Source of the DNA: a virus
Reading direction: 5' to 3' (one strand)
Length of the DNA stretch: 64,000 bases
Virus record (IMG/VR): IMGVR_UViG_3300035698_011202
Coordinates: 1 to 64,000 of that record
How positions within the stretch are numbered: the first letter of the stretch is position 1; the number at the start of each line of letters is the position of its first letter. A model generated the notes under the pieces. The model did no database searches, had not been told where the DNA came from, and worked only from the letters and a program-made list of their open reading frames with translations. Both the position numbers and the translations under genes were made by a program. Positions 1 to 64,000 of the stretch are shown piece by piece.

Positions 1-78
1 AATGGGGACTACAGCCTACGAGAAGCGAACGCTGCCATACACAAGCCAGTTTTAAGTAATCATCTTGTTCTGGGAATT

Positions 79-126
79 TGGTACAACCGAGTGGACTCGA
101 ACCACCGACCCCTACCATGTCAAGGT
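79..126 (-). mobile_element. att core: 3' half of tRNA-Val(GAC), prophage left boundary (attR-like)
   Basis: Minus strand ACCTTGACATGGTAGGGGTCGGTGGTTCGAGTCCACTCGGTTGTACCA has an anticodon arm (GAC), T-arm and CCA but no intact 5' half; it directly flanks the lysis genes. Confidence 0.85.
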
Positions 127-169
127 AACAGACTAGTGCTCTAAGTAGTTGATTAATATAAAGAAAAAT

Positions 170-206
170 AGTGTGGAATAATTCCATTCCACACTCACGC
201 CACACT
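170..206. repeat. Inverted repeat AGTGTGGAAT/ATTCCACACT plus an extra CCACACT; possible integrase arm sites or terminator
   Basis: Seen in sequence next to the att core. Confidence 0.35.
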
Positions 207-236
207 AAGAAATCGGTCAGTACGTTTTTTGTACAA

Positions 237-785
237 TTACCTCGGAGGTTTTTCTAAGCCTTGATTATGTCGTTGCTCGTCTTTACTTTGAGAGCTTCTT
301 GAACTACCAAACCAAAAGTTTAGTATCTGCGGAATGGCTGCAGTCATCACGCCTAACAGTATAGCAAGGTCGGTAGGGATTTTAATCTGTGAATGCTGCA
401 CGACAATATAAAGCAGCGTTGCAATCAAGCCAAAGTATCCCACAATAAAAATAGAACTTAAAGTCAGTTGTGGAACGATAGAAGTACGCGTTGCCATCTC
501 ACGGGCCGAGTCTCTATCTTTTTGGTGAAGCTGCTCTTTCTTCAAACCAATCTCAGCCATCTTAGCTTCGAAGGCAAGGTCAGCATTTTTAAGTGCTAGT
601 AATAACTCAGGTGAAGCTTGAGCAAACAGCTTCTCAAGTTCAGCTTCAGGATTTTTAACCGCCACTTCATCACTACCCAGAAATTCGTCAGCTAAAAACT
701 TGACCGCCGTTCCAGCGAAAGGCGTACCAAATGTTCCCGCTAAAATAGGCGCAACTTTTCTAACAATATCTTTCCAATCACTCAT
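237..785 (-). CDS. Holin-like membrane protein (3TM holin type)
   Basis: Two C-terminal hydrophobic helices, DRDSAR and FWFGSS motifs, located in the lysis cluster. Confidence 0.65.
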   Translation of the reverse strand: MSDWKDIVRKVAPILAGTFGTPFAGTAVKFLADEFLGSDEVAVKNPEAELEKLFAQASPELLLALKNADLAFEAKMAEIGLKKEQLHQKDRDSAREMATRTSIVPQLTLSSIFIVGYFGLIATLLYIVVQHSQIKIPTDLAILLGVMTAAIPQILNFWFGSSRSSQSKDEQRHNQGLEKPPR

Positions 786-1002
786 CAGGTTTTAGTCTCC
801 CGTTTTTAAGAATAGGTAAGTTAGGGCCATGTACTCGCTGTAACGCTTTACGTATTTTACGCAAAGCTGTGGTGCGGTTTACATCAAACATCTCAGCTAC
901 GGCTGTGTAACTTTCCGTTTGAATGTACTGGTTAAGATACAAGCGTTCTTCCATATCTGCTTTTGCAAACACAGCAGGGGTCATTAGTTTGGTTATACTC
1001 AT
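778..1002 (-). CDS. Small HTH DNA-binding protein
   Basis: SYTAVAEMFDVNRTTALRKIRKAL helix-turn-helix; starts at the TTGACGATG motif; overlaps the holin start. Confidence 0.6.
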   Translation of the reverse strand: MSITKLMTPAVFAKADMEERLYLNQYIQTESYTAVAEMFDVNRTTALRKIRKALQRVHGPNLPILKNGRLKPDE

Positions 1003-1014
1003 CGTCAATATTTC

Positions 1015-1560
1015 CTAAGCTATTCTGTTCTTTAGCCAACCAAACAAAAACGTTTCGTTAGTTTCAGTTTTTTCACTGATGCGAATGTAGTATTCGCCCT
1101 GCAAACAATTTAAAGCTTTTAGCAGTACCGCCTCACCGTGGAGTGTACGTTGACGTAGAAAACTACGTAATGCTTCCTGAGTTTTCTCACCCATGATGCC
1201 ATCCGGTGTTATGTCAAGATAACTGCGCTGCTTTTTATTCAGCGAGTTTAAGGCGCGTTGTAACCAACGTATAGCCGTGACTTCACCGCAATTTATACCG
1301 CTATCAAATACTTCTTCTGCAATGCGTGAGGACTCTTTTTCGATTAGGTCCAGTTGTGGTTGATACCAATACTGCTCAGCGTAGATTTGCACTGCTTCGT
1401 AGCGGGGCATACGTTCCATATCCCCGTAGTACCCAAACTCTCTAGCGACCGCTATGGTAATACCAAAATTGGTTTCACCGCCTGCGTCATCAGGGTTGTT
1501 GACATAACCGCCTTCTTTTTGAATAACGGAATCAATAAACTTTTCTAGTACAGCCCGCAT
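1015..1560 (-). CDS. Endolysin, glycoside hydrolase family 108 with peptidoglycan-binding domain
   Basis: EGGYVNNPDDAGGETNFGIT catalytic motif, DGIMGEKT, terminal GWLKNR. Confidence 0.92.
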   Translation of the reverse strand: MRAVLEKFIDSVIQKEGGYVNNPDDAGGETNFGITIAVAREFGYYGDMERMPRYEAVQIYAEQYWYQPQLDLIEKESSRIAEEVFDSGINCGEVTAIRWLQRALNSLNKKQRSYLDITPDGIMGEKTQEALRSFLRQRTLHGEAVLLKALNCLQGEYYIRISEKTETNETFLFGWLKNRIA

Positions 1561-1949
1561 TATCTCTCACTCACTTGACTAACTTTACGGATAGCTTCAA
1601 CCATTTCGGGTAAAAGTTTTGACAGACCTGATATGCCTGATTCGGTACTATTAGATATTTTTTCTAAATGGGTTAGCCGTTTATTAATAGACTCTAAAAT
1701 TAATTCGTTACGCTGCTCGGTACGTAACATAAACGAAGTAAAGTGAGACTCAATCTCAGGCTTGTCGTAATAATTTTTAGCAATGTTTTGTTTAAAATCC
1801 ATATGCTCTTTCACTATCAAGGTAATAGCTGATGTATTCTTATCAATATTTCCAGTCACGCTTCGGAGAATAAATATACCAATCGTTGTCAACACACCTG
1901 AAAGTGCGACAAGAACTGTCAGTATCGATGTAAAGGCTTGGGTATCCAT
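1560..1949 (-). CDS. Single-TM membrane protein, possible holin/antiholin
   Basis: N-terminal TM helix plus coiled coil, coupled to the endolysin. Confidence 0.5.
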   Translation of the reverse strand: MDTQAFTSILTVLVALSGVLTTIGIFILRSVTGNIDKNTSAITLIVKEHMDFKQNIAKNYYDKPEIESHFTSFMLRTEQRNELILESINKRLTHLEKISNSTESGISGLSKLLPEMVEAIRKVSQVSER

Positions 1950-1950
1950 T

Positions 1951-2259
1951 TTACTGCTCCAATAATAAAACTAGCTCTAGCTGGGCGCTGATATAAGCAC
2001 CTAACGCGACAATAGTTTTTAGGTTTTCTAATTCACAGCCGAGCACATTCAACGGGTGAGGTTGGTGCTGGGGCAGTTTTAGTGCTAAGGGTCTAATATA
2101 AAATTGGTTCGAGTGAAGGACGTTGTTGTGATACCTACGCGTTAATTTCTCACAGTCAGGGGTGAGGCGAGGGGATTTAGTAATGGACGTTATGGGGAGT
2201 GCTAACACAACACAATTGCCATCGATAACCAGACAATTGTGTTGTATTTTAACAGGCAT
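1951..2259 (-). CDS. Hypothetical protein
   Basis: ORF fills the gap upstream of the lysis genes; no recognisable motif. Confidence 0.35.
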   Translation of the reverse strand: MPVKIQHNCLVIDGNCVVLALPITSITKSPRLTPDCEKLTRRYHNNVLHSNQFYIRPLALKLPQHQPHPLNVLGCELENLKTIVALGAYISAQLELVLLLEQ

Positions 2260-2316
2260 CGTTTAACAGGCATAGCCATCTCCATCACTCATCGTCAACC
2301 ACAGGAATTTTAAAAG

Positions 2317-2344
2317 ACAATAGCCCAGTTATGGGCTATTGGTC
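2317..2344 (-). terminator. Hairpin, probable terminator after the tail module
   Basis: GACAATAGCCCA-GTTA-TGGGCTATTGGTC inverted repeat followed by T-run on the minus strand. Confidence 0.55.
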
Positions 2345-2361
2345 AATATAGCGAGGCTGTT

Positions 2362-2721
2362 TTAGCTTTGCATAGGGGGGAGTATGACTTCTACTAAATG
2401 CGCTTCACACGCAGTTTCAAGCTCTGCAGCATTTTTTGGTACGCTGTTTAACTGGAAACGAAATTGTTTATTATCCATTTCGTCGCCTTGGTTATTCAAA
2501 TTATAAGGAGGGTGACCGTCATCCATCGCTTTCTGAGTAGGCCAATAGACTATTTGCATGTGGGCCTGAGTATTCATGTCCGACCGTTCAACAGGCTCGT
2601 TTAGATTATTGTTATGATAGACACTCAACGAGCTGTTGCAGTTCATGTTGAAGTTAATAACTTTTATCCTAGCATCTGTCCAAGTTTGGCCTTGTGGGTC
2701 TGTAAATGTTGCAGTAATCAT
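2362..2721 (-). CDS. Tail-fibre-associated hypothetical protein
   Basis: Position downstream of tail fibre, good RBS. Confidence 0.55.
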   Translation of the reverse strand: MITATFTDPQGQTWTDARIKVINFNMNCNSSLSVYHNNNLNEPVERSDMNTQAHMQIVYWPTQKAMDDGHPPYNLNNQGDEMDNKQFRFQLNSVPKNAAELETACEAHLVEVILPPMQS

Positions 2722-2739
2722 TTTTTATTCCTGTGTGTT

Positions 2740-3093
2740 TTAAGTTATAGGGTATTGCGCTTTAATAGCTAATACTTCATCTCGCCAAGCCTTTTCAGCC
2801 AGCTCTGTTTTATCGAATTGAAACTCAATAAACATAGGGTCTGACCTCAAGGTGTATGCACTCTTTCTTTTGATTAGGTTTACTTTAGAGGCCGCAGACA
2901 TGCACACCTCAAAGCATTCTTTATCTATATTATAAACTTTACCAACATAATTAAATGTTGGGTCAAACACTATCTCTATCCAATTTTCCAAGTTTTGAGG
3001 AATAGGAAATACTTGGACATTAGTTAAGTTAGTTTTCTCAACAAACGCCCGTGTATAAGTCAGCTCTTCTTTAAATTTACTTCTAAACATCAC
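2740..3093 (-). CDS. Tail fibre assembly/chaperone-like protein
   Basis: C-terminal R..AY...SDPMF.E.......W...V.AIKAQYP pattern; coupled to the fibre gene. Confidence 0.65.
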   Translation of the reverse strand: MMFRSKFKEELTYTRAFVEKTNLTNVQVFPIPQNLENWIEIVFDPTFNYVGKVYNIDKECFEVCMSAASKVNLIKRKSAYTLRSDPMFIEFQFDKTELAEKAWRDEVLAIKAQYPIT

Positions 3094-6000
3094 CCATTAT
3101 CCTTCTCTACAATGTTAACGCCACTTACCTTAAAGATGGTTGCGTCCTCTCCCGTATTAGTCAACGAAGTCCAACTAGTGTTAGGGCGTACTTTCCAAAT
3201 ATTCGCCCCCTCGCCACCCCAAAGTACAAACTGATTAAGGTCTGACAACGTGTAACTTTCCACTAGGTCAGCTACAGGTAATAACATAGCTTTTATAGTG
3301 TCATTGTTATTTGAAGAACCCAAAACAGACACAAACTGAAAGGCTCTCATATCAGAGGCTAGCGTTATGGTGCCTGAACCCAGACCTGAAGCATTGTAGT
3401 ACAATAAAGTGTAATCTAACTCCATCTCAATGCGCTTAAATGCAGGAGATTGAGCTTGCCAGAATGTACGAGTAATAGTAGTAGGTGTTCCACTAACGCG
3501 GGTCACTTGCAATACATACACTTCCGTAGCATCAGTAACATTAATGTCTTGGTATAAATCATTAATACTTAAATTAGCATTACGGTCGTAGTATCTTCCG
3601 TTTTCATTAGTGTTACTAGACGTGCCTGTGTAAGTCTTATCTACAATAGGTGTTGTTGAGGTTGTATTTCTATAAACACGCACTCTCCAAACAGGACTTG
3701 TGTAATCGGCCCCACCTGAAGATTCACCTGAAAACTGAGATGAAGCTACTAACCTCCATGACAGGTTGACTTTATTTCCTAAAACAGTCACTGCTGGTAA
3801 GGTGGTGGTGATACTTGTACCCGATTGAGAGGTAGTAACACTCTTGGTTGAGTTAGCATTAGTACCTACGTAATAAGGGTTTATCTCAGTACGCGCTTGG
3901 TCTTGTATCGAATCAATGTCTACCGTGTCTTTAGATAACTTTCCATCCAAGAAAGCGTTACCTTCAGCGTCAATAGAGAATATCTGCCTTTTAACACTCA
4001 AGTTATCATTTAGTAATGCGAAGGATATAGGCACTTGGGCATCAGGCGTAATTCTTAAAGACCTTCTATCTCCTGCTGCACCTACAACACCATTCACTTG
4101 TAAGTGTTTAGTCTGTATGGCACCTGAAGAAATCCAGTTAGCAGTAATAGTGTCCTCTAGTCCTACGGGGGGTTCATCGGGTAAGAAGTCATTGAAAGTA
4201 AGAACTTTAGATTTAGCGATGTTTGACCCGTGAGACTTAGCATACATATAACCATTAGCATCTACTTCCCAGTTGTTACCTATTAAGCGGTTACCTCTGA
4301 AATTTTGATTGTTACCGCTAGTGTTACCGTGGAATGTTTGGGCAGCATAATTATAGAAAATTGGTACGGATGTCTGAAAGTACATACTACCAGAAGCAAA
4401 AGCTGTACGTCCGTTAGTGTCTGAATAGAACCTACCATCATTACCATCACCCACTCTAAGGTCACCATTTACTATCACATCATGTGAGAATGTAAATTTA
4501 TCACCCGCCGCTTCATACCTAAGCCTAGTTCCATTATTAATATAAAACCCTGCTTGGTTATCAGATTGCCTTACAAACATTCTGAAAGTAGTGGTGCCCG
4601 ACTCTATGTTTATTGCAGTTTCATCCGATGTTTTACGCACAGTTAAGTCATTACTAAAAGTCTTACTTCCTGTAAAAGTTTGAGTACCTGATAACTTAGC
4701 TAAGTCGCTGTCGTTACCACTTGTCCAAACTTTGTACCTAGCATATCTATTTGAGTCTACGTTTGAGTAATATTCTAAGTCCCCATAATACGTAAAGACA
4801 AAACCACATGTAGCTGCTGAACCCACAGGAGAATAAAAATTAACTACTGTTTTTGAGGCACCAGTAACAGGTAAATTATAAGTACCTGATGCTAATTTAT
4901 TAGCCCAGTTATTATCTTGATTTAGTACACCCCTAGAACTTTTAAAATACTCAGGGCCACTGTGTTCATGATTTATACCTGCATAAGACGCATCTGTAAC
5001 ACTAGCTCTAAACTGAGCAGGGGTTGTGGGCCTTATATAATTATCAGTACTTTGATTAACCTGAGTCATGATGAACTTCACATTACCGTTCGTAGTGCCG
5101 TACTCACTCCTAAATAAGCGAGCTTGAATGTCACCAGAACTGTTACGTTCAACAACGGTATTCACAGTACTTGCAGAGGTTGAACTTTTATTGTTCAAGT
5201 TAGAGGCATTGCTAGATGTACCGTCCAAGCTACCTATAAAGTTAGCATGTAGTGGGCGCAGCGTTGTATGGTTAACACCATCAGCAAAGTAGAAATGACC
5301 ATCACTATGTAACGCCAATCGTCCTTGTTGTCTACCACCCCAATGAAACGCCAAAGCAGGAGCATAAGCATTAGAAGACTGACTAGTACCTACATAGTTA
5401 GTCTCTCTGAGTTCAATAGCTGCGTTCTGATAACCTCCATTGACGTCTGTAGACAGAAACTTATTATTTCCTTTAAACACGTTATTTGCTACAGCGTAAG
5501 CGCCGTTAGTGACGGTCTTGGCGTTACCATCAAGTTCACCTTCAAACGTATTACCTTTAAAGTTAGGAGCCTGAAACAGTCCACTAGCATGAAATATTGC
5601 CTGAGTAGTTCCGTTATAACCATTTTGCTGACCTGAAAGTATCCGGATGCTATTATCAGAGGCTAATATTAAGTCTTCAGTAGTGTGGTCATTTTCATAG
5701 TAACCTAAGCCTATAAGAACTTTCTCTGGTGCATCTCCTGCAAACACCATACAAGTTGAATCACTGTGAAAGGCTAATGCGTTCTGCAAGCTGTGTGTAA
5801 AAATACCACCACTTGAAGACTTAATTAAATATCTACGCACATTTCCAGAGTTGTTAAAGTTCAACTCACCTGTGAGTGTTCCTCCCGCTAACGGTATATA
5901 AGCAGCAAGCTGAGATTGCATAGCTACGTTACTTCCGTCCCATACTAATTTACCACTAGCGTTACCTAATGCTAAACCTGCTGCCGTAGGTGTATTTCCT

Positions 6001-9000
6001 CCCTCATGTATAAATATAGCACCACTACGTATAAAGCCATTGACTTGCAGACCTGCTCCACTGCCTGATGTTATCTCACCGTTTATGTGCAATTTACTAG
6101 ATATGGAAGCAATGCCCGTCATCACAGGGTTAGTAGATTTAACAAAATCAGAGGCGTGTAATCCGTCTAACTTATCAGCATCCAAGCCCGAACCTGTACC
6201 GTGGTTCATAGAGTTCCAAGAGTTTACCAACGTACAAGAAACTTTTTTAGTGCCTGTAGGCTCCACTTCATCAACAATACGCTCAACTGTGTTTACGTTT
6301 GTCGCTCCTCCCGCGTCCCTTACATGAACGTTAAAAGAGTTCCAGTAGGACTGTCTAGGCCACCAAAAACACAAGACACCTTGATGCTCTAATAATTTTA
6401 TAACCCCGTTAAAGTTACCCCCGCTGTTTATTCCCGAAACGCTTAATATAGTATCGTTATACAAGTATCCTTGAACCGTTATGATAAATGGAGGATTGCT
6501 TGAAGAATAACTCTTGCCAGATACTTCCATGACAAAAGAAGCACCGTTTTTTGCAGTTGCAGCAATACGAGTCTTTACTAGCGTTCCATTAACAAAGTTG
6601 CTTCCTGACTGTATACGGTCTAATTGCTGTACAGTAAGGCCATTAAGAAGGCCCGCATTAGTAGCATTAGTAGCATTAGTAGCATTAGTAGCATTAGTAG
6701 CATTAGTAGCGTTAGTAGCTGTGGCTGCGTTGCCTGTAATGCTTTGAGGTATATTGCCCTCGTGTATTAACTTCTTCCAAGACGCAAAACTAGCGTTAGA
6801 ATACCTACGCATGTAAAGGTCATCGTTATCACCAAAAGCAAGTTGTTTTCCATAAGGCCCGCTATGGCTATTCATCCATACAACACCGTTAGCATTATTA
6901 CCGCTAAAAGGTTTGTTGCTAGCATCCCCGCTATATCGTTGATACGTTAGAGTGTCAGCAGAAGTATTTGGAATCGTATTTAAGTTGCCAGTGCCTCCTC
7001 CTGATAATGTCTTAGCACTATTTGCGTTACCACTTAGATTACCTTCAAAATTTGTTGCTTTAACTGTACCTGTACTGCCTTCATAAGTGAAGGAAGTGTG
7101 ACTATGTATTGTACCGCTCACGTTAACTGTGACAGGGTATTTACCACTAAATGTTGTAGGAATAGACGTAAGTTTTGTCGCGGTTGATGAGTTACCTTCT
7201 AAAGCTCCCTTGAACGTTGTCGCCGTAACTTTCTTAGTCGAAGGGTTGTAATTAAAATGTGACCCAGAATCATATAATTGAGAGCTACCATTATGCCAAA
7301 CAATCGAATAATCAGTATTATTACTGGTATTCTCTGACACTAAAGACTTACTTGCACGTCCATCTAAGGCTCCTTTAAATGTTGTTGCAGATATTTCACC
7401 CGCTCCGGGCTTTACCTCTATAGTAGTAACAGACCTGAGATCAGAACTATTAGCAGCATGGAATACGAGATTAAAAGAATCAAAGGCAGAACTGTTTTGT
7501 ATTATACTAGCAGGTATTGAAATATCTGCAGTGCCGTCAAAACTTACACCGTTTATCTTTCTTGACGAGTATAGCTTAGTAGCACTAACCGCTTGACCTG
7601 AGTATTCCGAAGTGCGGGCAGTGTCTGCGTTTCCTGACAGTCTACCCTTGAATATGGAAGCTTCTACAATCCCTGTACTACCTTCATAAGTAAACGCGCT
7701 ATGGCTGTTTATTATACCATCAACACTCGCAGCTACAGGATGCTTCCCACTAAAGTTTTGTGCTATATAAGCTAACTTAGTAGCTGTATCGGCGTTACCT
7801 ACTAGCCCACCTGCAGCATATAGTTTACCGTCAGTCCTGAAGTCATAGTTACCGCCTGTAGCATTTTGACTAGTACCAACTGTGGTAGTGTGAATAGCCG
7901 TTGCGCCTGTGTATGAGTGACTGTCTTGAAAAGAGACAACTTCAGTATTAGCTGTAAATACGTCACACGCCATGTTAGTGCTACCTGAGCCGCCTAGACG
8001 CATAACTTCTATGGCGAATTTGTCATTACCGTTACTCGTAATCCTTATAGAGAGTTGCGCATAAGGCCCAGAGTGGCTTTTCACTAATATATCATTAGAG
8101 TGACTACACATAACATTTACTTCTGCGTTTACTACAACACCACTACTAGTCCCCGTAAAAGAGAAAGTAGCGTTAGAAGCAAGACGAGAGCCTGTAACTA
8201 CAGCTATTACTGTATAAGCATCTTTTGTAATATTAAAAGTTGTACTGTAACGTTTCTTAAAGTCTACATGAGAGAAACTATTCAATTTTGCAGAGTCACT
8301 AGAATAACTAGAAGTAAACGCGTTACCAGTAGTATCTTGATTAAGGCGTGGTAAGTTACTAGCAAAAGAGTTAAGAGTTTGCCATCTCAAGTAGCTATCT
8401 GAACCTGTTGAAATTGCAATCCTATCAGCAGTAACAGCAGTCTCGTTAGCAGACATGTTAAAATAATTGCTAAATATGTAACCATTTTGATGTCTAACTA
8501 CTAATTCGTTACCTGTAAAATCACCAGACCCATCGTTGGCATGAAAGCCATCTACAGTGTCTGCGTCTAAGCCAGAGTTAGGCCCGTGATTTACATCATC
8601 CCATTGCTTACGCCAATTAGACCATGTCGAGTTATATGCTCTTGTGTAAGATTCCCCGTTTACATAGTGTATCGCATGTTGAGCTACTACATTATTATTG
8701 TTACCAAAAGTATTTATTGCGTAGTGTTCTGTAGTAGGATTATTAACATGTGGATCAAATCGATAACCCGATGTTTTACGAGTAGCATTAGGATTTGTAA
8801 AAGCTCCATTTCCTGCCCAAGCAAAGTCATCAACATCTCTAGTACCTAGCAAACTAGCAGTACTCGCGCTACTTGCTGTTCCTGTCAAGTCGCCTACAAA
8901 TACAGCGTGTAAAGAGCACAACGTTGTATGGTCCAGACCATCAGCGAAATAAAAGTCACCATCGCTGTGTAATGCTAAACGTCCTTGTTGCCTACTACCC

Positions 9001-11135
9001 CAATGAAACGCCAAAGCAGGAGCATAAGCCTTAGAAGACTGACTATTACCTACTCCACCAACCTCGCGAATCTCAACAGCTGCACCTTGATATGAACCTG
9101 AAATATCAGTAGAGAAGAACTGATTGTTACCCCCGAACACATTATTCTTATCAATGTAAGCACCTTTAGTGACTGTCTCAGCGTTCCCTTCTAAATTTCC
9201 TTTAAATACAGCAGCTGTAACCTTCTTAGTAGATGGATTATAGTGAAAGTCTGATCCAGAATCATACAGTTGAGAGCTGCCGTTGTGCCACATTATGGAG
9301 TAATTAATGTTGTTAGTCTTATTCTCTGATACTAAGGCTTTGCTTGCTTGACCATCTAAAGCACCTTTGAAGGTTCCTGCTGTTAGCGTATTATTGATGC
9401 CCTCGTAAGTCAGGTCGCTGTGACTATAAATAGACCCTCCTACGTTTACGGTAACAGGGTATTTGCCGTTAAAGCTTTGTGCTATATAAGCAAGCTTTGT
9501 TGCGGTGTTAGCGTTGCCGGTTGTGGCTTGATTCCAAGTTGGGACCGTGCCAAAATTTGAGTAATCTAAATAGTGAGAGCCTTCTTCGCCGTTTAATGTA
9601 GTTGCCGCACCTGATGCTCCACCGCCTTGTGTTGCTTGTGAGAGGGTGAAGTCACCTAGTCGGTTATTAGATGGCATAGTTCCTGATACTTTATTCATAG
9701 TTAATTTATAAATTAACTTTGAAGCTGAGGCAGGAATGTTGTTATCTAGGTACTCTAGCTCTACATACGCGCTACCATAGTAAGTGTTGTTATTTGAACT
9801 ATAAAATTTACCCGTCACATCCACTTGCGCTAAATAAGAATAGCTAACCCCATCGTCTACCGATCTTGTTAACGTCAGTTTTAATCTTGGGTGATTATTG
9901 TAGGAGTTGGGTCCAGAGTAAGAGTTTGAAATCTGCCCTGAAACGCTGACTGTCTCTTGATTGCAAGGGTCTATACTCAGTGACCAAACCTCAGTATTAT
10001 TGGTTGCTGATACCGGAGTGCTAGGATATACCTTGGTTCCACCTGTTGAGCCAGCCACTAGAGGCACTAAAGAAGACAGCACTTCAGGGCTAAATACATT
10101 GAGGGATGTTATGGTGTTGGGTGCTAATCCTCCACCCAATTGCAGATACTCCACTTCAACATCATCGACTACTTTTTTAACAAATTTCAGCATGTCTTGA
10201 CCATCAGAGCCGCGAATATGTATAACCGATTTGTCTTTTTCTGAGGTAAGCACTATGCTTTGAGTAGCCCCGTTGGTTCCTGACGAAAGCTCAGGAGTAC
10301 CCACGGTTAAACTACCTGTAGCTGTTATGTTTTCAGAAAACACTCTATTAGCAAAAACTTGGTCAATGATAGCATCGCCGTTGACTACCAGATTGCCGTC
10401 CACGACTTTAGTGGCCCGTATCCAACTGCCGCTACCATTAAAGTATCTAGTCTCAGCCCAACCAGCGGCCATAAACAGAGTGACTTCATCCAAAAGAACG
10501 CTGTCATTAGGGGTCGCTAACTCTGCCTCAGCGTTGCTCCAATTTTGGCTGGTAACTAATCTATTATAGACCCCTGCGCCTCGGCTACCGTCAAAGTAAT
10601 CCACGTCTTTGATGGGGGAGTATCCCGCTAAAGCGAAACCGATGTTGGTAATGCTTCCGTTGAGGTTATGTATAGAGCAATCCCATCGGTAATTACCTGA
10701 TGGTTTTATACGTGATTCATAAAACTCCACTCCGTTCTTGCAGTAGTAGACTCTTATCCCGTTGTTCACAACTGAAAATACGTCGGTGGGTAAACTGGTG
10801 TTATTAGCACCTTTACTAGTCCCGCTCTCGTATATTACAACTTTTGCGGTGTCATCAACATATATCGCAAAGTCGATAGTGGTGTAACTGGCAGTAGCTA
10901 CATTATTACTTTGTTTGGAAAGTCCTACCATCGATCTAGTGCCCAAAGAACCTGACGCAACACACGTTGAGTAAGACTCTCTTGAGTAAGCGCCTGCGTT
11001 CCAAGAGTTTCCACCACTGGTCTTAGTTACACTAGCAGCCGATACAACCGTATTGTCGCTGTTGACTAAGTTAAAAACCGAGGCTCCGTCAATAATATCT
11101 GATATAGTTGCGGTTCCTACCGCTGTGCGTGGCAT
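3090..11135 (-). CDS. Long mosaic tail fibre / receptor-binding protein (2681 aa)
   Basis: G/S/T/N-rich; repeated F.G.L.GNA.TA.KL shaft motifs, GSGLDADKLDG motifs, duplicated modules. Confidence 0.9.
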   Translation of the reverse strand: MPRTAVGTATISDIIDGASVFNLVNSDNTVVSAASVTKTSGGNSWNAGAYSRESYSTCVASGSLGTRSMVGLSKQSNNVATASYTTIDFAIYVDDTAKVVIYESGTSKGANNTSLPTDVFSVVNNGIRVYYCKNGVEFYESRIKPSGNYRWDCSIHNLNGSITNIGFALAGYSPIKDVDYFDGSRGAGVYNRLVTSQNWSNAEAELATPNDSVLLDEVTLFMAAGWAETRYFNGSGSWIRATKVVDGNLVVNGDAIIDQVFANRVFSENITATGSLTVGTPELSSGTNGATQSIVLTSEKDKSVIHIRGSDGQDMLKFVKKVVDDVEVEYLQLGGGLAPNTITSLNVFSPEVLSSLVPLVAGSTGGTKVYPSTPVSATNNTEVWSLSIDPCNQETVSVSGQISNSYSGPNSYNNHPRLKLTLTRSVDDGVSYSYLAQVDVTGKFYSSNNNTYYGSAYVELEYLDNNIPASASKLIYKLTMNKVSGTMPSNNRLGDFTLSQATQGGGASGAATTLNGEEGSHYLDYSNFGTVPTWNQATTGNANTATKLAYIAQSFNGKYPVTVNVGGSIYSHSDLTYEGINNTLTAGTFKGALDGQASKALVSENKTNNINYSIMWHNGSSQLYDSGSDFHYNPSTKKVTAAVFKGNLEGNAETVTKGAYIDKNNVFGGNNQFFSTDISGSYQGAAVEIREVGGVGNSQSSKAYAPALAFHWGSRQQGRLALHSDGDFYFADGLDHTTLCSLHAVFVGDLTGTASSASTASLLGTRDVDDFAWAGNGAFTNPNATRKTSGYRFDPHVNNPTTEHYAINTFGNNNNVVAQHAIHYVNGESYTRAYNSTWSNWRKQWDDVNHGPNSGLDADTVDGFHANDGSGDFTGNELVVRHQNGYIFSNYFNMSANETAVTADRIAISTGSDSYLRWQTLNSFASNLPRLNQDTTGNAFTSSYSSDSAKLNSFSHVDFKKRYSTTFNITKDAYTVIAVVTGSRLASNATFSFTGTSSGVVVNAEVNVMCSHSNDILVKSHSGPYAQLSIRITSNGNDKFAIEVMRLGGSGSTNMACDVFTANTEVVSFQDSHSYTGATAIHTTTVGTSQNATGGNYDFRTDGKLYAAGGLVGNADTATKLAYIAQNFSGKHPVAASVDGIINSHSAFTYEGSTGIVEASIFKGRLSGNADTARTSEYSGQAVSATKLYSSRKINGVSFDGTADISIPASIIQNSSAFDSFNLVFHAANSSDLRSVTTIEVKPGAGEISATTFKGALDGRASKSLVSENTSNNTDYSIVWHNGSSQLYDSGSHFNYNPSTKKVTATTFKGALEGNSSTATKLTSIPTTFSGKYPVTVNVSGTIHSHTSFTYEGSTGTVKATNFEGNLSGNANSAKTLSGGGTGNLNTIPNTSADTLTYQRYSGDASNKPFSGNNANGVVWMNSHSGPYGKQLAFGDNDDLYMRRYSNASFASWKKLIHEGNIPQSITGNAATATNATNATNATNATNATNATNAGLLNGLTVQQLDRIQSGSNFVNGTLVKTRIAATAKNGASFVMEVSGKSYSSSNPPFIITVQGYLYNDTILSVSGINSGGNFNGVIKLLEHQGVLCFWWPRQSYWNSFNVHVRDAGGATNVNTVERIVDEVEPTGTKKVSCTLVNSWNSMNHGTGSGLDADKLDGLHASDFVKSTNPVMTGIASISSKLHINGEITSGSGAGLQVNGFIRSGAIFIHEGGNTPTAAGLALGNASGKLVWDGSNVAMQSQLAAYIPLAGGTLTGELNFNNSGNVRRYLIKSSSGGIFTHSLQNALAFHSDSTCMVFAGDAPEKVLIGLGYYENDHTTEDLILASDNSIRILSGQQNGYNGTTQAIFHASGLFQAPNFKGNTFEGELDGNAKTVTNGAYAVANNVFKGNNKFLSTDVNGGYQNAAIELRETNYVGTSQSSNAYAPALAFHWGGRQQGRLALHSDGHFYFADGVNHTTLRPLHANFIGSLDGTSSNASNLNNKSSTSASTVNTVVERNSSGDIQARLFRSEYGTTNGNVKFIMTQVNQSTDNYIRPTTPAQFRASVTDASYAGINHEHSGPEYFKSSRGVLNQDNNWANKLASGTYNLPVTGASKTVVNFYSPVGSAATCGFVFTYYGDLEYYSNVDSNRYARYKVWTSGNDSDLAKLSGTQTFTGSKTFSNDLTVRKTSDETAINIESGTTTFRMFVRQSDNQAGFYINNGTRLRYEAAGDKFTFSHDVIVNGDLRVGDGNDGRFYSDTNGRTAFASGSMYFQTSVPIFYNYAAQTFHGNTSGNNQNFRGNRLIGNNWEVDANGYMYAKSHGSNIAKSKVLTFNDFLPDEPPVGLEDTITANWISSGAIQTKHLQVNGVVGAAGDRRSLRITPDAQVPISFALLNDNLSVKRQIFSIDAEGNAFLDGKLSKDTVDIDSIQDQARTEINPYYVGTNANSTKSVTTSQSGTSITTTLPAVTVLGNKVNLSWRLVASSQFSGESSGGADYTSPVWRVRVYRNTTSTTPIVDKTYTGTSSNTNENGRYYDRNANLSINDLYQDINVTDATEVYVLQVTRVSGTPTTITRTFWQAQSPAFKRIEMELDYTLLYYNASGLGSGTITLASDMRAFQFVSVLGSSNNNDTIKAMLLPVADLVESYTLSDLNQFVLWGGEGANIWKVRPNTSWTSLTNTGEDATIFKVSGVNIVEKDNG
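6655..6717. repeat. 9-bp tandem repeat (GCATTAGTA x6 plus one variant) encoding (ATN)n in the tail fibre
   Basis: Seen directly. Confidence 0.95.
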
Positions 11136-12169
11136 TAGGCGACCGAAACAGAACAGCTGTACTGCTCTGAACTACCATTATCTATATCGCCAAACGTCAC
11201 CACTAAATTTTTACTATTCGTACCCACTGTTATTCCGTTTCTAGCCCATAAGTAGGTAACGCCTGATGTAATTTCAGAGCCATCTTTATTGTCATAGACT
11301 TTAGCGGTTAACGTCTTTGCGGGACCAGTGTTATTTCTAAACTCAAAACCGTTAACACTTGAGGTAATAATAACCAGTAATGAAGCCGCGCCGGTATTAC
11401 CATTTTGGATTCTAACAATGCTGATAATATCTACAGCATCACCCCCACCTACCACTTTAATTGCCATGGTTTCGGCGTTACCAAAGTTCGCGGCTGAAAT
11501 AACAATTAAGTCGTTACCAGCAAGACCATCTATATCTATAGATTTTGCTTGATTAGCAGCATTTCCCACCGAAAGGGCTGAAAAACTACCTCCGTTTTTA
11601 CTAACAAAGGCTTGCATGTCATTCACTGTGCCTTGGATAACTACAGGTATCTTGATGTCGTTAGTAGCACTGGTGTCAGTGGTGCCTGCTTCGGTAAACT
11701 TAAAGCTTTGGCGGCTAGGGACCAAACTAATAATTGCACCACCGGCACCTATAACAGCCTTAGATAAAGAAATGACTGCCGTAACCAACGTGGCATTACC
11801 CGCGCCATTGGTAACAGTAATAGCTACATCTACTAAACCTGTTTTATCCGCAGTGTTTAATCCTGAAGGACAGGTAGATACCTTTACCACTTTTTGACCC
11901 GCAACTGTTTCAGTAGTCACAGCCCATGTGCCTGAAGGAGTAAGTGCCACATTATAAGTGCTGTTGGCACCCGTACTGCCAAAAGGTATTCTGTTTGCGC
12001 CTAAGTAAACGAACAACTCACATCTAAATAAATTCTTTTCTGCATCGGTTACAACACCGGTGGAGCTTGCCGCAAAGGAATGTGACTGGTTTCCAAGTAC
12101 AACGGAGATGGGGTTAAAACCATCATTAATGTCGGATATTGTAATTGCGCCTATACTAGTTCTTGCCAT
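11135..12169 (-). CDS. Tail protein with Ig-like beta domains (adaptor between J-like protein and fibre)
   Basis: Beta-rich; C-terminal Y.W..NG...Y.C.V Ig-like pattern; between J-like and fibre genes. Confidence 0.65.
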   Translation of the reverse strand: MARTSIGAITISDINDGFNPISVVLGNQSHSFAASSTGVVTDAEKNLFRCELFVYLGANRIPFGSTGANSTYNVALTPSGTWAVTTETVAGQKVVKVSTCPSGLNTADKTGLVDVAITVTNGAGNATLVTAVISLSKAVIGAGGAIISLVPSRQSFKFTEAGTTDTSATNDIKIPVVIQGTVNDMQAFVSKNGGSFSALSVGNAANQAKSIDIDGLAGNDLIVISAANFGNAETMAIKVVGGGDAVDIISIVRIQNGNTGAASLLVIITSSVNGFEFRNNTGPAKTLTAKVYDNKDGSEITSGVTYLWARNGITVGTNSKNLVVTFGDIDNGSSEQYSCSVSVA

Positions 12170-12187
12170 GATTGTGAAGCTCCGGTG

Positions 12188-15100
12188 TTATATGTTGGTT
12201 ACAGTGCATGTGAGGTTTAAATCCGCGCCATTAGCTACGTCAGTAAAGTCCACTTTTATAGTCTTAAAATTTAGCCCTTGTGGGTCTTCACCATCAGCCG
12301 CAAAAAGATTAGTTGAGGGGGATAGGGACACGTAATCTCCACTGGTTGTGACGTAAACTACTCGCCCTTCATTAGTCCATTTATACTTATATTCACTGGT
12401 GTCATAAGCGGCTACACCGTTAATAAATATATTTGCCGTAATACTTTTTAACGCACCTGTGTTGTTTCTAAAGTAGTTTCCGTTGTCACTTAGAAGCACC
12501 ATTTGAATAGTCTCGCCCTCAGTTAAAGGCAACCACGTATAGATGCTGGCATCCGTAATGATGGCTTGTGCCGTCGTATGTCCTGAACTCAATCCTTGCC
12601 AGGTTAACTCGCCAGCGGAAGTACTAATATTTGTACCCACGGCATCCTCGGCATACGCGGTCCATGTATATAATATTTGTTCTGTGCCAAGGGCTGAGGT
12701 GAGCCTCCATGTGGTATTGCGGTTGTTATCTGTAACCAGTCGATACCAGACATGGTAAATTTGGTCTTTGATAACATTGCCAAAGGACAAACTAGTGTTT
12801 GAACCTACAGGTTTCGCAATTTCAAAATTATCAGACGTGCTGGTTTTAAATTCATAAGTATCAAATTTAGATTCAACTACAGGGGGAGTGACCGTGATGG
12901 TGCCATTGCTCGATGTTGTGTTAGGTGCAACATCTGAGGTATCTTTTTGCAATACAACCAAGGTTTGAGTAAATATTTTTCCATACCCTAAGTCTGAGCT
13001 AACAGGCTGAATAGTGAATGTGTACGTACCCGCTGAAAGCGTTTCAAGTGTAACTTCAGCACTGGTAAGGGTTTGCTTCTTTAGAATGTTTCCGGTGAGG
13101 GTGAGTAACGTAAATTCGTAGTTAGCTGAATCATCCGTCCACGTAATTAAATACTTTCCAAACGCACTGGTTTGTTCAGTGACTACAACGTTCGTAATTA
13201 AAGCCTGCACTGCCTCAATCGTTAAGATGTGGTCGTTTACCGCAAGGGCAGGGTAACGCTCATCAAAGAAATCGTGAAACGCTACACGTACAATTAACTT
13301 GCTAGGTAGAAATACTTGTTGTGACGCTTCTTTGAACTGACTCGCGGTTAAGATTAAGTTGGGTTGAGTTTGAACAGTATTAAATAAAAACGTGTTGTTG
13401 CCATCAGAATCATCAAAGATTGAAAAAGTTACACTAGATAAATAGCCACCTGTTAATAGGGCTACAGGGAGGCTAGTGACTGACCCCACAACATAGTTAA
13501 TATCTGCGTAGGCTTTTAATATTCCATTCTTGAAGCTGCCATACATAAGAGGCAATGCGTTCTCTTCAATTAGGTCAGCCGCCGTGACTCTTCCTAATTC
13601 GTAGGTTAGCGAAGTTACCGCGCTTTTAGTGCCTGACCGCTCAGCGGTGACTCTAAATTCGTACTCTGCAAACTGTAACCCTTTTATCTCAGTAAAATTT
13701 TCTGCAGTATTAACAACTCGACCTATCGACGTACCATTGCTAAAGACTTCTACGCGGTAAGATGTGCCAAACTGACGGTCTTCTTGCTCGTCCCATGAAA
13801 TCCACGCGCTAACTTGAGTGCCTTGCAAGGTATCTACAATAGACTCGTTAACCACAACTAAATTGGTGACTCTCTTTAATGGCGCTAGGAGCTGGAATGA
13901 GTACTGAGGTTGAGTAGCTTGCTTGAGTAAATCAGCTTCAGTGTGCTTTTCAGAATTAAACTCCACCGCTGAAATAGAAAATAATTCTAGGCCAGTATCA
14001 TCAGTTGGCTCAATCGATGTGATCCTATAAAGTTTTGGAAAGCCTATTTGCTTATCAGACCTTGCTCGGTTTCCAATATGCACTACCGGATAATCACCAA
14101 GACTACTCGCCGCAGGATAAGGACGACTTAACGTAAACTTGCGAAGAGGCAGCCCGACTTCAGTATCTTTTATGGTAATAGTAGCGTCAAAATCTTCCGT
14201 AAGTCCTTGCAACGTAAGGCTGTATAAACCGGATTCAGCAAAGTAAATTGGATCTCTTACCGTCAGCGAAAACGTATCGTTAGATACCACGCGGCCCGAC
14301 ACACCATGTCCCATCACAGGGTCTACTATCGCTACCACGTCATAAACTTGGAACTGCACACCCGATAAGGGCATGACAAAGTTAATCGATTCAGTTTCAG
14401 TTTGCCCAGCAACTAAAAATACCAGCGCCTTACGCTCAGCTTCCCACGCATTCGTAGTGCCTAACGACACAAACTCCGTGACATTTAAACCATGACGGTC
14501 AATGGCATCTTGGTTTCTTATCTCAGGTAATTGCTGCGTCGCATACTCACTGTCTTTATCGATAAAGCTCGTAGATACAGCGTTAATCCGCGCCGACGTA
14601 CTAGAATAAGAATAACTAAACGGAGACTCAGAGCTAGTTGATACTGCCATTTCTGCCGTAATAAAGGCCACTGGCACCGTGGGCATGTCGGTGAGTATTT
14701 CTATTTCACCATCATCGTTTTCTAAAATTACCGAAAACGTAGTGGCTAGAATTTTATTAATGAACTCCATGCCACTCATCCGGTCACTTAATACCGCGTT
14801 AAACGTGTATCGAGCTACGCCGGTTTCTGATGTATTCGGATTTTGTAAGTCTTTTGCGTTACTGAAAGCGTTATAACCATCTGCGTATTTAGCTTTGTCA
14901 TAAACTGAATACTTGTTTACTTTCACATTAGGGTTGTAAGAGATAACACCAAACACTTCGTTAAGTATTAGCTCATTGACTATCCAAAAAGGGTTGTCGG
15001 TAGGGAATCGCTCAGGAGCGTACAGGCCATCCCACGCCGAGCTTTCGTCATAGGTCTTAGTACGTGGGTTGTAATTAGATGGAACGCGGCACAACAAGCC

Positions 15101-15928
15101 CCTGTAGTCAGCATTCATCGTAGGTAGACCGTCAATCTGGTCACCAATCACACCTACCACATGCAACATCGCTGTACTTGGGTGATACTCGAAGCTAGGG
15201 GTGTCGTATTTTTTATCTGAAGCCCCATAGCTGCTCAACTTACGTGTAACCAGCTCGTACCCACGCCAAATTATCGTATCAAAGATGTCTTCATCATCAC
15301 TGTTAGTGTTTTTAGTCAGCGTAATTTCGTACTGGTCACCCGTATTTGAACGCACAGGTAACTCAAACTTTAGGCTTCGGGCAAAACCACTTTGAGGGGT
15401 TTTACCTTTTATCCTAATCGCTTTAGTTTCAGAGTAACCACCACCAATTTTTGACAGCACCACCGTCAAAGTAACTTCGTGCTCTTTCACGCCGTCTTTT
15501 GAGTTGCGGTAAAGTGCTTGTGCAACTACCTGAACGTCAAGCTGGTCCCAACCATCAGGAATACTAGGCGTGGTTTTACTAATGGGCGCACCATGAACAA
15601 CTTCCTGACCTACCGTTTGATTTGAGGCGGTGCCGTCAAACAAATATCTAATCGGCGTTTGACCGTCTTCACTCTCAGCAGCGGTTAACGGAGTGCCTGA
15701 TTCAAAACGAATGAGTAGTTCACTTTCCTCAAAGTTAGGTTTGCCTTGGCTGTCAAAAATAGGTGTGTCATCAAGGTAGATGTGGTTTAGCTTTTCTTCC
15801 GCAGATTCACCCACAATGCCACCAATCTGTCCTTGAGCAATACCCATCACAAACTCGAAAGCGTCTGTAGAAAACAGATTGCTTCTAGCATTGCTTGGGC
15901 CGCCGCCTCCGCTGCCTTTAAATCTCAT
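12188..15928 (-). CDS. Tail tip / host specificity protein (lambda J-like)
   Basis: GLLCRVPSNYNP..TY....WDG, TDNPFW and RYTFN motifs, FN3-like domains; starts at TTGACGATG. Confidence 0.88.
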   Translation of the reverse strand: MRFKGSGGGGPSNARSNLFSTDAFEFVMGIAQGQIGGIVGESAEEKLNHIYLDDTPIFDSQGKPNFEESELLIRFESGTPLTAAESEDGQTPIRYLFDGTASNQTVGQEVVHGAPISKTTPSIPDGWDQLDVQVVAQALYRNSKDGVKEHEVTLTVVLSKIGGGYSETKAIRIKGKTPQSGFARSLKFELPVRSNTGDQYEITLTKNTNSDDEDIFDTIIWRGYELVTRKLSSYGASDKKYDTPSFEYHPSTAMLHVVGVIGDQIDGLPTMNADYRGLLCRVPSNYNPRTKTYDESSAWDGLYAPERFPTDNPFWIVNELILNEVFGVISYNPNVKVNKYSVYDKAKYADGYNAFSNAKDLQNPNTSETGVARYTFNAVLSDRMSGMEFINKILATTFSVILENDDGEIEILTDMPTVPVAFITAEMAVSTSSESPFSYSYSSTSARINAVSTSFIDKDSEYATQQLPEIRNQDAIDRHGLNVTEFVSLGTTNAWEAERKALVFLVAGQTETESINFVMPLSGVQFQVYDVVAIVDPVMGHGVSGRVVSNDTFSLTVRDPIYFAESGLYSLTLQGLTEDFDATITIKDTEVGLPLRKFTLSRPYPAASSLGDYPVVHIGNRARSDKQIGFPKLYRITSIEPTDDTGLELFSISAVEFNSEKHTEADLLKQATQPQYSFQLLAPLKRVTNLVVVNESIVDTLQGTQVSAWISWDEQEDRQFGTSYRVEVFSNGTSIGRVVNTAENFTEIKGLQFAEYEFRVTAERSGTKSAVTSLTYELGRVTAADLIEENALPLMYGSFKNGILKAYADINYVVGSVTSLPVALLTGGYLSSVTFSIFDDSDGNNTFLFNTVQTQPNLILTASQFKEASQQVFLPSKLIVRVAFHDFFDERYPALAVNDHILTIEAVQALITNVVVTEQTSAFGKYLITWTDDSANYEFTLLTLTGNILKKQTLTSAEVTLETLSAGTYTFTIQPVSSDLGYGKIFTQTLVVLQKDTSDVAPNTTSSNGTITVTPPVVESKFDTYEFKTSTSDNFEIAKPVGSNTSLSFGNVIKDQIYHVWYRLVTDNNRNTTWRLTSALGTEQILYTWTAYAEDAVGTNISTSAGELTWQGLSSGHTTAQAIITDASIYTWLPLTEGETIQMVLLSDNGNYFRNNTGALKSITANIFINGVAAYDTSEYKYKWTNEGRVVYVTTSGDYVSLSPSTNLFAADGEDPQGLNFKTIKVDFTDVANGADLNLTCTVTNI

Positions 15929-15955
15929 CGTCAATCCTCATTGTATTTTTACAGC

Positions 15956-16702
15956 CTAGCGGGTAAAAGCGCCGTTCTTAGACTTGCCGCCTAGATAATA
16001 ATTGTACTCAATATCAAAGTAACTCAATTCCTCAGCGTTGTGATACAAAGTGTTCCATGAATCCCAGCCTACATCCTGCTCCCATAAGTTCAAAGCGAAG
16101 CTGCTTAGCCCTGAATCTCTACCTTTCAACGACTCGATGTTGACACTGAACAAGTGACCTCCCCATCTATGCGTCCCAAAAATCATCGGTATCACTGTGC
16201 CAGATTGTATGGTGTTGGGGTAACGCCTTGATACGCGACTATCTTTGTCTTTTTCTTTCTCCAAAGGGTCTTGTAGCTTTTCAATAATCCCGCCAACCAC
16301 TAGACCAATACCCATGGAAAAAGCCGCACTCATAAACATCTGGCCCGCTGTCAGTATCTCGCCCGCTATAATTGCGTTACCTGTCGTAGCAAAAAAGACC
16401 ACAGCTACAATTATTAGAATAATCCCGACTATAATTCTGGCGTTGGCGTTACCCGCACCCGCCATAGTCATAGGGTTGGTCTTCTTTTTGTAACGCAGCG
16501 TCATGGTGGCATCACCGACATGCTTTACTAAATCACGCGAGTCTTGGACTTCATCAATCACGCACTCGTAACGGTCCATTACTTTTCGAGGGTCAAAGTC
16601 AGGGTGAGTTTTCAGTGCTTCAAGAGCTTGCTTATACGTAGTCACATCAAAAGATAATTTCTTAGGCTTGCCTTTGAAGCCTACTAACTTAATGGTTACC
16701 AT
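15956..16702 (-). CDS. Tail assembly protein (lambda I-like)
   Basis: Ubiquitin-like N-terminus, hydrophobic Gly-rich middle, NT...G.VIPMIFG; order L-K-I-J. Confidence 0.8.
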   Translation of the reverse strand: MVTIKLVGFKGKPKKLSFDVTTYKQALEALKTHPDFDPRKVMDRYECVIDEVQDSRDLVKHVGDATMTLRYKKKTNPMTMAGAGNANARIIVGIILIIVAVVFFATTGNAIIAGEILTAGQMFMSAAFSMGIGLVVGGIIEKLQDPLEKEKDKDSRVSRRYPNTIQSGTVIPMIFGTHRWGGHLFSVNIESLKGRDSGLSSFALNLWEQDVGWDSWNTLYHNAEELSYFDIEYNYYLGGKSKNGAFTR

Positions 16703-17042
16703 AATGTGTCACCCCTCGATAAACGCTATGTCCTTCCACGTAATAGTTCGTCACTTCGTCTTTAGAAATAATAATATGTTGCCACTCAGGAACTTGTGAA
16801 AATAACTCATAGTCAGACTGACTTAAATTAGCTGTGCCTCTAGGGTGGCTATGCCATGACGCTGCAATCCTGTCTTCGTATTTATCAATATCATCATACG
16901 AAATTTCAAAATTGTCTTCAGGGTCATCGGCTATATTTTCGACTTCTACGATTTCTCCGCTGGTCAGCACGAAACCACAGCGTTCAATCTTATCGTTCCA
17001 GTAAGAACGCCATGCTAGGTCAATAGGGTTTATTGAAGCCAT
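16689..17042 (-). CDS. JAB/MPN domain tail protein (lambda K N-terminal domain)
   Basis: ERCG...WHSHP....NLSQSD JAMM motif. Confidence 0.88.
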   Translation of the reverse strand: MASINPIDLAWRSYWNDKIERCGFVLTSGEIVEVENIADDPEDNFEISYDDIDKYEDRIAASWHSHPRGTANLSQSDYELFSQVPEWQHIIISKDEVTNYYVEGHSVYRGVTHYGNH

Positions 17043-17506
17043 TACTTTCTCCTGAAACGCATTTGAGGTGAACGCTTATCTAACACATCCACTATTCCGT
17101 CAATACTGCTTAGGCCATCTACAGCTGGGTGACGCAGTACTGTCGTCACGCGTAACCGCCAGCGGTGGTCATATTCACTAAGCTCAGAAGGCTTCCCGTA
17201 CATATGGTGCAGTATCTTGTTGCGGCCCACGTAGATTCCAATGTGGTTGTCCACAGGCGATTTAAGCAAGTTCATGACCAGTACGTCACCCTTTTGCACC
17301 TTGTTAGGGTTGTTGCCTGTGTCAAAGAAACCCTCTTGATTAAACAAGTTGTGAAGCAAGTTAAGCTGAGGATTTAAAGACCAAGCATTAGGACGAGCGT
17401 GATTTTTTAATTGTAATGAATACTCGTTTTTATAGAACTGCTGCACAAGGGTATAGCAATCTTGAGTACCCAATGAATAGGGTAGGTTTAAGTAGTCAAT
17501 GTACAT
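17042..17506 (-). CDS. NlpC/P60 tail protein (lambda K C-terminal domain)
   Basis: DCYTLV, NHIGIYVG..KILHH. Confidence 0.9.
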   Translation of the reverse strand: MYIDYLNLPYSLGTQDCYTLVQQFYKNEYSLQLKNHARPNAWSLNPQLNLLHNLFNQEGFFDTGNNPNKVQKGDVLVMNLLKSPVDNHIGIYVGRNKILHHMYGKPSELSEYDHRWRLRVTTVLRHPAVDGLSSIDGIVDVLDKRSPQMRFRRK

Positions 17507-17507
17507 A

Positions 17508-17996
17508 TTAGACTCTCACCGATGAAAACTCAGGCTGCGCGTATCGACGAGGTGGGAAAACAATTTGGTTTCCGTCACTCGGCATTCTTAGCTCAGCCGT
17601 TATCATATGCTCTGTAATATTCGTTACATGCGACACAATAAAGACTCGTCGAGTATAGGTGCCCAACGATAGTTCTTGAGGTAGCACTCGGTACTCAACA
17701 ACATCTGCGCCTTCTAGGATACGTCTTGACACGTAGTAGGATAGGGCACCATCTTGGTTAGGTAAGTTAAGTTTAGGGCGAGATACTTCACCTGAACTGT
17801 TTTGCTGAAAACCAGCAATAAGAAAAGGATTACTTGTCCACGTTTCACCTAGCCACGTTATAGTTGGACCATCGGTAAGGCGAAAATGAATAGGCGTAGA
17901 ATCTAAGTCTAGGATTTTTATATATAGGAATTTTATACGTTCAGAGGACGTAAGAGATTTAATCTCAGTGGTTAAACTGGGCGAAAGTGTTTTCAT
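17508..17996 (-). CDS. Minor tail protein (lambda L-like)
   Basis: W.G..W...PF...GF.....G..SRPKL pattern; position before K-like genes; starts at TTGACGATG. Confidence 0.7.
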   Translation of the reverse strand: MKTLSPSLTTEIKSLTSSERIKFLYIKILDLDSTPIHFRLTDGPTITWLGETWTSNPFLIAGFQQNSSGEVSRPKLNLPNQDGALSYYVSRRILEGADVVEYRVLPQELSLGTYTRRVFIVSHVTNITEHMITAELRMPSDGNQIVFPPRRYAQPEFSSVRV

Positions 17997-18042
17997 CGTC
18001 AACTCCAAATTTTATGCTTGGAGTTTAATACAAAGCGCAGAC

Positions 18043-18069
18043 AAAAAAAACCCCGCACTAGGCAGGGTT
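18043..18069 (-). terminator. Intrinsic terminator of the predicted sRNA
   Basis: AACCCTGC-CTAGT-GCGGGG followed by T8. Confidence 0.85.
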
Positions 18070-18118
18070 GATACTAAATTGACGATGAGAAATGGCATCT
18101 GGCGACGCCATCAAACGA
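18043..18118 (-). ncRNA. Predicted ~75-nt small RNA antisense to the TTGACGATG start-codon motif
   Basis: Sigma70-like promoter upstream, 5' hairpin AUGGCGUC-GCCA-GAUGCCAU, unpaired UUCUCAUCGUCAAUUUAGU, intrinsic terminator; both stems need G-U pairs that form only on the minus strand; 5' end approximate. Confidence 0.75.
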
Positions 18119-18123
18119 GATAA

Positions 18124-18151
18124 ATATTATCATAATGATAACGTGCGTCAA
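18124..18151 (-). promoter_or_regulatory. Sigma70-like promoter for the sRNA with an overlapping 7-1-7 palindrome
   Basis: TTGACG-16 bp-(TGn)TAATAT; TTATCAT-A-ATGATAA at 18127-18141. Confidence 0.6.
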
Positions 18152-18176
18152 CAGGTTTATTCTGTACATGAATATT

Positions 18177-18566
18177 TTATGAGACTGATACCTGTTTCAG
18201 AGACACCTGTATGCCCGTGTGTACACCATCAGCCCCTGTCAAGCCTTCAGGGATAACAAGCGGCTGCATAAATTTGACAACTACACTGCCATATCTCTCA
18301 TGTTCAAACAAAAAGGAATCATGCAGCTCATGAGCAAGATAGAAGTCTTCTAGTGCTTGTAACGAATATCTTTTCTGAAACGCAGTTAATACTTTAGTGG
18401 GTTCAAAAAACTTCATTCCTGCAAACGTTAACGTAAACTTTTTTGCAACCGGCGTGTGAGACTTAACCGTATAATCCCAATTATTTCCTAGCGTTACCGC
18501 CTTACCCCTTGCGGGGTACTCGACAGATACTTTGTGCATTGGAAAGTTGAATACTTGTAGTGCCAT
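18177..18566 (-). CDS. Distal/minor tail protein (lambda M-like)
   Basis: Directly after tape measure; LEDFY..H....SF.F pattern. Confidence 0.7.
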   Translation of the reverse strand: MALQVFNFPMHKVSVEYPARGKAVTLGNNWDYTVKSHTPVAKKFTLTFAGMKFFEPTKVLTAFQKRYSLQALEDFYLAHELHDSFLFEHERYGSVVVKFMQPLVIPEGLTGADGVHTGIQVSLKQVSVS

Positions 18567-21500
18567 TAGAGCGTTCCCATATTAATTCGTTTAACTAGTT
18601 GCTTGGTTACGCCGCCTCGCGTGAGGTTATCAGCAATGATATGTACCACGTCATTCGCTCCCAGACTGGATGGCATCTGCTCAGGGCTGACCACGTAGAC
18701 ATTGACTTCTTTGCTACCACTGTCTTTTTGTTGAGCCATCGGATTGCCGCCTAGCTTCTCGGCCTGACGGTCAATTAGATTGGGATCAGCTGAGTTGAGA
18801 GCTTTCACCGTATCGATACCTAATGACTGCACCGCTTTTCTACGAAGCACAAACTCGCCCTTGGCTACTTTGGCAAAAGTGGAATCACGGGTAGACATAC
18901 CACGCGTTATCTCACCGCCACCCGCGTAGCTTCCTGCGAACTGTTCGCCTCCGTTCCAAGCATTCATCCCCCCATTCATATTAGTTGAGGGGTTTCCAGC
19001 CATAGTTGTTCCTGTGGGGCTAAACATACCCCCAAAGCCTGCGCCCGCCACCATTTGCAAGATACCTTTTAGCAACGCGTTAGCCGCAATCTCAGACGCT
19101 ATATCCAACATGCTTTCTAAGATACTGATAGTAAACGCTTTAAAAGCCTCGCTACCTGAAAGAGTGCCGTTTGCAAACGCTGTAAAAGCCTGCGCAAAAT
19201 TGGAGGCTAAATCCTGAGCAACATCATTCAAGCCTTTCATGGCTTCTGTCAACGGGTCAAAGTTATCTAGGCTTTGCATCAACAAGTCGTTGATACCTCT
19301 AAAGCCTCCGGCGACATTTTCAAGTATGCCCTCGGGAGTATCCTGCCCATTTTTAGGTACGTAAGTAGTATCGGTTGTTTCATCACCTAGTGGATTAAAC
19401 CCTTCACCTGTCATAGCAGCAAACAACCTACGGCGTACATCATCATCAAACTGATTAGCTTTTAAATCACGTACTATTGTGCCTAGCTCGTCGGATGTCT
19501 TCTTATTGTCAAGGTTAGTGTCTGACTGATTTTTATTATCATCGGCTAAATCTTTTTGGGCTTGGGCTTGCTTGACTATTTGCTCTTTAATAGTTTTGTT
19601 CAAGCCACTTCCATCAATACCACTATCAACGGCTAAGTCAGGATTACTGGCAACAAGAGATTCAAGGTATTCGATTAAAACTTTCCTAGCCCTAATTGCC
19701 TCAGTGGTTAAGTCTATTTCAGCTTTTGCTCTTTCTTCTCTTTTATCAATTAACTGCTGAGTGACTAGCTGTTGCTCTTCAAGAGAAGCCTCTTTAAATT
19801 GATTAGTGTACTTATCCCCACCTGTGGTGATTTTTTGTAGTTCACTTATCCGAGCTTCAAAAACCTCTTCAGTTTGTTTCAAGGCAATAACCTCAGCCTT
19901 CGCCAACTCTGAAGCTTTTTCTATCTTAGATTCTTGAGCCTCGGTAAAAGACTTTATAAGCCTAAGCCCATCTGTCTCTTCGTAGTCACGGTCTTTTGTA
20001 TCCAGATTTGTGTTTTTACCGTCCAAGGATTTAGCAAACTTTTGAGTGAACAAGTTCTTGTCTATAATTAACTGGGTTTCAGCTTTTGAGCTTATTGCTT
20101 CTTGTTGCGTCAAACGAGTAGCAACACCTTTGCTTTGTGGGCCTTGGTCGTTAAGACGCCCAGCAAAATCTTCCTTTTCCCTAGCAATTGCGCTTATTTT
20201 AGCCTGTAGCAATTCCTTTTCATCTGCCAACACGTTTAATCGTTCAGCTGACGCAGAGGTTGATAGTTCTTTATTGATCGTGCCCATCTGAGCATCAAGA
20301 ATAGCACCTCGGTTTTTGAAATCTAAGTCCTTAGCAAACTTGGCTTCTGTAGCGATATTCTTAAAACCCACCGATAAAGAAAGAATAATTGCATTAACTA
20401 CTTCATTGAATCCTGTGCTCACAAAGGCTTCCTGAAGCTCTTGTGGCGATAAGCCATTGCCTGTTGCGGTTGATTCAATGATTTTATTATTGTCGTTGTT
20501 TTTAGGGTCAAGACCACTTTGTATTAAGACTTCTCTTACCTGATTGCTAGTCAGCTCAGGGTTACTGAGAAGATTTTGTATTTGTAGTGGGTCTACATTT
20601 TGAGCCTCTAAAACTTTACGCAACTCGTCACCTGTCAGTGGTCTATCCCGCAAGGTAGTTTTAAAGTTATTCGTTAGCCTGTCTAACTCCGCTAATACCG
20701 TAGTCTCATTTTCTCCCATTGACGTGTAAGCTTTTAAATCGTCACGCTCATCTAGTTTTAGTACGTTTTGATAGACAGAAGAAATGTTTGACGTAAAGGC
20801 TTTTGTCGCTTGCTCTAATTGCAACATGCCCCCTGTCACCGCATCATCACCTAACGTTGTTAGCTCACGACGATTAATAACGTTGGCTTCTGAGTTAGTT
20901 AAATTATTTTCGAACCCTGTCTGAGATGTAGAGATGGCGAAAATAATACTCTGTAAAGCATCCGTAAAATCTTTACCGTACTTTTTAAACACATCTCCGT
21001 TTAAGCCTGTTTCAGTTGCATATTGTTGTACATTGCCTTCACGAATAAATACATCTCTTAGATTACCTTCTACGCTGAGTATTTTATCTAAAATACTCTT
21101 ACCTTCAGCTACCTTGTCTTTATCAACGTTACCGTCTTTGTCCGTAAAAGCTAACTGGTTGTATTGTTGAGTCAAGCCTGTGACAATTTTAGAGGTATCT
21201 CGCAACGAGGTTGTAAAGTCGCCAAGTTCAATTCTACCGCTGCCGACTGGTCCTCTCTCGCTACGATCCCTTTCTCCCGTATTACCCGTGAGTTTGCGCG
21301 AAGCTTTCTCAAAAATAGCCACTGCACTGTTTTCACCTTTCAGTGGTAGCTGTTCCTGAATAATAGCGTTTGAAGTTCTAGCTGATGCTTTGCCGCCATC
21401 AACAAGGGCGAGGTCTAGGCTCGCGTTTTCCTCATCCTTAAAAGTTTTAACTGCGTCAAATAACCCTTTATAATCCTTTACCGAATCGGGGATATATAAA

Positions 21501-24500
21501 CCCAACGCTTTAAACTCAGAGTTAACGCGCTTAATAGTTGAGGCCAACATGTCCGTGTCTTTACTTAACTTTACTTCGTTGGTAGCAATATTTTGCAGCG
21601 TTTTATTCAAAGCTTTTATGCTGTCTCGACTGGCTATCTGCCTAGATTTAGCATCGTTTTCTTCAGCCGTGGCCTTGTCTACTACATCCTTTAGTTTTGC
21701 ATCGTCATTAAAGCTATCTGCCAAGTACGCAATGCCTCCGAGTAAACCACCTATGGCAGCGAGCACCAGCGTTACTTTTCCTGCTAAAAATCTTAGCGCA
21801 ACAGTTAGTGCTGACGTGCCCATAGCCGCTCTTCTGGCTGTGTTTAAGCTTGAGCGCGTGTTGTCCCTTTGTAATCGATTACTGTTCAAAGGACGTCTAT
21901 CACCATCCCCTGAAACAGTTGAGCCAATCCCTAAGATAGCCGCAATAGCTCTGCCACCTGCAGCCAAGCCTATAGCAAGTTTTCCGAATGACACCACAAG
22001 GGCACCAATAGCAGCGCCCCCCGCAATAGAGCCAATAACCGATAACGCACCACCTACATCTTTTAAGCCGCTCAACATATCCGCAAGCGTAGAAACAAGA
22101 GCTGTTCCAGACTTCAAAAGCGGGTCGAACGCTTCCGAGGTGACCGAGAAAAACGTAGAGCCTAATCGCGCAAACTGGTTCGCAAATGATTCCATCTGAA
22201 TAGCGTTAGCTCTTGCCGCTGCACCACCAATCTCCATCTTCTCAGCCAGCTCATCAGCCACATCGATGTTGTTAGCAAACGCACCAAACGCCGCTGCCGC
22301 TCGAACTTGCATCGTTCGCATAGCATCGGTAACAGTAAATCCACTTTGAGAAAGCTTTTTAAGAACAGGAATTAAACCATTAGTCGATATGTCTAAGTCA
22401 CTCATACTTAAACCAAGTAACTGTGTAGTCCTTACAAACTCTTCTGAGGGCTTTTGTAAGGCGATCAATATCTGACGTAAGCCTGTGCCTAGCGTTGAGC
22501 CTGAACGTATGCCTGAGTTAGCCATGGCTCCTAGAGCTGCAACTGTTTCTTCAAAGCTGACGTTAGACTGAGCTGCGATGTTACCTGCATACTGTAGACC
22601 CAACGCAAGCTTGTTTAAGTTTAGTTTTGATGAGTTAACCGCCGTCGTTAACTTGTCAGCAATGTTACCCATGTCTCTTGCATCACGGTTAAATATGCCC
22701 ATTGTTGACGTAGCTAAGTCTACCGCTTCACTTAGATTTGCACCTACCGCTGTAGCAAACAGCGTAATACCTTCTATCGAGTCTGCTATCTGGTCTTTAC
22801 CAAATCCTGCTTGTCCAAGTACGACCGCTGCTTGTGTGACTTCTAGCGCCGTGAACTTAGTTTTTTCTGATACCGCAACTAACGTTTTACTTAGCCCTTG
22901 CATCTCAGTATTGGTCAAAGCCACAATAGATTGTAGCTGTTTCATCTCCTTTTCGAGCTGAACCATGAACTGACCAGATTGAGTAATAAGACTAATGCCT
23001 GTTCCCATAACTGCATAGTTTCTAAGCAACTGAGCTTGCTGCTTAAACATACCCGCGCCATTGTCCATTCGGCGTCTTTCGTCAGCCGCTAGAAGCGATC
23101 GGGCTGAACTAGTCTGAGCGCGACCTATTTCTGTTTGAGCAGGGCGGTAGTTTTGCTTAATCTTGATTTGCTCTAAGCGTCGCTCAATCCGTTTTAGCTC
23201 AGCGGTGGCTTGGTCAAAAACTACCGATGTAGCTGATGAACTTTTAATTAACCCTTTGACGACATTAGCGTAGTCACCTGCGGATTTTTTTAATTCGTTG
23301 AGTTCAGATGAACTTAAACCAACTAGTGATTTATTCAGTCCCTCTTTACCGGCCCGAGCGAAACGGTCACCGGCTAGGCGATTCTCGGTTTCTCTTAAAA
23401 GGGTGGTGTTGTTGTCACGCTGCAACTTTAAATCATTCTTAAATTGGGTGCTGTTTGACGCATCAATCTGAGCTTTGTTTTTTTGCTGCTGAGTTTCTAC
23501 TCGCTTGTCGCTTTGACGAATACTGGCAAGTTGTGTATCTATTTGTTTGCGTAAGTCAGAGCCTTCTGGCGCATTCTTTACTTGCTGGTTAACCGTTCTC
23601 GCAAACTCTTTTAGGTTGTTTCGTATTTGAGTCAGCTCACCCTTGCTTTTCATGTTTATGCTTTGGTCACCTAGACCACGCGCAAACCTAGCACCTTCCG
23701 ATACGCGAGAGTCAGCCTTTGACCTTGCAGAGACTTCTTGTTTAAGATCAGACGAGTTCGCTCTTGATAACTTACGTTTGGCTTTTTCTGGTTCACTGTT
23801 ATAAAAGACTTTAGCGGCGGCGTTACTTTCTCGCTGCGTCACAATGCCTTCTTTTAATGCGCTTATCTGTTGCTTGCGTAAATCTATCTGGCTACGCAGC
23901 TGCGTTCCTTCAGGAGCATTTTTTACTTGCGCGTTAACCACTTTCTCATACGCGCTCACATCTCTTGAAAGCCTTCTTAGCTCAGCAGGAGATTTGGCCC
24001 CAAGGTCTAATCTAGCCGCACCCCTAACAACTCTTTTCTTACCTTCGCGGGCATTAATATCAGCCGCCAATCTAACCGCGCTAGTTTTGGTAATACTCGT
24101 GCTGTTAGCGGCTCTAACCTTCTCGTCCTGCTTTCGCTTGGCCTTCGCTTCAGGACTATTGAAAACCCGCTTTTGCTCAGCGATAAACGCTTTGCGAGAG
24201 CCTGTTTCTTTATCTAAGGCCGCAAGTTGGTTCTCAAATAAACCTTTAAGACGGGCAGAAGACTTGGCAAAAGCCGTGTCCCCCGTATTGTTAGCTGCGT
24301 TGTTAGCTTTGGTGGCACCCTTTAAATAAACAGCCGTAGCCTGACGTTGCGCTTTTAGGTCCGACGCAGACATGGCACTCGTTCGTGCGTCTGAGAACTT
24401 AGATTCTTTTTTTGCAAGGTTAGGGTTTCGTCTAATTTCTTCGTTTAGAAATGAACGAGTACTTTGAGAAATAGCTCTTTTTATAGCCGGAGAAGAAACC

Positions 24501-24925
24501 ATCTTCCCTGTAATTTCACTCACCCCTTTAGTCAGACTATCCGTGTACCGTTTTACTAAAGCAGGGTCATTTAACTTGCTGGCTAAATTGCCTAAGTTTC
24601 CTATAATCCCTTGGGCTTCAGATTGCAGCGTAGCTACGCCGCCCCGAGAAATCGCCAATGCTCTGTTTAAAGGCGCAAGCTCTGCAGCATTCAAAGCATC
24701 AATAGGTTTTCGACTCTTAGCCGACATGCCGCTAGTCAGCTTTTCGTTAGCCTTAACGACATTATTTATGTCGGTCATAGATTGCTTGACAGTACCCATG
24801 CTTAGTTCAAGGGCTTTTTGTAGCTTCTCTAATTTTTTAGTCGCTTCGTCAACGGCTTTTTGACCGCTTTTATCAAATTTTACTTTTAATACGGTAGTAC
24901 GGATAGAACTGCTGTTATCACTCAT
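18566..24925 (-). CDS. Tail tape measure protein
   Basis: About 2119 aa helical protein with TP901-type core (TKFTALEV.QA...LGQAG; G..GS..GT.LR), C-terminal GG...DS..A....GEFVL; starts at TTGACGATG. Confidence 0.93.
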   Translation of the reverse strand: MSDNSSSIRTTVLKVKFDKSGQKAVDEATKKLEKLQKALELSMGTVKQSMTDINNVVKANEKLTSGMSAKSRKPIDALNAAELAPLNRALAISRGGVATLQSEAQGIIGNLGNLASKLNDPALVKRYTDSLTKGVSEITGKMVSSPAIKRAISQSTRSFLNEEIRRNPNLAKKESKFSDARTSAMSASDLKAQRQATAVYLKGATKANNAANNTGDTAFAKSSARLKGLFENQLAALDKETGSRKAFIAEQKRVFNSPEAKAKRKQDEKVRAANSTSITKTSAVRLAADINAREGKKRVVRGAARLDLGAKSPAELRRLSRDVSAYEKVVNAQVKNAPEGTQLRSQIDLRKQQISALKEGIVTQRESNAAAKVFYNSEPEKAKRKLSRANSSDLKQEVSARSKADSRVSEGARFARGLGDQSINMKSKGELTQIRNNLKEFARTVNQQVKNAPEGSDLRKQIDTQLASIRQSDKRVETQQQKNKAQIDASNSTQFKNDLKLQRDNNTTLLRETENRLAGDRFARAGKEGLNKSLVGLSSSELNELKKSAGDYANVVKGLIKSSSATSVVFDQATAELKRIERRLEQIKIKQNYRPAQTEIGRAQTSSARSLLAADERRRMDNGAGMFKQQAQLLRNYAVMGTGISLITQSGQFMVQLEKEMKQLQSIVALTNTEMQGLSKTLVAVSEKTKFTALEVTQAAVVLGQAGFGKDQIADSIEGITLFATAVGANLSEAVDLATSTMGIFNRDARDMGNIADKLTTAVNSSKLNLNKLALGLQYAGNIAAQSNVSFEETVAALGAMANSGIRSGSTLGTGLRQILIALQKPSEEFVRTTQLLGLSMSDLDISTNGLIPVLKKLSQSGFTVTDAMRTMQVRAAAAFGAFANNIDVADELAEKMEIGGAAARANAIQMESFANQFARLGSTFFSVTSEAFDPLLKSGTALVSTLADMLSGLKDVGGALSVIGSIAGGAAIGALVVSFGKLAIGLAAGGRAIAAILGIGSTVSGDGDRRPLNSNRLQRDNTRSSLNTARRAAMGTSALTVALRFLAGKVTLVLAAIGGLLGGIAYLADSFNDDAKLKDVVDKATAEENDAKSRQIASRDSIKALNKTLQNIATNEVKLSKDTDMLASTIKRVNSEFKALGLYIPDSVKDYKGLFDAVKTFKDEENASLDLALVDGGKASARTSNAIIQEQLPLKGENSAVAIFEKASRKLTGNTGERDRSERGPVGSGRIELGDFTTSLRDTSKIVTGLTQQYNQLAFTDKDGNVDKDKVAEGKSILDKILSVEGNLRDVFIREGNVQQYATETGLNGDVFKKYGKDFTDALQSIIFAISTSQTGFENNLTNSEANVINRRELTTLGDDAVTGGMLQLEQATKAFTSNISSVYQNVLKLDERDDLKAYTSMGENETTVLAELDRLTNNFKTTLRDRPLTGDELRKVLEAQNVDPLQIQNLLSNPELTSNQVREVLIQSGLDPKNNDNNKIIESTATGNGLSPQELQEAFVSTGFNEVVNAIILSLSVGFKNIATEAKFAKDLDFKNRGAILDAQMGTINKELSTSASAERLNVLADEKELLQAKISAIAREKEDFAGRLNDQGPQSKGVATRLTQQEAISSKAETQLIIDKNLFTQKFAKSLDGKNTNLDTKDRDYEETDGLRLIKSFTEAQESKIEKASELAKAEVIALKQTEEVFEARISELQKITTGGDKYTNQFKEASLEEQQLVTQQLIDKREERAKAEIDLTTEAIRARKVLIEYLESLVASNPDLAVDSGIDGSGLNKTIKEQIVKQAQAQKDLADDNKNQSDTNLDNKKTSDELGTIVRDLKANQFDDDVRRRLFAAMTGEGFNPLGDETTDTTYVPKNGQDTPEGILENVAGGFRGINDLLMQSLDNFDPLTEAMKGLNDVAQDLASNFAQAFTAFANGTLSGSEAFKAFTISILESMLDIASEIAANALLKGILQMVAGAGFGGMFSPTGTTMAGNPSTNMNGGMNAWNGGEQFAGSYAGGGEITRGMSTRDSTFAKVAKGEFVLRRKAVQSLGIDTVKALNSADPNLIDRQAEKLGGNPMAQQKDSGSKEVNVYVVSPEQMPSSLGANDVVHIIADNLTRGGVTKQLVKRINMGTL

Positions 24926-24941
24926 CGTCAATCTCCAAATT

Positions 24942-25316
24942 TTACGACAAGCCGCGTATCATGGCTTGCGCTTGTGCAATATTCTGAGGTTCATCTTGCT
25001 TTCGGACAGTTACAGGCTTTTCACTCTCACCACCCATTATGGCAACAGCTACTTTCATAAGGGACTCTTGAAACTGTCCGAACTTAACGGTCTGTAAGCC
25101 TACAACAAGCTTTATCTTTAATTGTATATCAGAATATGCCAGCGACCAGAAGACAGCCTCTAGTTGACTCGGGACAGAATCAAACACAAAACACATTTGG
25201 TCTTCAAATTCTAAGCCCGAATACCAGACGTTGAAGGTTTCTAAATACTTTTCTTGATTGCCTCTGTCCTTTTTATCGAGCTTGCTATCGACTTCTCCCA
25301 AGCTCGTAAAAAAAAA
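24942..25316 (-). CDS. Tail assembly chaperone frameshift extension (GT-like)
   Basis: Overlaps the upstream chaperone in the -1 frame, entered at a T9 run; lies between major tail and tape measure genes. Confidence 0.65.
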   Translation of the reverse strand, partial: FFFTSLGEVDSKLDKKDRGNQEKYLETFNVWYSGLEFEDQMCFVFDSVPSQLEAVFWSLAYSDIQLKIKLVVGLQTVKFGQFQESLMKVAVAIMGGESEKPVTVRKQDEPQNIAQAQAMIRGLS

Positions 25317-25603
25317 TACGATATATGGCTCTCTACCCAATCAAGAAAGTCGATCAAATGGTCCGTGTCTATTTCTAATTCATTAATAGCAAACTCTTCG
25401 GTTATTTTTCCATATTGGTCACGCTTAGATAGACACAATAAAAGTATGTCTAGTCGAACGGTAGCGTTGGTAAAGGTTTCTGAAATTTGTTGTGGGTTTT
25501 CGAATATGGCACTTAATGTGTTGAGCAATCCAAAAGACATAAACAGTTCTTTTTGTGTATCACCACAGGTCAAAGTAAAGCGAGGGGCTAGTTTATCAGT
25601 CAT
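25241..25603 (-). CDS. Tail assembly chaperone (G-like)
   Basis: Position after major tail protein; starts at TTGACGATG. Confidence 0.75.
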   Translation of the reverse strand: MTDKLAPRFTLTCGDTQKELFMSFGLLNTLSAIFENPQQISETFTNATVRLDILLLCLSKRDQYGKITEEFAINELEIDTDHLIDFLDWVESHISYFFLRAWEKSIASSIKRTEAIKKSI

Positions 25604-25625
25604 CGTCAATCCAAATTATAAGTAT

Positions 25626-25651
25626 AAAAAAAGGCTCCAAAAGGAGCCTTT
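25626..25651 (-). terminator. Intrinsic terminator after major tail gene
   Basis: AAAGGCTCC-TTTT-GGAGCC followed by T7. Confidence 0.8.
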
Positions 25652-25671
25652 ATACTATCAGGTATAGGTTG

Positions 25672-26505
25672 TTACACAATAGGTGCAGTAACCGTGTCAG
25701 TTAGTAACTCAGCTACTTTGTTCTTGAACTGAGCATAGAACGGGTCACCGCTAATAGGCTTCATAGGCATAAATTCGAACGGGACGTTACCGAAGTTATC
25801 AGTTGTAAACGACATAGTTAATCCTGAACTCACACGAATTTTAGGAATTAACAATACGATGAACTGTCCATCAGCCAACTGACCCTGCACTTTAGCAGAG
25901 TAATAACGGTCAGTATCGGTAGAACCAATATCTAATACGTTAACCAGTGACACGCGAGTACCTGCAGCAAAGCTACTTACTGAAACAACATCTGGCATAG
26001 AAACCGTCATGGTTGCGCTTGTAGAAGTGTTGCCAGAAATACCAGAAACAGCCGTAGCTGTACCCGCAACAATCTTATCCGTAGAAGGGTCACGCAATAA
26101 TACGCGGCTACCAAGGGTAATGTTCTGAATGTCAGCGGCATCTTCAAACGAAAGGTCTACTGAGCCAGCTGAGAATGATGCTGTCCCTGAAGTTTCCAAC
26201 GCTTTTTGAGGGGCTGAAATTAAGCCTGAGCCTTCTAATCCTAACGCATACGCTAAGTTCTGAGTAGTATACTCGTACATTTCAAAAGAACCCCGAGTCG
26301 TTTGACCCGTAGTTAATGAAACGATAATGTCGTTGGTACGACCTTGTGTTAGCTCGGTTTGGTCTTTAGTTGCTTCAATACTGAAGTTTTTTACCAAGCC
26401 TACGCCATGCTGCACAGGGTTTAAATTATACACGTCTTCTGGGTTGCCGATCATTACTTCGGCAGTACCCAACATGAATTTCTGTGATTTAGCATTTCCG
26501 CTCAT
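25672..26505 (-). CDS. Major tail (tube) protein
   Basis: Size, position before chaperones, followed by a terminator; starts at TTGACGATG. Confidence 0.82.
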   Translation of the reverse strand: MSGNAKSQKFMLGTAEVMIGNPEDVYNLNPVQHGVGLVKNFSIEATKDQTELTQGRTNDIIVSLTTGQTTRGSFEMYEYTTQNLAYALGLEGSGLISAPQKALETSGTASFSAGSVDLSFEDAADIQNITLGSRVLLRDPSTDKIVAGTATAVSGISGNTSTSATMTVSMPDVVSVSSFAAGTRVSLVNVLDIGSTDTDRYYSAKVQGQLADGQFIVLLIPKIRVSSGLTMSFTTDNFGNVPFEFMPMKPISGDPFYAQFKNKVAELLTDTVTAPIV

Positions 26506-26570
26506 CGTCAATCTCCAAATTTTGATTTAGTTAGGTTATAATCAATACCTCAACAAAGGAGCGAAAGACG

Positions 26571-26882
26571 ATGAAACTAACACCGATACCCTTACAACTA
26601 CCCTCGTATATAGTACACTTGGCGAAAACTGCACCTATTGATGAAACAGATACTGCTTCAAAAATTAGGATGCTAACTCGGCATTTTCTGAAAAACGATT
26701 TACCCGTTCCAGATATGTCCTCGTATAAAGACTTGCACCAAGACAAATCTTTCACGTTAAGAATGTCGCAACCTGAGTTGGACACGCTTAATAAGTTCTG
26801 CCAAAAAAAGCTCTATAATCGGCAACAAGCCTTTCAAATAGCTATCGTGGCGAGTCTGCAACATTTATCAGACCTTTACTAG
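26571..26882 (+). CDS. Ribbon-helix-helix-like DNA-binding protein, antisense within the late region
   Basis: KSFTLRMSQPELDTLNKFCQKKLYNRQQAFQIAI RHH pattern; AAGGAG RBS; TATAAT at 26537-26542. Confidence 0.6.
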   Translation: MKLTPIPLQLPSYIVHLAKTAPIDETDTASKIRMLTRHFLKNDLPVPDMSSYKDLHQDKSFTLRMSQPELDTLNKFCQKKLYNRQQAFQIAIVASLQHLSDLY

Positions 26883-27316
26883 ACTACAGCACCGTTGAAG
26901 GTAATGCCCTGATAAACTCTAGCGGTATTACCTCTGACAACAGCCGATATTTGAGTTATCCCATATATCTTCGCAAGGTGGGTTCTTAACCCATTAGTAG
27001 CATTATAAATAGCTATTTCCTGCTCAGGCTTTAGCTCTTTATAAATCGCATCAACGACAAAGCTCAACATCATATTGTTTGGGTCGTTCAAGGTAGAAAT
27101 AGTAATGGTGGCGTTAAAGGTTTCTAACGCTTGCATATCTGAGCCTGATTGCATACTCAAGCCTTCAAGGCCAATCAAATTCACTTCTGGAAATTGTGAC
27201 TCGTTAGCAAACGCATCAAAATTGTCAGCTTGAAAATTATACCCAGCCGTGGCGTTAAGAAGAATAGCTTTGTCGTTGCAATATTTAAGTAGTGAGGCTT
27301 GAATGTTCTGAAACAT
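26879..27316 (-). CDS. Tail completion/terminator-like protein
   Basis: Gene order and size. Confidence 0.5.
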   Translation of the reverse strand: MFQNIQASLLKYCNDKAILLNATAGYNFQADNFDAFANESQFPEVNLIGLEGLSMQSGSDMQALETFNATITISTLNDPNNMMLSFVVDAIYKELKPEQEIAIYNATNGLRTHLAKIYGITQISAVVRGNTARVYQGITFNGAVV

Positions 27317-27317
27317 A

Positions 27318-28223
27318 TTAGTTTATATACCTGTTTAGTGAAACGCCCTGAAAACCGGCTGAGCTGGTGACACCTTGTAAAAATGCGCGTTCTAATAACT
27401 GATGGTTAACCACGTACCTAGTACCGGCATCCCCTTTACCACCATTAGCTTTTAAGTAGTGAAAAAGAGCACCGTTGTTTATATCCATAGGCGACCCTGT
27501 ATTCGCGTTTAATATTTTTTCTTGCTGTAATTTTTCAGCAATAATATCGTCGTATAAATCTTTCTTGAGTCTTTTTAAGTCTGGGAGTGCAACGATAGTG
27601 GTCTTTGTGCCTGCGATGCCATCGAACATAGCTCTAAATACATGCTTGTTACCGAATGCCTTTATCTTGTCTTTACCAGAACTGGCACCGAAACTTTCCA
27701 TTAACTTCTTAGCGTTTTTTCGCTCAACCACTTTAAAAGCGTCTTCCCAACTAATGAAGGATTTCTTTTTTTGGTCATAAGGTGTGTTGTTCTTAGTTAG
27801 GCGAACACCTCGTCTAAATAACGATGCACCGCCGGTGCTTATATTTTTTTCTACACCACCGAACGCAGCTAGTAAGTCCTCTTCATCTTTATCAGCTAAA
27901 TACTGTAAGGTTTGAGCGAGGTTATAACCAAGACCACTCCAAAGGTCTGAGGGGGGGTTTGTGCCTCCCGCTTTTTCTTGACGCCAACTCATCGTTAGAG
28001 GCGATGAACGATTGGCGATATTCAATCCAGCGCCACCTTTAAAGCTCACTGTTTTTCGAGCAGGGTTCATGTTTTCAACAAAATCAAACAAACTTCTGAA
28101 AAAGTTCTTTAGAAATTTCTCAGAACCTTTAGTTACCTTGGCGTTAGTAACTTCTATCTCAGTTTCAAGCATGTCTTCTAAGTGTCTCTCTAGGGCTTGT
28201 TTGAAATTGAGAACTAACGCCAC
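27318..28223 (-). CDS. Neck/morphogenesis protein (hypothetical)
   Basis: Gene order in head-tail region. Confidence 0.45.
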   Translation of the reverse strand: MALVLNFKQALERHLEDMLETEIEVTNAKVTKGSEKFLKNFFRSLFDFVENMNPARKTVSFKGGAGLNIANRSSPLTMSWRQEKAGGTNPPSDLWSGLGYNLAQTLQYLADKDEEDLLAAFGGVEKNISTGGASLFRRGVRLTKNNTPYDQKKKSFISWEDAFKVVERKNAKKLMESFGASSGKDKIKAFGNKHVFRAMFDGIAGTKTTIVALPDLKRLKKDLYDDIIAEKLQQEKILNANTGSPMDINNGALFHYLKANGGKGDAGTRYVVNHQLLERAFLQGVTSSAGFQGVSLNRYIN

Positions 28224-28711
28224 TAGTTGACCTCCACTCGATATAACCCTGAAATATTTCTAATAGTCTTAATGGTTTTGCCATTAATCTTATCATTTAG
28301 CCCTACGGATTCTGCCAGATAATAAATACTTCTCTCTACTACCAGTGAACGCTCATCTGTCAGATTTCCTAATTCGAATACACCCACTATCTGTCGAGTG
28401 CCAATGCTGACTTCTGCGGTCGCTAAACCCGTAACAGGGTGTATGCCTGTGCGCTTTGAATTAAGGGTGACTAAAGTGTTAATGTGCAAACCAAGATACA
28501 CAGCATAACCTTCGGTCATATGATGGTCAGCTAGTAACAGTAAAGGCTTGTCGTTTGTAGATTTTAAAACACGGTTAAAATGTTTATTGTATTTCAGAGG
28601 TAGATACACCAACGAGCGCACTGGCATCATGGTGCTAATATTCTGGCTAGGTTTAGTAACCGCAGCTTGGACTTTTTTATAACCCATTCTATAAGATTTA
28701 TAAGGTGTCAT
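28223..28711 (-). CDS. Head closure/adaptor-like protein
   Basis: Gene order; beta-rich. Confidence 0.45.
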   Translation of the reverse strand: MTPYKSYRMGYKKVQAAVTKPSQNISTMMPVRSLVYLPLKYNKHFNRVLKSTNDKPLLLLADHHMTEGYAVYLGLHINTLVTLNSKRTGIHPVTGLATAEVSIGTRQIVGVFELGNLTDERSLVVERSIYYLAESVGLNDKINGKTIKTIRNISGLYRVEVN

Positions 28712-29400
28712 TAGACCCCCGTGAACGGATCGGTTCGGGCTACTATCGTCAATAAAGGAATAATCGGTGAGGCTTGCTCAGGTACAAACTTAGTACGCAG
28801 CTCTCTAACCAATCCCTCGAATCGCTGACGTAGAGCTTCAAAATCAAAATTAGCTAAACGCGTTTTACGAATATCGTCTATTGAAAAGCTTTTTAATAAT
28901 TTAAGTTCTAAAAATAACGTTTGTCGCAGGGCTTCTTCATACAAAATAAGTTCGTTAGCATCGGTAGGGTTGTATTGTTCAGCAAGAATATCGATACCTA
29001 AACTTTCGTTTATCGCATAATACCGGCTGTATAAATCAACATCGCTATCAGGAAGCTCACTGGCACTGACACCTAGAGAAGCCCTGACGTTATCAGGAGT
29101 AACAAAGATGAAGGTGTGCTTCTCTAATCTGATAAAGTCTCTGAAAACTCTACTACGGCCCTCAGATTGGAAGTTTAGTATTAGCGTAAACATCTTATTA
29201 GGCTCGTTGTCTAATAATGTCCCAAACTCACTAGCTGGTATAACAATATGCGCGTCAAAAGCAGGAGAGTCATCATAAAATACCTCACCGTTTCGAGCTT
29301 TTAATCGGACACGGACTACGCCCGAATCAGGTGTGAACTGTTCGTCATTTATAACAAAATCACTAAATATTAAATCATCACCAGACTCAAGGCGTATCAT
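28711..29400 (-). CDS. Head-tail connector-like protein
   Basis: VTPDNVRASLGV...ELPD gp6-like helix; start context TTTACGATG (motif variant). Confidence 0.55.
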   Translation of the reverse strand: MIRLESGDDLIFSDFVINDEQFTPDSGVVRVRLKARNGEVFYDDSPAFDAHIVIPASEFGTLLDNEPNKMFTLILNFQSEGRSRVFRDFIRLEKHTFIFVTPDNVRASLGVSASELPDSDVDLYSRYYAINESLGIDILAEQYNPTDANELILYEEALRQTLFLELKLLKSFSIDDIRKTRLANFDFEALRQRFEGLVRELRTKFVPEQASPIIPLLTIVARTDPFTGV

Positions 29401-29409
29401 CGTAAATCC

Positions 29410-29730
29410 TTACTTCTTAGAAATCGTTTTTGCTTTGGCAGGGGGCTTAGTAGAAATTTTATTTTCTGTGGCTTCGTCTTCAACTGTCAAAGAAGCAATG
29501 TAATTTTGAACCGCTGATTCAACATCGCCATCGTGGGCCTTTAAAAATTTCTCGAACTCAAGGTCACAAGCTTCTTCTGGCAGTGAATTAAAGCTTCTTA
29601 CTAGCTTCTCATGCACCAACTCATTTAATCGATTTGAGCTATGAATCACAGTAGGTCGGTGAGCGTAAATGTACTCAGACCCAAGCATGTAACTGAAATC
29701 CCCAATTGATTCAACAATATGTTTAGACAT
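29410..29730 (-). CDS. Hypothetical head-region protein
   Basis: AGGT RBS, follows capsid gene. Confidence 0.55.
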   Translation of the reverse strand: MSKHIVESIGDFSYMLGSEYIYAHRPTVIHSSNRLNELVHEKLVRSFNSLPEEACDLEFEKFLKAHDGDVESAVQNYIASLTVEDEATENKISTKPPAKAKTISKK

Positions 29731-29741
29731 GGTATTACCTT

Positions 29742-29768
29742 AAAAAAGAGGGTGGGAAACCCACCCTC
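29742..29768 (-). terminator. Intrinsic terminator after major capsid gene
   Basis: GAGGGTGGG-TTT-CCCACCCTC followed by T-rich tract. Confidence 0.8.
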
Positions 29769-29778
29769 AAAGGGAGAC

Positions 29779-30990
29779 TTACGCTAAGGTGTTAAAAATT
29801 GTGCGCGTATCGCCGTACACTAAACGGTAACCAGTATTAATGGTTCTTACGTAAGTGATAGACTGGTTTTTGATAGCTTCTTCAGATTCATTAACTACTG
29901 AACCTGTTTCAACTAGCTCTTCTAACGTGTCACCTTGAGAGTAACAAATTAGCTGACCGGCTGGCGCAGAGCTTGATATACGAATAGACACGCCATTCAT
30001 AAAGTCCAAGTTCATTGAAAAGCTAGGCATACCACGGCCCTGAAGCGTTTCAGCATCAGAACTTTGATTGCCATTGTTCGGTAAGAACATTAGGAACAAT
30101 TCTAAAAACATAGAATAGTTACATACGATGGTATCAACCGGCACCATGTCGCGGGCGCGTTGAGTCAAGAAGTCAGCTAAAGCAACATAGTTGTCTTTTA
30201 GGGACTTGGCACCTGAAACATCCCAATTCTTATAACCAGAAGCAGCTTTAACAGTCGCAGCTGCATGAACACCATCACCACTAACTAACAAGTTAGTTGC
30301 TTGACGAACTTTACCGATTTCCATGTTACGAACAATACGAGCAACATAGGGCGTTAGTATGTCTAAGCTTGCACGACGTTCAAATTCGTATGAAGTACGA
30401 ATACCAGAACCATGCTTGAAGAACTTAACGCGACGGTCACTAGACGTAATTGTCTGCATTGGGATGTTCGCTAGTTCTGCGATAGGTGACGTATTAAGGT
30501 TACCTGCATCGTCAAAAATAGCTTCCGTGATAATCTCGTTACCTGTAACTGTACGGGTCTGAGAAACCATACCAGTAGTGCTTTCAAACTGGTCTAAACG
30601 ATTGGTGAACTGCATCATGTCATCAATAGTTTCTGGGAAAAGCGCACGAACTCCTGGACGGGTTGCAAACGTATCTGCAGCAGCTTGAAGGGTCACACCA
30701 GATTTAAAGTCATTTTTAAATGGTAAGTTAAGCTCAGAAAGAGCAGCTTCATAACCTGTTAAAAATTGACCGTTGGCCCCTACGAAGCGGTTGTGCTTGT
30801 TCTCGTCAACTGAGCTTGCAACGTCAATCGAAAGAGTAAGGAAGTCACGGATACTTAGTCCAAATTGCTTTGCCTGTGAGCAAAGTTTAAGACCCGCATT
30901 TTTAGAAACTTCTTGTCTGTCATCAGCTAAACCAGCAAGTACTTCGTTTACTGTTCCGCGTTTGACCTGAGTTAAAGGTGTTAAATTCAT
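29779..30990 (-). CDS. Major capsid protein (HK97-fold expected)
   Basis: About 403 aa, after protease and decoration genes, IAELANIP and KHGSGIRTSYE E-loop/backbone pattern, terminator downstream. Confidence 0.85.
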   Translation of the reverse strand: MNLTPLTQVKRGTVNEVLAGLADDRQEVSKNAGLKLCSQAKQFGLSIRDFLTLSIDVASSVDENKHNRFVGANGQFLTGYEAALSELNLPFKNDFKSGVTLQAAADTFATRPGVRALFPETIDDMMQFTNRLDQFESTTGMVSQTRTVTGNEIITEAIFDDAGNLNTSPIAELANIPMQTITSSDRRVKFFKHGSGIRTSYEFERRASLDILTPYVARIVRNMEIGKVRQATNLLVSGDGVHAAATVKAASGYKNWDVSGAKSLKDNYVALADFLTQRARDMVPVDTIVCNYSMFLELFLMFLPNNGNQSSDAETLQGRGMPSFSMNLDFMNGVSIRISSSAPAGQLICYSQGDTLEELVETGSVVNESEEAIKNQSITYVRTINTGYRLVYGDTRTIFNTLA

Positions 30991-31017
30991 CGTCAATCTC
31001 CAAATTTTAAATTGTTC

Positions 31018-31407
31018 TTAGCGAATAATAAATTCGCAAGTGCCTTCAGCAGTGTCTACCTGAGTAACTACAATGTTTGTAGCCGTTGCAGATGCTTTAG
31101 GATAACCAGCATCAGTTGAACCTTGTAAGCCGCCGCCAACTACAGGGGCAGTGCCGACGTAGGTGGCTTTACTACAAAGCATCCAAGAAACCGCACCAGT
31201 TTTAGAACCTTCAGTTACACGGTCTTCATAAGACTCTAGGTAACCAAAAATAACGTCGCCATCGCCAGCTAAGCCTACCAAATGGTTGCCTTTTAAAGCG
31301 ACCAATTTACCTACATCAGCGTTAGCCGTGATGCTTGCATCTAGTTCGAAAGTAGCCGCTGCTGATTCAGTGCGAATACCGTTATGTGTTAGTTGTCCGA
31401 TATACAT
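31018..31407 (-). CDS. Capsid decoration protein
   Basis: Small G/A/V-rich beta protein between protease and capsid. Confidence 0.65.
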   Translation of the reverse strand: MYIGQLTHNGIRTESAAATFELDASITANADVGKLVALKGNHLVGLAGDGDVIFGYLESYEDRVTEGSKTGAVSWMLCSKATYVGTAPVVGGGLQGSTDAGYPKASATATNIVVTQVDTAEGTCEFIIR

Positions 31408-31421
31408 AAGTAATCTCCAAT

Positions 31422-32600
31422 TTATTTAGTTTGAAACGCACTGTTCCGAGATAGCATAGCTATTTGAGATAAGTTCACTTCGCCAGAGGTAGGCTCATTC
31501 GTTAGTCCACCGCGAGGAATAGCCGCAAGTTTAATTTGCGCGTTCTTCATCAAAGTGATTTTTTCGTCGTTAGACAGACCTTCTTTTAACTCAAGCTCAG
31601 CCGCTACCGCTGCTGCCTTGACTTGGGCATCAAAAAACTCTTGTAAAGGCTTTTGGCCTTCGACAGCAGCTTCCAATTCGACCAATTTCTTTGCGGTTTC
31701 TGACTGTTCAGTTGCCGCTAGTTCTAGTACTAATTTGTCTACCTTATCTTGCAGAGCCGCAACTTCGGTTTTAGAAGCAGCCAGTGCTAAATCTGCACCT
31801 TCCATCTTCACTTCCAATCGTGCTTTGTCTGCTGATAAGCTACTTACTTGATCCGTTATATCTTTTAAGTTCATGTCGTTGCCTTCATCATCATTTATAG
31901 TTGGGGTGGTTGCGGAGCAAAGAAGATAAGCCATTTCGATACCCTTATCGGACATACTAGATGCCGCCAAGGACTGATAGCGTTCTTTACCCAATCGCTG
32001 CTTCGCAGAACCAACGATTTTTGGTTTATCACTCGCGCCTTTACCCACAAGTGACAATTCTTTCCAAGAGCTAAGCTTGGTCAATCTTAGGTGAGTGCCA
32101 TTTACACCAAGGGCATGACCCTCATCGCACTCTCTAAAATAAAAATTCATTTCATTGTTTTCAGCCATATAATCGAAATCACATTCTGAACAATAAGCGT
32201 GGAGAGGTAAGGCACCAACACTTACTTCGTCTATAATCCCAAGGTCAATCTTTTTAGCTTCATCGCTATCAGACTCAACGTAGAACAAGGCGACCAAATC
32301 TTTATGACCAGATTCCGCATCAAGGACCGCAGCATCAAATACTTTACCAGCGGGCAACATGGAACCTTCGTGCATGATGAGAATAGGTACAGATTCAGAA
32401 AGTAAGTGCTCGGACATTTCTACGAGAAATGCTTCCGACATAACTGCTCCGTCGTAAGCAGTTCGAGATTGGTGAATGGGTCTTGTACTGGCGGCAACAG
32501 ATTCATAAGCCGCAATGAGGTTGAAGTCAATATCGTCATTGCCTGAAGCAAGACGTATCTTTTTCTTCAACTGTTCGCTAAGTTGTAGTCGTTTGCTCAT
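31422..32600 (-). CDS. Prohead protease with C-terminal scaffold
   Basis: MHEG..LPAGK, DEVSVG, ELSLVGKGA (HK97/herpes-type protease) then a coiled coil; CxxC insert; start context TAGACGATG. Confidence 0.8.
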   Translation of the reverse strand: MSKRLQLSEQLKKKIRLASGNDDIDFNLIAAYESVAASTRPIHQSRTAYDGAVMSEAFLVEMSEHLLSESVPILIMHEGSMLPAGKVFDAAVLDAESGHKDLVALFYVESDSDEAKKIDLGIIDEVSVGALPLHAYCSECDFDYMAENNEMNFYFRECDEGHALGVNGTHLRLTKLSSWKELSLVGKGASDKPKIVGSAKQRLGKERYQSLAASSMSDKGIEMAYLLCSATTPTINDDEGNDMNLKDITDQVSSLSADKARLEVKMEGADLALAASKTEVAALQDKVDKLVLELAATEQSETAKKLVELEAAVEGQKPLQEFFDAQVKAAAVAAELELKEGLSNDEKITLMKNAQIKLAAIPRGGLTNEPTSGEVNLSQIAMLSRNSAFQTK

Positions 32601-32674
32601 CGTCTATCCAAATTTTAAAGGCAAGCCTTATTAGCTGTATTAAAAACATTATTTACGAAAATAATCAACCCTAC

Positions 32675-34120
32675 CTAGTTACTCTTAGCTTGTTTATCCG
32701 CAGCTCTTGAGACACTTTCACCAGCAGGGTCAGAGTTAGGTGAAATACGTGTGGCATCAACCTCTAGTTTTTTACTGTTAAAGCCCGTTCCTGATAGCTC
32801 AGGAGATGAATCAGGGCGTATACGGCGATACATAGCTAAATGATATTCGTCGTCAGTAATCAAGCCATCACTCAAATCTTGTCTCAAGCGTGAGTTTTTC
32901 ATGGTGATGTTAGCTTCGCCTTCCAACTCAGAGCGGAGATTTATTTCTGGGAACTTCACTTTTACTCGACCCTCAGAGCCTTGCAAACGTAGCGCCATAG
33001 TCAGAATTTTACTTAACACTTCAGCAATAGGTTTGTTGATACTGTCAGCGTTCATCGCAAACAAGTTGGCTTCCACCGTAGCAGTGTTAACTCCGCTTTC
33101 CCCACGACCCAAAACCGTTGCCATGGTCCTAAGACCCGCTTGGTTTTGCGCGTTTAGCACTTCAATCATTTTACTAATATCAAGACCCGCTGCAGGATTG
33201 CTATCATTTAGCATTTTGACTTCCATCGAGTCGGTGTGAATGATGGGTTGGTCAGGTCTAATAGCCGCGAACTGCGCTCCCATTTCACCGCGTCGGGCGT
33301 TGATGTATTGGCGTAGCTTTAATTGGTCGTTACGTATCTCAGGGGGTGCATTTTTTACTAGGACTTCTTCCAGTACTTTTAGCGTAATGCGAGGGAAGCC
33401 GGTGATTTGCATAATACGATACAAGTCATTAATAACTTGCTGACGTGCCGCCATGGTGTTGATGGCTGATATAAATGGACTACTTGAATACACATCACTG
33501 GGGTCTTTGCGAAACCATGCTACAAAAAACGTCGGTATGTCTAGCTTTACGGGGTCACCGCCACCTTGGTCTTGGTACGGCACCAACTTACCGGCTTCTT
33601 TTTCTTGCCAGCGGATTGAGGCTAATTCTACCAAACGTATTTCCGTTAGTTCTAAAATATCTCCAAACACCGCTTCGGCACCAATACCACCTTGAGCAAT
33701 TATCATGTAACGAAAATCATTAGCCAGTTCAGCTAGTGTTCTCTTGTGAACAAAGCCTTTGGTATAATCACGACGAGTTTCTAGCACCTCAATTATTTCG
33801 TTTACAAGCTTGTACGCCTCGCGGTCTACTGCGCCATCTACATCAGTAACTTCTATGTAAGGCAGGACTTTACCCGCCGTAGTTAGATACGCGTTTAGAG
33901 AGGCACTAGCATCAGGGTCAGATTTTAATAAACTTTTTATTAATTCTTGAGAGTTAGAAGACCTACGTAGGCTTAGTAAGTCATCAAGGTGCTCACGATA
34001 AGCGGGTAGCCCAAAAACGTCATCCTTTTTTTCTTCTTCAAAAGTAGGCGTTATGAAGCTGCCTTTGGGCTTTGTTCGGGTAGGGATAAGAATCTTTAGT
34101 TTGCTAAGTATGTTTGCCAT
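32675..34120 (-). CDS. Portal protein
   Basis: 481 aa between terminase and protease; start context CTGACGATG. Confidence 0.8.
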   Translation of the reverse strand: MANILSKLKILIPTRTKPKGSFITPTFEEEKKDDVFGLPAYREHLDDLLSLRRSSNSQELIKSLLKSDPDASASLNAYLTTAGKVLPYIEVTDVDGAVDREAYKLVNEIIEVLETRRDYTKGFVHKRTLAELANDFRYMIIAQGGIGAEAVFGDILELTEIRLVELASIRWQEKEAGKLVPYQDQGGGDPVKLDIPTFFVAWFRKDPSDVYSSSPFISAINTMAARQQVINDLYRIMQITGFPRITLKVLEEVLVKNAPPEIRNDQLKLRQYINARRGEMGAQFAAIRPDQPIIHTDSMEVKMLNDSNPAAGLDISKMIEVLNAQNQAGLRTMATVLGRGESGVNTATVEANLFAMNADSINKPIAEVLSKILTMALRLQGSEGRVKVKFPEINLRSELEGEANITMKNSRLRQDLSDGLITDDEYHLAMYRRIRPDSSPELSGTGFNSKKLEVDATRISPNSDPAGESVSRAADKQAKSN

Positions 34121-34134
34121 CGTCAGTCCAATTT

Positions 34135-36372
34135 TTAGTATCGTGTGATAATTTTATCAGGCGAATAACTATTGCCAAAGCCAATCAAGTCTTGCGCCCC
34201 AAAAAAGTCCTCACTTTCGCCGGACATTAGCATGTTGCTATGACGTATACCAGATAGCCCCACGGTTAAGTTGACGAAGGGTTCTTTGCCTTCTACGTAA
34301 CGATAATACTCAATAGACCCAAACATATAACCTAACGCATGAAAGAAGTGGTCGTTACCATTTAATTTAACCCAGACCGGAATCTTCTCGTCGTTTTCTT
34401 CTCGTACCATGTCTACTAAATGCTCTATAATCATGGTCTTGAATTTACCAAACCCATCGAGGAATAAGTTTCGCTTCTTAATACCAAAAAACACGGAATC
34501 TAGGACGTGGGTTCTGTTTATCTGAACGTAATCTAACTTGTCTAAGCCATCCGTGACCAAAGCAATAGGCTTGTTGACCGTGTAATGAGCAGGAGCAATT
34601 TTTCCATCACTGGCTTCGCGTATAGCATTAGCCGTGGGTGTGTAAGGGTAACGGTCCATCAGGCCACTGATGATGTTGTATTTAGCTCTCATGCTGTCTA
34701 CAAAAGACTGGATAGCCGATGAGGGGCACGTCATAAATTCAACTACGCGAATTTTTTCAGTCCCTTCCATACGCGCTACAACAATGTGACACGTTTTACC
34801 CACGTCTATACCTATGAAGTGGGGTAGGGTGTTATCGACAGGCGGGCATCCAGCGTAGCCAAACATCGCATCGACATCGCTGTCCGACATTTTCTGGTCT
34901 TCATTGGTGTAAGGCTCACCAAGCACCGTGTTGTGGAAGCCTTTTAAATTATCCTTTTCCAAGTACTTGAACATCTGAGTAAAACAATAAACAGGGTCCA
35001 GACGGTGTGTTGAGAAAGTCCTGACACGATAGCCTCGGTTTAAAGTCCTACTTGGATACTTAGCCACCCACTCACGATTATCATGGTCAGCAAGATTAAG
35101 AGGTTTGTGGCATTTCTCGCAATAAACTTTCGCAGTCTCAAGTTTAACTTGTCCACTATCAACAAGCTTAGATGAAAGGTGAATAAAACTATCACAATCA
35201 TCAGGCATACCATCGACACGAACAAAATCGCGGTTAAATAAAGGAACTTGGTGATGATTGCAAGCAGCACATTTAAGAATATATTCATGTTGGTCACTTC
35301 TAGCATAGCCTTTGTCAACACCAAACCCTTCATAGGTAGGTGTACTAAACCGCTGGCTGACTCGGTGGTCTGAACCCTGCAATCGAGAGTTGAACAAAGA
35401 CAGCATATCGGGGGGTGTTAAATCAATTTCATCGTTAAATACAAAGTCAGCATTGATAGATGTCGCATCTGCCTCGCTTGAGCCGGTGACATACAAGTAC
35501 GACGTACCAATTCTCATCAAATCCATGGATTGTTGCGTCTTATCTTGGGCATCTTGCCTGAATGCTTTGTCGTATTTCAGCAAGGGCTGGATACGCGCCT
35601 TAGAAATACGCTTAAACATTCGCTCGTTGGGCATGGTGTAGATTAATGACGTATTGGGTGTACGAATTAGCAGCGTTATTGCTTTGCGAATTTGTATCTC
35701 AGTGTTGTGCGTCGGTATCATTCCTCGACCACACAAAAACAAGTGAGAAGGTGAGTCTACTGATATACATCGAACAGGTACGGGGTCACAGGCTTTGATA
35801 GATTGTATGTAGTGGTGTCCAATCCCGTTCGCGGTGGGTATTCGTATCGTTCGACCCGTTACTAAATGGGCTAATCGATGAGTTGGATGCACGTTGACTT
35901 CTCTGTGCAGCTTAATTCCGAGAAAGTTGACGTAAGTTTCTACTTTCCAGCGATGACCAGCATCAGCGATTATTTTTTCCCCTCCTTTGAATTTTATTTC
36001 AAAGCAGTCATGGTCTTGATAAATGGGTGATACGTAAGTGACGTTGCAGTGCCGTAGATTTTCGTCAAAGACCACATCCCCCACATCAAGAGCGCCCATA
36101 TTACTAAACCCCCCGAGTACACGAACAGGCGTATCTAGCGCCAAAGCAAGACCAACCTGCGATGGCTTGATTACATCCATGTTTGGGTGCATATCGTCGG
36201 CTATCTGTTTTTGGAACGGGTATCGGTCAAAAGAGAAGGGGCGTTTGTTAAGGCTAGTGTTGGCACACATCCAATCGCCATGGCTCATATCAGCCGAATC
36301 TTTGTTATAGCGACCATTAGCTTTAGACACGAAGCTTTGAACAAAGCTGTTCTTTTTCATTCTCATCGCCAT
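34135..36372 (-). CDS. terL: Terminase large subunit (GpA-like) containing a mini-intein
   Basis: YPFQ adenine-binding motif, KPSQVGL|TE Walker A split by the intein, FNDEID Walker B, STPT, Zn fingers, GIDVG nuclease; start may be ATG at 36366. Confidence 0.92.
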   Translation of the reverse strand: MAMRMKKNSFVQSFVSKANGRYNKDSADMSHGDWMCANTSLNKRPFSFDRYPFQKQIADDMHPNMDVIKPSQVGLALALDTPVRVLGGFSNMGALDVGDVVFDENLRHCNVTYVSPIYQDHDCFEIKFKGGEKIIADAGHRWKVETYVNFLGIKLHREVNVHPTHRLAHLVTGRTIRIPTANGIGHHYIQSIKACDPVPVRCISVDSPSHLFLCGRGMIPTHNTEIQIRKAITLLIRTPNTSLIYTMPNERMFKRISKARIQPLLKYDKAFRQDAQDKTQQSMDLMRIGTSYLYVTGSSEADATSINADFVFNDEIDLTPPDMLSLFNSRLQGSDHRVSQRFSTPTYEGFGVDKGYARSDQHEYILKCAACNHHQVPLFNRDFVRVDGMPDDCDSFIHLSSKLVDSGQVKLETAKVYCEKCHKPLNLADHDNREWVAKYPSRTLNRGYRVRTFSTHRLDPVYCFTQMFKYLEKDNLKGFHNTVLGEPYTNEDQKMSDSDVDAMFGYAGCPPVDNTLPHFIGIDVGKTCHIVVARMEGTEKIRVVEFMTCPSSAIQSFVDSMRAKYNIISGLMDRYPYTPTANAIREASDGKIAPAHYTVNKPIALVTDGLDKLDYVQINRTHVLDSVFFGIKKRNLFLDGFGKFKTMIIEHLVDMVREENDEKIPVWVKLNGNDHFFHALGYMFGSIEYYRYVEGKEPFVNLTVGLSGIRHSNMLMSGESEDFFGAQDLIGFGNSYSPDKIITRY
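35704..36147 (-). mobile_element. Class 3 (Ala1) mini-intein, 148 aa, no homing endonuclease
   Basis: ALALDTPV N-terminus, ADAGHRW block B, VRCISV block F, IPTHN|T block G. Confidence 0.9.
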
Positions 36373-36434
36373 AGTTTAATTTTATGCGTGATAAGGTATC
36401 ATTTGTAGCGAAACATACAATATGGCAGATGACG

Positions 36435-36917
36435 ATGAGCAAGCACTACCCCGAAATGGATGCTCTTAGTATCCAACGATTTATCATTATAAAAAATATG
36501 ATGGATAACGACCCCCTGTACCTCGATGATGACCATTGCCCCTATGATTATGAGGTTGTTCAAAAGCTAAGACAGCTCCTAGATACCCCTAAAGCGCCGG
36601 TTTCATTTGTGGCCGAAGTCGAAGACCTAAATGAGCTTGATGAAATCGATTTTGAAGTGGAAACCAAGAAGCTGTTCCGCGATATAAAGCTGTTTAAAGC
36701 CACACTTAGTAATGATGACTCATCCGAGCAAGTGCAAACCTTTAGAACCATGGTGACACTTATCGAAAAAATGATTGAGTCACAAGAACGAGCATCGGGC
36801 ATCAAACAATTTACAGCCTTCACCTCAATGATTATGGACTCCATGGATAGGTATCTTACCCCTGTTCAAAAAACCGAGTTCCTAGAAACCCTCGAACTTA
36901 CATTGGATAGACAATAA
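36435..36917 (+). CDS. Helical hypothetical protein, candidate terminase small subunit
   Basis: Divergent neighbour of terL; coiled coil; start context ATGACGATGAG. Confidence 0.4.
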   Translation: MSKHYPEMDALSIQRFIIIKNMMDNDPLYLDDDHCPYDYEVVQKLRQLLDTPKAPVSFVAEVEDLNELDEIDFEVETKKLFRDIKLFKATLSNDDSSEQVQTFRTMVTLIEKMIESQERASGIKQFTAFTSMIMDSMDRYLTPVQKTEFLETLELTLDRQ

Positions 36918-36919
36918 TT

Positions 36920-39319
36920 ATGTTTGAATCCCTGTCCCGACAAGCAATTGAACTAGGTTTACCTCTAATCCCTGTTTTTCAGGCCAGTGGTTTACCTTGC
37001 GTCACCGATAAAATTCTACCACGGGCTTTTGACCCTTTAATTCAAGCTAGTATGCGTACCGAGCACCCAACTAAAAACGCCTGTATCTCGTTAGACACAT
37101 TAGGTGACAATGGTTGCCGCTTATATGTGGTCGAAGTGTTCGATTCTCGCATTAACCGACTGCTACAGCCGACTGCAGCATTAGGCCATAAGTTAATTTA
37201 CAAAACTATGGACCCCACAGGCAGAAAAGACTTCGATGTTTATAACCTTGAAGGCGATGTTGTGGTGTCTGTTCAGTTGCGAGGGTACGTCACGGTACTG
37301 AGTGCCACGGATTTACCGAGCAAACACGCAGAAATTATAGTCGTAGACCTGCAACAGTTAAGAGAAATACTGGCTGAGGTAGGTGAAATACGCACTCAAA
37401 ATGACCCTTATACCCGTCTACCCAGCACTTTTGCTCAATTAGACTACCAACTAAAGAGCAAAAACGGGCTGTTTGTGGCTAATTTACTGCTAAAAAGCAA
37501 CGAAAACACCCGAGTTCTTCCGATTTTGCATGAAATTGACGCGGTTTATGCCCAAATGACCGTAAAACTGCTAAAAGACGCTCGATTGGCCCATTCTCCG
37601 GTGGGTTTGTATATACAACACTTTCTTAGTTTATTATCAGAGCAGATTCACGAAAATAAATTGAAGTTACACCCTGACGCGCTGCGAGGTATAGGTGCTC
37701 AGTACAGCGAAAAATACTTTGTGTCGTTGTCAAAAGACGACATTCAAATGGATTACGAGGACTTTAAAACGTTCGCACTGCGCCTAATGTCAGCCGCAAT
37801 AGGCAGTGAGCAAAAGATGTTGGTTGCTTGCCAAGATATTTTTGATGAAATGGCTTTATCAACCGCGCTTAGCAAAATACAGCTGGACCAGTTCAAGCGA
37901 TTCGTGTCACGGCAGTCTGCGATGAAACTCAACATGAATAAAATTGAATCTCAAATACTTGAAACCCGCAAAGAACGCTTTGGCCTTGGGTCGTTTAGCA
38001 ACACACTTGGAAAAGCTATATCCACCCTAAACCTAATGGGTGACTTTCGCTACGACGGAATTATATCCAGTGAACTGCTTCGCTGGTCGGGTGCGTTCTG
38101 GGAAATTTACCCTGATGTTGAACTTCGACAATTCATTAACTACTATTTTGCGTCAAAAGAAATACAGCGTTCAATATCCAAACTCAATGAAATGTGTGAG
38201 TCCATCAAGCGCCAGTTCGCCTCCTACTTGCCCCCTACATCGGGCGTTAACTTTTTAAACTGCTACTTGGATGAGAATTTGAATACCTTTAGCCATGACC
38301 GCCGACAAGGGTTTACGTATGCCTTCGATTTTGAGTACAACCCTGAATTACCAGACCCTGCATTATTCTTAGACTTCCTAAACGATTGCTTTTGTGAGCA
38401 AACGCCTGCAGACCGCGATCGGAATATTAATCTGGTTAAGCAAACCATCGCTGCCACCTTGTTTCAAAAAGGCCCATCACTACAAAAAGCAGTGTTACTT
38501 TATGGCGCAGCCTCGACAGGTAAAAGCCAGCTACTTGAAATAGTAAAGCGGTTAGTGCCCTCGCACAAAACCTGTGCCATCTCTCCTGAGAAGTGGAACG
38601 AGGCGGTCCAAGCTAAAGGACTAAACGACAAGCTCTTGAATGTGTGTGGTGAGCTAAGTGAAACGAAATCGATAGATGCCCAGCGGTTCAAAGACATAGT
38701 AGATGGCAACCCGATTACTCACTCCACCTTGAGTACAAGCTTTACCGTAACGCCACATTGTACTCACTGGTTCGCATCCAACCACTTACCTAAATCCAAA
38801 GACCCCACAGAGGGCTTTAGCCGCAGATGGTTGATTATACAATTCGACAACGTAGTTAAGCCACACCTACGCGTACTAGATTTAGGCTCAAAGATAGCCT
38901 CAGCTGAAAAAGAGCAAATTGTAAATTGGGCTAGTAAAGCAATCACCCAATTAAACGAGCAGCGCAGTTTTGACCTAGCGCCTAATGACTTAGAAGGAGG
39001 TATCGCTCGTATGAATAACAACGTTAGGTATTTTATAGAAACAGCGTGTACCACTCACAATCTGTCTTGGCTAAAAAGCCTCGAAAAAGATGAATTGACC
39101 CAAGAACTGACAGCCTTAAAACCCACATCACTAAAATATATTTATACAAAGTACAGCGTGTTCGTGAAAGATATGAATTGTGGCGCGGGAGTAGACGAGC
39201 AGGAATTTATTATGAGAATGAGGCATCTTGCGGCAATGTTCGGCTTCATCTCTGTGGTAGGAGCAGCAGCAAATCGACGTATAATCGTACAGTATTATGG
39301 GGTGGTTATATGCGCTTAA
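36920..39319 (+). CDS. P4/D5-family SF3 helicase with degenerate prim-pol-like N-terminus
   Basis: LYGAASTGKS Walker A, KLLNVCGEL, WFASNHLP, GFSRRW; D5_N-like region. Confidence 0.85.
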   Translation: MFESLSRQAIELGLPLIPVFQASGLPCVTDKILPRAFDPLIQASMRTEHPTKNACISLDTLGDNGCRLYVVEVFDSRINRLLQPTAALGHKLIYKTMDPTGRKDFDVYNLEGDVVVSVQLRGYVTVLSATDLPSKHAEIIVVDLQQLREILAEVGEIRTQNDPYTRLPSTFAQLDYQLKSKNGLFVANLLLKSNENTRVLPILHEIDAVYAQMTVKLLKDARLAHSPVGLYIQHFLSLLSEQIHENKLKLHPDALRGIGAQYSEKYFVSLSKDDIQMDYEDFKTFALRLMSAAIGSEQKMLVACQDIFDEMALSTALSKIQLDQFKRFVSRQSAMKLNMNKIESQILETRKERFGLGSFSNTLGKAISTLNLMGDFRYDGIISSELLRWSGAFWEIYPDVELRQFINYYFASKEIQRSISKLNEMCESIKRQFASYLPPTSGVNFLNCYLDENLNTFSHDRRQGFTYAFDFEYNPELPDPALFLDFLNDCFCEQTPADRDRNINLVKQTIAATLFQKGPSLQKAVLLYGAASTGKSQLLEIVKRLVPSHKTCAISPEKWNEAVQAKGLNDKLLNVCGELSETKSIDAQRFKDIVDGNPITHSTLSTSFTVTPHCTHWFASNHLPKSKDPTEGFSRRWLIIQFDNVVKPHLRVLDLGSKIASAEKEQIVNWASKAITQLNEQRSFDLAPNDLEGGIARMNNNVRYFIETACTTHNLSWLKSLEKDELTQELTALKPTSLKYIYTKYSVFVKDMNCGAGVDEQEFIMRMRHLAAMFGFISVVGAAANRRIIVQYYGVVICA

Positions 39320-39420
39320 AAATAGTTATAGCGTTTTATACTTTAGTATAATGGACGTTAGTTTAATGGGGACTGTTTTTTATATTGACAGATTTTAAAA
39401 ATAGGCAGAAACTCCCGCCC

Positions 39421-39521
39421 GACGGTGAGTTCAGAACATAGTAAAAAAAAGACGATGAGTTCAGAACGCAGTAAAAAAATGACGATGAGTTCAAAACGCA
39501 GTAAAAAAATGACGATGAGTT
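39421..39521 (+). repeat. 30-bp tandem repeat (3 full units plus a partial) carrying GACGATGAGT
   Basis: GAC(G)RTGAGTTCARAACRYAGTAAAAAAAW units seen directly. Confidence 0.95.
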
Positions 39522-39584
39522 AAATCAGGCAACATACCCTTTAAAGCTTATTCTATTCGTGGCATTCGCGTGGGCGTGAACATC

Positions 39585-39619
39585 AAGCCCTCACTTCTTT
39601 GAAGTGGGGGTTTTCTTTT
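39585..39619 (+). terminator. Intrinsic terminator
   Basis: AAGCCCTCACTTC-TTT-GAAGTGGGGGTTTT then CTTTT. Confidence 0.75.
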
Positions 39620-39953
39620 GCCCGAGTTTCGCCATGACACATAGACCGGCCCTTTCAAATTCCCTTTCAAATTATTAAATATTCATAGCTTTTCGCTTTT
39701 CGCTTTTGGCTCTAGCTTTTCGGTTTGAGGTATGAACTTCTACCTCCGTAAAATCCTAATTTTTTTCAGCTGGAGTGAGGGCACAACCAGACTAAGGTGT
39801 TGTTTCTGTTGACCTTTTTAGCCGATACCCTTAATATATGTGGGTCGGATAAGGAGTCTGGCAGGGGGTGCAAATGTACCCGTTCAAGGCACAAATGTAC
39901 CTTGTTACTTTTAATTAACTCAGGTGGGGACTCCCCACCAAAAGGCAAAAAAA

Positions 39954-40832
39954 ATGACCACATCAAACGTAGTAAATTCAGTAAACGTAGTAAATCCAGT
40001 AAAAGCTAACTTCGAATTTTTACTAAAAAAGGACAAAGAAATTCTGTTCAATAAAGTTGGTTTTGCCGTGACCCTAGTATGTAATGGGTTGGTTGATATA
40101 GGTCAAATTATTGACCATATCGATGCAAGAAATGACGCGAATGGTATCGCTCAAATTGATTCTCAATGTGATGGATTTAGTCAGATTAAAGGTTTTGTGA
40201 AAGACTTCACAAAAAAGCTAGTTGAGTTGGAATTTTTACCAAAAAGTCACTTGAATATTGGCGAATGTAAACCCGCTCAGTTCACTGCTTATGGTAAATT
40301 CTTGCTTGCTGGCGGCACAAAAGACGCGTTTATTAAAAAGTTATCGGCTATGAATGGCGATTACGAACGCGCTGCTAAGTGGAATACTTTGTTAAATTCG
40401 TTCCCAACGCTAGCCGGTTTTGAAGGCGCTGAAGGTCAACCGCCAGTGCTACCTGCTGAAGTCTTAGCATTAGCCGAAAACTTAGAGCGCGACCATGCCG
40501 ATGCGCTGAATATCAACGCGATTTTAATCGCTAACGATAATGCTAAGTTTGATGCCGCATTGGCCATTGTGAATGCTCGGACCAACGCCATAGAAGCTGC
40601 TAAGCAGTCGCTAATTGATGCCGAAGCTTTACCGCTAACAGGTGGGGACTCCCCACTAGAAGCGCCAACCGAAGTGCTAACAGGTGAGCGATTGACCGAA
40701 GTGCTAGAAGCCGTGAACAATAAAGTCTTAACTAATATTGAGCTGTTAATGAATGATTACATCGATGCTAGTTTTGATGCGGTTCAAAAGGCAAAAGTTA
40801 GAAAAATGATGATTGCATTTGCCCAATCGTAA
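39954..40832 (+). CDS. Early hypothetical protein (about 292 aa)
   Basis: Long ORF after hairpin and AAGG RBS; followed by a terminator. Confidence 0.7.
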   Translation: MTTSNVVNSVNVVNPVKANFEFLLKKDKEILFNKVGFAVTLVCNGLVDIGQIIDHIDARNDANGIAQIDSQCDGFSQIKGFVKDFTKKLVELEFLPKSHLNIGECKPAQFTAYGKFLLAGGTKDAFIKKLSAMNGDYERAAKWNTLLNSFPTLAGFEGAEGQPPVLPAEVLALAENLERDHADALNINAILIANDNAKFDAALAIVNARTNAIEAAKQSLIDAEALPLTGGDSPLEAPTEVLTGERLTEVLEAVNNKVLTNIELLMNDYIDASFDAVQKAKVRKMMIAFAQS

Positions 40833-40848
40833 AAACAAATAACCATCC

Positions 40849-40875
40849 AGAACCCGCTGACAAGCGGGTTTTGTT
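40849..40875 (+). terminator. Intrinsic terminator
   Basis: AACCCGCT-GACA-AGCGGGTT followed by TTGTT. Confidence 0.75.
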
Positions 40876-41084
40876 CTCGCGTGACGCATGACGCATGACG
40901 CGTGACTCCCCTTGTACCATTTACTGCCCACCGCTAGGCGCTCACAGTGAGCGCCTTGCTGTGAGCTGTGTATTTTGCTGGGAATAGTAAAACGCGAGAC
41001 AAAAAAACTGGGGCATTTTTGGCCCTATATATCGCGGGAAATTTAATTAACTAACGGTGGGGACTCCCCACTAGGAATATAAAA

Positions 41085-41576
41085 ATGTCTACTTTACAAG
41101 CTAAGCAAATCCTTAAACTAAAAAGCCTTGTAGCTAAGGGTACAGCGTTGTACCAGTTGCACAAAAGCACAACGTTCTTGAAAGGGAGCTACGACAATGA
41201 AGATGGGATATGCGTCGTTGTCCTGCCTATGAAGTGCGATAACGACAACAACTATTATGACATGATAGGTGAAAAGCTCACCTGTGATATGGACTTTCCC
41301 GAAGATGGAATAGCCGTTTCCATGTCTGGCGACGCTAAAGAGCATTATGAATATGTCACTAGCGAGTGGGTTATCTACCCCCTCATAGCCGAGTTAGGGC
41401 TTGTAAAAAGAGTAGATGAAGATGGGAGGCTACACATCGATATACCCAAACTAGACGCGATACCAAGGTTTATGACCGGTGAATTAAACCTTCAAAATTT
41501 TAAGGGTAAGACCGTAGCATTTTGTCAGGCCAGTGGCTTGAGCATTTTGGAAACAGACCTAGCGTTAACCGCTTAA
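41085..41576 (+). CDS. Hypothetical protein
   Basis: AGGA RBS after palindrome. Confidence 0.7.
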   Translation: MSTLQAKQILKLKSLVAKGTALYQLHKSTTFLKGSYDNEDGICVVVLPMKCDNDNNYYDMIGEKLTCDMDFPEDGIAVSMSGDAKEHYEYVTSEWVIYPLIAELGLVKRVDEDGRLHIDIPKLDAIPRFMTGELNLQNFKGKTVAFCQASGLSILETDLALTA

Positions 41577-41624
41577 TTTAATTAACTAACAGTGCGGACT
41601 CCGCACTAACAATTGGAATTGACG

Positions 41625-41807
41625 ATGGAAACAATAGTATTAGTAATACTTGTACTAATCACCTTTTGGCTTGCCCTAATGGTCATTAAAATTACCCTTA
41701 ACGCTGCTTTATCGTACAAAAAACGGGTCACAATTCGCAGAAAGATGTTCATAGCGCGAAAAAAAGCGCGTGAAAAATATTTTAAGCACCTGTTTTTGCG
41801 CGATTAA
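41625..41807 (+). CDS. Small membrane protein
   Basis: N-terminal TM helix, basic tail; starts at TTGACGATG. Confidence 0.65.
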   Translation: METIVLVILVLITFWLALMVIKITLNAALSYKKRVTIRRKMFIARKKAREKYFKHLFLRD

Positions 41808-41939
41808 GGTGGACGGGGGGGATAAAAACGCAGTGCAATTTCACCCCCAAAGTCAACGCGCACTGCTCACCGCTAACATGAATAAGCTCACCGCTAACAT
41901 TCACTTTTTACTTAAATCTTCACAAAAGGGTCTACCACA

Positions 41940-42185
41940 ATGTCCATATTTTCAATAATCGCCAACACGTTTAGCGTCAACAAAACGATGTTATCTGCCT
42001 CAGAAATGCAATTACTGGCATCTATAAATGCGTCTGCCCGTACATTAAAAGCGCAATTAGAGGCCAAAAAATTGGGCGCTCAGCGTGCAAAAGTCCAAGT
42101 AAAAGACTGCTACCGTAGCAATAAAACCCTGTTACGGACTCCTATTAGTACAAAAATTGCACGAAAAGCCCCTATTAATCTATAG
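41940..42185 (+). CDS. Basic hypothetical protein
   Basis: ORF on the expected strand; weak RBS. Confidence 0.45.
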   Translation: MSIFSIIANTFSVNKTMLSASEMQLLASINASARTLKAQLEAKKLGAQRAKVQVKDCYRSNKTLLRTPISTKIARKAPINL

Positions 42186-42728
42186 CTTTGCGGGCTAGGG
42201 TAAATTAGTAGGTTAGTAGCCACTATCGCTTTATGCCGTCATATGTCGGGTCTTGAGAAGAATAAAGTGTACAGAATCAAAAATAGCAGACATTTTTCTT
42301 ATTAAAAACATTATGTATTAATTAGAAATATGAGTGTGATCTAAAAAAGAGCCATCAAAAAAAGAGCCTACAATTTAGTTCCTAAGCGTGACCGCACGAA
42401 AGTCCTCAGGCGACATCCGACAGCTAAGAGTCCAAACGCGCCAACGTCATTGCTGGGCGATTTGACTTTTGCTCCTGTATCGCTCGGTGTTGATATATAA
42501 TTTTATAGATATACCAATGCTTAGGTTGATGCTCGAACGTGTCACCTTGCTATGTTTGCTTTCGTATTTCGGGTATTGTGTCTGCTTAGTTTGCCCGTAG
42601 GGTATGAAGGTATTAAAAAGCTTGCAATATATTATTCTTTGATCGAATAATACTCACAGTAAATCGGGGATTAAGACCTGATTACTATTTTATAGATGGG
42701 GACTCCCCACTAACAATTGGAATTGACG

Positions 42729-43259
42729 ATGACAAACACGACATTTGTATGCTCTCAACGAGCGACGCAGAAAGAGATTTCTGAGATTCGCCTTCAAGTA
42801 TTCACATTGGGTAATCGCCTAAATAATTATCGCATAAATAATGCGGTGCGAGTTCGTGCTGCGTTGGGCGATTTGTTGCTTGCCTCCATACGCCGTGAGG
42901 CTGAGCTGACGGCGTTATTATCCTTCCTTAATACGACGTGTCGTATTCTCAATAAAAAGCCCATAACACCTCACTGTGAGGTTATTACAAGCGATTTAGA
43001 CGATGCGGTGGGTAACATCATTGGATTTAAGAACGATGGCAAGGGTTTCGCCATCATTCCTACATTTAGGGAGTTGGGCGCGGTGTTTGTTCCGACTCAA
43101 TATAAAGTGACGTTGTTGCGTAACACTGATTTCGAAAAGCTTTACATTGTAATGCTAAACGACGAGCTAAAGGCTGACTTTCTAGGCCGCCAGCAGCTTG
43201 TTCAAGAGCATAACGCCCTAGTATTGAGGCATACCCACCTTATGTGCCTCTTAGCTTAA
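42729..43259 (+). CDS. Hypothetical protein
   Basis: Starts at TTGACGATG after palindrome. Confidence 0.7.
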   Translation: MTNTTFVCSQRATQKEISEIRLQVFTLGNRLNNYRINNAVRVRAALGDLLLASIRREAELTALLSFLNTTCRILNKKPITPHCEVITSDLDDAVGNIIGFKNDGKGFAIIPTFRELGAVFVPTQYKVTLLRNTDFEKLYIVMLNDELKADFLGRQQLVQEHNALVLRHTHLMCLLA

Positions 43260-43427
43260 CAGCGAGCGAGTGGGGAGTCCCCACTCAAAACTTAAATTAA
43301 CTTGAAAATTGGAAATTGACGATGAAAAATACTTCGGTATCAAATCTAACCTGTCCTCAGGTGTTCAACTAATGGCGGTCGCTACGTTCGACACTCAGCG
43401 AGAATTAGCTTCTTGGGTGAATAGTTT

Positions 43428-43796
43428 ATGACTGTTCTGATAGGTGAAATGCTGACCCGTGAGCAGTGTTGGCTTGAATATCATGCAAACCGTGATTTTG
43501 AGGCAAGTTACGATGCTTTTGAAATGGGTTATCACTCTGTGCTGGGTCAAAACACCTGTTCGTGGGCTATTCACATTGATGAAATGTCACGCGGTCTTTG
43601 TGATATTTCACGGGAAGAAGCCTTCGACTTAATGGAGGCGCATGAGTGTGAAATCCAGCGAGAATATGACCGTTATGCCCCGCCTGAAGAAACTGAAGAA
43701 GAAGCTCAGGCTTACTTCGAGTTTCACCATCTAAAGCCTGTGACAGCTCCATACTGGCAAGTGTGTGTGGCTAAAATAGACGCGGCTTTAGCTTAG
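43428..43796 (+). CDS. Acidic hypothetical protein, 5' end possibly frameshifted
   Basis: ORF; the upstream motif start at 43322 is in another frame. Confidence 0.5.
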   Translation: MTVLIGEMLTREQCWLEYHANRDFEASYDAFEMGYHSVLGQNTCSWAIHIDEMSRGLCDISREEAFDLMEAHECEIQREYDRYAPPEETEEEAQAYFEFHHLKPVTAPYWQVCVAKIDAALA

Positions 43797-43815
43797 AATC
43801 GGTGGGGACTCCCCA

Positions 43816-43990
43816 CCAATAAAACGGTGTGACACCTGTAAAATTGATGACCAATAAAACGGTGTGACACCTGTAAAATTGACGATGAGAAAACAGTGTG
43901 ACACCTAATAGTGTGACACCTATCAAATTGACGATGTGAACAAACAGCAAGGTTTTTGCCTTGCACTCCAATTAAATTGACGAAGAGATA
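43816..43990 (+). repeat. Composite repeat region: 35-bp duplication, four GTGTGACAC palindromes, several AAATTGACGATG copies
   Basis: Seen directly. Confidence 0.9.
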
Positions 43991-43993
43991 ATT

Positions 43994-45697
43994 ATGACTG
44001 TTATTGCTATGAGTAAAATCGAAGTACAAGCCCACTTTGCAGATAAAATGGACAATTGCCATCCTTTGGTTGCCGATGCGATTAACAATTGCGTTGGCGG
44101 GTTGCAAATCCGATCCGTGTTCAAGCCTGAATTAAACAGAGAGGCGTTACAATCCAAAGTACAGGTAGCTTTGAGAAAGTTGGCTGCCCACCCTATAGGT
44201 GAGCGTAAAAAGGGTCGTATCTTGGGTGAGGGCAGCAGCATGGATTTTAGATTACACCTAAGTATTCATCAAGATACCCCTTATATGGTGAGTAATATCA
44301 ACGAGATTTGGGTCAACTATATGGTCACGGGTGACATGCCTGCTGAGCGGTCTGTGGGCAGTAAGTTAATGCACAAGGGTCGTGTGCCCATTTCTAAAGT
44401 AGTGTCTGATTTCAGTGATGGCTTGTGCGGTATATTTCGCAACCAAGACCAAACGGTCAAGGACTTTATTGCTGAGATTAACCAGTTGGTAAGTTCCAAT
44501 ATATTTGTGATGACTAAAAGTAAGCTCAAGCATCACTATCAAACGTTTGCAAAAACTAAAAATACGACCTCTTGCATGTCAAAGCCTGACGAACAATATG
44601 AGATGGGTGGTGGTCACCCTATCGATTGTTATGAACAAAGCCCAAATATGGCATTAGGTCTAATGATTAGGCCCGATGCGACTTTTTCTGAGGACCATTA
44701 TAGTTTTGCGGGTCGCATGTTTTTCTTGCATAACCTTGAGGGCAAGTTTGTCGGACGTTCCTCGTTTTACGGCAACGAATCTCAAAAAAGGTTCATCATT
44801 GACCAACTCAATGACAGTGGTATCGACAACACGCTTTACGGCGGTTTGCTGAACGTTATCACTAACCACGATAACGAGTTGATGGTGCCATATATCGATG
44901 TATGCCATCAGCCCCATCGTGACCCTCAATCAAATAGATTGCATTGGCTAGCTGACTTGACTGAATTGCAGGACAATAATTGTATGCACTTAATCGACCA
45001 GCAAATGTGGTTGGAAAAAGGTAAAAAGTACCTTTTTATTGGTGAGCCTGAGTATTGTGGTAATGAGCAGTATTTTCATGGAGAGGCCAGTGACCAAGGC
45101 CGCAAAGTATGCCGTTTAGTGGACGTAGACGACGCGCAGCGGTCATGGACTGATTTATCAAAGGGTGTGGTCCTGATATATGTACCAAGCCGTGACGAGT
45201 CGTATCCAGAGGACGAAGTGGTTTATTCCGACTATTCAGACAGCTATATACACGAGGACGATGTAGTTCACTTAGTAACAGGCGAGATAATGCACGAAGA
45301 TGACGAAGGTAACGAGTATGTCCAATGCGATGACAGCGGCGATAACATTCGCATAGATAGGGCAATTCGCTCTGATTACCACGACCGGTGGTATCGAAAG
45401 GATTTGCATGGCGATATTCTTAGTTATTGCTCAGAAGAAGATGACTATTACTTAGACCACGAAGAAGATAACTTTATGGAGTATCACGGCTACGTTCAGG
45501 TTGTTGATATTTACGGTGATAAGGAATGGTCTAAAAACGCGGTGTTTTCTGAGTTTAGAGGTGCCCATCTTGACGGCGATAGCGCCATTTCCACACCCAC
45601 CAATGATTATATCTATTCAGAAGATGTAATCGAGTGGTTAGAGGCCAATGATTCGTACGAGTACGAGTTTGGTGAATTTACAGAAAAAGCAGCATAG
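43994..45697 (+). CDS. Phage protein with SCM motif and acidic C-terminal repeats
   Basis: TSCMSK...HP...SPN...GR...FYGNE...PYID; C-terminal repeats such as VYSDYSDSYIHEDDVV. Confidence 0.75.
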   Translation: MTVIAMSKIEVQAHFADKMDNCHPLVADAINNCVGGLQIRSVFKPELNREALQSKVQVALRKLAAHPIGERKKGRILGEGSSMDFRLHLSIHQDTPYMVSNINEIWVNYMVTGDMPAERSVGSKLMHKGRVPISKVVSDFSDGLCGIFRNQDQTVKDFIAEINQLVSSNIFVMTKSKLKHHYQTFAKTKNTTSCMSKPDEQYEMGGGHPIDCYEQSPNMALGLMIRPDATFSEDHYSFAGRMFFLHNLEGKFVGRSSFYGNESQKRFIIDQLNDSGIDNTLYGGLLNVITNHDNELMVPYIDVCHQPHRDPQSNRLHWLADLTELQDNNCMHLIDQQMWLEKGKKYLFIGEPEYCGNEQYFHGEASDQGRKVCRLVDVDDAQRSWTDLSKGVVLIYVPSRDESYPEDEVVYSDYSDSYIHEDDVVHLVTGEIMHEDDEGNEYVQCDDSGDNIRIDRAIRSDYHDRWYRKDLHGDILSYCSEEDDYYLDHEEDNFMEYHGYVQVVDIYGDKEWSKNAVFSEFRGAHLDGDSAISTPTNDYIYSEDVIEWLEANDSYEYEFGEFTEKAA

Positions 45698-45708
45698 GAA
45701 AATTGACG

Positions 45709-47211
45709 ATGAGTTATACAAGTAAGACCTTTAACCAATTACAGGCTTCAGTTTTGAAGTCTATGGATGATTTAAATCTAGCACCTATAGAAATACTTTC
45801 GTTGACGAAGAACGCAGCTATGAATGCTGCCCAGCGTTACGCAGAAAAGTATTTGGAGGTATCGCTACGTCAAGGCGATCCTTCTCAGATGAAGCGGCTC
45901 CGAGCGTTTATGGATTCAGCTGGAAACTGTTGTTATGACTTCAATATAGTGGGGAGTCCCCACTCAGAAGAGGATGGTGAGTATCGGTTCACTTATAGCG
46001 TTGATTTTGACCGTCAGGACGGCCTGTACCTGCAAAAACGCTCAAAGCGAGGTGTCAGCCTTGGTCGAGTACTTGGTGACTTTGACGACGGCCTGATGCT
46101 CAATCTTCAATTCGATGGCGATACGTATATTCGCAGCTATCACGAGGTAGAAGCATTAAAAACTGAGGGTATGCCCCAAAGCGAGTTGATCAAGTACTTT
46201 GTCAACAAATTCAAAGCACAATCAAAAAATGCTTTTGTGTATTTCACAGACGTTAACATCGACCAACATTACAAATCTTTGTCTCAAGTGCGTGACTTAG
46301 ATACCTGTTTGAGTCGTAAAAACTCACACTACCATCGCAAGGTCAATGGCACCTATTACCACCCATTGCGAACATTAAACAAGTCGCCAAATGTCCGATT
46401 GGCTTTACTATCCAACACTCATCACAGCGAGTGGGAGGACGGCCAGTACCCCTTTGTGGGTCGTTGTTTAGTCAAGATGGACGAGCTAGGTAAGGTCACG
46501 GGTCTATCTCGTTACTATGGTCACGAAAAGTTCAGTCGTGATTCGCTAAGTCAAGCGTTTAACACTAGAGAAGGAGTGCAAGGCGGGGTATTTAAGGCGG
46601 TATATGATGACGAAAACGAATTGATTTTGTTTTTTGCTGACCAACTAACCTCAGATTCTGAAGAGAAAAATGCGGTTTCGTGGATAGATAATCCTAGTCC
46701 TAGATGGTTCGATATTCATGTAGGCCGCGAGTTTTCGTCCCTCAAGAATCGCAAAGATTTACTGGTAATGGGTAATACCAATCGCAGTTTTGGGGTCACG
46801 CCCAGCTTCGATGGCAGGGAAGTGACTACTTGTAGCAATGCTAAGTATGTGCGTAACGACAGACCTAAGCCCGATAAGTATAGCGACTACGTTTATAGCC
46901 TTGAGTATGGCGTAATCAGGGCCAGTAACTACGATTTGACGTTCAATATTGCGCTAAACGACTTTGTAGTAGACGGCGACATACTACACCGCTCAAATAC
47001 GGGGGATGGCATTACGCATTATCACGTAGAGAAAAACTTGTACGTACAAACTATCTTTCACGATTGGGTGTTACGTGACGAAGTGATACTTTTCTTTGTC
47101 GCATATAGCAGTTGCTATGTCCCGATAGATAATGACCTTGGCATCATATACGGTCAAGAAATGGGCACACGAGAACTTGAAGAATTAATAGCTGACACGA
47201 TTGCAGCATAG
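45709..47211 (+). CDS. Paralog of the upstream SCM-motif protein
   Basis: DTCLSR...HP...SPN...GR...YYGHE...FFAD aligns with upstream ORF; starts at TTGACGATG. Confidence 0.75.
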   Translation: MSYTSKTFNQLQASVLKSMDDLNLAPIEILSLTKNAAMNAAQRYAEKYLEVSLRQGDPSQMKRLRAFMDSAGNCCYDFNIVGSPHSEEDGEYRFTYSVDFDRQDGLYLQKRSKRGVSLGRVLGDFDDGLMLNLQFDGDTYIRSYHEVEALKTEGMPQSELIKYFVNKFKAQSKNAFVYFTDVNIDQHYKSLSQVRDLDTCLSRKNSHYHRKVNGTYYHPLRTLNKSPNVRLALLSNTHHSEWEDGQYPFVGRCLVKMDELGKVTGLSRYYGHEKFSRDSLSQAFNTREGVQGGVFKAVYDDENELILFFADQLTSDSEEKNAVSWIDNPSPRWFDIHVGREFSSLKNRKDLLVMGNTNRSFGVTPSFDGREVTTCSNAKYVRNDRPKPDKYSDYVYSLEYGVIRASNYDLTFNIALNDFVVDGDILHRSNTGDGITHYHVEKNLYVQTIFHDWVLRDEVILFFVAYSSCYVPIDNDLGIIYGQEMGTRELEELIADTIAA

Positions 47212-47222
47212 GAAAATTGACG

Positions 47223-48602
47223 ATGACATTTAAAACAGAATTAAAATTGATTGCTAACGAATCCAAGGTATTTCACAACACGGACGCTTTTTTACCCAGT
47301 GTGATATTGCCACAGATATGCCGCCATATCCGAGGCCATAACAGTGTTGGCGAAAAGAATTTCCTTAAAAACTGGCTTGAGCCAGCGTTCAAGAAGCTTG
47401 GCCTTGAGTTCACCAACGATGCCTTTGGTAACTATTACGTGCAAATAAAAGGCCCGCAAATGGAGCGAGTGCTGCACGTAGGCCACTTAGATACGGTCAG
47501 TAGTGCCAGTAATCTCAAGAAATACCAGAAAGTAATTATCGACAAAGATAACTTTATGACGCTAGACCATGCTCACTATGCAAGTCTCAAAGGGGCTGAT
47601 GCTTCTATGGGTGTGCTTGGCGCTGATGACGGCTCGGCTATCGCTGTAATGTTGTATTTGATGGCTAACGGAGTATCGGGCTGTTTTTTACTAACCAAAG
47701 CAGAAGAAATTGGATGCCTTGGTGCAAACTACATCGTAAAAAATCACCCTGAGTTCTTAGAAAAGTTCGATATTGCGCTAGAAGTTGACCGAGCAGACAC
47801 CTTCGAGCTTATCGCTGAGCAAAGTACAGGTAAGTGCGCCAGCCGTGGATTTACAAAAACACTAGCGGATGCAATCGGCATGAAGCACGAGCATTCGGAT
47901 GGAGGAATTATTACTGACCTTGGGAATTTTAATAACCTAATCAAAGAGGGAATTAACATAGCCGCTGGCTATTTATTTCAGCATTCCAGTGATGAGATTC
48001 AAGACATGCTTTACATTGAGATATTAGCTAAGCAGATGGCTAAGCTAGATTATGGCTCGTTGGTTGTATCCCGAAAAGTCACTGATTTAGGTGACACAGG
48101 TTGGGGTAACTATGGGGGTTATGGTGGTGGTTACAGTCGCTCCAAAAGCAGCTCAGGATTACACAAAAACTCTGGGTACAGGTACGACGATTATGAAGAT
48201 TACGATTACGATGGTTTTTTCTCTTCTAAACAGAAAAGCAAGACTGAGGATGTTAAAGGTATTTGCCCTGCGTTGCTGCAAAAAGACCCTGCGTTAGAAA
48301 CAGGGTTGAGCATAGATGACTTGACTTATGACGAGAAAACCGACCTGTACCAGAACCTTTCAGATTCTGATTGGTATTTTATGCTCAACGCTGATGCGAG
48401 GCGCGAGCTGATGCGTTTCGAATATCCAATTATAACGGGTGTTACGTGTGACAAATTACCCTATGCCGAACTCGTTGACTTTATTGCGTCAGACCCAGAG
48501 GCATTTGCTAACTATTTCATAGACCAAAAGCTCGACCTAGCGGTAGTTGGCGCGGATGATTATTTGCAAGATATTAACGATATATACGAAGGAAAATTAT
48601 AA
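47223..48602 (+). CDS. Zn-dependent peptidase, M28/M20-like
   Basis: HLDTV, LGADD, EEIG, EVDR, GY..QHS..E metal ligands; starts at TTGACGATG. Confidence 0.85.
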   Translation: MTFKTELKLIANESKVFHNTDAFLPSVILPQICRHIRGHNSVGEKNFLKNWLEPAFKKLGLEFTNDAFGNYYVQIKGPQMERVLHVGHLDTVSSASNLKKYQKVIIDKDNFMTLDHAHYASLKGADASMGVLGADDGSAIAVMLYLMANGVSGCFLLTKAEEIGCLGANYIVKNHPEFLEKFDIALEVDRADTFELIAEQSTGKCASRGFTKTLADAIGMKHEHSDGGIITDLGNFNNLIKEGINIAAGYLFQHSSDEIQDMLYIEILAKQMAKLDYGSLVVSRKVTDLGDTGWGNYGGYGGGYSRSKSSSGLHKNSGYRYDDYEDYDYDGFFSSKQKSKTEDVKGICPALLQKDPALETGLSIDDLTYDEKTDLYQNLSDSDWYFMLNADARRELMRFEYPIITGVTCDKLPYAELVDFIASDPEAFANYFIDQKLDLAVVGADDYLQDINDIYEGKL

Positions 48603-48850
48603 TGAGTAAATGTTCTAAGAAAGAAGGATGTAATTTGTTTTTCAACGGCGTGTGTCAGGCGCTTTGTGGTCAGCCACAAGACATTTTTGTGGCTGAGTTT
48701 AATAGAGCCAAAAAAACGGTGGCAGCGCCAGTGACGGGTGCTGGATTGTCAAGTACCGCGAACTGGTACAAGCCCAAGCCAGCCGTGGTCTATAAGCCGC
48801 GCCATGTCACTGCCAGTATCCGTACAAGACGCGACTATTTACCTGTATAA
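48602..48850 (+). CDS. Small Cys-rich hypothetical protein
   Basis: Coupled ORF with four N-terminal Cys. Confidence 0.55.
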   Translation: MSKCSKKEGCNLFFNGVCQALCGQPQDIFVAEFNRAKKTVAAPVTGAGLSSTANWYKPKPAVVYKPRHVTASIRTRRDYLPV

Positions 48851-48897
48851 TTAACTAACTGAGTGGGGAGTCCCCACTCAAAAACTAGGAATTGACG

Positions 48898-49149
48898 ATG
48901 AAACTAAATCACACCACTCCTGCTGTTGGTAGAAAATCCACGCGTGAAAATAAAGGTAGCACTCAGCTTTTTTTAGTGTTGTTTACTAATTTTAATGGGA
49001 TGAAAACCCAAGAAATTGTCAAAGCTTTTAGTTTTGACGAGCTACATTCTTGGATTGAGAAGTTCAAAGCGGATTATGGCCCCCGTATGACTCATAGTAT
49101 CCAACATATTAACAAAGCGCGTATAGCTGACAAAATAAATATTGCTTAA
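48898..49149 (+). CDS. Hypothetical protein
   Basis: Starts at TTGACGATG after palindrome. Confidence 0.65.
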   Translation: MKLNHTTPAVGRKSTRENKGSTQLFLVLFTNFNGMKTQEIVKAFSFDELHSWIEKFKADYGPRMTHSIQHINKARIADKINIA

Positions 49150-49180
49150 ATTAACACCACTCAAAAACTAGGAATTGACG

Positions 49181-49684
49181 ATGACATTAGCAGAACAAAT
49201 ATTAGATAGACTTTTCTCTTTAGACGAGCAGCAAAAGCAAATCCTCGAATTAATTAAGAACTTACCAGCGTCTAGGGACGCTGCATTTGAAGCTGAATTA
49301 CAAGCGATAGTCGAGCCTACGGTTTTACCGCTTATTGAGTTACCTGTGACGTTGCATGAAGCACCTGTGGCTCTTAAAAACTCCCGGCTACTTTTGAGCG
49401 ACATGACTAAAGGCACTAACGCCGCACTTGGCTTGCGATTGCTAAAAAAACACCCTGAAGTATTGGGTAGGATTATAAGGTTGCGTAGAGAAGGCTACTT
49501 GAACGATGACGTCTTTGAGTTTCTTAGCTCTGATTTTATAAATATTCACAAGGAATATCATATTGGAGCCATTATCACAGCGGCAACTCAGGTCAGGTTC
49601 ATGGTAGGACAGACCAAAAACCTAAAAGCCACGGCTGCTTATAGGCGCTTCATCAAAGATTGTGAAGCGGGTATTAAAGTATGA
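49181..49684 (+). CDS. Hypothetical protein
   Basis: Starts at TTGACGATG. Confidence 0.65.
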   Translation: MTLAEQILDRLFSLDEQQKQILELIKNLPASRDAAFEAELQAIVEPTVLPLIELPVTLHEAPVALKNSRLLLSDMTKGTNAALGLRLLKKHPEVLGRIIRLRREGYLNDDVFEFLSSDFINIHKEYHIGAIITAATQVRFMVGQTKNLKATAAYRRFIKDCEAGIKV

Positions 49685-49857
49685 GGCCCAAGTACGCGTT
49701 CACAGAAGAAGAGAAGGTGCATATCTTCAAGCTGCGTCGTGAAGGAACTTTTGCAGATGTGGTTGCCGCGTATCCTAAAAAAAGCCTAGTGAGTATTAAG
49801 CGGTTGATTATGCGAATGGGCTTGTCTTCCACCGATTCACCAAGGACATATTCATGA
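49681..49857 (+). CDS. 58-aa putative helical DNA-binding protein (not in ORF track)
   Basis: MRPKYAFTEEEKVHIFKLRREG...; ATGA overlaps at both ends. Confidence 0.6.
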   Translation: MRPKYAFTEEEKVHIFKLRREGTFADVVAAYPKKSLVSIKRLIMRMGLSSTDSPRTYS

Positions 49858-50114
49858 ATTATTTTACAGCTTGGTTTCGCCGTAAGAAGGGTACGGACAT
49901 GAATTTGCCTATAAATTTCCATCAAAAGTGGAAGGCGCGTATGCCTGATGTGGCTCAGATGATCCAGCAGGGTTTGTTGGTCAAGCACATTGCCAAACAT
50001 TACCAGTGTGCGCCTAGCACTGTTGTAGAGGCGGTAACTATGCACAGCATAGGTGTTAACCGGCTAAAGCAGAAGTTTAGAGCAGAGGGTACGTTATGCA
50101 AACAACTCTCGTAA
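49854..50114 (+). CDS. HTH-like protein
   Basis: GLLVKHIAKHYQCAPSTVVEAV. Confidence 0.6.
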   Translation: MNYFTAWFRRKKGTDMNLPINFHQKWKARMPDVAQMIQQGLLVKHIAKHYQCAPSTVVEAVTMHSIGVNRLKQKFRAEGTLCKQLS

Positions 50115-50254
50115 AGCATCAGTCCCAGAGATACTGGACAGAAAAAAATCGGTGTCTTGAGTGCGCGTATAGAACGCAGTTCTCAAGTCATCACTGCCAG
50201 ATTGTTATTAGCAAGCCTATGCAAAAATGCCCTTGGTTTAAGGAAAATTTATGA
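50096..50254 (+). CDS. 52-aa Cys-rich protein (not in ORF track)
   Basis: GAGGG RBS, CLEC...C...C, ATGA overlap with next gene. Confidence 0.55.
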   Translation: MQTTLVKHQSQRYWTEKNRCLECAYRTQFSSHHCQIVISKPMQKCPWFKENL

Positions 50255-50703
50255 AAGCGCGTAATAAAAAGTACAACCCGTTGCGGGTTGCTATTCTCAA
50301 AGCTGAAAGGGTACTGTCAGGTTATTGCATTATTAATGTGAATAACCAAGGCGGTGTGTGCCGGTTGTTGAAGCTAAACGGGGACGAGGTGATGGTCACG
50401 CAAGCAATTCACCACACCCTTACGTTAACCAAGTTCAACTGGTCAATTTATATGGCTGCTTTTGGTATTAATGGTACTGAAAATTACACTAAGTCTAAGA
50501 TTGCTATCTCTGATAAGCCCTACCTTCAGTCAGAGCTAATCGAGTTCTTAAACCATGAGCATCAAAAGATACTGAAAGGTTTCAATCCGTCGCAGTTGTG
50601 TGGGTTTGGTTGGATTGCCAGCCCCACAGGGCACGATTTCACAGAAGAACACGCCTACCAGCTTTTTGAGCGGTATGGTGCGTTTACGGAGTTAGCCGCA
50701 TGA
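50251..50703 (+). CDS. Hypothetical protein
   Basis: RNKKYNP N-terminus, GWIASP; AAGGA RBS. Confidence 0.7.
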   Translation: MKARNKKYNPLRVAILKAERVLSGYCIINVNNQGGVCRLLKLNGDEVMVTQAIHHTLTLTKFNWSIYMAAFGINGTENYTKSKIAISDKPYLQSELIEFLNHEHQKILKGFNPSQLCGFGWIASPTGHDFTEEHAYQLFERYGAFTELAA

Positions 50704-51029
50704 GTGACCTAGTGCAAATGCTCAGAAAACAAACCAAATTACACAGACTAGGCGGTGCAGTGCAATTAGGATATGTGTTTCTCAATGCAGCTAATAGAAT
50801 CGAGAAACTTGAAGAAGAAAACAGGAAGTTAATCCTTGCTAGAAACGAAAAGGGCGAGTTAAACGCTCAGCTTAAAAGCCAAGTGCTAAAACTTGAGACA
50901 CTGATTAACAGCCACCATAAAGTAGTAGAGAGTAATTTGCTTCGTGTGATTTTACAGCACGAAAATACGATTGACCAACTCAGGTCAGATTACAACGACT
51001 CAATGGAGTCTAACGGGGGTAGCTGTTGA
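50700..51029 (+). CDS. Coiled-coil hypothetical protein
   Basis: AANRIEKLE pattern typical of small phage early proteins. Confidence 0.65.
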   Translation: MSDLVQMLRKQTKLHRLGGAVQLGYVFLNAANRIEKLEEENRKLILARNEKGELNAQLKSQVLKLETLINSHHKVVESNLLRVILQHENTIDQLRSDYNDSMESNGGSC

Positions 51030-51157
51030 TTACCGACCAGCAGAAGGAGAAAGAATTAGCCTTGTACAACCAAGGTTATGAAAAAGGTGTAAAAGATACA
51101 GCTGTCAGCTGTGCTTATATTTTATTAATTGGATTTATGGTGCTGGCTTTTTTATAG
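51026..51157 (+). CDS. 43-aa membrane peptide (not in ORF track)
   Basis: TTGA overlap start, YNQGYEKG, C-terminal TM helix. Confidence 0.45.
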   Translation: MITDQQKEKELALYNQGYEKGVKDTAVSCAYILLIGFMVLAFL

Positions 51158-51184
51158 CTCACCCAAAACAACTTGGAATTGACG

Positions 51185-51679
51185 ATGACTTTTTATACAA
51201 AAGACGAACTGTATTGTAAATATGTAGAACTTATCCCTTCAGAAGAAGTGCATAACACGTTTATGCCTCTAATGGAAAAGTACCCTCGACTAATAGGACT
51301 GGACATGAAGACTTGTAATCTCATGGACCAGTTTCGTGACGACAAAAACCCTTCTGGCTATGGCATGGCAGATTGCTATTTGGTTGGTCGTAGCGAAGAG
51401 CAAAAAACAATGTTGTTTGTGTTTGGCTCCAAGACTGAAATAGTTGACGTAAGTGTCGCGTCTAACTATTTTCAAGGGTCTATGAGTGTGGCGGCATTAA
51501 GTGTGGCGTGTCAGATTTTGTGGCACAATCATCTGGCGGCATTTGCAGATTCTATGGGACAACATCTGCTTTCTTCTTGGGCAGCAGATATGTATTATGC
51601 TCTTAAAGATGTTGTTTACCTTGAAGCTCTAGGCTTATCAGACAACGACAGGTCAGCTATTGCTGGCTTCTTAGATTAA
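51185..51679 (+). CDS. Hypothetical protein, weak resemblance to ArdB/KlcA antirestriction fold
   Basis: YFQGSMSVAALSVACQIL...YYALKD...DRSAIAGFLD resembles the ArdB-type C-terminus; starts at TTGACGATG. Confidence 0.5.
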   Translation: MTFYTKDELYCKYVELIPSEEVHNTFMPLMEKYPRLIGLDMKTCNLMDQFRDDKNPSGYGMADCYLVGRSEEQKTMLFVFGSKTEIVDVSVASNYFQGSMSVAALSVACQILWHNHLAAFADSMGQHLLSSWAADMYYALKDVVYLEALGLSDNDRSAIAGFLD

Positions 51680-51695
51680 AAAATTGGAATTGACG

Positions 51696-51848
51696 ATGAA
51701 ACAATCATATGTATGGGTGCCCTCAAAAAACTTCTCTTCATTACTTAGCCTTTGTATCTATTCGATACCGCTGGGCGAGTACATTTTACGCCGTGAAGCT
51801 GTCGTAGACGAAACAGGTCAAGTGACACTAGCGGAGGATTTCGCATGA
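51696..51848 (+). CDS. 50-aa hypothetical protein (not in ORF track)
   Basis: Starts at TTGACGATG; ATGA overlap with next ORF. Confidence 0.65.
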   Translation: MKQSYVWVPSKNFSSLLSLCIYSIPLGEYILRREAVVDETGQVTLAEDFA

Positions 51849-52045
51849 CTGAAGCGGAAGAAATGGACTTGTATGGCGACTCTCGTAGCTCTTTTGAGGC
51901 GTACAGTTTCCAACTTTCCGTCGCCACGGTAAGACGTGAGCATGGAAGTAAAATTACAGGGGGGATGATAGAAATAGCTACACTAGTTAATTATCACTTT
52001 GCTCGAATGAAGCGATTAGAGGTCAAGCCAGAGACTGACGTTTAA
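51845..52045 (+). CDS. Hypothetical protein
   Basis: GGAGG RBS, coupled. Confidence 0.6.
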   Translation: MTEAEEMDLYGDSRSSFEAYSFQLSVATVRREHGSKITGGMIEIATLVNYHFARMKRLEVKPETDV

Positions 52046-52120
52046 GTTAGTCTCTTATCTTTTAACCCCGATGGTGCTTGTTGACGAACAGGCCGCGCCT
52101 ACTTGCGAAAGTGTAGGGCT

Positions 52121-52208
52121 TATTGAGTTGGTGACTTAGTTCAAGCGACGGTTTGAAGAGGTCTATGCGTGAAACGTGGTTCGACTCCACAAAGTCACCA
52201 ACTCAATA
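52121..52208 (+). ncRNA. tRNA-like structured RNA without an anticodon arm
   Basis: 17-bp closing stem, internal hairpin TTCAAGC-GACG-GTTTGAA, T-arm GTGG-TTCGACT-CCAC. Confidence 0.6.
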
Positions 52209-52254
52209 CGTTAAGCGTATTATTTTAGTAATTAACTACAATTAGGAATTGACG

Positions 52255-52434
52255 ATGAGAAATCATTTTGAACAAAACGAGTACGTCCGACTTGTTAACA
52301 GTCCCAGTAAAGTCTACGTGGTAATAGTCCAAAACGGGTCTAGGGTTTCGGTTAAACGTGAATACTACCAGACCCCAGAGGTCGTTGCGTTACGAAGCGA
52401 GATTATTGACCGAAGTTTATTGGAGCGCCTGTAA
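52255..52434 (+). CDS. Small SH3-like hypothetical protein
   Basis: Starts at TTGACGATG; F...EYVRL.....KVYVV. Confidence 0.6.
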   Translation: MRNHFEQNEYVRLVNSPSKVYVVIVQNGSRVSVKREYYQTPEVVALRSEIIDRSLLERL

Positions 52435-53090
52435 TGATAGTAGGAATTACAGGTAAGGCGGGTGTGGGGAAAGACACATTGTTCAAGCTTCTAGCGCCCA
52501 CCTACCCTAATGCTAAACGTTTTGCTTTTGCTGATGAGATTAAAGTGTTGTGCGCTTTGTACTTTGATTGGAAAGAGAGGCATTTAAACGGTTATTTAAA
52601 AGATAAACTAGTTCCCACCAATGGTTCAAAGATAGGGCATAGTCGTTTAAATGCTCGATTGCATATTCTAGCAAAGGCGGTGGGTTTATGTCCTGAGTTA
52701 GTGATTAAGCATTTTTTAGCCGCGTTTAAAATGTTCGAGTTGCGAGGACAGGTAATGCCGCGAGAAGTCATGCAGTATATGGGCACCGAGATAGGTAGAG
52801 TGCTATACACTGATTTTTGGGCCATTGTTTTAATGGCCCAGATACAAAAGTCAGTGGGGACTCCCCACCACTTTGTTACTGATGTTCGTTTCGACAGCGA
52901 GGCTTACGCTATCAAGGCGCAAGGTGGTGTAATTATTCAGATACATCGACCTAATGTACCGGATGTAAGAGAGCATTCATCCGAGTCAGGTGTCCATCTA
53001 ACGCTTATCGACCACATTATTATTAATAGCGAGGATGTGCATTTCTTCAAGCACCAAGCTTTGTCTTTTTTAGGGAAGTTCAATGCCTGA
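52434..53090 (+). CDS. Deoxynucleoside monophosphate kinase
   Basis: GKAGVGKDT P-loop, FADEIK, PREVMQYMGTE..R, TDVRF..E, H.SE. Confidence 0.9.
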   Translation: MIVGITGKAGVGKDTLFKLLAPTYPNAKRFAFADEIKVLCALYFDWKERHLNGYLKDKLVPTNGSKIGHSRLNARLHILAKAVGLCPELVIKHFLAAFKMFELRGQVMPREVMQYMGTEIGRVLYTDFWAIVLMAQIQKSVGTPHHFVTDVRFDSEAYAIKAQGGVIIQIHRPNVPDVREHSSESGVHLTLIDHIIINSEDVHFFKHQALSFLGKFNA

Positions 53091-53412
53091 GCTAACTCAG
53101 TTCTATGGAGCCTTGCAACAGGTAGCAGACTGCCAACTCAAAATGGTGCAGTTAACTAAAGAGTTCCAGGATTTAAAATCGACCTTGAAAATCGCTGTGG
53201 CCCACGTCAACAAGTTAAATCAACCTACCACTGCCCAAGAAAGAAAAGGCTTACCCCCCAAGGGGGCGCAGTACTTTACGCTTGGCTCATATTGGAAGGT
53301 AGACCAATTTAACAGGTTGATGCAGCACACAGGCACTGCTTGGGTTCGCTCACTTAGAGAGCGCAAGCACATCATTAATAAACCGCTTGTTATTTTTAGG
53401 AAAACAATATGA
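53083..53412 (+). CDS. Hypothetical protein
   Basis: Coupled ORF. Confidence 0.6.
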   Translation: MPELTQFYGALQQVADCQLKMVQLTKEFQDLKSTLKIAVAHVNKLNQPTTAQERKGLPPKGAQYFTLGSYWKVDQFNRLMQHTGTAWVRSLRERKHIINKPLVIFRKTI

Positions 53413-53558
53413 TAGTCACTACGCAAACTGCACAAGACCATATAAATTGGATGAACTATAAATTTAATAAATCTCGGATTTATTTAGGTGTAATTATATC
53501 TTTGCAAACCTCACAAGAGCAGTGGTGGAGACACACACAGCGCAATAAAAAGCCATGA
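53409..53558 (+). CDS. 49-aa hypothetical protein (not in ORF track)
   Basis: AGGA RBS, ATGA overlaps at both ends. Confidence 0.5.
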   Translation: MIVTTQTAQDHINWMNYKFNKSRIYLGVIISLQTSQEQWWRHTQRNKKP

Positions 53559-54169
53559 ACAAAGAGCAAAAGTTCCGTCTACGTACTAGTGTGCAGCAGT
53601 GGTCAAGAGAGTATCACGCGCCTTTTATTAGGCCACTGTACAAAGCCCTGTTAGAGCACTATCAAACGCATCATTCAGGCGTTAATTGGAATGTTGCTAT
53701 TGCTCAAGCCAGAGCAGACTTTATAGTAGCAAAGCGGTGGGGTGAGATGACTTGTAAGCAGCGTTCGGTTCGGTTGTATGTAGATGGACTAAACATAGAG
53801 CTTTCGTGTGCTACGGCAGCGTGGGCTTTGATATTTCCTGACTATCTACTGGTCACTTACCCCACGTTCCCTATAGGTAGGGCAGGTAAATTATCGGACG
53901 AATGGAGTCACAGCTGCAATCCTTTTTATTGGCAGCCGAGTCACCTGTGGCACTTGCCAGAGCACGTTTACTTAGCTATGGAAGGCGAGTATGGCCCTAG
54001 AAAAAAAGAGGCTTTAAATCCTAAGAAATACGAGGATTATTATGCGTTGCGAAAAACTTATTGTGAGTATTTCTGTAAATCATATAATCTTAATCCTGAA
54101 GTATTAACCCCTATAATTAACAAGGCAAGGCCGACGCTTCATATTGCGTCGATATTTGAGGTAAATTGA
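53555..54169 (+). CDS. Hypothetical protein, possible degenerate HNH-like fold
   Basis: SHSCNPFYWQPSHL resembles the H.C.N..C.NP.HL pattern. Confidence 0.5.
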   Translation: MNKEQKFRLRTSVQQWSREYHAPFIRPLYKALLEHYQTHHSGVNWNVAIAQARADFIVAKRWGEMTCKQRSVRLYVDGLNIELSCATAAWALIFPDYLLVTYPTFPIGRAGKLSDEWSHSCNPFYWQPSHLWHLPEHVYLAMEGEYGPRKKEALNPKKYEDYYALRKTYCEYFCKSYNLNPEVLTPIINKARPTLHIASIFEVN

Positions 54170-54381
54170 TGACTATAACTAAATTAGAGGGTGTAATGGT
54201 TCTAACTAAACGCTTAGGTAAAACACCCACCTTGGCGCTTGCACAAGAGCTTTTAGACGTGATGTTGGAACTAAATGAAGAGCACAGTGGGGTATTTGCT
54301 AAAGAACAACTTGATGGGGTAATTGAAGTCAGGGACAAGCTAAAAGAGCAAGAAGCTCAAACCAAGGAAAAGAGGCATTAA
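54166..54381 (+). CDS. Hypothetical protein
   Basis: GAGG RBS, coupled. Confidence 0.55.
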   Translation: MMTITKLEGVMVLTKRLGKTPTLALAQELLDVMLELNEEHSGVFAKEQLDGVIEVRDKLKEQEAQTKEKRH

Positions 54382-54415
54382 GCATCAATTAAGCGATATT
54401 CACGTAAAAATTGGG

Positions 54416-54610
54416 ATGACACTCGATTCTTACGTGCATTTTACATATAATGATGGGACTACCCAGCGTTTAATAGAACATTTAGGCGTTACTACCGGAG
54501 GCTGGAAGGCTTTATTGGCTGGGAAGCGAGAAATTACATTAACTGAGTTATTAAAACTTTCGGTTTGGTTTAAAACAGACTTAAACAAGATACTCACAGC
54601 AAACTTTTAA
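54416..54610 (+). CDS. XRE-like HTH protein
   Basis: EHLGVT......LLAGKREITLTELLKLSVWF. Confidence 0.65.
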   Translation: MTLDSYVHFTYNDGTTQRLIEHLGVTTGGWKALLAGKREITLTELLKLSVWFKTDLNKILTANF

Positions 54611-54625
54611 AATTTGGAATTGACG

Positions 54626-55321
54626 ATGATGAATCAAACAAGACAGTTGCCTTCGTATGGGTTACATACAAGCGATCAAGGTATTACCTACTTATTTCAA
54701 GACCTGTGCCCCTATGGTTGGGAGTTTTTAGGACTAAAAAATAGCCGTTCAAATCTGAGCGTCAAACACTTAAAAAACCAATGCCCCCACCAAATTAATA
54801 TGTACTTAGCCCAGCGTGTGCTTAGCAAAAAGGTTTGGGATTCGTTTTGCAGAATTATAAACGATCCTTTAGTCAGAGCTATGCTGCCTTTGCCTAACGG
54901 TAGGACGTATTCTTTTGACCAAAACTCAATAGAAAATTCAACCGAATGGTTTAGCTGCTTAGAGCGATTAGCGTCACCGTTACATACAGGTGTAAAGCCT
55001 TTTTGGGTAGACTCAAATCAAGCTATGGCTAGAAAGCTTACGCTAACAAATATACAGCCTTTGGTCTTAATGGATGTCAAAGCTGAGAATACATTGGATG
55101 TAAGAAGGCTACATGACCTAAATAAAACGTGTCCTAGAACCTTAATTATTAGCTGTACCGAGCAGCTAGTATTAACGCCTTCGGTAGAAGTTATTCAAAC
55201 ACAGCTAGAATCGTTAATATCCTTAAAAGATATGATTTCATTGCCATTAGAGCATATTGGTTCCTATTTAATTGCAGAGCATTGCAAGAGTACCCTTCAA
55301 TTAGAATCTATTACTAACTAG
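54626..55321 (+). CDS. Hypothetical protein
   Basis: Starts at TTGACGATG. Confidence 0.65.
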   Translation: MMNQTRQLPSYGLHTSDQGITYLFQDLCPYGWEFLGLKNSRSNLSVKHLKNQCPHQINMYLAQRVLSKKVWDSFCRIINDPLVRAMLPLPNGRTYSFDQNSIENSTEWFSCLERLASPLHTGVKPFWVDSNQAMARKLTLTNIQPLVLMDVKAENTLDVRRLHDLNKTCPRTLIISCTEQLVLTPSVEVIQTQLESLISLKDMISLPLEHIGSYLIAEHCKSTLQLESITN

Positions 55322-55329
55322 GAGAAAGT

Positions 55330-55668
55330 GTGTCCAACGTAAACATGACCGCATTACGAGTAGCTATATCAGACAGTGGTTTTACACAGTCCGATATATG
55401 TAAAGAATTGGGCATAAAGCAGCCATCGTTATCTAAAAAATTACGTTGTAAAGAAAAGGTTGACGTAATATTTATGTTTAAAGTAATGAAGATTGTTAAC
55501 GCCCCGATTAACGATATTTTTCCAGATTTGCAGGAAAAGTTAGCCAAGGCGTTAACGTTAACACCAGAAAATAACCAACAAGCTTTGAATCAAATATTAG
55601 GGCTTTTAATGTTACAGGCTAATCTAATTGACTATAAAAATACCGAATCAACCGAGATACAATCCTGA
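55330..55668 (+). CDS. Cro/XRE-like HTH protein
   Basis: SGFTQSDICKELGIKQPSLSKKL; AGGAG RBS. Confidence 0.8.
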   Translation: MSNVNMTALRVAISDSGFTQSDICKELGIKQPSLSKKLRCKEKVDVIFMFKVMKIVNAPINDIFPDLQEKLAKALTLTPENNQQALNQILGLLMLQANLIDYKNTESTEIQS

Positions 55669-57097
55669 GTTTGATTTTAACAGGATAATGCAAAACAGAG
55701 AGAAGCTTCAGCTTAGGGATTACCAGAACAAGCATCTATCATTTTTATTAAGCAACCACCGAGCCGGTGATTTAAGTGAAGCAGGGACCGGAAAGTCCCC
55801 AACAGCAGCACTTTGGATTTACGCTCAATCGCAAGATAAACGTGTTATCTGGGTAATGCCTAAGTCTTTACTAGTAAAAAACTACTTCGAGTTACTCTTG
55901 TGGTCAAATTTGACCCCCGACGAAGTAATAATACTAGATGGCAGTATCGGTCAAAGAGCCAAGCAATTAGCTAACAAAACCACGCGTGTTTTTATTATGG
56001 GCTATCAATGCTTTGCAAATAACTGGAATAAAATTGTTGAACAGTTTCCAGATACATATCATTTAGCAGTAGACGAGCATCACTTAGGTTTCTCTACCCA
56101 TTGCCAATACAACTTTCACCAGCGCAAGTACGTTGGGGCTATGAGAACACTAGAGTTTTACCAGTTTTTAAAGCGCGGGGGGGCGCTATTATCGATGACC
56201 GGCACTATGATTTCAGGGAGGCTAAACTCAGCTTACTCATTTATTAACGCGGTTAATCCTAGCTATTACCCTACTTATGAAGCTTTTATGCAGTGGCACA
56301 GCCTTCGAGATGAGTACGGCAACCCGTTTCATTGGAAGAATCACGGGAGGTTGCAAAAAATACTAGATAAACACTCTTGTCGGGTGACATTTGAAGAAGT
56401 ATACGGAAAAGAGAAAAAGGACATGTTTATTCAAATGTGTACGATGAGTCCTAGTCAATATAAGGCTTACAAGGACATGGAAAACAGGCAGATTTCTATG
56501 CTAGGTGACGATTATCTTGAAGCAGATAACGCCGCCGTTGCGATAGCTCATTGCTTTTCGATTATGCAGACTCCCGAAAAGCATGGTTTACCCTGCCATC
56601 CTACGGACTCAAAAGAGGCGCACCTAGAAAACTTGTTAGATGACCACAAAGAAACAGGCCGACCGTTAATTATCTTCGATAAGGCTGTGGATAACCATTA
56701 CAAGGTTGCGGAAATGTGTAAGAAGCGGGGGATGACGCATGGAATTATGAACTCGCGGGAAACCACTGATAGGGGTGTGATGGATTATCAATTTACAGGT
56801 GGACAGATGCAAATCATGATTTGTTCCCCAGCTGTAGCAGGCATAGGATTCAATTGGGGCCACGTAGATGACATGGTGTTCAATAGTTTAGATTGGCAGG
56901 ACTCTACGTTTATCCAGAACTATAGAAGAGCCATGAGGGGCGTTAGAGAGCGTCCACTACGAATATACGTTTTCGTATATCGGGGCGGCTTAGATATTTA
57001 TATTGCTAAGAAGCTAAAAGAAAAATCCAGAAACCGACTAATGGTGGAAGAGGGTGTCGATGTAGAAATCATTGATGCCATATTAAATGCAGTATAA
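55628..57097 (+). CDS. Superfamily 2 (SNF2-like) helicase
   Basis: LRDYQ, GTGKS, DEHH, MTGT, GIGFN, Q..RR..R; exact start uncertain. Confidence 0.9.
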   Translation: MTIKIPNQPRYNPEFDFNRIMQNREKLQLRDYQNKHLSFLLSNHRAGDLSEAGTGKSPTAALWIYAQSQDKRVIWVMPKSLLVKNYFELLLWSNLTPDEVIILDGSIGQRAKQLANKTTRVFIMGYQCFANNWNKIVEQFPDTYHLAVDEHHLGFSTHCQYNFHQRKYVGAMRTLEFYQFLKRGGALLSMTGTMISGRLNSAYSFINAVNPSYYPTYEAFMQWHSLRDEYGNPFHWKNHGRLQKILDKHSCRVTFEEVYGKEKKDMFIQMCTMSPSQYKAYKDMENRQISMLGDDYLEADNAAVAIAHCFSIMQTPEKHGLPCHPTDSKEAHLENLLDDHKETGRPLIIFDKAVDNHYKVAEMCKKRGMTHGIMNSRETTDRGVMDYQFTGGQMQIMICSPAVAGIGFNWGHVDDMVFNSLDWQDSTFIQNYRRAMRGVRERPLRIYVFVYRGGLDIYIAKKLKEKSRNRLMVEEGVDVEIIDAILNAV

Positions 57098-57110
57098 CGA
57101 GGATTAATTA

Positions 57111-57416
57111 ATGACTGCCCTTTCAAAACTAAAAAACTTTGAAGCGTTTGAGCTAAAGCTCACAGATATAGATACTGACGACTCATTGGTAGCGTTGTTA
57201 GTTATTAGTTCACTTTTACAGGTAATTAAGACTGACTCACAGATTACTTCAAAGTCCGATAAAGCTAACATATCTATGATGATAGCGGTGATGGAGAAGC
57301 AGTTTAGAGCTTCGCCAGAAGAGGACAAACAACCAGTACGTTTGGCTCTTTTGGAAAACCTAGAAACTTTTATTAAAGAAATCAGAGATAGTGTTGACAC
57401 ATCTTTGGACTCTTGA
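57111..57416 (+). CDS. Hypothetical protein
   Basis: GAGG RBS. Confidence 0.6.
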   Translation: MTALSKLKNFEAFELKLTDIDTDDSLVALLVISSLLQVIKTDSQITSKSDKANISMMIAVMEKQFRASPEEDKQPVRLALLENLETFIKEIRDSVDTSLDS

Positions 57417-57521
57417 TAAGGTTAGTTTCCATACCGGCAAAGGGTATGAAACCATTGAGAAAACAATGCTAAAAATCAAACCCAACTTAAAATCTAAATA
57501 TGACGAATGAGACATTAAACA

Positions 57522-58349
57522 ATGAACAATAACATCAACGAAATAATCCAAAACGCTAAAAATCAAAACACTGCTGGCATCATTGTAAACGATGACTCTA
57601 AAAACGTTATCGAGCAAAAGATTGCTGAAGTGTCAAATGATAATAGCCATGCGCTCGTTACTAAAGATAATACTAACGAGATGGCTGGTATAGATATGGA
57701 TTCTTTACCCGCTGAGCTAAGAGCCTTATTAATGGGCGGCGCAGCGCCAAGTCAAGAGCTAGGTAACGCTACAAAGACAACGCTAGGTGTCGATACGTGG
57801 TTACAACCATCAGGTATGGGCTTAACCGCTAAAGAGTGCGATGACGTATTAAAGCCGTTCAAAGCCTCCATCGTTTATAGTAAAGGTGATGGTGTCAACA
57901 AAATCAAAACTGTTCAAATTGAGTCGGTATCTCCTACAGGTGATGTTGAAGTGCAATACGTCAGTACTGTCGATGATAAAGGCGAAAAAGGTTCAGATGG
58001 TCGCCCTTGGGGTCTATCAATTGTTGAGGCTTACACTCAGGCTACTCAAAAAGGCCGAAAGTACCCTTACGATTCAGCGCAAATCATATTGATTGCTGAA
58101 GAAGATGTAACAGGCTTTGATGGCGAAGTGTTATTTGAAAAAGGCACTAAGTTCGGACATTCTACGCCGCGTACTGGTTGGAACAACTTTGCTGACCTTG
58201 ACCAAAAAGTAGGTCAATGTGGATTAGTTGGAAAGAAGATACTGGTACAAGTATCTAACGAAAAAGTTCTTATGAAAGGTCGCAAGCCTTGGGGCGTGTT
58301 GGCTTTTGCTTTGATCGGTGTAGCTGAAGACCAAGAAGTAGTCAGCTAG
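57522..58349 (+). CDS. Probable single-stranded DNA-binding protein
   Basis: Position between helicase and exonuclease/polymerase, beta-rich, own terminator; function inferred from context. Confidence 0.5.
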   Translation: MNNNINEIIQNAKNQNTAGIIVNDDSKNVIEQKIAEVSNDNSHALVTKDNTNEMAGIDMDSLPAELRALLMGGAAPSQELGNATKTTLGVDTWLQPSGMGLTAKECDDVLKPFKASIVYSKGDGVNKIKTVQIESVSPTGDVEVQYVSTVDDKGEKGSDGRPWGLSIVEAYTQATQKGRKYPYDSAQIILIAEEDVTGFDGEVLFEKGTKFGHSTPRTGWNNFADLDQKVGQCGLVGKKILVQVSNEKVLMKGRKPWGVLAFALIGVAEDQEVVS

Positions 58350-58378
58350 TACCTTTAAACACTACGAATATTACTCAT

Positions 58379-58401
58379 AGGGGCTTTTAAGCCCCTTTTT
58401 T
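58379..58401 (+). terminator. Intrinsic terminator
   Basis: AGGGGCTT-TT-AAGCCCC followed by T6. Confidence 0.8.
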
Positions 58402-58418
58402 GACTACGGAAATTGACG

Positions 58419-59228
58419 ATGAAAATAGAATGTATTGATGGCAACAACGTGTTGCGCCGGTTAGTTGAGGCTGAGGGTGTAACGGTCACCAAGTCTTTGT
58501 ACAATATTGCTTGCATGGACTCCCCCGACCTACAAATTATATGGGTGTGGGATGGTAAAGACGGCAACAAAGTCCGTCGAGAAATCTTTCCCGACTATAA
58601 AAAGAAAGCTGAGGGCACAGGTACGCCAGATAGCTTTTACGAATTTATGAACAACTTCAGAACATTGCTCAATCACAGTAATTGTTTGCAGATACGCGTA
58701 GACGGCTTTGAGGGTGATGATGTTATCGCTCAGATTGTAGCGTTACGCGATGCCGGTCAGAAGATAGAAATCAACTCTAACGACCAAGACTTCAGGCAGT
58801 TAGTTAGCAATAACGTCACTTTAGAGTACATGGCACCTAAGTTTTCAGGCTACTCAGCATCCGACATGCGCTTAGCTAAGACTTTAGTAGGCGATAGTGC
58901 GGATAACATAAAAGGATTGCCTCGTTTTGGGTTGAAATCCTTCGAGAAACTTACGCCTACGCAGCGTGATAGCTGGGTAGATTTGTTAGAAGACGATGCT
59001 ATCCAATTAAGCCCCGCTCACCTTGAAGGTATGCCGGATGCTTTGGGGCTGTCAAAAACCCTCTCGCAAGTCACCTTAGACAACATCGATTTGCTACGCG
59101 CTTACTACACCATCATTGGGTTTATGCCTATCCCTATAGACGTGTTTGCAAGTAGCTTTACGATGGGTGACGGAGACACCAAAAAAGGTGGTGAGCTTCT
59201 TAATGACATGTTCATGCTAGAAATTTAA
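58419..59228 (+). CDS. 5'-3' exonuclease / flap endonuclease
   Basis: IDGNN, WDG, R.EIFPDYK, FEGDDVIA, SNDQDF, LVGD.ADNIKG; starts at TTGACGATG. Confidence 0.92.
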   Translation: MKIECIDGNNVLRRLVEAEGVTVTKSLYNIACMDSPDLQIIWVWDGKDGNKVRREIFPDYKKKAEGTGTPDSFYEFMNNFRTLLNHSNCLQIRVDGFEGDDVIAQIVALRDAGQKIEINSNDQDFRQLVSNNVTLEYMAPKFSGYSASDMRLAKTLVGDSADNIKGLPRFGLKSFEKLTPTQRDSWVDLLEDDAIQLSPAHLEGMPDALGLSKTLSQVTLDNIDLLRAYYTIIGFMPIPIDVFASSFTMGDGDTKKGGELLNDMFMLEI

Positions 59229-59272
59229 GTGCTGAGTGGGGACTCCCCACTCAATTACAATTTGGATTGACG

Positions 59273-62158
59273 ATGATAAGCAAAATTAACGAATACACAG
59301 GGTTGGTTGAACAGCTAGTTGACGCTAGAAATATGGAATATCTGAGTATCGCTCTTGACCGTATCAAAGAACAGCAGGGTAAAGCTTTCGTAGGTTTTGA
59401 TATTGAGACTGAGGATAGCCAGCGTCACGATGGACTCAATCGGCTAATGAACGTAGATGCTCATAGCCTACGCTACAAAAAACCCACTAAGTTAATGTTC
59501 GACATTCCTAGAACTAACGTCACAGGGTTCTCGTTCTACATAAAAGGCGAAGATATTGTTTACTACGTGAACACTAAGCATTTTGACGTAGAAAACAGAA
59601 TACCTTTTGCGCTCACCAAATGTTTTATAGAAGAGTTACGAGACAATGCCACTTTAATTATCCATAACTATACGTTTGAAAGAACTATGGTGCTTGCGGA
59701 TTGGGGTATTGACCTTGGCAAGAACTATATCGATACGCTTCAAATGGCCGTGTCAGCTTACAACGATGACCAGTATGATATTGCGGCTTTTAAGCAGCGA
59801 AATCTTGGTGAGATAGCTAAACTGGTGCCTGAAATAAAGAAGCATTTTAAAGGATTTGACCCTAAAGTGCCGCTTAGTGCTGAGCAGTTCGAGGTGGTTA
59901 ACAAGGTCGTATCTAAAGACTCCAAAGCCGATCATAGTTACAACGGTTATGTACGGTCTATGAATTACGGTTATGGTTTAAAAGTCTGTACCGAGCGTTT
60001 GTTTGGTTACAAGCAAGACTCGTTTGAGGACTGCCTACAAGGTAAGGCTCACATGGGTATGCTAACAGGTGAAGAAGTGTTGCATTATGGTGCTGATGAC
60101 TCCTATTGGTGTGTCAGGTTGTTCGATTGGCTTTTAGAGTTTATGAGTAAGACTAACCCAGCTGTCATACAAACCTTCTTTGAGCAAGAGAACCCAATGC
60201 CTTACATCTTTAGTGATTGTTGGTCTAGGGGTTGGAGAGTTAACCGTGAGGCGATTGAGAGAAGAAACATTCAAGAGCGTGTTAACTATGTAAGGGCATT
60301 ACGAGATTTAGCGGAATTATTGAACGGTTACACGTACATATTTCCTGATGGAAACCCAGCCATGCTAGAAAAACAGCCCAAATGGTATAGCGGCAAAGAG
60401 GGTGAGTCCTTTCAAAAGTACCGCGAGAAGTTAGAGTTTTTCAAAAGTGGCTACCAGTTATTGCTGCAAGAGCAAGGTGTAACCACGCTAACCAACGAGC
60501 GCCTAGAGTCTAATGAAATGTTAGGCTTTGACCTTTGCCAATTATCCAGCGGTAGTGTCCCCGCAGCTTGGCGGGTAGAAATGAAGAACGCGCCAGTGAA
60601 GAAGGACTTAGATAAGCGCCCCAATCTTATGCACTATATGGTACAGCGGGTGCTGTTACATGATTTATGCAATCTCCCGTTCATTTATATAAAAGGTAAA
60701 GTGTCTACGAACGGCGAGGCACGAGGTAAAATGATGCAAAAGGCTGAAGACCTAGCTTCTATGCCTAATGCGTGGCTTGAGTATTGGGATAAATACAAAT
60801 CACTGACCCAACTAACGCCTATGGAGCGCCAGCTAACGGCTGAACATCTGTCAAACGAGTACGATGCAGACAAGGTGCAAAACATCATCCGTTGTCTGAA
60901 TACGTTGGTTGGTATTGACCAGCGCATTAAGCTATTCATTACTAATTACAGGTGCATGATTGATCCTAATACCGACCGCATTCACCCTGTACTAAGCTCC
61001 AAGCTAAACACTAGGCGTATGGCCTCACAGAACCCTAATGCGATGCAGTTAGCCAAGCGAGGCGACTCTGCGTACATTCGCGGGTTCTTCCAAGCAAACC
61101 ACGATGACCACCTAATTATCGCGGTTGACTGGTCACAGGTAGAGCTAGTGTTGATAGGAGAAGAGTCCTCAGACCCTAACTTTGCTAAAGCATTTGGTCA
61201 GTTACCTTACGAAGACTTACACACGGCAGCGGCAAAATCCGCGTTAGAAGTATTTTATCCTAATTTTAGTGACGAATTATTTATGGGTTTGAAGATGGGA
61301 GATGCCAGCGCCATCCAAACTATTCAAATAGATTTTCCCAAGGTGTTAATTAACCCTGTAGAAAATGAGCCGCTAGAACCTAGCTATGCCTTTAAGTTTT
61401 GGCGTAGCGAAGCGGGGAAGCCTAGTAACTTTGGTTACTGGTATTCAGGCTCACTGATGACGGTGCAAGAAAAGCTAGGTTGGACTAGCAAGGAAATGTG
61501 GGCCGGTACTGAGAACTACCGAATGGTGTTTGAGATAGCAGAGCATTGGCGGCTCAAGGTTATTGAGAATGTTAAGAATAAGGGTATCACTACACTTAGA
61601 GACAATCACCAGAGAGTACGTTATGAAGCTACTGATGAGTGGGTTTATGACTTTGTAGCTAAGTTCTCAGCCCACGGAAATAACGATTTATCTATGTTTG
61701 GTTATCACTGTGCGAAGAAGATACAACGTCGTGCCCACAACCAAGCAGTCAACGCAAAAATACAAGGTGGGTGTGCCACGCTAGCCAAGCGCAGCATTAT
61801 ACCTCTGCATAAAGAAATACACGAAGAAGGTAAGTGGGACGCAGAATTTTTGATGCCTATTCACGATGAATTAGTGTTTAGCGCCCACCACAGTCAGGCT
61901 GTAGATTTCTCATATCGTATCTTAGAGGTCATGTGTGACCACCCAACCGTAGTCAAGAACTTGAAGCTAGACGGCACCATTTCTATTGGTAAAACCCTAG
62001 AGCCATTTCACCCTGTCAACGCCCCGTATGGGCAGATAGAGCTTGATGAAGCGCCCTTTATTGATGGTGTTATACCTAAAGAATATGTGAAGAAATCATT
62101 GCCTAGAGAAATTAGACAAAAGGTAGTTGATTACCTAAGAAGAGGCAGTTATGCGTGA
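59273..62158 (+). CDS. polA: Family A DNA polymerase with 3'-5' exonuclease
   Basis: FDIET, HNYTFE, YGADD; TRRMASQNPNAMQ, DWSQVEL, KPSNFG, QGGCA, IHDEL; starts at TTGACGATG. Confidence 0.95.
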   Translation: MISKINEYTGLVEQLVDARNMEYLSIALDRIKEQQGKAFVGFDIETEDSQRHDGLNRLMNVDAHSLRYKKPTKLMFDIPRTNVTGFSFYIKGEDIVYYVNTKHFDVENRIPFALTKCFIEELRDNATLIIHNYTFERTMVLADWGIDLGKNYIDTLQMAVSAYNDDQYDIAAFKQRNLGEIAKLVPEIKKHFKGFDPKVPLSAEQFEVVNKVVSKDSKADHSYNGYVRSMNYGYGLKVCTERLFGYKQDSFEDCLQGKAHMGMLTGEEVLHYGADDSYWCVRLFDWLLEFMSKTNPAVIQTFFEQENPMPYIFSDCWSRGWRVNREAIERRNIQERVNYVRALRDLAELLNGYTYIFPDGNPAMLEKQPKWYSGKEGESFQKYREKLEFFKSGYQLLLQEQGVTTLTNERLESNEMLGFDLCQLSSGSVPAAWRVEMKNAPVKKDLDKRPNLMHYMVQRVLLHDLCNLPFIYIKGKVSTNGEARGKMMQKAEDLASMPNAWLEYWDKYKSLTQLTPMERQLTAEHLSNEYDADKVQNIIRCLNTLVGIDQRIKLFITNYRCMIDPNTDRIHPVLSSKLNTRRMASQNPNAMQLAKRGDSAYIRGFFQANHDDHLIIAVDWSQVELVLIGEESSDPNFAKAFGQLPYEDLHTAAAKSALEVFYPNFSDELFMGLKMGDASAIQTIQIDFPKVLINPVENEPLEPSYAFKFWRSEAGKPSNFGYWYSGSLMTVQEKLGWTSKEMWAGTENYRMVFEIAEHWRLKVIENVKNKGITTLRDNHQRVRYEATDEWVYDFVAKFSAHGNNDLSMFGYHCAKKIQRRAHNQAVNAKIQGGCATLAKRSIIPLHKEIHEEGKWDAEFLMPIHDELVFSAHHSQAVDFSYRILEVMCDHPTVVKNLKLDGTISIGKTLEPFHPVNAPYGQIELDEAPFIDGVIPKEYVKKSLPREIRQKVVDYLRRGSYA

Positions 62159-62390
62159 GTTTGGAATCTTAAAACAAGACCTAAAAGACGTTTTAGAGAT
62201 ACAAGAATATCAGCAGCGTTTGCTCACAAAAACAGTTTTGATAAAACGGGTACGTGATATAGTAGACAGGGCAGGGGCACTCGAATCGGCGTTAAGGCAA
62301 CTCGACCCTCACCACCCTTTAATTACTACGAGAGTAAAAAATGATGACCGCACAATCAAAAGTAGTCCAACTAAGACCCCGACCTTTTGA
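62151..62390 (+). CDS. Hypothetical protein
   Basis: GAGG RBS, coupled. Confidence 0.5.
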   Translation: MREFGILKQDLKDVLEIQEYQQRLLTKTVLIKRVRDIVDRAGALESALRQLDPHHPLITTRVKNDDRTIKSSPTKTPTF

Positions 62391-62934
62391 GTATCTAAAA
62401 GATAAGTCTTTTATTACCTTTGATACTGAAACCACAGGTGTATCTGGTACTAGTGAGATTTGCGAGATTTGCTTAATCGATGGCGACACAGGCAACGTAA
62501 TGATTAACACGTTGGTCAAGCCTGTTGGGATGATGCACCCCAAGGCGCAAGAAATACACGGGATTATGCCTCACGAATTAGTCGATGCACCTGACTGGCT
62601 AGAAGTGGAGCAGCAGATTAGAGCCATTTCACAAGGTCGAGTCGGCATTGCGTACAACGCTAACTTCGATCTAAAGATGATGGTGCAATCTTGCAATGTA
62701 AGAGGTGTAAAAACCGACATTTCTTTTGGGTTTGACAATTTCTTTTGCGCCATGGTTGAGTATTCTAAGCGAATTAAAATAATGGATTTCTTCCGTAAAT
62801 CTCACAAGTGGGTAAAGCTAAGTCAAGCGTGTGAGTTAGAAGGCATTGCTGTAAACGAAACGCTTCACCGAGCTAAAGCTGATGCGATGTTAACCCACTT
62901 GTTAGTGCGTAAATTAATAGACGAGCTAGAATAA
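62341..62934 (+). CDS. DEDDh 3'-5' exonuclease (DnaQ-like)
   Basis: FDTETTG, IHGI, YNANFD, HRAKADA. Confidence 0.92.
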   Translation: MMTAQSKVVQLRPRPFEYLKDKSFITFDTETTGVSGTSEICEICLIDGDTGNVMINTLVKPVGMMHPKAQEIHGIMPHELVDAPDWLEVEQQIRAISQGRVGIAYNANFDLKMMVQSCNVRGVKTDISFGFDNFFCAMVEYSKRIKIMDFFRKSHKWVKLSQACELEGIAVNETLHRAKADAMLTHLLVRKLIDELE

Positions 62935-62935
62935 T

Positions 62936-63127
62936 ATGCTTGCCAGTATGGTTCTTTGGGGTTTCTGTTTAATGTTTCCTATCGCATTTTTTCTAGTTCA
63001 TTTAAAGATGAAGATGGATTGTGAGAAATATAAACAAGACTTCCAAAGGGCTAGACCCCCTATACCGCCCCATGATGACCCGCCACTAGATAGGTTAGAA
63101 ACCTTGAACGACAGGCACCCACTTTAA
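62936..63127 (+). CDS. Small membrane protein
   Basis: N-terminal TM helix, Pro-rich tail. Confidence 0.5.
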   Translation: MLASMVLWGFCLMFPIAFFLVHLKMKMDCEKYKQDFQRARPPIPPHDDPPLDRLETLNDRHPL

Positions 63128-63144
63128 CAACTAGGAAATTGACG

Positions 63145-63762
63145 ATGAGAACACATACCTTGACCCCTTTACCCTTCAAGTACCTTACAGAAGTGACGTA
63201 TAAAAAGCTTTATAACGATATTATTGAGTTCAGAACGCTGTTTGATTTACCTATCGATAAAAAAGTACTAAGCCGTGACGAGCACCGTTTACATTGTGAT
63301 TTATTTTGCGAAGAGCAGGGGGAGTTAGCCCTCGCCACAAACCGAGTAGACAGCATTGATGCAGTAATTGACTCGGTTTACGTATACATGGGCGCACTGG
63401 TTCATATAGGAAAGCCTTGGGAAGTTTTAGTCGCTTGCTCACCTTTAATTGCTTATCCCTTAGAATCGATGCTCGGTTCAGCTGAAGAAATGGGGTTTGA
63501 TTTTGTAGAAGCATGGGATATTGTTCATAGCAGTAACATATCAAAGCTTTGCACAGCGGATAATGTTGACCAAACCTCTCAAGTGTACAAATCTTTAGGG
63601 GTGTCGGTAGTTACTGAGCTAGCTTTCAACAATATCCATAAAGGTGCTAAATATAGGGTTAAAGTTGCTCGTCATTGCAAAGACTATCATGGGAAATTCT
63701 ACCCCCAAGGCAAGGTTTTAAAGAGCATTGGCTATACTCCGGCGATTTTAACGGGTCTGTAG
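63145..63762 (+). CDS. MazG-like nucleoside triphosphate pyrophosphohydrolase
   Basis: EEQGEL...DAVIDSVYV..G, VHSSN.SK, GKVLK; starts at TTGACGATG. Confidence 0.85.
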   Translation: MRTHTLTPLPFKYLTEVTYKKLYNDIIEFRTLFDLPIDKKVLSRDEHRLHCDLFCEEQGELALATNRVDSIDAVIDSVYVYMGALVHIGKPWEVLVACSPLIAYPLESMLGSAEEMGFDFVEAWDIVHSSNISKLCTADNVDQTSQVYKSLGVSVVTELAFNNIHKGAKYRVKVARHCKDYHGKFYPQGKVLKSIGYTPAILTGL

Positions 63763-63789
63763 TACTGAACACAACAATTTGGACTGACG

Positions 63790-64000
63790 ATGACAAACAA
63801 ACTAATTCCGTTAACCGTTTTTACAGCCCATAAGGGTGTTCTAACCAAAACCATAACCAGACAGCATGGAAAGTTCAATGCTGATCCTCCAAAACTTGCG
63901 TCCGGTTTAGCTAGAACAGCGTGGGTCACGCTTGCCGAGCTTCCTAAGTTTATTAAAAGCCTAAAAATCTCTGAGTGTTTTACACTTGGAGTTTTTGATT
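63790..64000 (+). CDS. Partial ORF, possible primase/replication protein N-terminus
   Basis: Start context TTTGGACTGACGATG; MTNKLIPLTVF....GVLTKT; open to the window end. Confidence 0.5.
   Translation, partial: MTNKLIPLTVFTAHKGVLTKTITRQHGKFNADPPKLASGLARTAWVTLAELPKFIKSLKISECFTLGVFD

Follow-up and report, generated by a model that had tools for sequence, protein, structure and literature searches.

A start-codon motif shared by many genes of a temperate phage, and a predicted small RNA gene carrying its complement, suggest an RNA switch over phage protein production

RESULTS AND DISCUSSION

Start-codon motif and its placement

The window analyzed here comprises the first 64,000 nucleotides of the 72,231-bp virus record IMGVR_UViG_3300035698_011202 (G000). 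Genes for the major capsid protein, the tape-measure protein, a gpJ-like tail tip protein, a 5'-3' exonuclease, and a family-A DNA polymerase are found in it, and all of these start at the same 9-mer, TTGACGATG (Table 1). The window has 26 exact copies on its two strands, compared with a mean of 0.41 and a maximum of 2 in 100 dinucleotide-preserving shuffles, which bears out the enrichment claimed in an earlier note on this DNA, where fewer than one copy had been expected; all 24 positions listed there are correct, and those at 18079 (+) and 30507 (-) had been overlooked. The whole record contains 29 copies (20 forward and 9 reverse), and the same pattern read backwards gives 0 and 1 occurrences. 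Twenty-three of the 29 copies, 20 of them within the window, open ORFs of at least 50 codons, and 4 open mini-ORFs of 1 (43928), 7 (43879), 9 (2290), and 16 (43316) codons; one of the remaining two belongs to the small RNA (sRNA) gene described below, and the other is intragenic. Outside the sRNA gene, every copy lies on the transcribed strand, and an ATG adjoins all except the intragenic copy. The near-variants noted earlier differ from TTGACG at one of six positions at the starts at 29400, 32600, 34120, 36435, and 63790 and at two of six at 36366 and 26571. Exactly three copies of the 21-mer AAAATTTGGAGATTGACGATG are present, one each before the capsid, probable major tail, and tape-measure genes, as had been reported for an identical 21-nt leader.

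Distances between neighboring genes were analyzed for 74 curated genes. All 23 exact-motif genes lie at least 11 nt from the upstream gene, and none is translationally coupled to it, while 27 of the 43 non-motif genes with a defined gap overlap the upstream gene or sit no more than 5 nt away; this agrees with the earlier view that the motif mostly marks the first gene of a coupled block. Of the 45 genes that follow a gap of more than 5 nt, 29 have the motif either exactly or with one or two mismatches. One identical sequence, hereafter called the box, covers the ribosome site and start codon at about one-third of the phage genes.

Table 1. Motif copies, variants, and RNA features in the window
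Feature	Coordinates	Strand	Remark
Motif, 74-aa gene start	1000..1008	-	
Motif, opens 9-codon mini-ORF	2290..2298	-	mini-ORF stops 3 nt before ATG of 102-aa gene at 2259
Motif, 1246-aa gpJ-like tail tip gene start	15926..15934	-	
Motif, 162-aa tail gene start	17994..18002	-	sRNA gene directly upstream
Predicted 74-nt sRNA	18043..18116	-	ends inferred from promoter and terminator
Seed CAUCGUCAA, exact reverse complement of start motif	18079..18087	-	shows as + strand copy
Sigma70-like sRNA promoter	18124..18151	-	TTGACG, 16 nt, TAATAT, TG before -10; scan
Motif, 2119-aa tape-measure gene start	24923..24931	-	
Motif, 120-aa gene start	25601..25609	-	tail chaperone by position
Motif, 277-aa probable major tail gene start	26503..26511	-	function from position only
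One-mismatch variant TTTACGATG, 229-aa gene start	29398..29406	-	
Exact 9-mer within capsid gene	30507..30515	-	out of frame, no upstream GGA/SD; probably chance, outside system
Motif, 403-aa major capsid gene start	30988..30996	-	
One-mismatch variant TAGACGATG, 392-aa gene start	32598..32606	-	
One-mismatch variant CTGACGATG, 481-aa gene start	34118..34126	-	portal by position
Candidate decoy (sponge) RNA	39421..39613	+	in 634-nt gap after primase-like gene; putative function
Motif, 60-aa gene start	41619..41627	+	
Motif, 176-aa gene start	42723..42731	+	
Motif, opens 16-codon mini-ORF	43316..43324	+	
Leader of 567-aa gene	43815..43991	+	four motif-like boxes (43842, 43876, 43925, 43973)
Motif, 500-aa gene start	45703..45711	+	
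Motif, 459-aa gene start	47217..47225	+	weak Peptidase_M28 match
Motif, 83-aa gene start	48892..48900	+	
Motif, 167-aa gene start	49175..49183	+	
Motif, 164-aa gene start	51179..51187	+	
Motif, 50-aa gene start	51690..51698	+	
Motif, 59-aa gene start	52249..52257	+	sRNA complement, 17 nt perfect
Motif, 231-aa gene start	54620..54628	+	
Motif, 269-aa 5'-3' exonuclease gene start	58413..58421	+	
Motif, 961-aa family-A DNA polymerase gene start	59267..59275	+	
Motif, 205-aa gene start (PRA-PH/MazG-like)	63139..63147	+	sRNA complement, 16 nt
One-mismatch variant CTGACGATG, 1168-aa helicase-like gene start	63784..63792	+	

Predicted sRNA gene

The complement of the motif lies in a small minus-strand unit in which a scan identified a sigma70-like promoter and a terminator stem (18069-18049) followed by T8. 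The predicted sRNA consists of a 5' hairpin (18112-18091), an open linker (18090-18070), the terminator, and a U tail reaching to 18043, and it has a predicted dG of -25.1 and a z of -4.1, with CAUCGUCAA unpaired between the 5' hairpin and the terminator. A search of Rfam gave no family for the 74-nt sRNA, and among RNA runs, none was found to contain this phage. The linker is perfectly complementary over at least 10 nt to 31 sites, of which 31 are on the locally transcribed strand and 25 are at the starts of ORFs of at least 40 codons; in relatives, the fractions at starts are 38/41 (G001), 9/11 (G002), 33/38 (G006), 38/42 (G010), and 13/15 (KB12-38). The predicted duplex energies of the own seed on the own motif starts are -19.2 kcal/mol for G000 and -20.2 kcal/mol for KB12-38, and those of swapped seeds are -15.5 and -11.9 kcal/mol; non-motif starts give about -8 kcal/mol and reversed seeds about -5 kcal/mol.

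The motif might instead work as DNA: it could be a -35 hexamer, be bound by a transcription factor, or mark a boundary of modules or of recombination. TTGACG matches the -35 consensus at 5/6 positions, and the boxes lie at module boundaries, often following lineage-specific palindromes. However, of 113 boxes in four genomes, a single one has a -10-like hexamer 16 to 18 nt downstream, against a background of 2.6 to 3.3%, a site in duplex DNA needs neither the transcribed-strand bias nor the ATG adjacency, and the sole reversed copy sits within the architecture of an RNA gene, which makes this the least probable of the explanations considered here.

Conservation of the sRNA locus and covariation of seed and motif

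The sRNA unit is present at the same tail-gene gap in all relatives in which the locus is covered, with the same architecture, readable equivalent promoters, and different hairpin sequences. In G000, G001, G002, G005, G006, G007, G009, G010, and KB12-38, it is flanked by the orthologues of the 129-aa and 162-aa tail genes; in G077, G078, G079, and G080, for which only that side was examined, it directly precedes the 162-aa orthologue. In 9 of 10 distinct sRNA sequences, an open seed-bearing linker is predicted between a 5' hairpin and the terminator, 7 of them having a clear 5' hairpin, and the z values range from -3.2 to -6.6. The minimum-energy and centroid folds of the G080 sRNA disagree on the 5' hairpin, and in the KB12-38 and G078 sRNAs, the 5' bases of the seed (CAUAU) are paired into the 5' hairpin, leaving just the remainder open. 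The 5' hairpins are not in register in the MAFFT alignment, and pairs were counted for the terminator only, in which 4 of 10 are changed on both sides.

The seed changes together with the start motif of its own phage, and four specificity classes can be distinguished. The main clade has the box GGAAAUUGACGAUG with the seed (C/U)AUCGUCAAUUUCC; G077 has 13 copies of the box UCGACGAUG and zero of UUGACGAUG, with the seed CAUCGUCGAUUU; G078 has the box GGAUUGACGAUAUG with the seed CAUAUCGUCAAUCC; and KB12-38 has GGAUUGACAAUAUG-type boxes, with GGATTGA at 29 of 83 annotated starts, and the seed CAUAUUGUCAAUCC. With at least 11 nt of complementarity as the threshold, seeds find 28, 33, 34, 10, 23, and 14 sites on their own genomes and 0 to 8 on a genome of another class. 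This covariation shows that seed and box are coupled; it is silent on which of the two drives conservation and on the sign of the effect. Seeds of the G002/G006 type start with U, so that the G of AUG makes a G-U pair. A natural paired change, A to G with U to C, is seen in G077.

The seed and its nearest box lie on one strand, 77 nt apart, as would also be expected if the complementary copy acted only in cis, with read-through late mRNA folding onto the box of the 162-aa tail gene about 85 nt downstream and the genome-wide motif being a separate matter. This is very unlikely, given that in all lineages the terminator intervenes and the small unit is immediately preceded by a sigma70-like promoter, that 25 to 40 other boxes per genome track the seed across four specificity changes, and that the 162-aa orthologue of G001 is without an exact box, yet the sRNA gene is kept. 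Gene signals, fold, conserved position, and seed covariation instead support the earlier proposal that the motif may be a shared translational operator read by an RNA from 18043-18118.

Comparison with the putative host

Two pieces of evidence underlie the host assignment: a single 3-kb contig that was binned into an Alteromonadaceae MAG and the named host of KB12-38. Among 60 other genomes of this putative host family, a 14-mer of the box occurs in 3, once each (2 matches for the control), and a 10-mer has 18 to 37 copies per 4- to 5-Mb genome, compared with 29 9-mers in the 72-kb phage record. The motif is not equally common at starts in the putative host family, a check that had been proposed earlier, and it was rejected as a start signal of that family on the basis of the 14-mer and 10-mer counts. 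It was also rejected as an anti-16S pairing site, having no complementarity longer than 7 nt to the 16S rRNA of one genome of the family beyond the Shine-Dalgarno (SD) sequence; the 3' end of that 16S rRNA is the ordinary GATCACCTCCTTA.

Alternatively, the box could be an optimal initiation region for the host ribosome that is kept for high expression, with the sRNA exploiting it or being unrelated. Its GGA/GGAG core lies 6 to 7 nt from the AUG, it precedes the most highly expressed structural genes, and GAATTGACG reads the same, in the sense orientation, as positions 917-925 of the 16S rRNA from a putative-host-family genome. However, this explanation is at odds with the limited 16S complementarity and with the box not being in use in genomes of the putative host family, and it does not predict the sister-lineage spacers UCGACG, GACGAUAUG, and GACAAU, each of which has a matching sRNA of its own; we consider it quite unlikely, if somewhat less so than a cis-only role.

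ProQ/FinO-family protein and phage lifestyle

A gene at 67344-67835 of the record, beyond the window, encodes a ProQ/FinO-family protein (PF04352, 40.1 bits). Such a protein is encoded in 7/7 near-complete motif-bearing genomes tested, including 5/5 full-length main-clade genomes and G078, and, by annotation, in KB12-38. The motif-less relatives G072 to G076 gave 0/5 ProQ/FinO matches, a search of G072 to G075 found no enriched start motif, and G073 and G074 have no gap at the position expected for the sRNA gene. A tyrosine integrase is encoded by all 5 of the full-length genomes, and two of the records carry a provirus classification; these phages are temperate.

A phage RNA-binding protein had been suggested in the earlier note as an alternative reader of the motif. 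In phage T4, RegA is a protein repressor that acts on many phage mRNA initiation regions with a loose AU-rich consensus; it is like the phage sRNA in being one regulator of many initiation regions, but RegA is a protein that reads loose sites, whereas an RNA reader of near-identical sites is proposed here. A RegA-like repressor, or the ProQ-like protein itself, could read the box with the complementary RNA being secondary, which fits the co-occurrence of the ProQ/FinO-family protein with the motif and a box identity exceeding what sRNA pairing alone needs: more than 25 sites are exactly alike over 9 to 14 nt, a stricter match than sRNA pairing normally calls for. However, a binder of single-stranded UUGACGAUG would not bind the complement, yet the complement is conserved in the RNA gene and changes together with the box across the four classes. 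FinO-domain proteins, in the sections of PMC9977716 that deal with their recognition of RNA, bind terminator hairpins and 3' tails and not sequence motifs. The record has zero RegA-family matches, which is weak evidence, as the control genomes were likewise silent. A protein as the principal reader is thus unlikely; an RNA-binding protein is indeed encoded, but it is more likely an sRNA chaperone than a motif reader. The chaperone, the ribosome, or another factor may be an additional reader of the box.

Proposed mechanism and candidate decoys

The motif, the complementary sRNA gene, and the RNA-chaperone gene together suggest one RNA switch over most phage protein production. From the observed motif and its placement, sRNA gene signals and fold, complementarity, covariation, and ProQ co-occurrence, we infer, with a probability of roughly three in four, that a chaperone-assisted sRNA blocks the translation of most independently initiated phage cistrons. 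GGA(A/G)(A)-UUGACG-AUG would be a target box over the SD core, spacer, and start codon, with which the trans-acting sRNA (18116-18043, -) would pair through 11 to 17 contiguous bases of its open linker. Pairing of the SD and AUG would block 30S binding, so the first cistrons of almost all coupled blocks would be off at once, and with them the genes coupled behind. The ProQ/FinO-family protein probably grips the sRNA at its terminator hairpin and U tail and aids pairing, as in FinO-FinP and RocC-RocR. A single seed would have to fit 25 to 40 boxes, so that seed and boxes would freeze each other, which could explain why spacer bases that are normally free to vary are identical among phages with about 60% identical proteins.

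Given their temperate lifestyle and the layout of the sRNA unit, which with its own promoter and terminator resembles the self-contained inserts expressed from prophages, the likeliest role of the sRNA would be to keep leaky lytic transcripts translationally locked in the lysogen, and perhaps superinfecting kin as well. The capsid, major tail, and tape-measure genes, the strongest late genes, are boxed, and the lock must therefore be lifted or outrun in lytic growth; it might give way once there are more lytic mRNAs, or dedicated decoy RNAs, than sRNA molecules.

Two exact motif copies (43879 and 43928) are among the boxes in the leader of the 567-aa gene, as is a 17-nt perfect sRNA complement at 43876, and four GTGTGACACCT repeats alternate with the four boxes. 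The candidate decoy RNA is built of four tandem 30-nt units that contain (T)GACGATGAG or GACGGTGAG, followed by a terminator at 39585-39613; its four tandem sRNA-complementary sites are 9 to 10 nt each. G004 carries a 24-nt perfect complement to the G079 sRNA, and G006, G009, and G010 have a 19-nt perfect sRNA site within a promoter-terminator unit; decoy-like RNAs were sought in G001 and KB12-38 and were not found there. AgvB and AsxR of EHEC prophages are anti-sRNAs, or sponge RNAs, and the candidate non-coding units would likewise offer decoy sites for an sRNA; unlike in the case of AgvB and AsxR, candidate decoy and sRNA would come from the same phage.

Relationship to known systems

The c4 RNA of P1 and P7, acting on icd-ant, and the CI RNA of P4 are temperate-phage RNAs that repress by pairing at or near a ribosome site, and in P1/P7/P4 immunity, matched changes in RNA and target give specificity differences between related phages. 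Repression by pairing near the ribosome site and class-matched changes would be shared by the phage sRNA; c4 and CI RNAs, however, are processed from the operon that they control and have 1 or 2 targets, whereas the phage sRNA would have its own promoter and a genome-wide target set.

According to the sections of PMC9977716 on these systems, FinO/FinP-traJ of F-like plasmids and RocC/RocR of Legionella resemble this phage in having a mobile-element or dedicated FinO/ProQ-family protein and a small RNA that ends in a terminator hairpin and 3' tail. FinP and RocR repress by pairing with the translation initiation region of the target, as is proposed for the phage sRNA, and RocR acts in trans on several mRNAs having a common complementary region. 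FinP has 1 target and RocR has 4 in that account, compared with 25 to 40 cistrons of its own genome for the phage sRNA. Unlike them, the present system is phage encoded and has an almost invariant SD-spacer-AUG box, and its chaperone binding is putative.

A further resemblance is to the start-associated sequences (SAS) of Cluster K mycobacteriophages, in the parts of Pope et al. 2011 (PMC3203893) that describe them; these are so far unexplained, their function still being called unknown in the relevant passages of 2024 and 2025 papers (PMC11373665 and PMC12699233). Both SAS and box are short and asymmetric, include the SD core, exceed the part that pairs with 16S rRNA, lie a few nucleotides from the ATG of a subset of genes in a single orientation, are nearly absent from the host, and are conserved across diverged relatives. 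Lineage-specific inverted repeats often precede them, ESAS in the case of SAS and GC-rich palindromes in that of the box. As described there, the SAS sequence, GGGATAGGAGCCC, belongs to another host phylum and another phage lineage and is confined to the non-structural arm, whereas the box has eight copies in the structural arm and extends into the AUG itself; for the box, unlike SAS, a complementary sRNA gene with seed-box covariation has been identified. Our analysis of Adephagia places a reversed SAS copy in a 432-nt gap, where it makes up the 10-nt loop of a 20-bp hairpin on the gene strand.

A conserved box at the starts of phage genes

The 9-mer TTGACGATG occurs 26 times in the window on the two strands together, compared with a mean of 0.41 and never more than 2 in dinucleotide-preserving shuffles. 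The window is the first 64 kb of a 72,231-bp IMG/VR virus record. That record carries 29 exact copies, and the control, the same pattern written backwards, occurs 0 and 1 times. An earlier note, made from the sequence alone, had listed 24 exact copies; all of its coordinates are correct by exact 9-mer count, which also recovers two copies that it missed, 18079(+) and 30507(-). The seven near-variants that it named differ by 1 or 2 mismatches among the six spacer positions, and the 21-nt leader that it saw shared by three structural genes is the same in the capsid, probable major tail and tape-measure genes when checked in the sequence. The full conserved unit, called here the box, comprises an A-rich stretch, T(T/A)GGA(A/G)(A), TTGACG and ATG, that is, a GGA/GGAG Shine-Dalgarno (SD) core followed by a fixed spacer and the start codon. 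Among the 29 exact copies, 23 stand at the starts of ORFs of at least 50 codons, all on the coding strand and in one orientation, and four start mini-ORFs of 1, 7, 9, and 16 codons. The copy at 30507(-) lies inside the capsid gene, out of frame and without an SD sequence, and looks like a chance occurrence. The remaining copy, 18079 on the plus strand, lies in a predicted small RNA (sRNA) gene. Eight copies fall within the structural arm.

The suggestion that the motif mostly marks the first gene of a translationally coupled block holds in a curated list of 74 genes, because every one of the 23 exact-motif genes is separated from its upstream gene by at least 11 nt, while 27 of the 43 non-motif genes with a defined gap overlap or abut the upstream gene. 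Counted the other way, 29 of the 45 genes with a gap of more than 5 nt have the motif or a variant with 1 or 2 mismatches.

The TAA codon of a box-led 9-codon mini-ORF lies 3 nt upstream of the ATG of a 102-aa gene, so this gene could be controlled through the mini-ORF. A 373-nt gap in the leftward structural operon is filled by a 103-codon ORF on the opposite strand, preceded by GGAGCGAAAGACGATG, a 2-mismatch box variant; this ORF may be a separate inserted gene. Four more boxes lie in the leader of a 567-aa gene, where they alternate with four AAAAC(G/A)GTGTGACACCT repeats resembling iterons or operators; one box is a 17-nt perfect site for the sRNA, and one is an ATG-TGA start-stop.

A predicted small RNA complementary to the box

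Two minus-strand tail genes flank a 174-nt gap in which the plus-strand copy at 18079 is found. On the minus strand, this gap contains a predicted promoter, a 74-nt RNA (fold z = -4.1), and a terminator, and the complement of the box, called here the seed, lies in the unpaired linker of that RNA (see the table of features). No Rfam 15 family matched the window, including the sRNA, at the gathering score.

Locations of predicted features in the window and in the sequences compared with it
Feature	Position	Strand	Basis
sRNA promoter: TTGACG, 16 nt, TAATAT, with upstream TG	18151-18124	-	promoter scan
Predicted 74-nt sRNA	18116-18043	-	
sRNA 5' part: 9-bp hairpin, then about 21 unpaired bases containing CAUCGUCAA		-	fold
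sRNA seed	18079-18087		
sRNA terminator: 8-bp GC-rich hairpin, followed downstream of these positions by eight U	18069-18049	-	terminator scan/fold
Box-led 9-codon mini-ORF and the start of the 102-aa gene after it	2259-2298	-	
2681-codon ORF	3090-11135	-	
103-codon ORF in the structural operon	26571-26882	+	
Extra residues of the large terminase	35704-36144	-	
Terminator of the noncoding unit after the primase-like gene	39585-39613		
GTGGGGA(C/G)TCCCCAC palindromes, ten sites	39926-59248, e.g., 41059-41069	+	count
Leader of the 567-aa gene	43815-43991		
Alternating repeats and boxes in this leader	43821-43921	+	
ProQ/FinO-family gene	record 67344-67835 (just outside the window)		PF04352
Promoter-to-terminator unit of contig G004	G004 15100-15340	+	
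Hairpin with reversed SAS copy	Adephagia, about 58,649-58,721	+	

The sRNA unit lies between orthologues of the same two tail genes in seven main-clade relatives (G001, G002, G005, G006, G007, G009, and G010) and in Pseudoalteromonas phage KB12-38, and in further contigs it is directly upstream of the orthologue of the 162-aa tail gene. In G073 and G074, which belong to a group of motif-less distant relatives (G072 to G076), there is no gap between the two tail genes that flank the sRNA elsewhere. All 10 distinct sRNA sequences end in a predicted terminator hairpin, and their folds have z values from -3.2 to -6.6. The seed lies in an open linker in 9 of the 10 folded sRNAs (seven of nine with a clear 5' hairpin, of lineage-specific sequence). 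In KB12-38 and in the contig G078, the 5' bases of the seed form part of the 5' hairpin, leaving the remainder open, and for the contig G080 the minimum-energy and centroid folds disagree on the 5' hairpin. In a MAFFT alignment, only the core A-U-(C/U)-G-U-C-(A/G)-A-U is invariant or nearly so, and RNAalifold on this alignment recovers the terminator alone. The sRNA structures are taken from single folds because the 5' hairpins are too different to align.

Seed and box change together

The matched change of seed and box among relatives is the strongest evidence for an sRNA-box system. Four classes were distinguished, each with its own box and a seed complementary to it.

Box and seed sequences of the four classes
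Class	Box	Seed
Main clade	GGA(A/G)A-UUGACG-AUG	(C/U)AUCGUCAAUU(U)CC
G077	UCGACGAUG, 13 copies, no UUGACGAUG	CAUCGUCGAUUU
G078 (complete, 78.7 kb)	GGAUUGACGAUAUG-type, 29 GGATTGA copies	CAUAUCGUCAAUCC
KB12-38	GGAUUGAC(A/G), variable distance from AUG	CAUAUUGUCAAUCC

In G077, 10 of the box copies open ORFs of at least 50 codons and one is the sRNA gene. In KB12-38, GGATTGA is found at 29 of the 83 annotated starts, and one of its 37 copies in total is the sRNA gene. Pairing was measured by counts of exact runs and by duplex folding of start regions. When sites with at least 11 nt of perfect complementarity to the seed were counted, each seed had 28, 33, 34, 10, 23, and 14 sites on its own genome, and from 0 to 8 on a genome of another class. 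The predicted duplex energy is -19.2 kcal/mol for the seed of G000, the record of the window, on its own box starts and -20.2 kcal/mol for that of KB12-38 on its own, compared with -15.5 and -11.9 kcal/mol when the seeds are swapped, about -8 kcal/mol at nonbox starts, and about -5 kcal/mol for reversed seeds. In G000, the locally transcribed strand carries every one of the 31 sites of at least 10 nt, of which 25 are at the starts of ORFs of at least 40 codons; in relatives, the proportion of sites at ORF starts ranges from 9/11 to 38/41.

This covariation bears on four other explanations of the box. It could be read by a protein, as the earlier note had also considered; it could be a plain ribosome optimum; the complementary copy could act only in cis, by folding back; or the box could be a site at the DNA level. 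None of these explains why seed and box change together in four classes. As to the protein reader, a search for a T4 RegA-type repressor (PF01818) gave no match in the record, and the control genomes were equally silent. Several of the four also fail direct tests, namely the counts in host genomes, the spacing to -10 hexamers, and the complementarity to 16S rRNA.

Distribution of the box in relatives and in a putative host family

A terminase search found 47 IMG/VR loci. Six of these hold 4 to 10 exact 9-mers per 12 to 22 kb and encode terminases 60 to 98% identical to that of the window, and the other 41, like KB12-38, hold 0 or 1. Among the main-clade relatives, exact copies number 30 (G001), 26 (G006), 26 (G007), 27 (G009), and 28 (G010) in whole records and 11 (G002), 21 (G003), 9 (G004), 7 (G005), and 3 (G008) in fragments, with 0 to 1 copies of control patterns per record in all relatives. 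GGATTGAC is not enriched in the distant relatives G072 to G076, and G072 to G075 have no enriched start motif. A 15-mer scan yielded at least the motif-bearing contigs considered here. When viral contigs were scanned with the KB12-38 seed 15-mer, those inspected among the matches listed were chance matches in coding sequence. The KB12-38 tail protein found no relatives as the sole query, and an alignment including it did find them.

The genome collection yielded a single match, a 3-kb contig assigned by binning to an Alteromonadaceae metagenome-assembled genome (MAG), in which the box is present on a few small contigs. The 14-mer GGAAATTGACGATG occurs in three of 60 other genomes of this putative host family, one copy each, compared with two matches to the control, and the 10-mer ATTGACGATG occurs 18 to 37 times per 4- to 5-Mb genome in five genomes of the family, versus 3 to 15 for the control. 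By these counts, the box could be present at no more than about 1% of the genes of such a host, and the motif appears to be a feature of the phage clade, not of the putative host family. The 16S rRNA of one genome of this family has the ordinary 3' end GATCACCTCCTTA and no more than 7 nt complementary to any box form, so extended SD pairing is excluded. Nor does TTGACG serve as a -35 hexamer: of 113 boxes from four genomes, a single one has a -10-like hexamer 16 to 18 nt downstream.

A separate observation concerns the interior of 16S rRNA. In the GGAATTGACG form of the box, the core GAATTGACG has the same sequence, in the sense orientation, as positions 917 to 925 of the 16S rRNA in genome G025, and the sRNA seed is therefore complementary to 8 to 9 nt of 16S rRNA. 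A given 9-mer would be found in 1.5 kb with a probability of about 0.6%, a figure not corrected for the several box forms tried, and the identity may be a coincidence.

A ProQ/FinO-family protein and candidate decoy RNAs

The record encodes a 163-aa ProQ/FinO-family product (40.1 bits against a cutoff of 27). The protein is present in all five full-length main-clade genomes and in G078 and is annotated in KB12-38; it was not found in G077, a 45%-complete fragment, and is present in none of the five motif-less relatives. By its distribution, the ProQ/FinO-family gene travels with the box-sRNA system, and its own start bears only a weak variant of the box. A phmmer search of the protein against PDB sequences gave no match. 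According to passages of the review PMC9977716, FinO-domain proteins bind terminator hairpins with 3' tails and promote pairing of sRNAs with the initiation region of their targets, for example, FinP with traJ, Inc with repZ, and RocR with four competence mRNAs; these passages mention phage-encoded FinO/ProQ proteins without describing their mechanism.

Several lineages have, in the gap that follows the primase-like gene, a noncoding unit with sites complementary to the sRNA. The G000 unit has four tandem 30-nt repeats, each with a 9- to 10-nt site, followed by a terminator. The corresponding unit of G004 includes a 24-nt perfect complement of the sRNA of G079, a contig that overlaps G004 by about 125 nt, and it matches a base at which this sRNA differs from that of G000. 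The G004 unit is small, runs from promoter to terminator, carries ATGACGATGAGA, and has no ORF of more than 52 codons. Its copy at 15219(+) was considered as a decayed sRNA orthologue; being located after the primase-like gene, on the sense strand, and inside the promoter-terminator unit, it is read instead as a candidate decoy site. In G006, G009, and G010, a 19-nt perfect site lies between a -35/-10-like pair and a terminator, and it fits the initial U of the seed better than the real AUG boxes do. No decoy-like site was found in the corresponding region of G001 and KB12-38. From their complementarity and setting, these noncoding units are possible decoy RNAs.

A proposed translational lock and its place in the phage life cycle

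The phage is a siphovirus of about 80 kb, and the record of the window is 89% complete. The 12 sequencing runs listed for this phage are all DNA runs, with no RNA run among them. Structural genes run leftward from 36.4 kb and include a terminase (GpA_ATPase match), a capsid-like protein, and a gpJ-like tail tip; replication and early genes run rightward and include a DUF5906 primase-like gene, a family-A DNA polymerase, a 5'-3' exonuclease, and an SNF2 helicase. The nearest named phage is KB12-38 (terminase identity, 48%), and a megablast search of 20 kb against named phages gave no match. A tyrosine integrase is encoded in all five full-length genomes, two records are classed as proviruses, and KB12-38 is annotated with an integrase and an excisionase; the record of the window stops short of the expected integrase region.

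The best reading of these genomic data is a trans-acting sRNA, with the ProQ-like protein as its probable chaperone. In most translation blocks, this sRNA would cover the SD sequence and start codon of the leading cistron, and the spacer would be frozen because one seed and 25 to 40 boxes constrain each other. A self-contained promoter-terminator unit within the late operon, in a phage that is temperate, points to synthesis of the sRNA in the lysogen. There it could lock leaky lytic mRNAs and possibly those of superinfecting kin, and upon induction the lock could be outrun or titrated. If this mechanism is right, one small RNA gates the translation of about 60% of the independently initiated cistrons of the phage, which would mean that lysis-lysogeny or immunity is controlled at a further level in addition to repressors and operators and would assign a clear function to the FinO/ProQ proteins of phages. 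In the four seed-box classes, nature already supplies sets of compensatory mutations, and these classes could also serve as orthogonal translational switches.

A wider proposal, to which we give clearly less than even odds, is that this temperate phage has an immunity circuit based on RNA, made up of the boxes and the sRNA together with the ProQ-like protein and the decoy-like RNAs. In the lysogen, the sRNA with its chaperone would prevent translation of almost all independently initiated cistrons, both those of the prophage and those of any superinfecting relative with the same box. Immunity groups would then correspond to the matched seed and box changes of the four classes, much as they follow from repressor-operator pairs elsewhere. 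At induction, an early noncoding RNA with tandem or perfectly complementary decoy sites would take up the sRNA and so release the whole genome.

Relation to known systems

By analogy, the mechanistically closest systems are FinO/FinP and RocC/RocR. As in FinOP and RocC/RocR, a FinO/ProQ-domain protein is encoded with the system, the sRNA has a predicted terminator hairpin and a single-stranded 3' tail, the element bound by FinO domains, and it is complementary to the translation initiation region of its targets. What sets the present system apart from FinO/FinP and RocC/RocR is that it comes from a phage, that it has many more predicted targets, and that its box is nearly invariant. Searches of an open-access literature collection brought up no paper on a phage sRNA complementary to a genome-wide start motif.

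The box also resembles the start-associated sequences (SAS) of Cluster K mycobacteriophages. Both are short asymmetric sequences within a few nucleotides of a subset of starts, in one orientation, and both hold the SD core, with conserved positions that exceed pairing to 16S rRNA. SAS are rare in the host genome; the box is rare in the 60 and 5 genomes examined of a putative host family. SAS have the consensus GGGATAGGAGCCC and are found in actinobacteriophages, where they are confined to the nonstructural arm. Given its different sequence and phage group and its copies in the structural arm, the box is an analogue of SAS, not a member. The account of SAS in PMC3203893 includes the single reversed copy, and the role of SAS is still called unknown in the relevant passages of articles from 2024 and 2025 (PMC11373665 and PMC12699233). 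In phage Adephagia, 15 forward copies and 1 reversed copy were found with up to 2 mismatches. The reversed copy is the 10-nt loop CCUCCUAUCC of a 20-bp hairpin (dG of -33.7 kcal/mol; z = -5.1) on the gene strand in a 432-nt noncoding gap between genes 92 and 93, and this hairpin adjoins a second strong hairpin, the 146-nt stretch having z = -6.4. The Adephagia hairpin, seen in one genome and one predicted fold, is a lead as a candidate anti-SAS RNA. By analogy, an RNA presenting the complement of the box may also explain the SAS of Cluster K, which have had no assigned function since 2011, and this offers a testable explanation for them.

Other features of the genome

The window has no tRNA genes, and a PHROGs search with ten early proteins matched one family, of unknown function. 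Downstream of the tail tip genes comes the 2681-codon ORF, whose translation is coupled to that of the preceding 344-aa gene. The large terminase has about 147 extra residues (77 to 223) that are missing from all ten relatives compared, in which tblastn matches run from residue 76 straight into residue 224 in the same frame. No Pfam domain was found in these residues at an E value of <0.001, and they may be an intein or homing-endonuclease insertion.

The 15-nt palindrome GTGGGGA(C/G)TCCCCAC has 10 copies, versus 0.03 expected, all in the early region, usually 10 to 25 nt upstream of a box or gene start and after a TAATTAACTAA stop cluster. Other palindromes occupy the same places in relatives, GGGGGCATGTGCCCCC in G001, GGGGGGAATGTTCTCCCC in G006 and G010, and GTGTTCACGTGAACAC in G002. 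The GC-rich palindromes often found upstream of the box vary between phages while the box is constant. They resemble the lineage-specific ESAS repeats of Cluster K phages and could work as an operator, as an RNA hairpin, or as a platform for a chaperone.

What the first reader, a model, noticed from the sequence alone, without database searches (positions are those of the whole stretch)
18043..18151. Candidate master antisense sRNA complementary to the start codons of more than 20 phage genes
Seen: the gap between the M-like and L-like tail genes holds, on the minus strand, a sigma70-like promoter (TTGACG-16-TAATAT), a hairpin (AUGGCGUC-GCCA-GAUGCCAU), an unpaired stretch 5'-UUCUCAUCGUCAAUUUAGU-3' and an intrinsic terminator with U8. 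The unpaired stretch is the reverse complement of the TTGACGATG(AG) motif found on gene starts across the prophage. It is the only copy I found oriented against local transcription. Perfect matches reach 17 nt at the 52249 and 43879 sites, 16 nt at 63139 and 13 nt at the J-like gene. Both stems rely on G-U pairs that form only on the minus strand. Some target variation also fits G-U wobble: purines opposite the UUU (AAA, GAA, AGA, GGA), TGGCGATG at terL and GACGGTG at 39421. Established: phage antisense immunity RNAs (P1/P7 C4, P4 CI, P22 sar) act on one or a few targets, and an exposed seed plus polyU terminator is typical of Hfq-type sRNAs. Inference: one RNA blocks translation initiation of replication, head, tail and lysis genes together, acting as an RNA-based lysogeny or immunity switch with targets built into the genome. 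I do not know of a described system at this scale.
Basis: partly seen in the sequence, partly recalled or inferred. Interest (0 to 1): 0.97.

Follow-up and report, generated by a model that had tools for sequence, protein, structure and literature searches.

The report
Anti-start-site small RNA in temperate phages
A small RNA gene between two tail genes of a temperate phage carries the complement of the ribosome-binding/start motif shared by about 25-30 of the phage's own genes, and in seven related phage lineages the RNA and the motif have changed together, which points to an undescribed phage-wide RNA control of translation.

Summary
TTGACGATG occurs 26 times in the window against 0.41 expected. 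Only the copy at 18079-18087 is inverted. It lies in the unpaired linker of a minus-strand unit with a promoter-like site, a 5' hairpin and a U8 terminator.

The same unit fills the same tail-gene gap in 12 of 36 related loci and in Pseudoalteromonas phage KB12-38, making 8 sequence lineages. Each lineage has its own start motif, and the linker always carries that lineage's complement. The neighbouring gene's start is never the best match, which argues for action in trans.

Five whole relatives without the gap have no such motif. A FinO/ProQ-domain gene is present in 7 of 7 large element-bearing records and in 0 of 5 gap-less ones. These phages carry integrases, or IMG/VR classes them as proviruses.

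My best reading (about 0.6) is a FinP/FinO-like trans-acting antisense RNA that occludes the shared start sites. Expression, the sign of regulation and a role in lysogeny are untested. First-stage notes of this scan proposed the same idea for this genome. I found no paper describing it.

The parts
18146..18151 (-). -35-like hexamer TTGACG of the sRNA unit
   Evidence: The top-scoring sigma70-like site lies 25-39 nt upstream of the seed core in 9 of 10 gap sequences of relatives.
18124..18129 (-). -10-like hexamer TAATAT preceded by TG, 16-nt spacer
   Evidence: 9 of 12 matches, TG_before_second yes
18043..18117 (-). predicted transcript of about 75 nt; the start is inferred as 7 nt after the -10 and the end as the end of the U-run
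   Evidence: Inferred only; no RNA data.
18092..18111 (-). 5' hairpin AUGGCGUC-GCCA-GAUGCCAU
   Evidence: In the 76%-identical relative G003 the sequence differs but a 9-pair hairpin sits at the same place.
18070..18091 (-). unpaired linker (seed) UUCUCAUCGUCAAUUUAGUAUC, the complement of the shared start motif
   Evidence: mean unpaired probability 0.94
18043..18069 (-). intrinsic terminator: 8-pair stem, 5-nt loop, U-run
17994..18007 (-). start site of the next gene (M-like minor tail protein), GGAGTTGACGATG; 10 nt complementary to the seed
1000..1008 (-). start-motif copy
2290..2298 (-). start-motif copy
15926..15934 (-). start-motif copy at the J-like 1248-aa tail gene; 13 nt match the seed
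24923..24931 (-). start-motif copy at the tape-measure gene (2121 aa)
25601..25609 (-). start-motif copy
26503..26511 (-). start-motif copy
30988..30996 (-). start-motif copy at the major capsid gene
30507..30515 (-). motif copy inside the capsid ORF; not a gene start and no GGA before it
41619..41627 (+). start-motif copy
42723..42731 (+). start-motif copy
43316..43324 (+). start-motif copy
43815..43990 (+). non-coding repeat region holding motif copies at 43879 (17 nt match the seed) and 43928, and a variant at 43977, interleaved with GTGTGACACC repeats; possible decoy or origin-like array
45703..45711 (+). start-motif copy
47217..47225 (+). start-motif copy (M28 peptidase-like gene)
48892..48900 (+). 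start-motif copy
49175..49183 (+). start-motif copy
51179..51187 (+). start-motif copy
51690..51698 (+). start-motif copy
52249..52257 (+). start-motif copy; 17 nt match the seed
54620..54628 (+). start-motif copy
58413..58421 (+). start-motif copy (5'-3' exonuclease gene)
59267..59275 (+). start-motif copy (PolA-like gene, 963 aa)
63139..63147 (+). start-motif copy (MazG/PRA-PH-like gene); 16 nt match the seed
39421..39521 (+). 30-nt tandem array with four partial motif copies (GACGRTGAGTT), followed by a terminator-like hairpin near 39585-39619; possible decoy, function open
   Evidence: Arrays of 3 or more copies were found only in this phage.

Best explanation
The gap 18009-18176 holds a separately transcribed minus-strand RNA gene of about 75 nt. 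It has the layout of a moron: its own sigma70-type promoter and its own terminator inside the late operon. The RNA consists of a 5' hairpin, a 22-nt single-stranded linker and a terminator hairpin.

The linker pairs with the stretch from the Shine-Dalgarno sequence to the start codon. This phage lineage has made that stretch nearly uniform on about 25-30 of its genes in both arms: replication, capsid, tape measure and tail tip. Pairing over 9-17 nt that covers the SD and the AUG should block binding of the 30S subunit, so one RNA would lower translation of the whole set.

The phage encodes its own FinO/ProQ-domain RNA chaperone (record positions 67344-67835, outside the window). This family binds terminator hairpins of antisense RNAs and speeds their pairing with ribosome-binding sites, as FinO does for FinP and traJ. 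The gene's own start site carries only a degenerate motif.

The phages carry integrases or are classed as proviruses by IMG/VR, and the unit looks constitutive. I therefore infer that the RNA is made in the lysogen, where it would silence leaky lytic-gene translation and block superinfecting phages with the same motif. On that view the motif and seed variants would mark specificity groups.

Shown: the anatomy, its recurrence in relatives, the seed/motif covariation, and the co-occurrence with the motif and with FinO/ProQ. Inferred: transcription, repression, use of the chaperone, and the role in lysogeny.
For: (1) Anatomy and strand specificity.

(2) Recurrence. A gap of 125-216 nt at the same junction is present in 11 of 36 related loci, plus L023, which is identical to L022 over this stretch. 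The other 24 have abutting or overlapping genes. KB12-38 has a 167-nt gap. JWF has none and Lumi has 44 bp.

(3) Every gap has the same order of parts: promoter-like site, anti-motif stretch, hairpin. The top sigma70-like hit lies 25-39 nt upstream of the seed core in 9 of 10 gap sequences, and G003 scores only 7 of 12. Hairpin and terminator sequences differ between lineages while the stems are kept.

(4) Covariation. The most over-represented 8-mers and start-linked 7-mers are TTGACGATG (own), TCGACGATG (G001), GGAAATTGACGAT (G009, G011), GGATTGACGATATG (G002), GGATTGACA (KB12-38) and CATTAGGATTAACAAACAT (G012). Each linker is the complement of its own genome's version. Sites with at least 11 contiguous Watson-Crick pairs, own genome: 29, 11, 24, 15, 39 and 36. 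Off-diagonal cells are 0-10, except that the own and G003 seeds match G011, which shares AAATTGACGATG.

(5) Trans rather than cis. The adjacent gene's start is never the best match. Own: 10 nt, with 27 sites longer. G012: 9 nt, with 36 longer. KB12-38: 9 nt, with 16 longer. G011: 13 nt, with 13 longer. G001: 10 nt, with 9 longer. G002: 15 nt, with 2 longer.

(6) Phyletic link. Whole gap-less relatives G004-G008 show no extended start motif: their top start-linked 7-mers occur 7-11 times and are AT-rich or plain SD, against 19-36 in four element-bearing whole records and 11 of 64 ORFs in the 45%-complete G001.

(7) FinO/ProQ (PF04352) scores above the cut-off in 7 of 7 element-bearing records of 72 kb or more, and in 0 of 5 gap-less records.

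(8) Temperate lifestyle. Integrase is present in G000, G002 and KB12-38. IMG/VR classes G009, G010 and G012 as proviruses.

(9) Not coding. The plus-strand micro-ORFs differ in length and sequence (read by eye). A 1-nt indel between KB12-38 and G002 inside the conserved stretch shifts the minus-strand frame.
Against: There is no expression evidence of any kind.

In this window the promoter-like site is no better than chance sites. It is weak in G003 (7 of 12) and in G002 (8 of 12).

The hairpin in G001 is followed by no U-run.

In KB12-38 and G012 the predicted 5' hairpin covers part of the seed, giving a mean unpaired probability of 0.40.

Covariation of the inverted copy with the other copies would also arise if all copies were read by one protein.

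The wobble test cannot decide. Five of 6 informative columns fit G-U-aware pairing, but only one of them separates the models, and one column goes against it.

Late genes carry the motif as well, and late-operon read-through should produce RNA carrying the anti-motif. How lytic growth would escape repression is therefore unexplained.

G012 and G011 have HTH_3 genes, so protein repressors probably exist too.

MAFFT/RNAalifold gave no consensus structure across all 8 lineages.
Confidence: 0.6

Rival explanations
1. The RNA is the same and the pairing is the same, but the sign or purpose differs. It might activate or time expression rather than silence it. For example, it could guide RNase III or RNase E processing at each start site of the polycistronic mRNAs, protect their 5' regions, or set a threshold during lytic growth as a 3'-end product of the upstream late transcript.
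For: The unit lies in the sense direction of the late operon, so every late transcript that stops at its terminator would carry the seed. Duplexes reach 20-21 bp in G012, which is long enough for RNase III. About 30 sites have kept the motif and changed it in concert, which is easier to explain if the motif benefits each gene.
Against: Pairing that covers the SD and the AUG normally blocks initiation (established knowledge of antisense control). The unit has its own promoter-like site, and the phages are temperate. Both fit expression outside the late programme.
Confidence: 0.12
2. A cis-acting element of the tail operon. In read-through transcripts the anti-motif pairs with the start site of the next gene (the M-like minor tail protein, 75-100 nt downstream). 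Together with the terminator this lowers expression of the distal tail genes.
For: The next gene's start carries the motif in every lineage, with 9-15 nt complementary to the linker. The element lies in the sense direction of the operon. A second promoter-like TATACT follows the hairpin in G001, G009-G011 and G013, which could be a restart point.
Against: The neighbour is never the best match; 2 to 36 other sites per genome match longer. The linker follows the genome-wide consensus, including flanks that the neighbour lacks. An upstream promoter-like site recurs. A terminator between the two pairing partners would separate them in most transcripts. Relatives without the gap manage the same gene junction with overlapping genes.
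Confidence: 0.1
3. The motif is the binding site of a phage protein, either on DNA (like the stoperators of Cluster A mycobacteriophages) or on mRNA (like T4 RegA). The inverted copy is one more site, for instance an operator or a decoy, and it covaries because all copies track that protein.
For: Any shared reader, protein or RNA, would produce the covariation seen. The non-coding copies at 43879, 43928 and 39421-39521 show that the motif is not only a start signal. The wobble test does not separate the models.
Against: The motif sits on the mRNA-sense strand at fixed or near-fixed distance from start codons and includes the SD. A DNA site does not need this. An mRNA-binding protein would not read the inverted copy unless the plus strand were transcribed. 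A promoter, one site and a terminator with no gene between them make sense only if the RNA is the product. The minus-strand-specific structure and the co-occurring RNA chaperone point to RNA-RNA pairing.
Confidence: 0.1
4. The inverted copy is a real plus-strand start site for a tiny ORF (12 codons here), or the remnant of a lost gene, and the minus-strand features are coincidental.
For: On the plus strand the layout, a hairpin followed about 11 nt later by TTGACGATG, resembles several early-arm start sites. An ATG-led micro-ORF follows the motif in the lineages I read.
Against: The micro-ORFs differ in length (about 5 to more than 20 codons) and share no sequence; this was read by eye. Own and G003 differ in that stretch in a way that keeps the minus-strand hairpin, not the peptide. 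The plus strand folds no better than shuffles. No plus-strand promoter was listed there.
Confidence: 0.03

Closest known systems
FinP antisense RNA with FinO (F-like plasmids), and the FopA/Inc pair of pCol1B9
   Same: A short two-hairpin RNA with a single-stranded spacer and a terminator, encoded on a mobile element. That element also encodes a FinO-domain chaperone, and the RNA pairs with a ribosome-binding site (passages of review PMC9977716). Here the FinO-domain gene scores above the Pfam cut-off, and the complementarity covers the SD and the AUG.
   Different: FinP is transcribed opposite its single target (traJ) and is fully complementary to it. Here the RNA is encoded away from its presumed targets, matches them over 9-21 nt, and has about 25-36 candidate targets per genome. 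Binding by the phage protein is untested.
Start-associated sequences (SAS) of Cluster K mycobacteriophages
   Same: A conserved asymmetric motif that includes the SD core, lies a few nt before the start codons of 13-19 genes and points in one direction. Its function is unknown. Pope et al. [quoted passage not shown] The function was still called unknown in 2024 and 2025 (passages of PMC11373665 and PMC12699233). In Anaya I located that reverse copy in a 385-bp non-coding gap between gp96 and gp97, where sense-direction RNA would carry the anti-SAS.
   Different: There is no sequence relation and the host phylum differs. SAS are limited to the non-structural arm, whereas here both arms carry the motif. 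In the passages I read, no antisense RNA, covariation or chaperone is described for SAS. I did not test the Anaya gap for a promoter or a terminator.
Phage immunity and exclusion antisense RNAs: P1/P7 c4, P4 CI, P22 sar (recalled, not read here) and BTP1 STnc6030 (PMC7067206, passages)
   Same: These are RNAs made by temperate phages that pair with the phage's own mRNAs and block the same or close phages. STnc6030 also lies within late genes, is highly expressed in the lysogen and excludes BTP1 but not P22. In P1/P7, specificity differences lie in the pairing bases (recalled).
   Different: Those RNAs act on one or two sites. STnc6030 is a cis-encoded antisense RNA of about 500-786 nt. Here a short RNA faces a motif repeated on dozens of genes, and motif and seed have co-diversified across lineages.
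Multi-target trans-acting sRNAs with a conserved seed (Hfq- or ProQ-dependent, e.g. RaiZ; PMC5391140 seen in listing only)
   Same: Own promoter, accessible seed, intrinsic terminator, and pairing at translation initiation regions.
   Different: In those regulons the targets share only loose complementarity that arose gene by gene. Here the target site is a near-identical 9-22-nt block that doubles as the genes' ribosome-binding site. No Rfam family reaches its threshold.
Stoperators of Cluster A mycobacteriophages (named in a passage of PMC3203893; details recalled)
   Same: Many copies of a 13-bp asymmetric site in short intergenic regions, oriented with transcription, that silence the genome in the lysogen.
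   Different: Stoperators are DNA sites for the repressor and are not tied to start codons. Here the motif includes the SD and lies at fixed or near-fixed distance from the ATG, and the odd copy sits inside an RNA-gene-like unit.

Membership tests
FinP/FinO-type antisense system | A FinO/ProQ-domain protein is encoded by the same element | tested here: met
   PF04352: 40.1-40.5 bits against a cut-off of 27, at record positions 67344-67835. Also met in G002, KB12-38 and G009-G012.
FinP/FinO-type antisense system | An RNA of about 80 nt with two stem-loops, a single-stranded spacer and a 3' tail | tested here: met
   Predicted folds. Clear in own, G003, G009 and G011; the 5' stem is weaker or overlaps the seed in G001, G002, KB12-38 and G012.
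FinP/FinO-type antisense system | The RNA is transcribed opposite its single target and is fully complementary to its 5' UTR | tested here: not met
   The unit is encoded in a tail-gene gap and matches many distant start sites over 9-21 nt.
FinP/FinO-type antisense system | The chaperone binds the RNA and speeds duplex formation; translation of the target is repressed | not testable with these tools
   Needs binding and reporter assays.
   Own: 9 of 12 promoter match, seed unpaired probability 0.94, U8 tail. G001 has no U-run, and the U tails are interrupted in G009-G013 and KB12-38.
   The host is unknown. The phage brings a FinO-domain protein instead.
Any Rfam family | Score at or above the family's gathering threshold | tested here: not met
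   Five sub-threshold matches. The best is Trp_leader at 28.5 bits against 41.
Start-associated sequences (Cluster K mycobacteriophages) | Asymmetric conserved motif including the SD core, within a few nt of the start codons of many genes, in one orientation, with a single reversed copy | tested here: met
   own; relatives. Definition taken from passages of PMC3203893.
Start-associated sequences (Cluster K mycobacteriophages) | The consensus GGGATAGGAGCCC, restricted to the non-structural arm | tested here: not met
   The sequence is different and both arms carry it. This is an analogue, not a member.
Stoperator-type repressor sites | Sites are bound by the phage repressor as DNA, and their position is independent of start codons | tested here: not met
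   The spacing to the ATG is fixed in own, G001 and G011 and is 1-9 nt in KB12-38, G002 and G012. Protein binding is not testable here.

The most novel reading that the evidence does not exclude
A lineage of temperate phages has rewritten the ribosome-binding sites of about 30 of its genes into one common address. A single phage sRNA reads that address with a phage-encoded FinO-family chaperone. Address and seed then diversify together (TTGACG, TCGACG, TTGACA, TTAACA versions), forming RNA-defined immunity or specificity groups, much as operator/repressor pairs do in lambdoid phages. The same logic, many start-linked copies plus one reversed copy in a non-coding gap, may explain the start-associated sequences of Cluster K mycobacteriophages, which have been unexplained since 2011.
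Probability: 0.3. Interest if true: 0.92.

Novelty: new variant of a known kind. Interest (0 to 1): 0.85.

Why it matters
If the RNA works as inferred, this is translational control of a whole phage genome by one small RNA, with the target sites built into the genes' own ribosome-binding sites. Known phage antisense RNAs act on one or two sites, so the scale is new. It would add an RNA layer to lysogeny and superinfection immunity. It would give a phage-encoded FinO-domain protein a defined RNA partner and target set. The lineage-specific seed/motif pairs would form a natural set of orthogonal RNA regulator/target pairs. It also offers a concrete, testable hypothesis for the start-associated sequences of mycobacteriophages. 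KB12-38 is a cultured phage-host pair, so the tests are ordinary bench work.

Tried and rejected
Rfam scan of 17000-19000 with permissive filters: nothing reached a gathering score.

blastn of the region against 50,697 phage records: no match.

Genome-contig scans with A2 and A4: no relatives found.

Metagenome-contig scan with A2: 3 loci. One is the same contig as L014. L019 (34% identity) and L020 (a fragment) were not inspected further.

RNA evidence: no RNA holder is listed among the 10 runs that hold the stretch; all are DNA contigs. This says nothing about expression.

Laying contigs of 4 DNA runs on 17700-18500: the 19 listed differences all lie in the flanking coding parts and none lies between 17983 and 18248. 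However, the most divergent contigs do not cover the gap, and the strain that spans it has only 5 differences in 801 nt. The power is too low to claim constraint.

RNAalifold on 8 units: MAFFT put the two subgroups out of register and no consensus structure came out. I used per-sequence folds instead. In that script the 3' ends were set by a simple T-run rule, which cut G002 short and ran G001 and G013 long.

Wobble test: inconclusive.

Search for a canonical repressor. No Peptidase_S24 in 5 records. HTH_3 only in G011 and G012. Pfam scans of 28 proteins of this phage gave HTH_17 (excisionase-like), integrase, ProQ, terminase and replication and repair domains, but no CI-like protein. These scans were not exhaustive.

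An 8-nt anti-motif 45 nt upstream of this phage's ProQ start is not present in the relatives, so I dropped it.

I considered whether the motif is a promoter, because TAAAAT/TACAAT often precedes GGA in this phage. I set this aside because that -10-like part is not kept in G012 or KB12-38, and because the motif tracks the start codon.

Claim that this is not in print: it rests on searches, and on passages read only.
Full report
WHAT IS THERE

The window is the first 64,000 bases of a 72,231-base IMG/VR virus record, estimated 89% complete. The structural genes run on the minus strand from about 36.4 kb down to 0.2 kb. The replication genes run on the plus strand from about 36.4 kb onward. The major capsid protein is 52% identical to that of Pseudoalteromonas phage KB12-38, and 45-49% identical to those of Achromobacter phage JWF, Caulobacter phage Seuss and Xylophilus phage Lumi.

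The finding lies in a gap of about 170 nt between a 129-aa gene just after the tape-measure gene (18177-18566) and the M-like minor tail gene (17508-17996). Read on the minus strand, the gap holds these parts in order:
- TTGACG, a 16-nt spacer and TAATAT with a TG before it (18151-18124).
- A hairpin of 8 pairs (18111-18092).
- An unpaired 22-nt stretch (18091-18070).
- A terminator of 8 pairs followed by a U-run (18069-18043).

The minus strand folds to -24.9 kcal/mol, with z -2.88 and 1 of 200 shuffles as good. The plus strand folds to -17.3 kcal/mol, with z -1.05 and 28 of 200. No Rfam family reaches its threshold.

THE MOTIF

TTGACGATG occurs 26 times against 0.41 expected. Twenty-five copies are on the coding strand of their arm, and only 18079-18087 is inverted.

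In context the motif is longer, roughly AAAATTTGGA(G/A)(A)TTGACGATGA. It therefore runs from a Shine-Dalgarno GGA(G), through a fixed 6-7-nt spacer, into the start codon and the next base. Most copies sit on start codons, including those of the capsid, tape-measure, J-like, 5'-3' exonuclease and PolA genes. Two copies (43879, 43928) lie in a non-coding repeat and one (30507-30515) lies inside the capsid ORF.

By a start-linked criterion, the 72-kb record has 29 TTGACG sites that open an ORF of at least 50 codons.

RELATIVES

KB12-38 has the same gene order and a 167-nt gap at the same junction. On the gene strand that gap reads TTGACT, 17 nt, TACTAT, then a stretch containing TGTCAATCC, then a long hairpin with a U-rich tail. 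KB12-38 has no TTGACGATG at all in its first 40 kb. Its start motif is GGATTGAC(A), with 34 GATTGAC sites and a spacer of 1-9 nt to the ATG. Its only copy inverted within the tail arm is the one in the gap.

Searches of IMG/VR with alignments of the two flanking proteins gave 36 loci with the M-like gene. Eleven have a gap of 125-216 nt. L023, which is cut off upstream, is identical to L022 over this stretch. The other 24 have abutting or overlapping genes (sequences read). JWF has no gap and Lumi has 44 bp.

The gap-bearing records fall into 8 sequence lineages:
- This phage, with a near-identical contig.
- G003, whose flanking protein is 76% identical.
- G001.
- G009/G010/G011/L077.
- G013.
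- G002/L023.
- KB12-38.
- G012.

SAME ARCHITECTURE

In 9 of 10 gap sequences the best sigma70-like match (8-10 of 12) lies 25-39 nt upstream of the anti-motif core. Examples are TTGACA-17-TAGTAT in G009 and TTGACT-17-TAATAT in G012. G003 has only 7 of 12. In this window the site alone is not above chance, but its recurrence at one position, in sequence that otherwise differs, is hard to put down to chance.

Downstream of the anti-motif there is always a G+C-rich hairpin. Its sequence differs between lineages. A U-run follows in all lineages except G001. Between this phage and G003 the 5' hairpin has a different sequence but is kept, while the linker and the terminator are nearly identical.

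Predicted unpaired probabilities of the anti-motif stretch:

| Lineage | Mean unpaired probability |
|---|---|
| own | 0.94 |
| G003 | 0.90 |
| G009, G011 | 0.76 |
| G002 | 0.75 |
| G013 | 0.59 |
| G001 | 0.52 |
| KB12-38, G012 | 0.40 |

In KB12-38 and G012 the 5' stem overlaps the seed. A joint RNAalifold run failed because the alignment was out of register.

COVARIATION

I fetched the whole records and derived each phage's own motif from k-mer counts and from 7-mers linked to candidate starts.

| Lineage | Start motif | ORFs with the top start-linked 7-mer |
|---|---|---|
| own | (GGAR)ATTGACGATGA | 26 of 160 |
| G001 | GGAATCGACGATGA | 11 of 64 |
| G009, G011 | GGAAATTGACGATG | 33 of 227; 36 of 221 |
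| G002 | TTGGATTGACGATATG | 19 of 188 |
| KB12-38 | GGATTGACA | 29 of 186 |
| G012 | AACCATTAGGATTAACAAACATG | 33 of 388 |

The linker in each gap is the complement of that genome's version, including the TTGAC to TCGAC and TTGAC to TTAAC changes and the lineage-specific spacers.

Counting sites with at least 11 contiguous Watson-Crick pairs, each seed finds 29, 11, 24, 15, 39 and 36 sites in its own genome (own, G001, G002, KB12-38, G011, G012). In other genomes it finds 0-10. The exception is that the own and G003 seeds also match 33-35 sites in G011, whose motif shares AAATTGACGATG (an earlier 24-nt version is). These counts include the self locus.

CIS OR TRANS

The next gene's start site carries the motif in every lineage and could pair with the linker across the terminator. 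If that were the selected interaction, the neighbour should be among the best matches. It is not.

| Lineage | Neighbour match (nt) | Other sites with a longer match |
|---|---|---|
| own | 10 | 27 |
| G003 | 10 | 2 |
| G001 | 10 | 9 |
| G002 | 15 | 2 |
| KB12-38 | 9 | 16 |
| G011 | 13 | 13 |
| G012 | 9 | 36 (up to 21 nt) |

The inverted copy equals the genome-wide consensus over up to 20 nt. This favours action in trans.

PHYLETIC PATTERN

Five whole or large relatives without the gap (G004-G008, 59-100% complete) have no extended start motif. Their top start-linked 7-mers occur 7-11 times and are AT-rich or plain AAGGAGA. The 20-30-kb tail regions of 18 further loci show none either, but that test has low power, because G003's 14 kb shows only 3. 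So I found no relative that keeps the motif and lacks the unit.

A FinO/ProQ-domain gene (PF04352) scores above the cut-off in all 7 element-bearing records of 72 kb or more: G000, G002, KB12-38, G009, G010, G011 and G012. It is absent from the three fragments (G001, G003, G013; 13-45% complete) and from all 5 gap-less records. In this phage it lies at record positions 67344-67835, outside the window, between a Herpes_ori_bp-like helicase gene and a RecU-like gene. The start sites of these FinO-domain genes carry only degenerate versions of the motif, or none, in all six genomes read.

LIFESTYLE

A tyrosine integrase is present in G000 (cut by the contig end), G002 and KB12-38, and an HTH_17 excisionase-like gene sits next to it here. 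IMG/VR classes G009, G010 and G012 as proviruses. Of the gap-less records only G007 has an integrase.

No Peptidase_S24 repressor was found in 5 element-bearing records. HTH_3 genes are present in G011 and G012 only. The one in G012 lies divergently just before the early arm.

READING

The simplest account of a promoter, an anti-motif and a terminator with no ORF between them, kept at one junction in 8 lineages while the anti-motif tracks each genome's start motif, is an RNA gene whose product pairs with those start regions. Pairing over the SD and the AUG is the classical way to block initiation. The element carries a FinO-family chaperone, the protein class that serves FinP/traJ and Inc/repZ (passages of PMC9977716). 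The moron-like layout inside late genes of temperate phages recalls STnc6030 of prophage BTP1, an antisense RNA expressed in the lysogen that excludes the same phage (passages of PMC7067206).

I therefore take a trans-acting repressor of the motif-bearing genes as the best explanation (about 0.6). A role in lysogenic silencing and homo-immune exclusion is an inference on top of that (about 0.3-0.35).

Open problems: there is no expression data, late genes are targets too, and late read-through should make RNA carrying the seed, so the escape route during lytic growth is unknown.

Rivals are the same pairing with another outcome, such as processing or activation (0.12), a cis-acting attenuator of the next gene (0.10), a protein reader of all copies (0.10), and a plus-strand micro-ORF (0.03). 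The protein-reader rival is not excluded by covariation alone, and the G-U wobble test is inconclusive.

COMPARISON AND NOVELTY

The closest mechanistic relative is FinP/FinO. However, FinP's defining feature, transcription opposite a single fully complementary target, is not met. The closest descriptive relative is the start-associated sequence of Cluster K mycobacteriophages. [quoted passage not shown] Its function is unknown, and the authors left an RNA or protein reader open (passages of PMC3203893). It was still unexplained in 2024 and 2025. In Anaya that reversed copy lies in a 385-bp non-coding gap, where sense-direction RNA would carry the anti-SAS. I did not test that gap further.

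My literature searches listed no paper describing a phage sRNA aimed at a start motif shared by dozens of phage genes. First-stage notes of this scan had already proposed the sRNA, the start-motif set and the FinO-domain gene for this same genome. They are unchecked AI notes, not independent evidence. Here I tested the motif count, the FinO domain and the comparative predictions.

I class the finding as a new variant of a known kind: antisense RNA plus FinO-family chaperone, with a new target architecture and scale.

Noticed in passing
window 39421-39521 (unit about 39340-39620): A 30-nt tandem array (3.4 copies by TRF) holds four partial motif copies (GACGRTGAGTT) separated by A-runs. It sits in a non-coding region after TATAAT/TTGACA-like hexamers and before a terminator-like hairpin. 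One frame stays open through the repeats (about 33 codons, by eye). It could be a decoy for the sRNA, a set of iterons, or a repeat peptide. Arrays of 3 or more motif copies were not found in the relatives.
   Followed up: partly
window 43815-43990: A non-coding region upstream of the 567-aa gene has a 35-nt repeat and GTGTGACACC units interleaved with motif copies. One copy matches the sRNA linker over 17 nt and another is followed directly by a stop (ATGTGA). G002 (6781/6871), KB12-38 (41505/41558) and G012 (40081/40183) each have a non-start copy 50-100 nt before a start copy.
   Followed up: partly
window 41592-41606, 42696-42710, 48865-48880, 59240-59255 and others: GGGGACTCCCC-type hairpins (one copy reads GTGCGGACTCCGCAC) lie about 10-15 nt before many early-arm start motifs. 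KB12-38 has an analogous GGGGTAACGTTACCCC palindrome in 18-20 copies. Their function was not examined.
   Followed up: no
G000 67335-67380 (L096 4335-4380) and the FinO-domain genes of KB12-38, G002, G009, G011, G012: The start sites of the phage FinO/ProQ-domain genes carry only degenerate versions of the start motif, or none, in all six genomes read. This would let the chaperone escape the control it may serve.
   Followed up: partly
L095 9870-9882 (Mycobacterium phage Anaya, record 59870-59882): The single reverse-oriented start-associated sequence of Anaya lies in a 385-bp non-coding gap between gp96, which ends with a terminator-like hairpin, and gp97. RNA made in the direction of the genes would carry the anti-SAS. 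No promoter or terminator analysis was done.
   Followed up: partly
L074/L075/L076 about 9946-9975, L078, L021 (downstream of the unit's hairpin): A second promoter-like site with -10 TATACT lies between the unit's hairpin and the M-like gene in G009-G011, G013 and G001. It may be a restart promoter for the distal tail genes.
   Followed up: no
matrix: This phage's seed has at least 11-nt matches to 35 sites in G011, because the two motifs share AAATTGACGATG. G001, G012 and KB12-38 are nearly orthogonal to it. These are predicted cross-reacting and non-cross-reacting groups.
   Followed up: no
KB12-38 record 46448-55293 (L009): KB12-38 is annotated with DndB-like, PAPS-reductase-like and several methyltransferase genes in its early arm. 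This looks like a DNA-modification module unrelated to the finding.
   Followed up: no

Follow-up and report, generated by a model that had tools for sequence, protein, structure and literature searches.

To our knowledge, the phage riboregulators described so far each control a single transcript or a few, and the phage sponges described so far target sRNAs of the host. The anti-sRNAs of enterohaemorrhagic Escherichia coli (EHEC) prophages, reportedly named AgvB and AsxR, act through single sites and with Hfq on sRNAs of the host core genome. In the FinP/FinO system of F-like plasmids, an antisense RNA encoded in cis against one mRNA occludes the ribosome-binding site, aided by a chaperone with a FinO domain, which binds terminator-like hairpins. 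Decoy RNAs such as CsrB and RsmZ present GGA in hairpin loops to a protein, and direct repeats are known as origin iterons from lambda ori and from P4 ori and crr.

Excerpts of the published reports describe prophage-encoded anti-sRNAs in EHEC (PMC4104026) and call FinO-like proteins rare in phage genomes (PMC8541194). In the excerpted account of Cluster K mycobacteriophages, the start-associated sequence (SAS) is a short asymmetric motif that lies a few bases 5' of many starts in a single orientation; at some sites, inverted repeats lie upstream of it (extended SAS, ESAS). The same excerpt reports a single inverted copy per genome, leaves the function of the SAS unexplained and asks whether an RNA or a protein binds it (PMC3203893).

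The locus considered here is a 30-bp tandem array in a single phage contig of 72,231 bases with 42.3% G+C, the first 64,000 bases of which are called the window. Like the EHEC anti-sRNAs, the array is proposed to be a phage-borne, non-coding target mimic that titrates a base-pairing sRNA; unlike them, it would involve the phage's own sRNA and own start regions, and it has tandem sites and a ProQ/FinO chaperone as a candidate partner. The repeated motif resembles SAS and ESAS in being short, asymmetric and start-proximal, with upstream inverted repeats at some sites, but it differs in host phylum and in sequence and has extra orphan copies. In addition, the one copy that is inverted falls within a conserved sRNA that has a promoter and a terminator. 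In comparison with FinP/FinO, one RNA proposed to act in trans matches dozens of start sites, and a candidate decoy exists. The tandem arrangement of decoy sites in an otherwise non-coding RNA recalls CsrB and RsmZ, and direct repeats beside an initiator gene and near a switch in strand composition recall the lambda and P4 iterons; unlike in the latter, the repeated core recurs at gene starts throughout the genome, and relatives lack the array.

In a full-text literature search (subscription journals and supplements aside), the combination of a start motif, a master antisense sRNA, ProQ and orphan decoys was not found described. The favoured reading, held with a probability of roughly 45% on the basis of sequence, is that the array forms a target-mimic (sponge) RNA for an sRNA of the phage itself.

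Genome context of the array

The arms of the contig and the features discussed below are collected in Table 1. The 799-aa ORF in front of the array matches Pfam DUF5906 (E 1.9e-12) and several PHROG families annotated as DNA primase, and a further primase (P0001) is 99% identical to it. No integrase was found in the 72,231-base contig, the right end of which may be truncated. The nearest named relative by terminase is Pseudoalteromonas phage KB12-38 (48% identity), the genome of which contains both an integrase and an excisionase. Remoter relatives are the Achromobacter phages JWF and 2-1, Caulobacter phage Seuss, Acinetobacter phage EAb13 and Xylophilus phage Lumi.

Table 1. Positions of the features in the phage contig, numbered from the first base of the window.
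Feature	Position	Strand	Remarks
Left arm		-	lysis, tail, head, portal and large-terminase genes
Endolysin gene	1015-1560		lysis cassette
Orphan motif copy	2287-2298	-	opens a 9-codon ORF only; head of the lysis cassette
sRNA, about 80 nt (predicted)	18122-18043	-	5' stem-loop, 21-nt open stretch with UCUCAUCGUCAA, terminator with U8
sRNA promoter, sigma-70-type (predicted)	18151-18124	-	TTGACG, 16 nt, TAATAT; TG before the -10 box
sRNA intrinsic terminator (predicted)	18069-18049	-	followed by T8
Right arm	from 36384	+	primase-helicase, DNA polymerase A, 5'-3' exonuclease
Right arm, further genes		+	Herpes_ori_bp-like helicase, SbcCD-like pair, HTH_17 protein
Primase-helicase (D5/P4-alpha-like), 799 aa	36920-39319	+	directly 5' of the array
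Conserved box TATACTTTAGT	39337-39347	+	84 nt 5' of the array
Putative non-coding transcript, or 3' UTR of the primase operon, with the array	39360-39619	+
30-bp tandem array	39421-39521	+	four GACG(A/G)TGAGT copies with A-rich linkers between them
Intrinsic terminator closing the unit (predicted)	39585-39619	+	13-pair stem, T-rich tail
Short tandem repeats past the terminator	39650-39726		CCCTTTCAAATT x2, GCTTTTC x5.7
18-mer tandem repeat	39965-40003		x2.2
Second non-initiating motif cluster	43815-43990	+	copies at 43879, 43928 and 43977; upstream of the gene at 43994
ProQ/FinO-domain protein, 153 aa	genome 67374-67835 (L004:5374-5835)	+	outside the window

The sequencing runs listed for the stretch (11 entries of DNA, none of RNA) carry the label salt lake metagenome. 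A blastn search with positions 36300 to 41000 returned no match in the phage collection, and scans of viral contigs with exact peptides and 28-mers found nothing. Rfam models at gathering score gave no match in the whole window, and ARAGORN predicted no tRNA in it.

Some minor observations concern other parts of these genomes. Relatives match the large-terminase ORF (745 aa, 34135-36372, minus strand) in two tblastn pieces covering 73-80%, and this ORF may carry an N-terminal extension or insertion. A 9-bp repeat at 6655-6719 (7.2 copies, 98% matches) lies within a 2681-aa ORF of the tail region and presumably encodes a tripeptide repeat. In the related metagenome contig L005, positions 13985-14276 at the contig end consist of 36.5 copies of an 8-bp repeat, TGTCCAGA.

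A start-associated motif and its complementary sRNA

The preliminary description had called the 10-mer of the array a copy of a target motif, and the 10-mer indeed belongs to a start-associated motif, (A)TTGACGATG, that recurs through the genome. Eight exact matches to GACGRTGAGT occur in the window, where 0.21 are expected, and none of 100 shuffles contained eight or more; the four copies other than those of the array all lie at gene starts, with the ATG of the motif as start codon. When up to two mismatches are allowed, TTGACGATGAGT yields 36 matches compared with 4.37 expected, a count reached in none of 100 shuffles. The window has 32 TGACGATG sites, and 23 of these begin an ORF of 50 aa or more on the same strand, mostly with AATT(T)GGA(G/A)A 5' of them. 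The full motif, AATT(T)GGA(G/A)ATTGACGATG, is found in both the structural and the DNA-metabolism arms (for example, at 24925, 30990, 45709 and 59273). Across the whole genome, 31 GACG(A/G)TG starts open ORFs of at least 40 aa, and the core motif has 29 other TTGACGATG sites outside the array.

The gene-start copies are asymmetric, lie a few bases from many starts and follow the orientation of the genes, which corresponds to the definition of a SAS-like sequence; the units of the array are orphan copies of this motif. Beyond this genome, a 19-mer of the motif taken from the window occurs at 32 loci in about 20 viral contigs. A scan of genome contigs with the same 19-mer gave seven scattered loci, two of them in one Alteromonadaceae MAG.

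Just upstream of several motif copies in the right arm lies a palindrome, GTGGGGASTCCCCAC, with 22 matches (both strands counted) compared with 1.8 expected. In the form GTGGGGA(C/G)TCCCCAC, it occupies about 11 sites between 39924 and 59250, often 10-20 nt 5' of the start motif, and can be likened to the extended SAS inverted repeats of Cluster K phages. At the equivalent position, the related genome G010 has GGGGCATGTGCCCC.

A different palindrome, GGTGTGACACC (6 matches compared with 0.5 expected), belongs to the second cluster of non-initiating motif copies. This cluster contains a 35-bp repeat in which four such palindromes are interleaved with the three motif copies, and the copy at 43879 matches the sRNA perfectly over 17 nt. 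It looks like an operator region, or else a second decoy or a leader.

The complement of the start motif, UCUCAUCGUCAA, is carried by the sRNA. The corresponding motif copy lies at 18079-18090 on the plus strand, inverted relative to its neighbours, in the tail-gene region of the minus strand. The predicted fold of the sRNA has an energy of -24.9 kcal/mol (z -3.06), and none of 200 shuffles folded as well; the seed has a predicted unpaired probability of 0.90. Complementarity to this seed is found in the start regions of about one in three genes of the phage (roughly 25-30).

Equivalent sRNAs were read in six relatives (KB12-38, G001, G004, G005, G010 and G011), each with the anti-motif of the phage concerned and with a promoter read by eye. 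The alignment of the seven sRNAs contains 17 consensus pairs, seven of them with compensatory changes, and a conserved unpaired seed. A covariance model built from this alignment found exactly one copy in eight of ten further related records, and the two records without a match are fragmentary (24% and 45% complete). The four distant relatives JWF, Seuss, EAb13 and Lumi gave no significant match to the model; two candidates in EAb13 were discarded as insignificant (E 0.14 and 0.28). The parts of the proposed system are all short, and at least 15 related records show their conservation and co-variation.

The seed of the sRNA varies together with the start motif of each phage. In KB12-38, the start motif is (A)ATTTAGGATTGAC(A) at a variable distance from the ATG, and GGATTGACA at the gene starts is accompanied by TTGTCAATCC in the syntenic sRNA. 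The syntenic gap of this phage, after the gene that follows the tape-measure gene, contains a promoter, ATTGTCAATCCAAAT and a terminator. In G005, gene starts have either ATCGACGA or ATTGACGA, and the G opposite in the sRNA can pair with C or U. Co-variation alone does not prove pairing between RNAs, since an inverted copy of a DNA site would co-vary as well. A count of wobble-keeping and pairing-breaking substitutions (193 vs 62, and 75 vs 35 over conserved columns) was set aside; it is confounded by the G of the start codon and by GGAG/GGAA variation, and G010 was mis-anchored in the 193/62 count. Because the sRNA is conserved, co-varying and complementary, a role of the array at the RNA level is the most economical interpretation.

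A candidate chaperone is encoded further along the contig, where the ProQ/FinO ORF scores 40.3 bits with a cut-off of 27. The gene is present in all five sRNA-bearing relatives that were searched, and was not found in any of the four distant relatives, all of which lack a significant sRNA match. This co-occurrence of ProQ/FinO and the sRNA is confounded by relatedness. The phage protein would be the likely matchmaker between the sRNA and its partners.

The array and the slot behind the primase gene

Much of what the preliminary description had reported of the array itself holds on closer analysis. The four copies lie on the plus strand at an exact spacing of 30 nt (39421, 39451, 39481 and 39511), the linkers are A-rich and read AGTAAAAAAA[A/T], a good Shine-Dalgarno sequence is lacking in that GGAG and AGGA are absent before every copy, and the terminator has a stem of 13 pairs at 39585-39613 followed by TCTTTTG. 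For positions 39421-39521, Tandem Repeats Finder reports a period of 30 with 3.4 copies, 92% matches, no indels and a score of 167, and a repeat search finds three 41-nt copies spaced by 30 nt. Each unit corresponds to the start motif minus its Shine-Dalgarno part (GGA/GGAG). The remainder of the unit has three matches in the window, all inside the array. Duplication of one unit accounts for the tandem spacing; what chance does not account for is the presence of the phage's start motif in that unit.

Given the missing GGA/GGAG part and the lack of a conserved reading frame, ribosomes should not use these units. The earlier suggestion of a repeat peptide (MSSERSKKMT...), which would have 22 to 32 residues, is rejected on these grounds and is highly improbable. 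The 30-nt period does leave a frame open from GTG 39425 or ATG 39455 to TAA 39521-39523, but this frame has no Shine-Dalgarno sequence, and the equivalent ATGs in L005 open frames of 16 and 13 codons unrelated to it. In the seven aligned relatives, the motif has ATA or no start codon; the orphan in all seven reads ACAAT..GGAAAT[T/C]GACGA without variation and continues with TAA or ACG rather than ATG.

The elements proposed as promoter-like are present (TATAAT at 39347-39352 and TTGACA at 39385-39390), but they do not form one promoter, because the -10-like box lies upstream of the -35-like box. A sigma-70 scan of 36000-44500 found no plus-strand promoter-like site between 39300 and 39420, and such scans returned no promoter upstream of the array or upstream of the orphan in G001. 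A TTGACC/TATACT box read by eye has a 15-nt spacer, outside the range of the promoter scan. The TATACTTTAGT box occurs once as an exact copy in the window, is found in relatives as a single copy at the syntenic place behind the primase gene (14 loci) and is invariant in all seven aligned relatives. The box probably serves as the -10 region and as the start of transcription for the non-coding unit with the array, a promoter role that is inferred and that the scans do not support. About 120 nt past the primase stop, G001-G004 (L038-L041) have a palindrome centred on TTGACAATG (ACACAT TGACA ATGTGT); it lies between the primase terminator and the TATACTTTAGT box and may be an operator.

In L005, the primase of which is 65% identical, the stretch from the primase stop to a terminator contains two motif copies, 53 nt apart and without a Shine-Dalgarno sequence, and GCTTTTC repeats follow past the terminator, as in the window. 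In G001-G007, with primases 36-40% identical to that of the window, the primase gene is followed by a terminator and the invariant TATACTTTAGT box. Next come a small hairpin, a single copy of the motif and a conserved stretch of about 110 bases, and then a terminator with compensatory pair changes, short tandem repeats and a gene for about 300 aa that has both a proper motif and an ATG. The shared order of this slot and the TATACTTTAGT box indicate that the array stands in the place of the single orphan copy of these relatives. The arrangement is not uniform, since the orphans of G010, G015 and G011 occupy the other strand relative to the primase and run into the bidirectional terminator behind the primase gene. 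In KB12-38 and G008, no primase match was found, and the orphan copies precede the true start of an early gene by 50-90 nt, within its 5' UTR.

A regular array was not found in any of the relatives examined, which have one or two irregularly spaced copies instead. A pairwise alignment of the non-coding region with L005, made to define homologous units, was too poor for use. A TGACGATGAG-gap-TGACGATGAG pattern sought in viral contigs occurs at more than 116 unrelated loci, probably acidic coding repeats, and gave no usable lead.

The restriction of the regular array to this phage is consistent with a multiplicity that has no function, in which a single orphan copy was expanded by replication slippage and drifts in copy number. 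The poor alignment of the non-coding region even with the 65% relative points the same way, as do contigs from three salt-lake runs of related populations. These contigs are 90-99% alike, join 39419 to 39480 or 39443 to 39503, and so represent array forms two units shorter; such copy-number polymorphism is not secure, however, as assembly with 31-mers (k=31) can collapse repeats. Slippage alone is nevertheless quite unlikely, given that at least one orphan copy is kept across lineages with primases only 33-40% identical, and that two or three tandem copies are also present in G008 and KB12-38.

The extent of the transcript bears on another interpretation, in which the array RNA is a regulated target of the sRNA next to the origin or in the primase 3' UTR, and the sRNA controls replication or the stability of the primase mRNA. 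FinO-domain proteins work with antisense RNAs in the control of plasmid transfer and replication, and this interpretation, which resembles antisense copy control in plasmids, gains from that role. The evidence from complementarity favours it as much as it favours a sponge; a plus-strand scan from the primase stop (39319) to the array found no terminator-like site, L005 likewise has none between the primase gene and its motif copies, and the minimum of the GC skew adjoins. Against it, a terminator lies 5' of the unit in all seven aligned relatives, which places the unit outside the primase mRNA there, and the terminator of the unit itself lies 5' of the short repeats, so that a transcript would stop short of them. 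We regard this interpretation as improbable.

The position of the array also recalls an origin, and the preliminary description had offered origin iterons as an alternative. The array would then act as double-stranded DNA, as iterons or as a binding array for the primase-helicase or another initiator. Its direct repeats do lie immediately behind a D5/P4-alpha-like primase-helicase gene, and the cumulative GC skew is lowest at 39147, within a broad plateau between about 34.5 and 40 kb. In G001 and G005, the minimum is no more than about 0.7-0.8 kb from the equivalent slot, and the distance in G010 is about 2.5 kb; in KB12-38, the minimum adjoins a repeat-rich non-coding stretch. The intergenic region is crowded with tandem repeats, and A-tracts are present.

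However, the core of the array is not specific to an origin, as it is the start motif found at the other TTGACGATG sites, and an initiator that reads this core would bind everywhere. The remainder of the unit has no second locus, the array is not conserved in relatives, and KB12-38 and G008, without a primase match, keep their orphans elsewhere, in a 5' UTR. The spacing of 30 bp would moreover be out of phase with the DNA helix. The short repeats past the terminator, of the GCTTTTC type, are better candidates for origin iterons than the 30-bp array. The suggestion of an origin is thus weakened for the array, for which it is unlikely, and strengthened for the region, where the GC-skew minima near the slot indicate that an origin is probably close by; since the region coincides with the skew minimum, its role may be linked to an origin.

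Predicted pairing and the sponge reading

In the sponge reading, a conserved non-coding RNA of the phage contains the array as an amplified target mimic. This RNA, which would end at the terminator at 39585-39619, is taken to be either a short unit of its own or the 3' UTR of the primase operon; the plus-strand terminator, and the lack of one between the primase gene and the array, favour a putative transcript of this kind. The seed of the sRNA, predicted to be unpaired, would pair with each unit over 10 to 13 bases, whereas pairing of the same seed at gene starts would cover the start codon. The array RNA may then compete with the start regions of mRNAs for the sRNA, and this competition would determine how strongly, or when, structural, lysis and DNA-metabolism genes are translated. 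The analysis shows the sequences, their complementarity, predicted folds, conservation and co-variation; that the array is transcribed, that pairing, repression and titration take place in vivo and that ProQ has a part in them is inferred. The earlier proposal of a sponge is upheld in part, by sequence comparison, as regards the identity of the motif, the complementary sRNA and the orphans in the slot, and not as regards a promoter of its own, which the scan did not find.

The complementarity of the units to the seed resembles that of true targets, with a core common to 23 gene starts. With a 28-nt seed, RNAduplex gives -14.6, -15.2, -16.4 and -16.4 kcal/mol for the units of the array, compared with -6.5 +/- 2.4 kcal/mol for 500 shuffled units; each unit forms 10 contiguous pairs with the sRNA and three more. 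With a 30-nt seed and a wider target, the best unit, which is the last, reaches -20.4, and gene starts range from -18 to -27. According to these predictions, the array units pair less well than many true start sites. Four decoys would also be outnumbered by about 30 mRNA sites unless the array RNA is abundant.

The predicted fold is mostly open across the array and has no row of hairpins. The motif copies in the array have predicted unpaired probabilities of 0.22-0.58, and those at gene starts come close to this, with a mean of 0.48 (n = 29). Tandem single-stranded sites in an RNA predicted to be open, together with a conserved RNA-binding protein of the phage, could also fit a CsrB- or RsmZ-like sponge for a protein that binds the motif, for example the phage's own ProQ or a repressor of translation. 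This is very unlikely. Repeated GGA in hairpin loops is not found here, as the units lack the GGA part of the motif; no such motif-binding protein was identified, and the conserved complementary sRNA already accounts for the motif. Since the units lack GGA and match an RNA, the array is not a sponge of the CsrB type.

The sponge reading can be extended, more tentatively, to a genome-wide circuit run by RNA in a lineage of temperate marine and saline siphophages. Such a circuit, which is possible but on balance doubtful, would consist of the motif at about one third of the genes, a master antisense sRNA, a ProQ/FinO chaperone, orphan titrators and the four-site sponge. If it exists, one sRNA that reads a shared start tag would control the translation of late, lysis and DNA-metabolism genes of the phage, tuned by a built-in decoy. 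It would also provide a testable answer to the purpose of start-associated sequences in other phages, such as those of Cluster K. As KB12-38 is a cultured relative with a named host, the idea is directly testable.

Partners of the sRNA were ranked with RNAduplex by pairing a 39-nt seed with all seeded sites of each genome, the gene of the sRNA itself being left out. In the window genome, no unit of the array is among the top nine, and the strongest predicted partner is the orphan with the 9-codon frame at 2287-2298 (-34.2 with the 39-nt seed, -27.1 with a 30-nt seed). In G005, the orphan beside the primase gene is not within the top nine. In both G010 (-42.0, next -31.5) and G011 (-30.7, next -27.2), which are the two ranked relatives with an orphan that converges on the primase gene, the best partner is this primase-side orphan; in KB12-38, it is the 5' UTR orphan (-40.3). 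In G001, the primase-side orphan is third (-30.4, with 19 contiguous complementary bases), and the strongest predicted partner lies 5' of a holin-like ORF rich in membrane spans.
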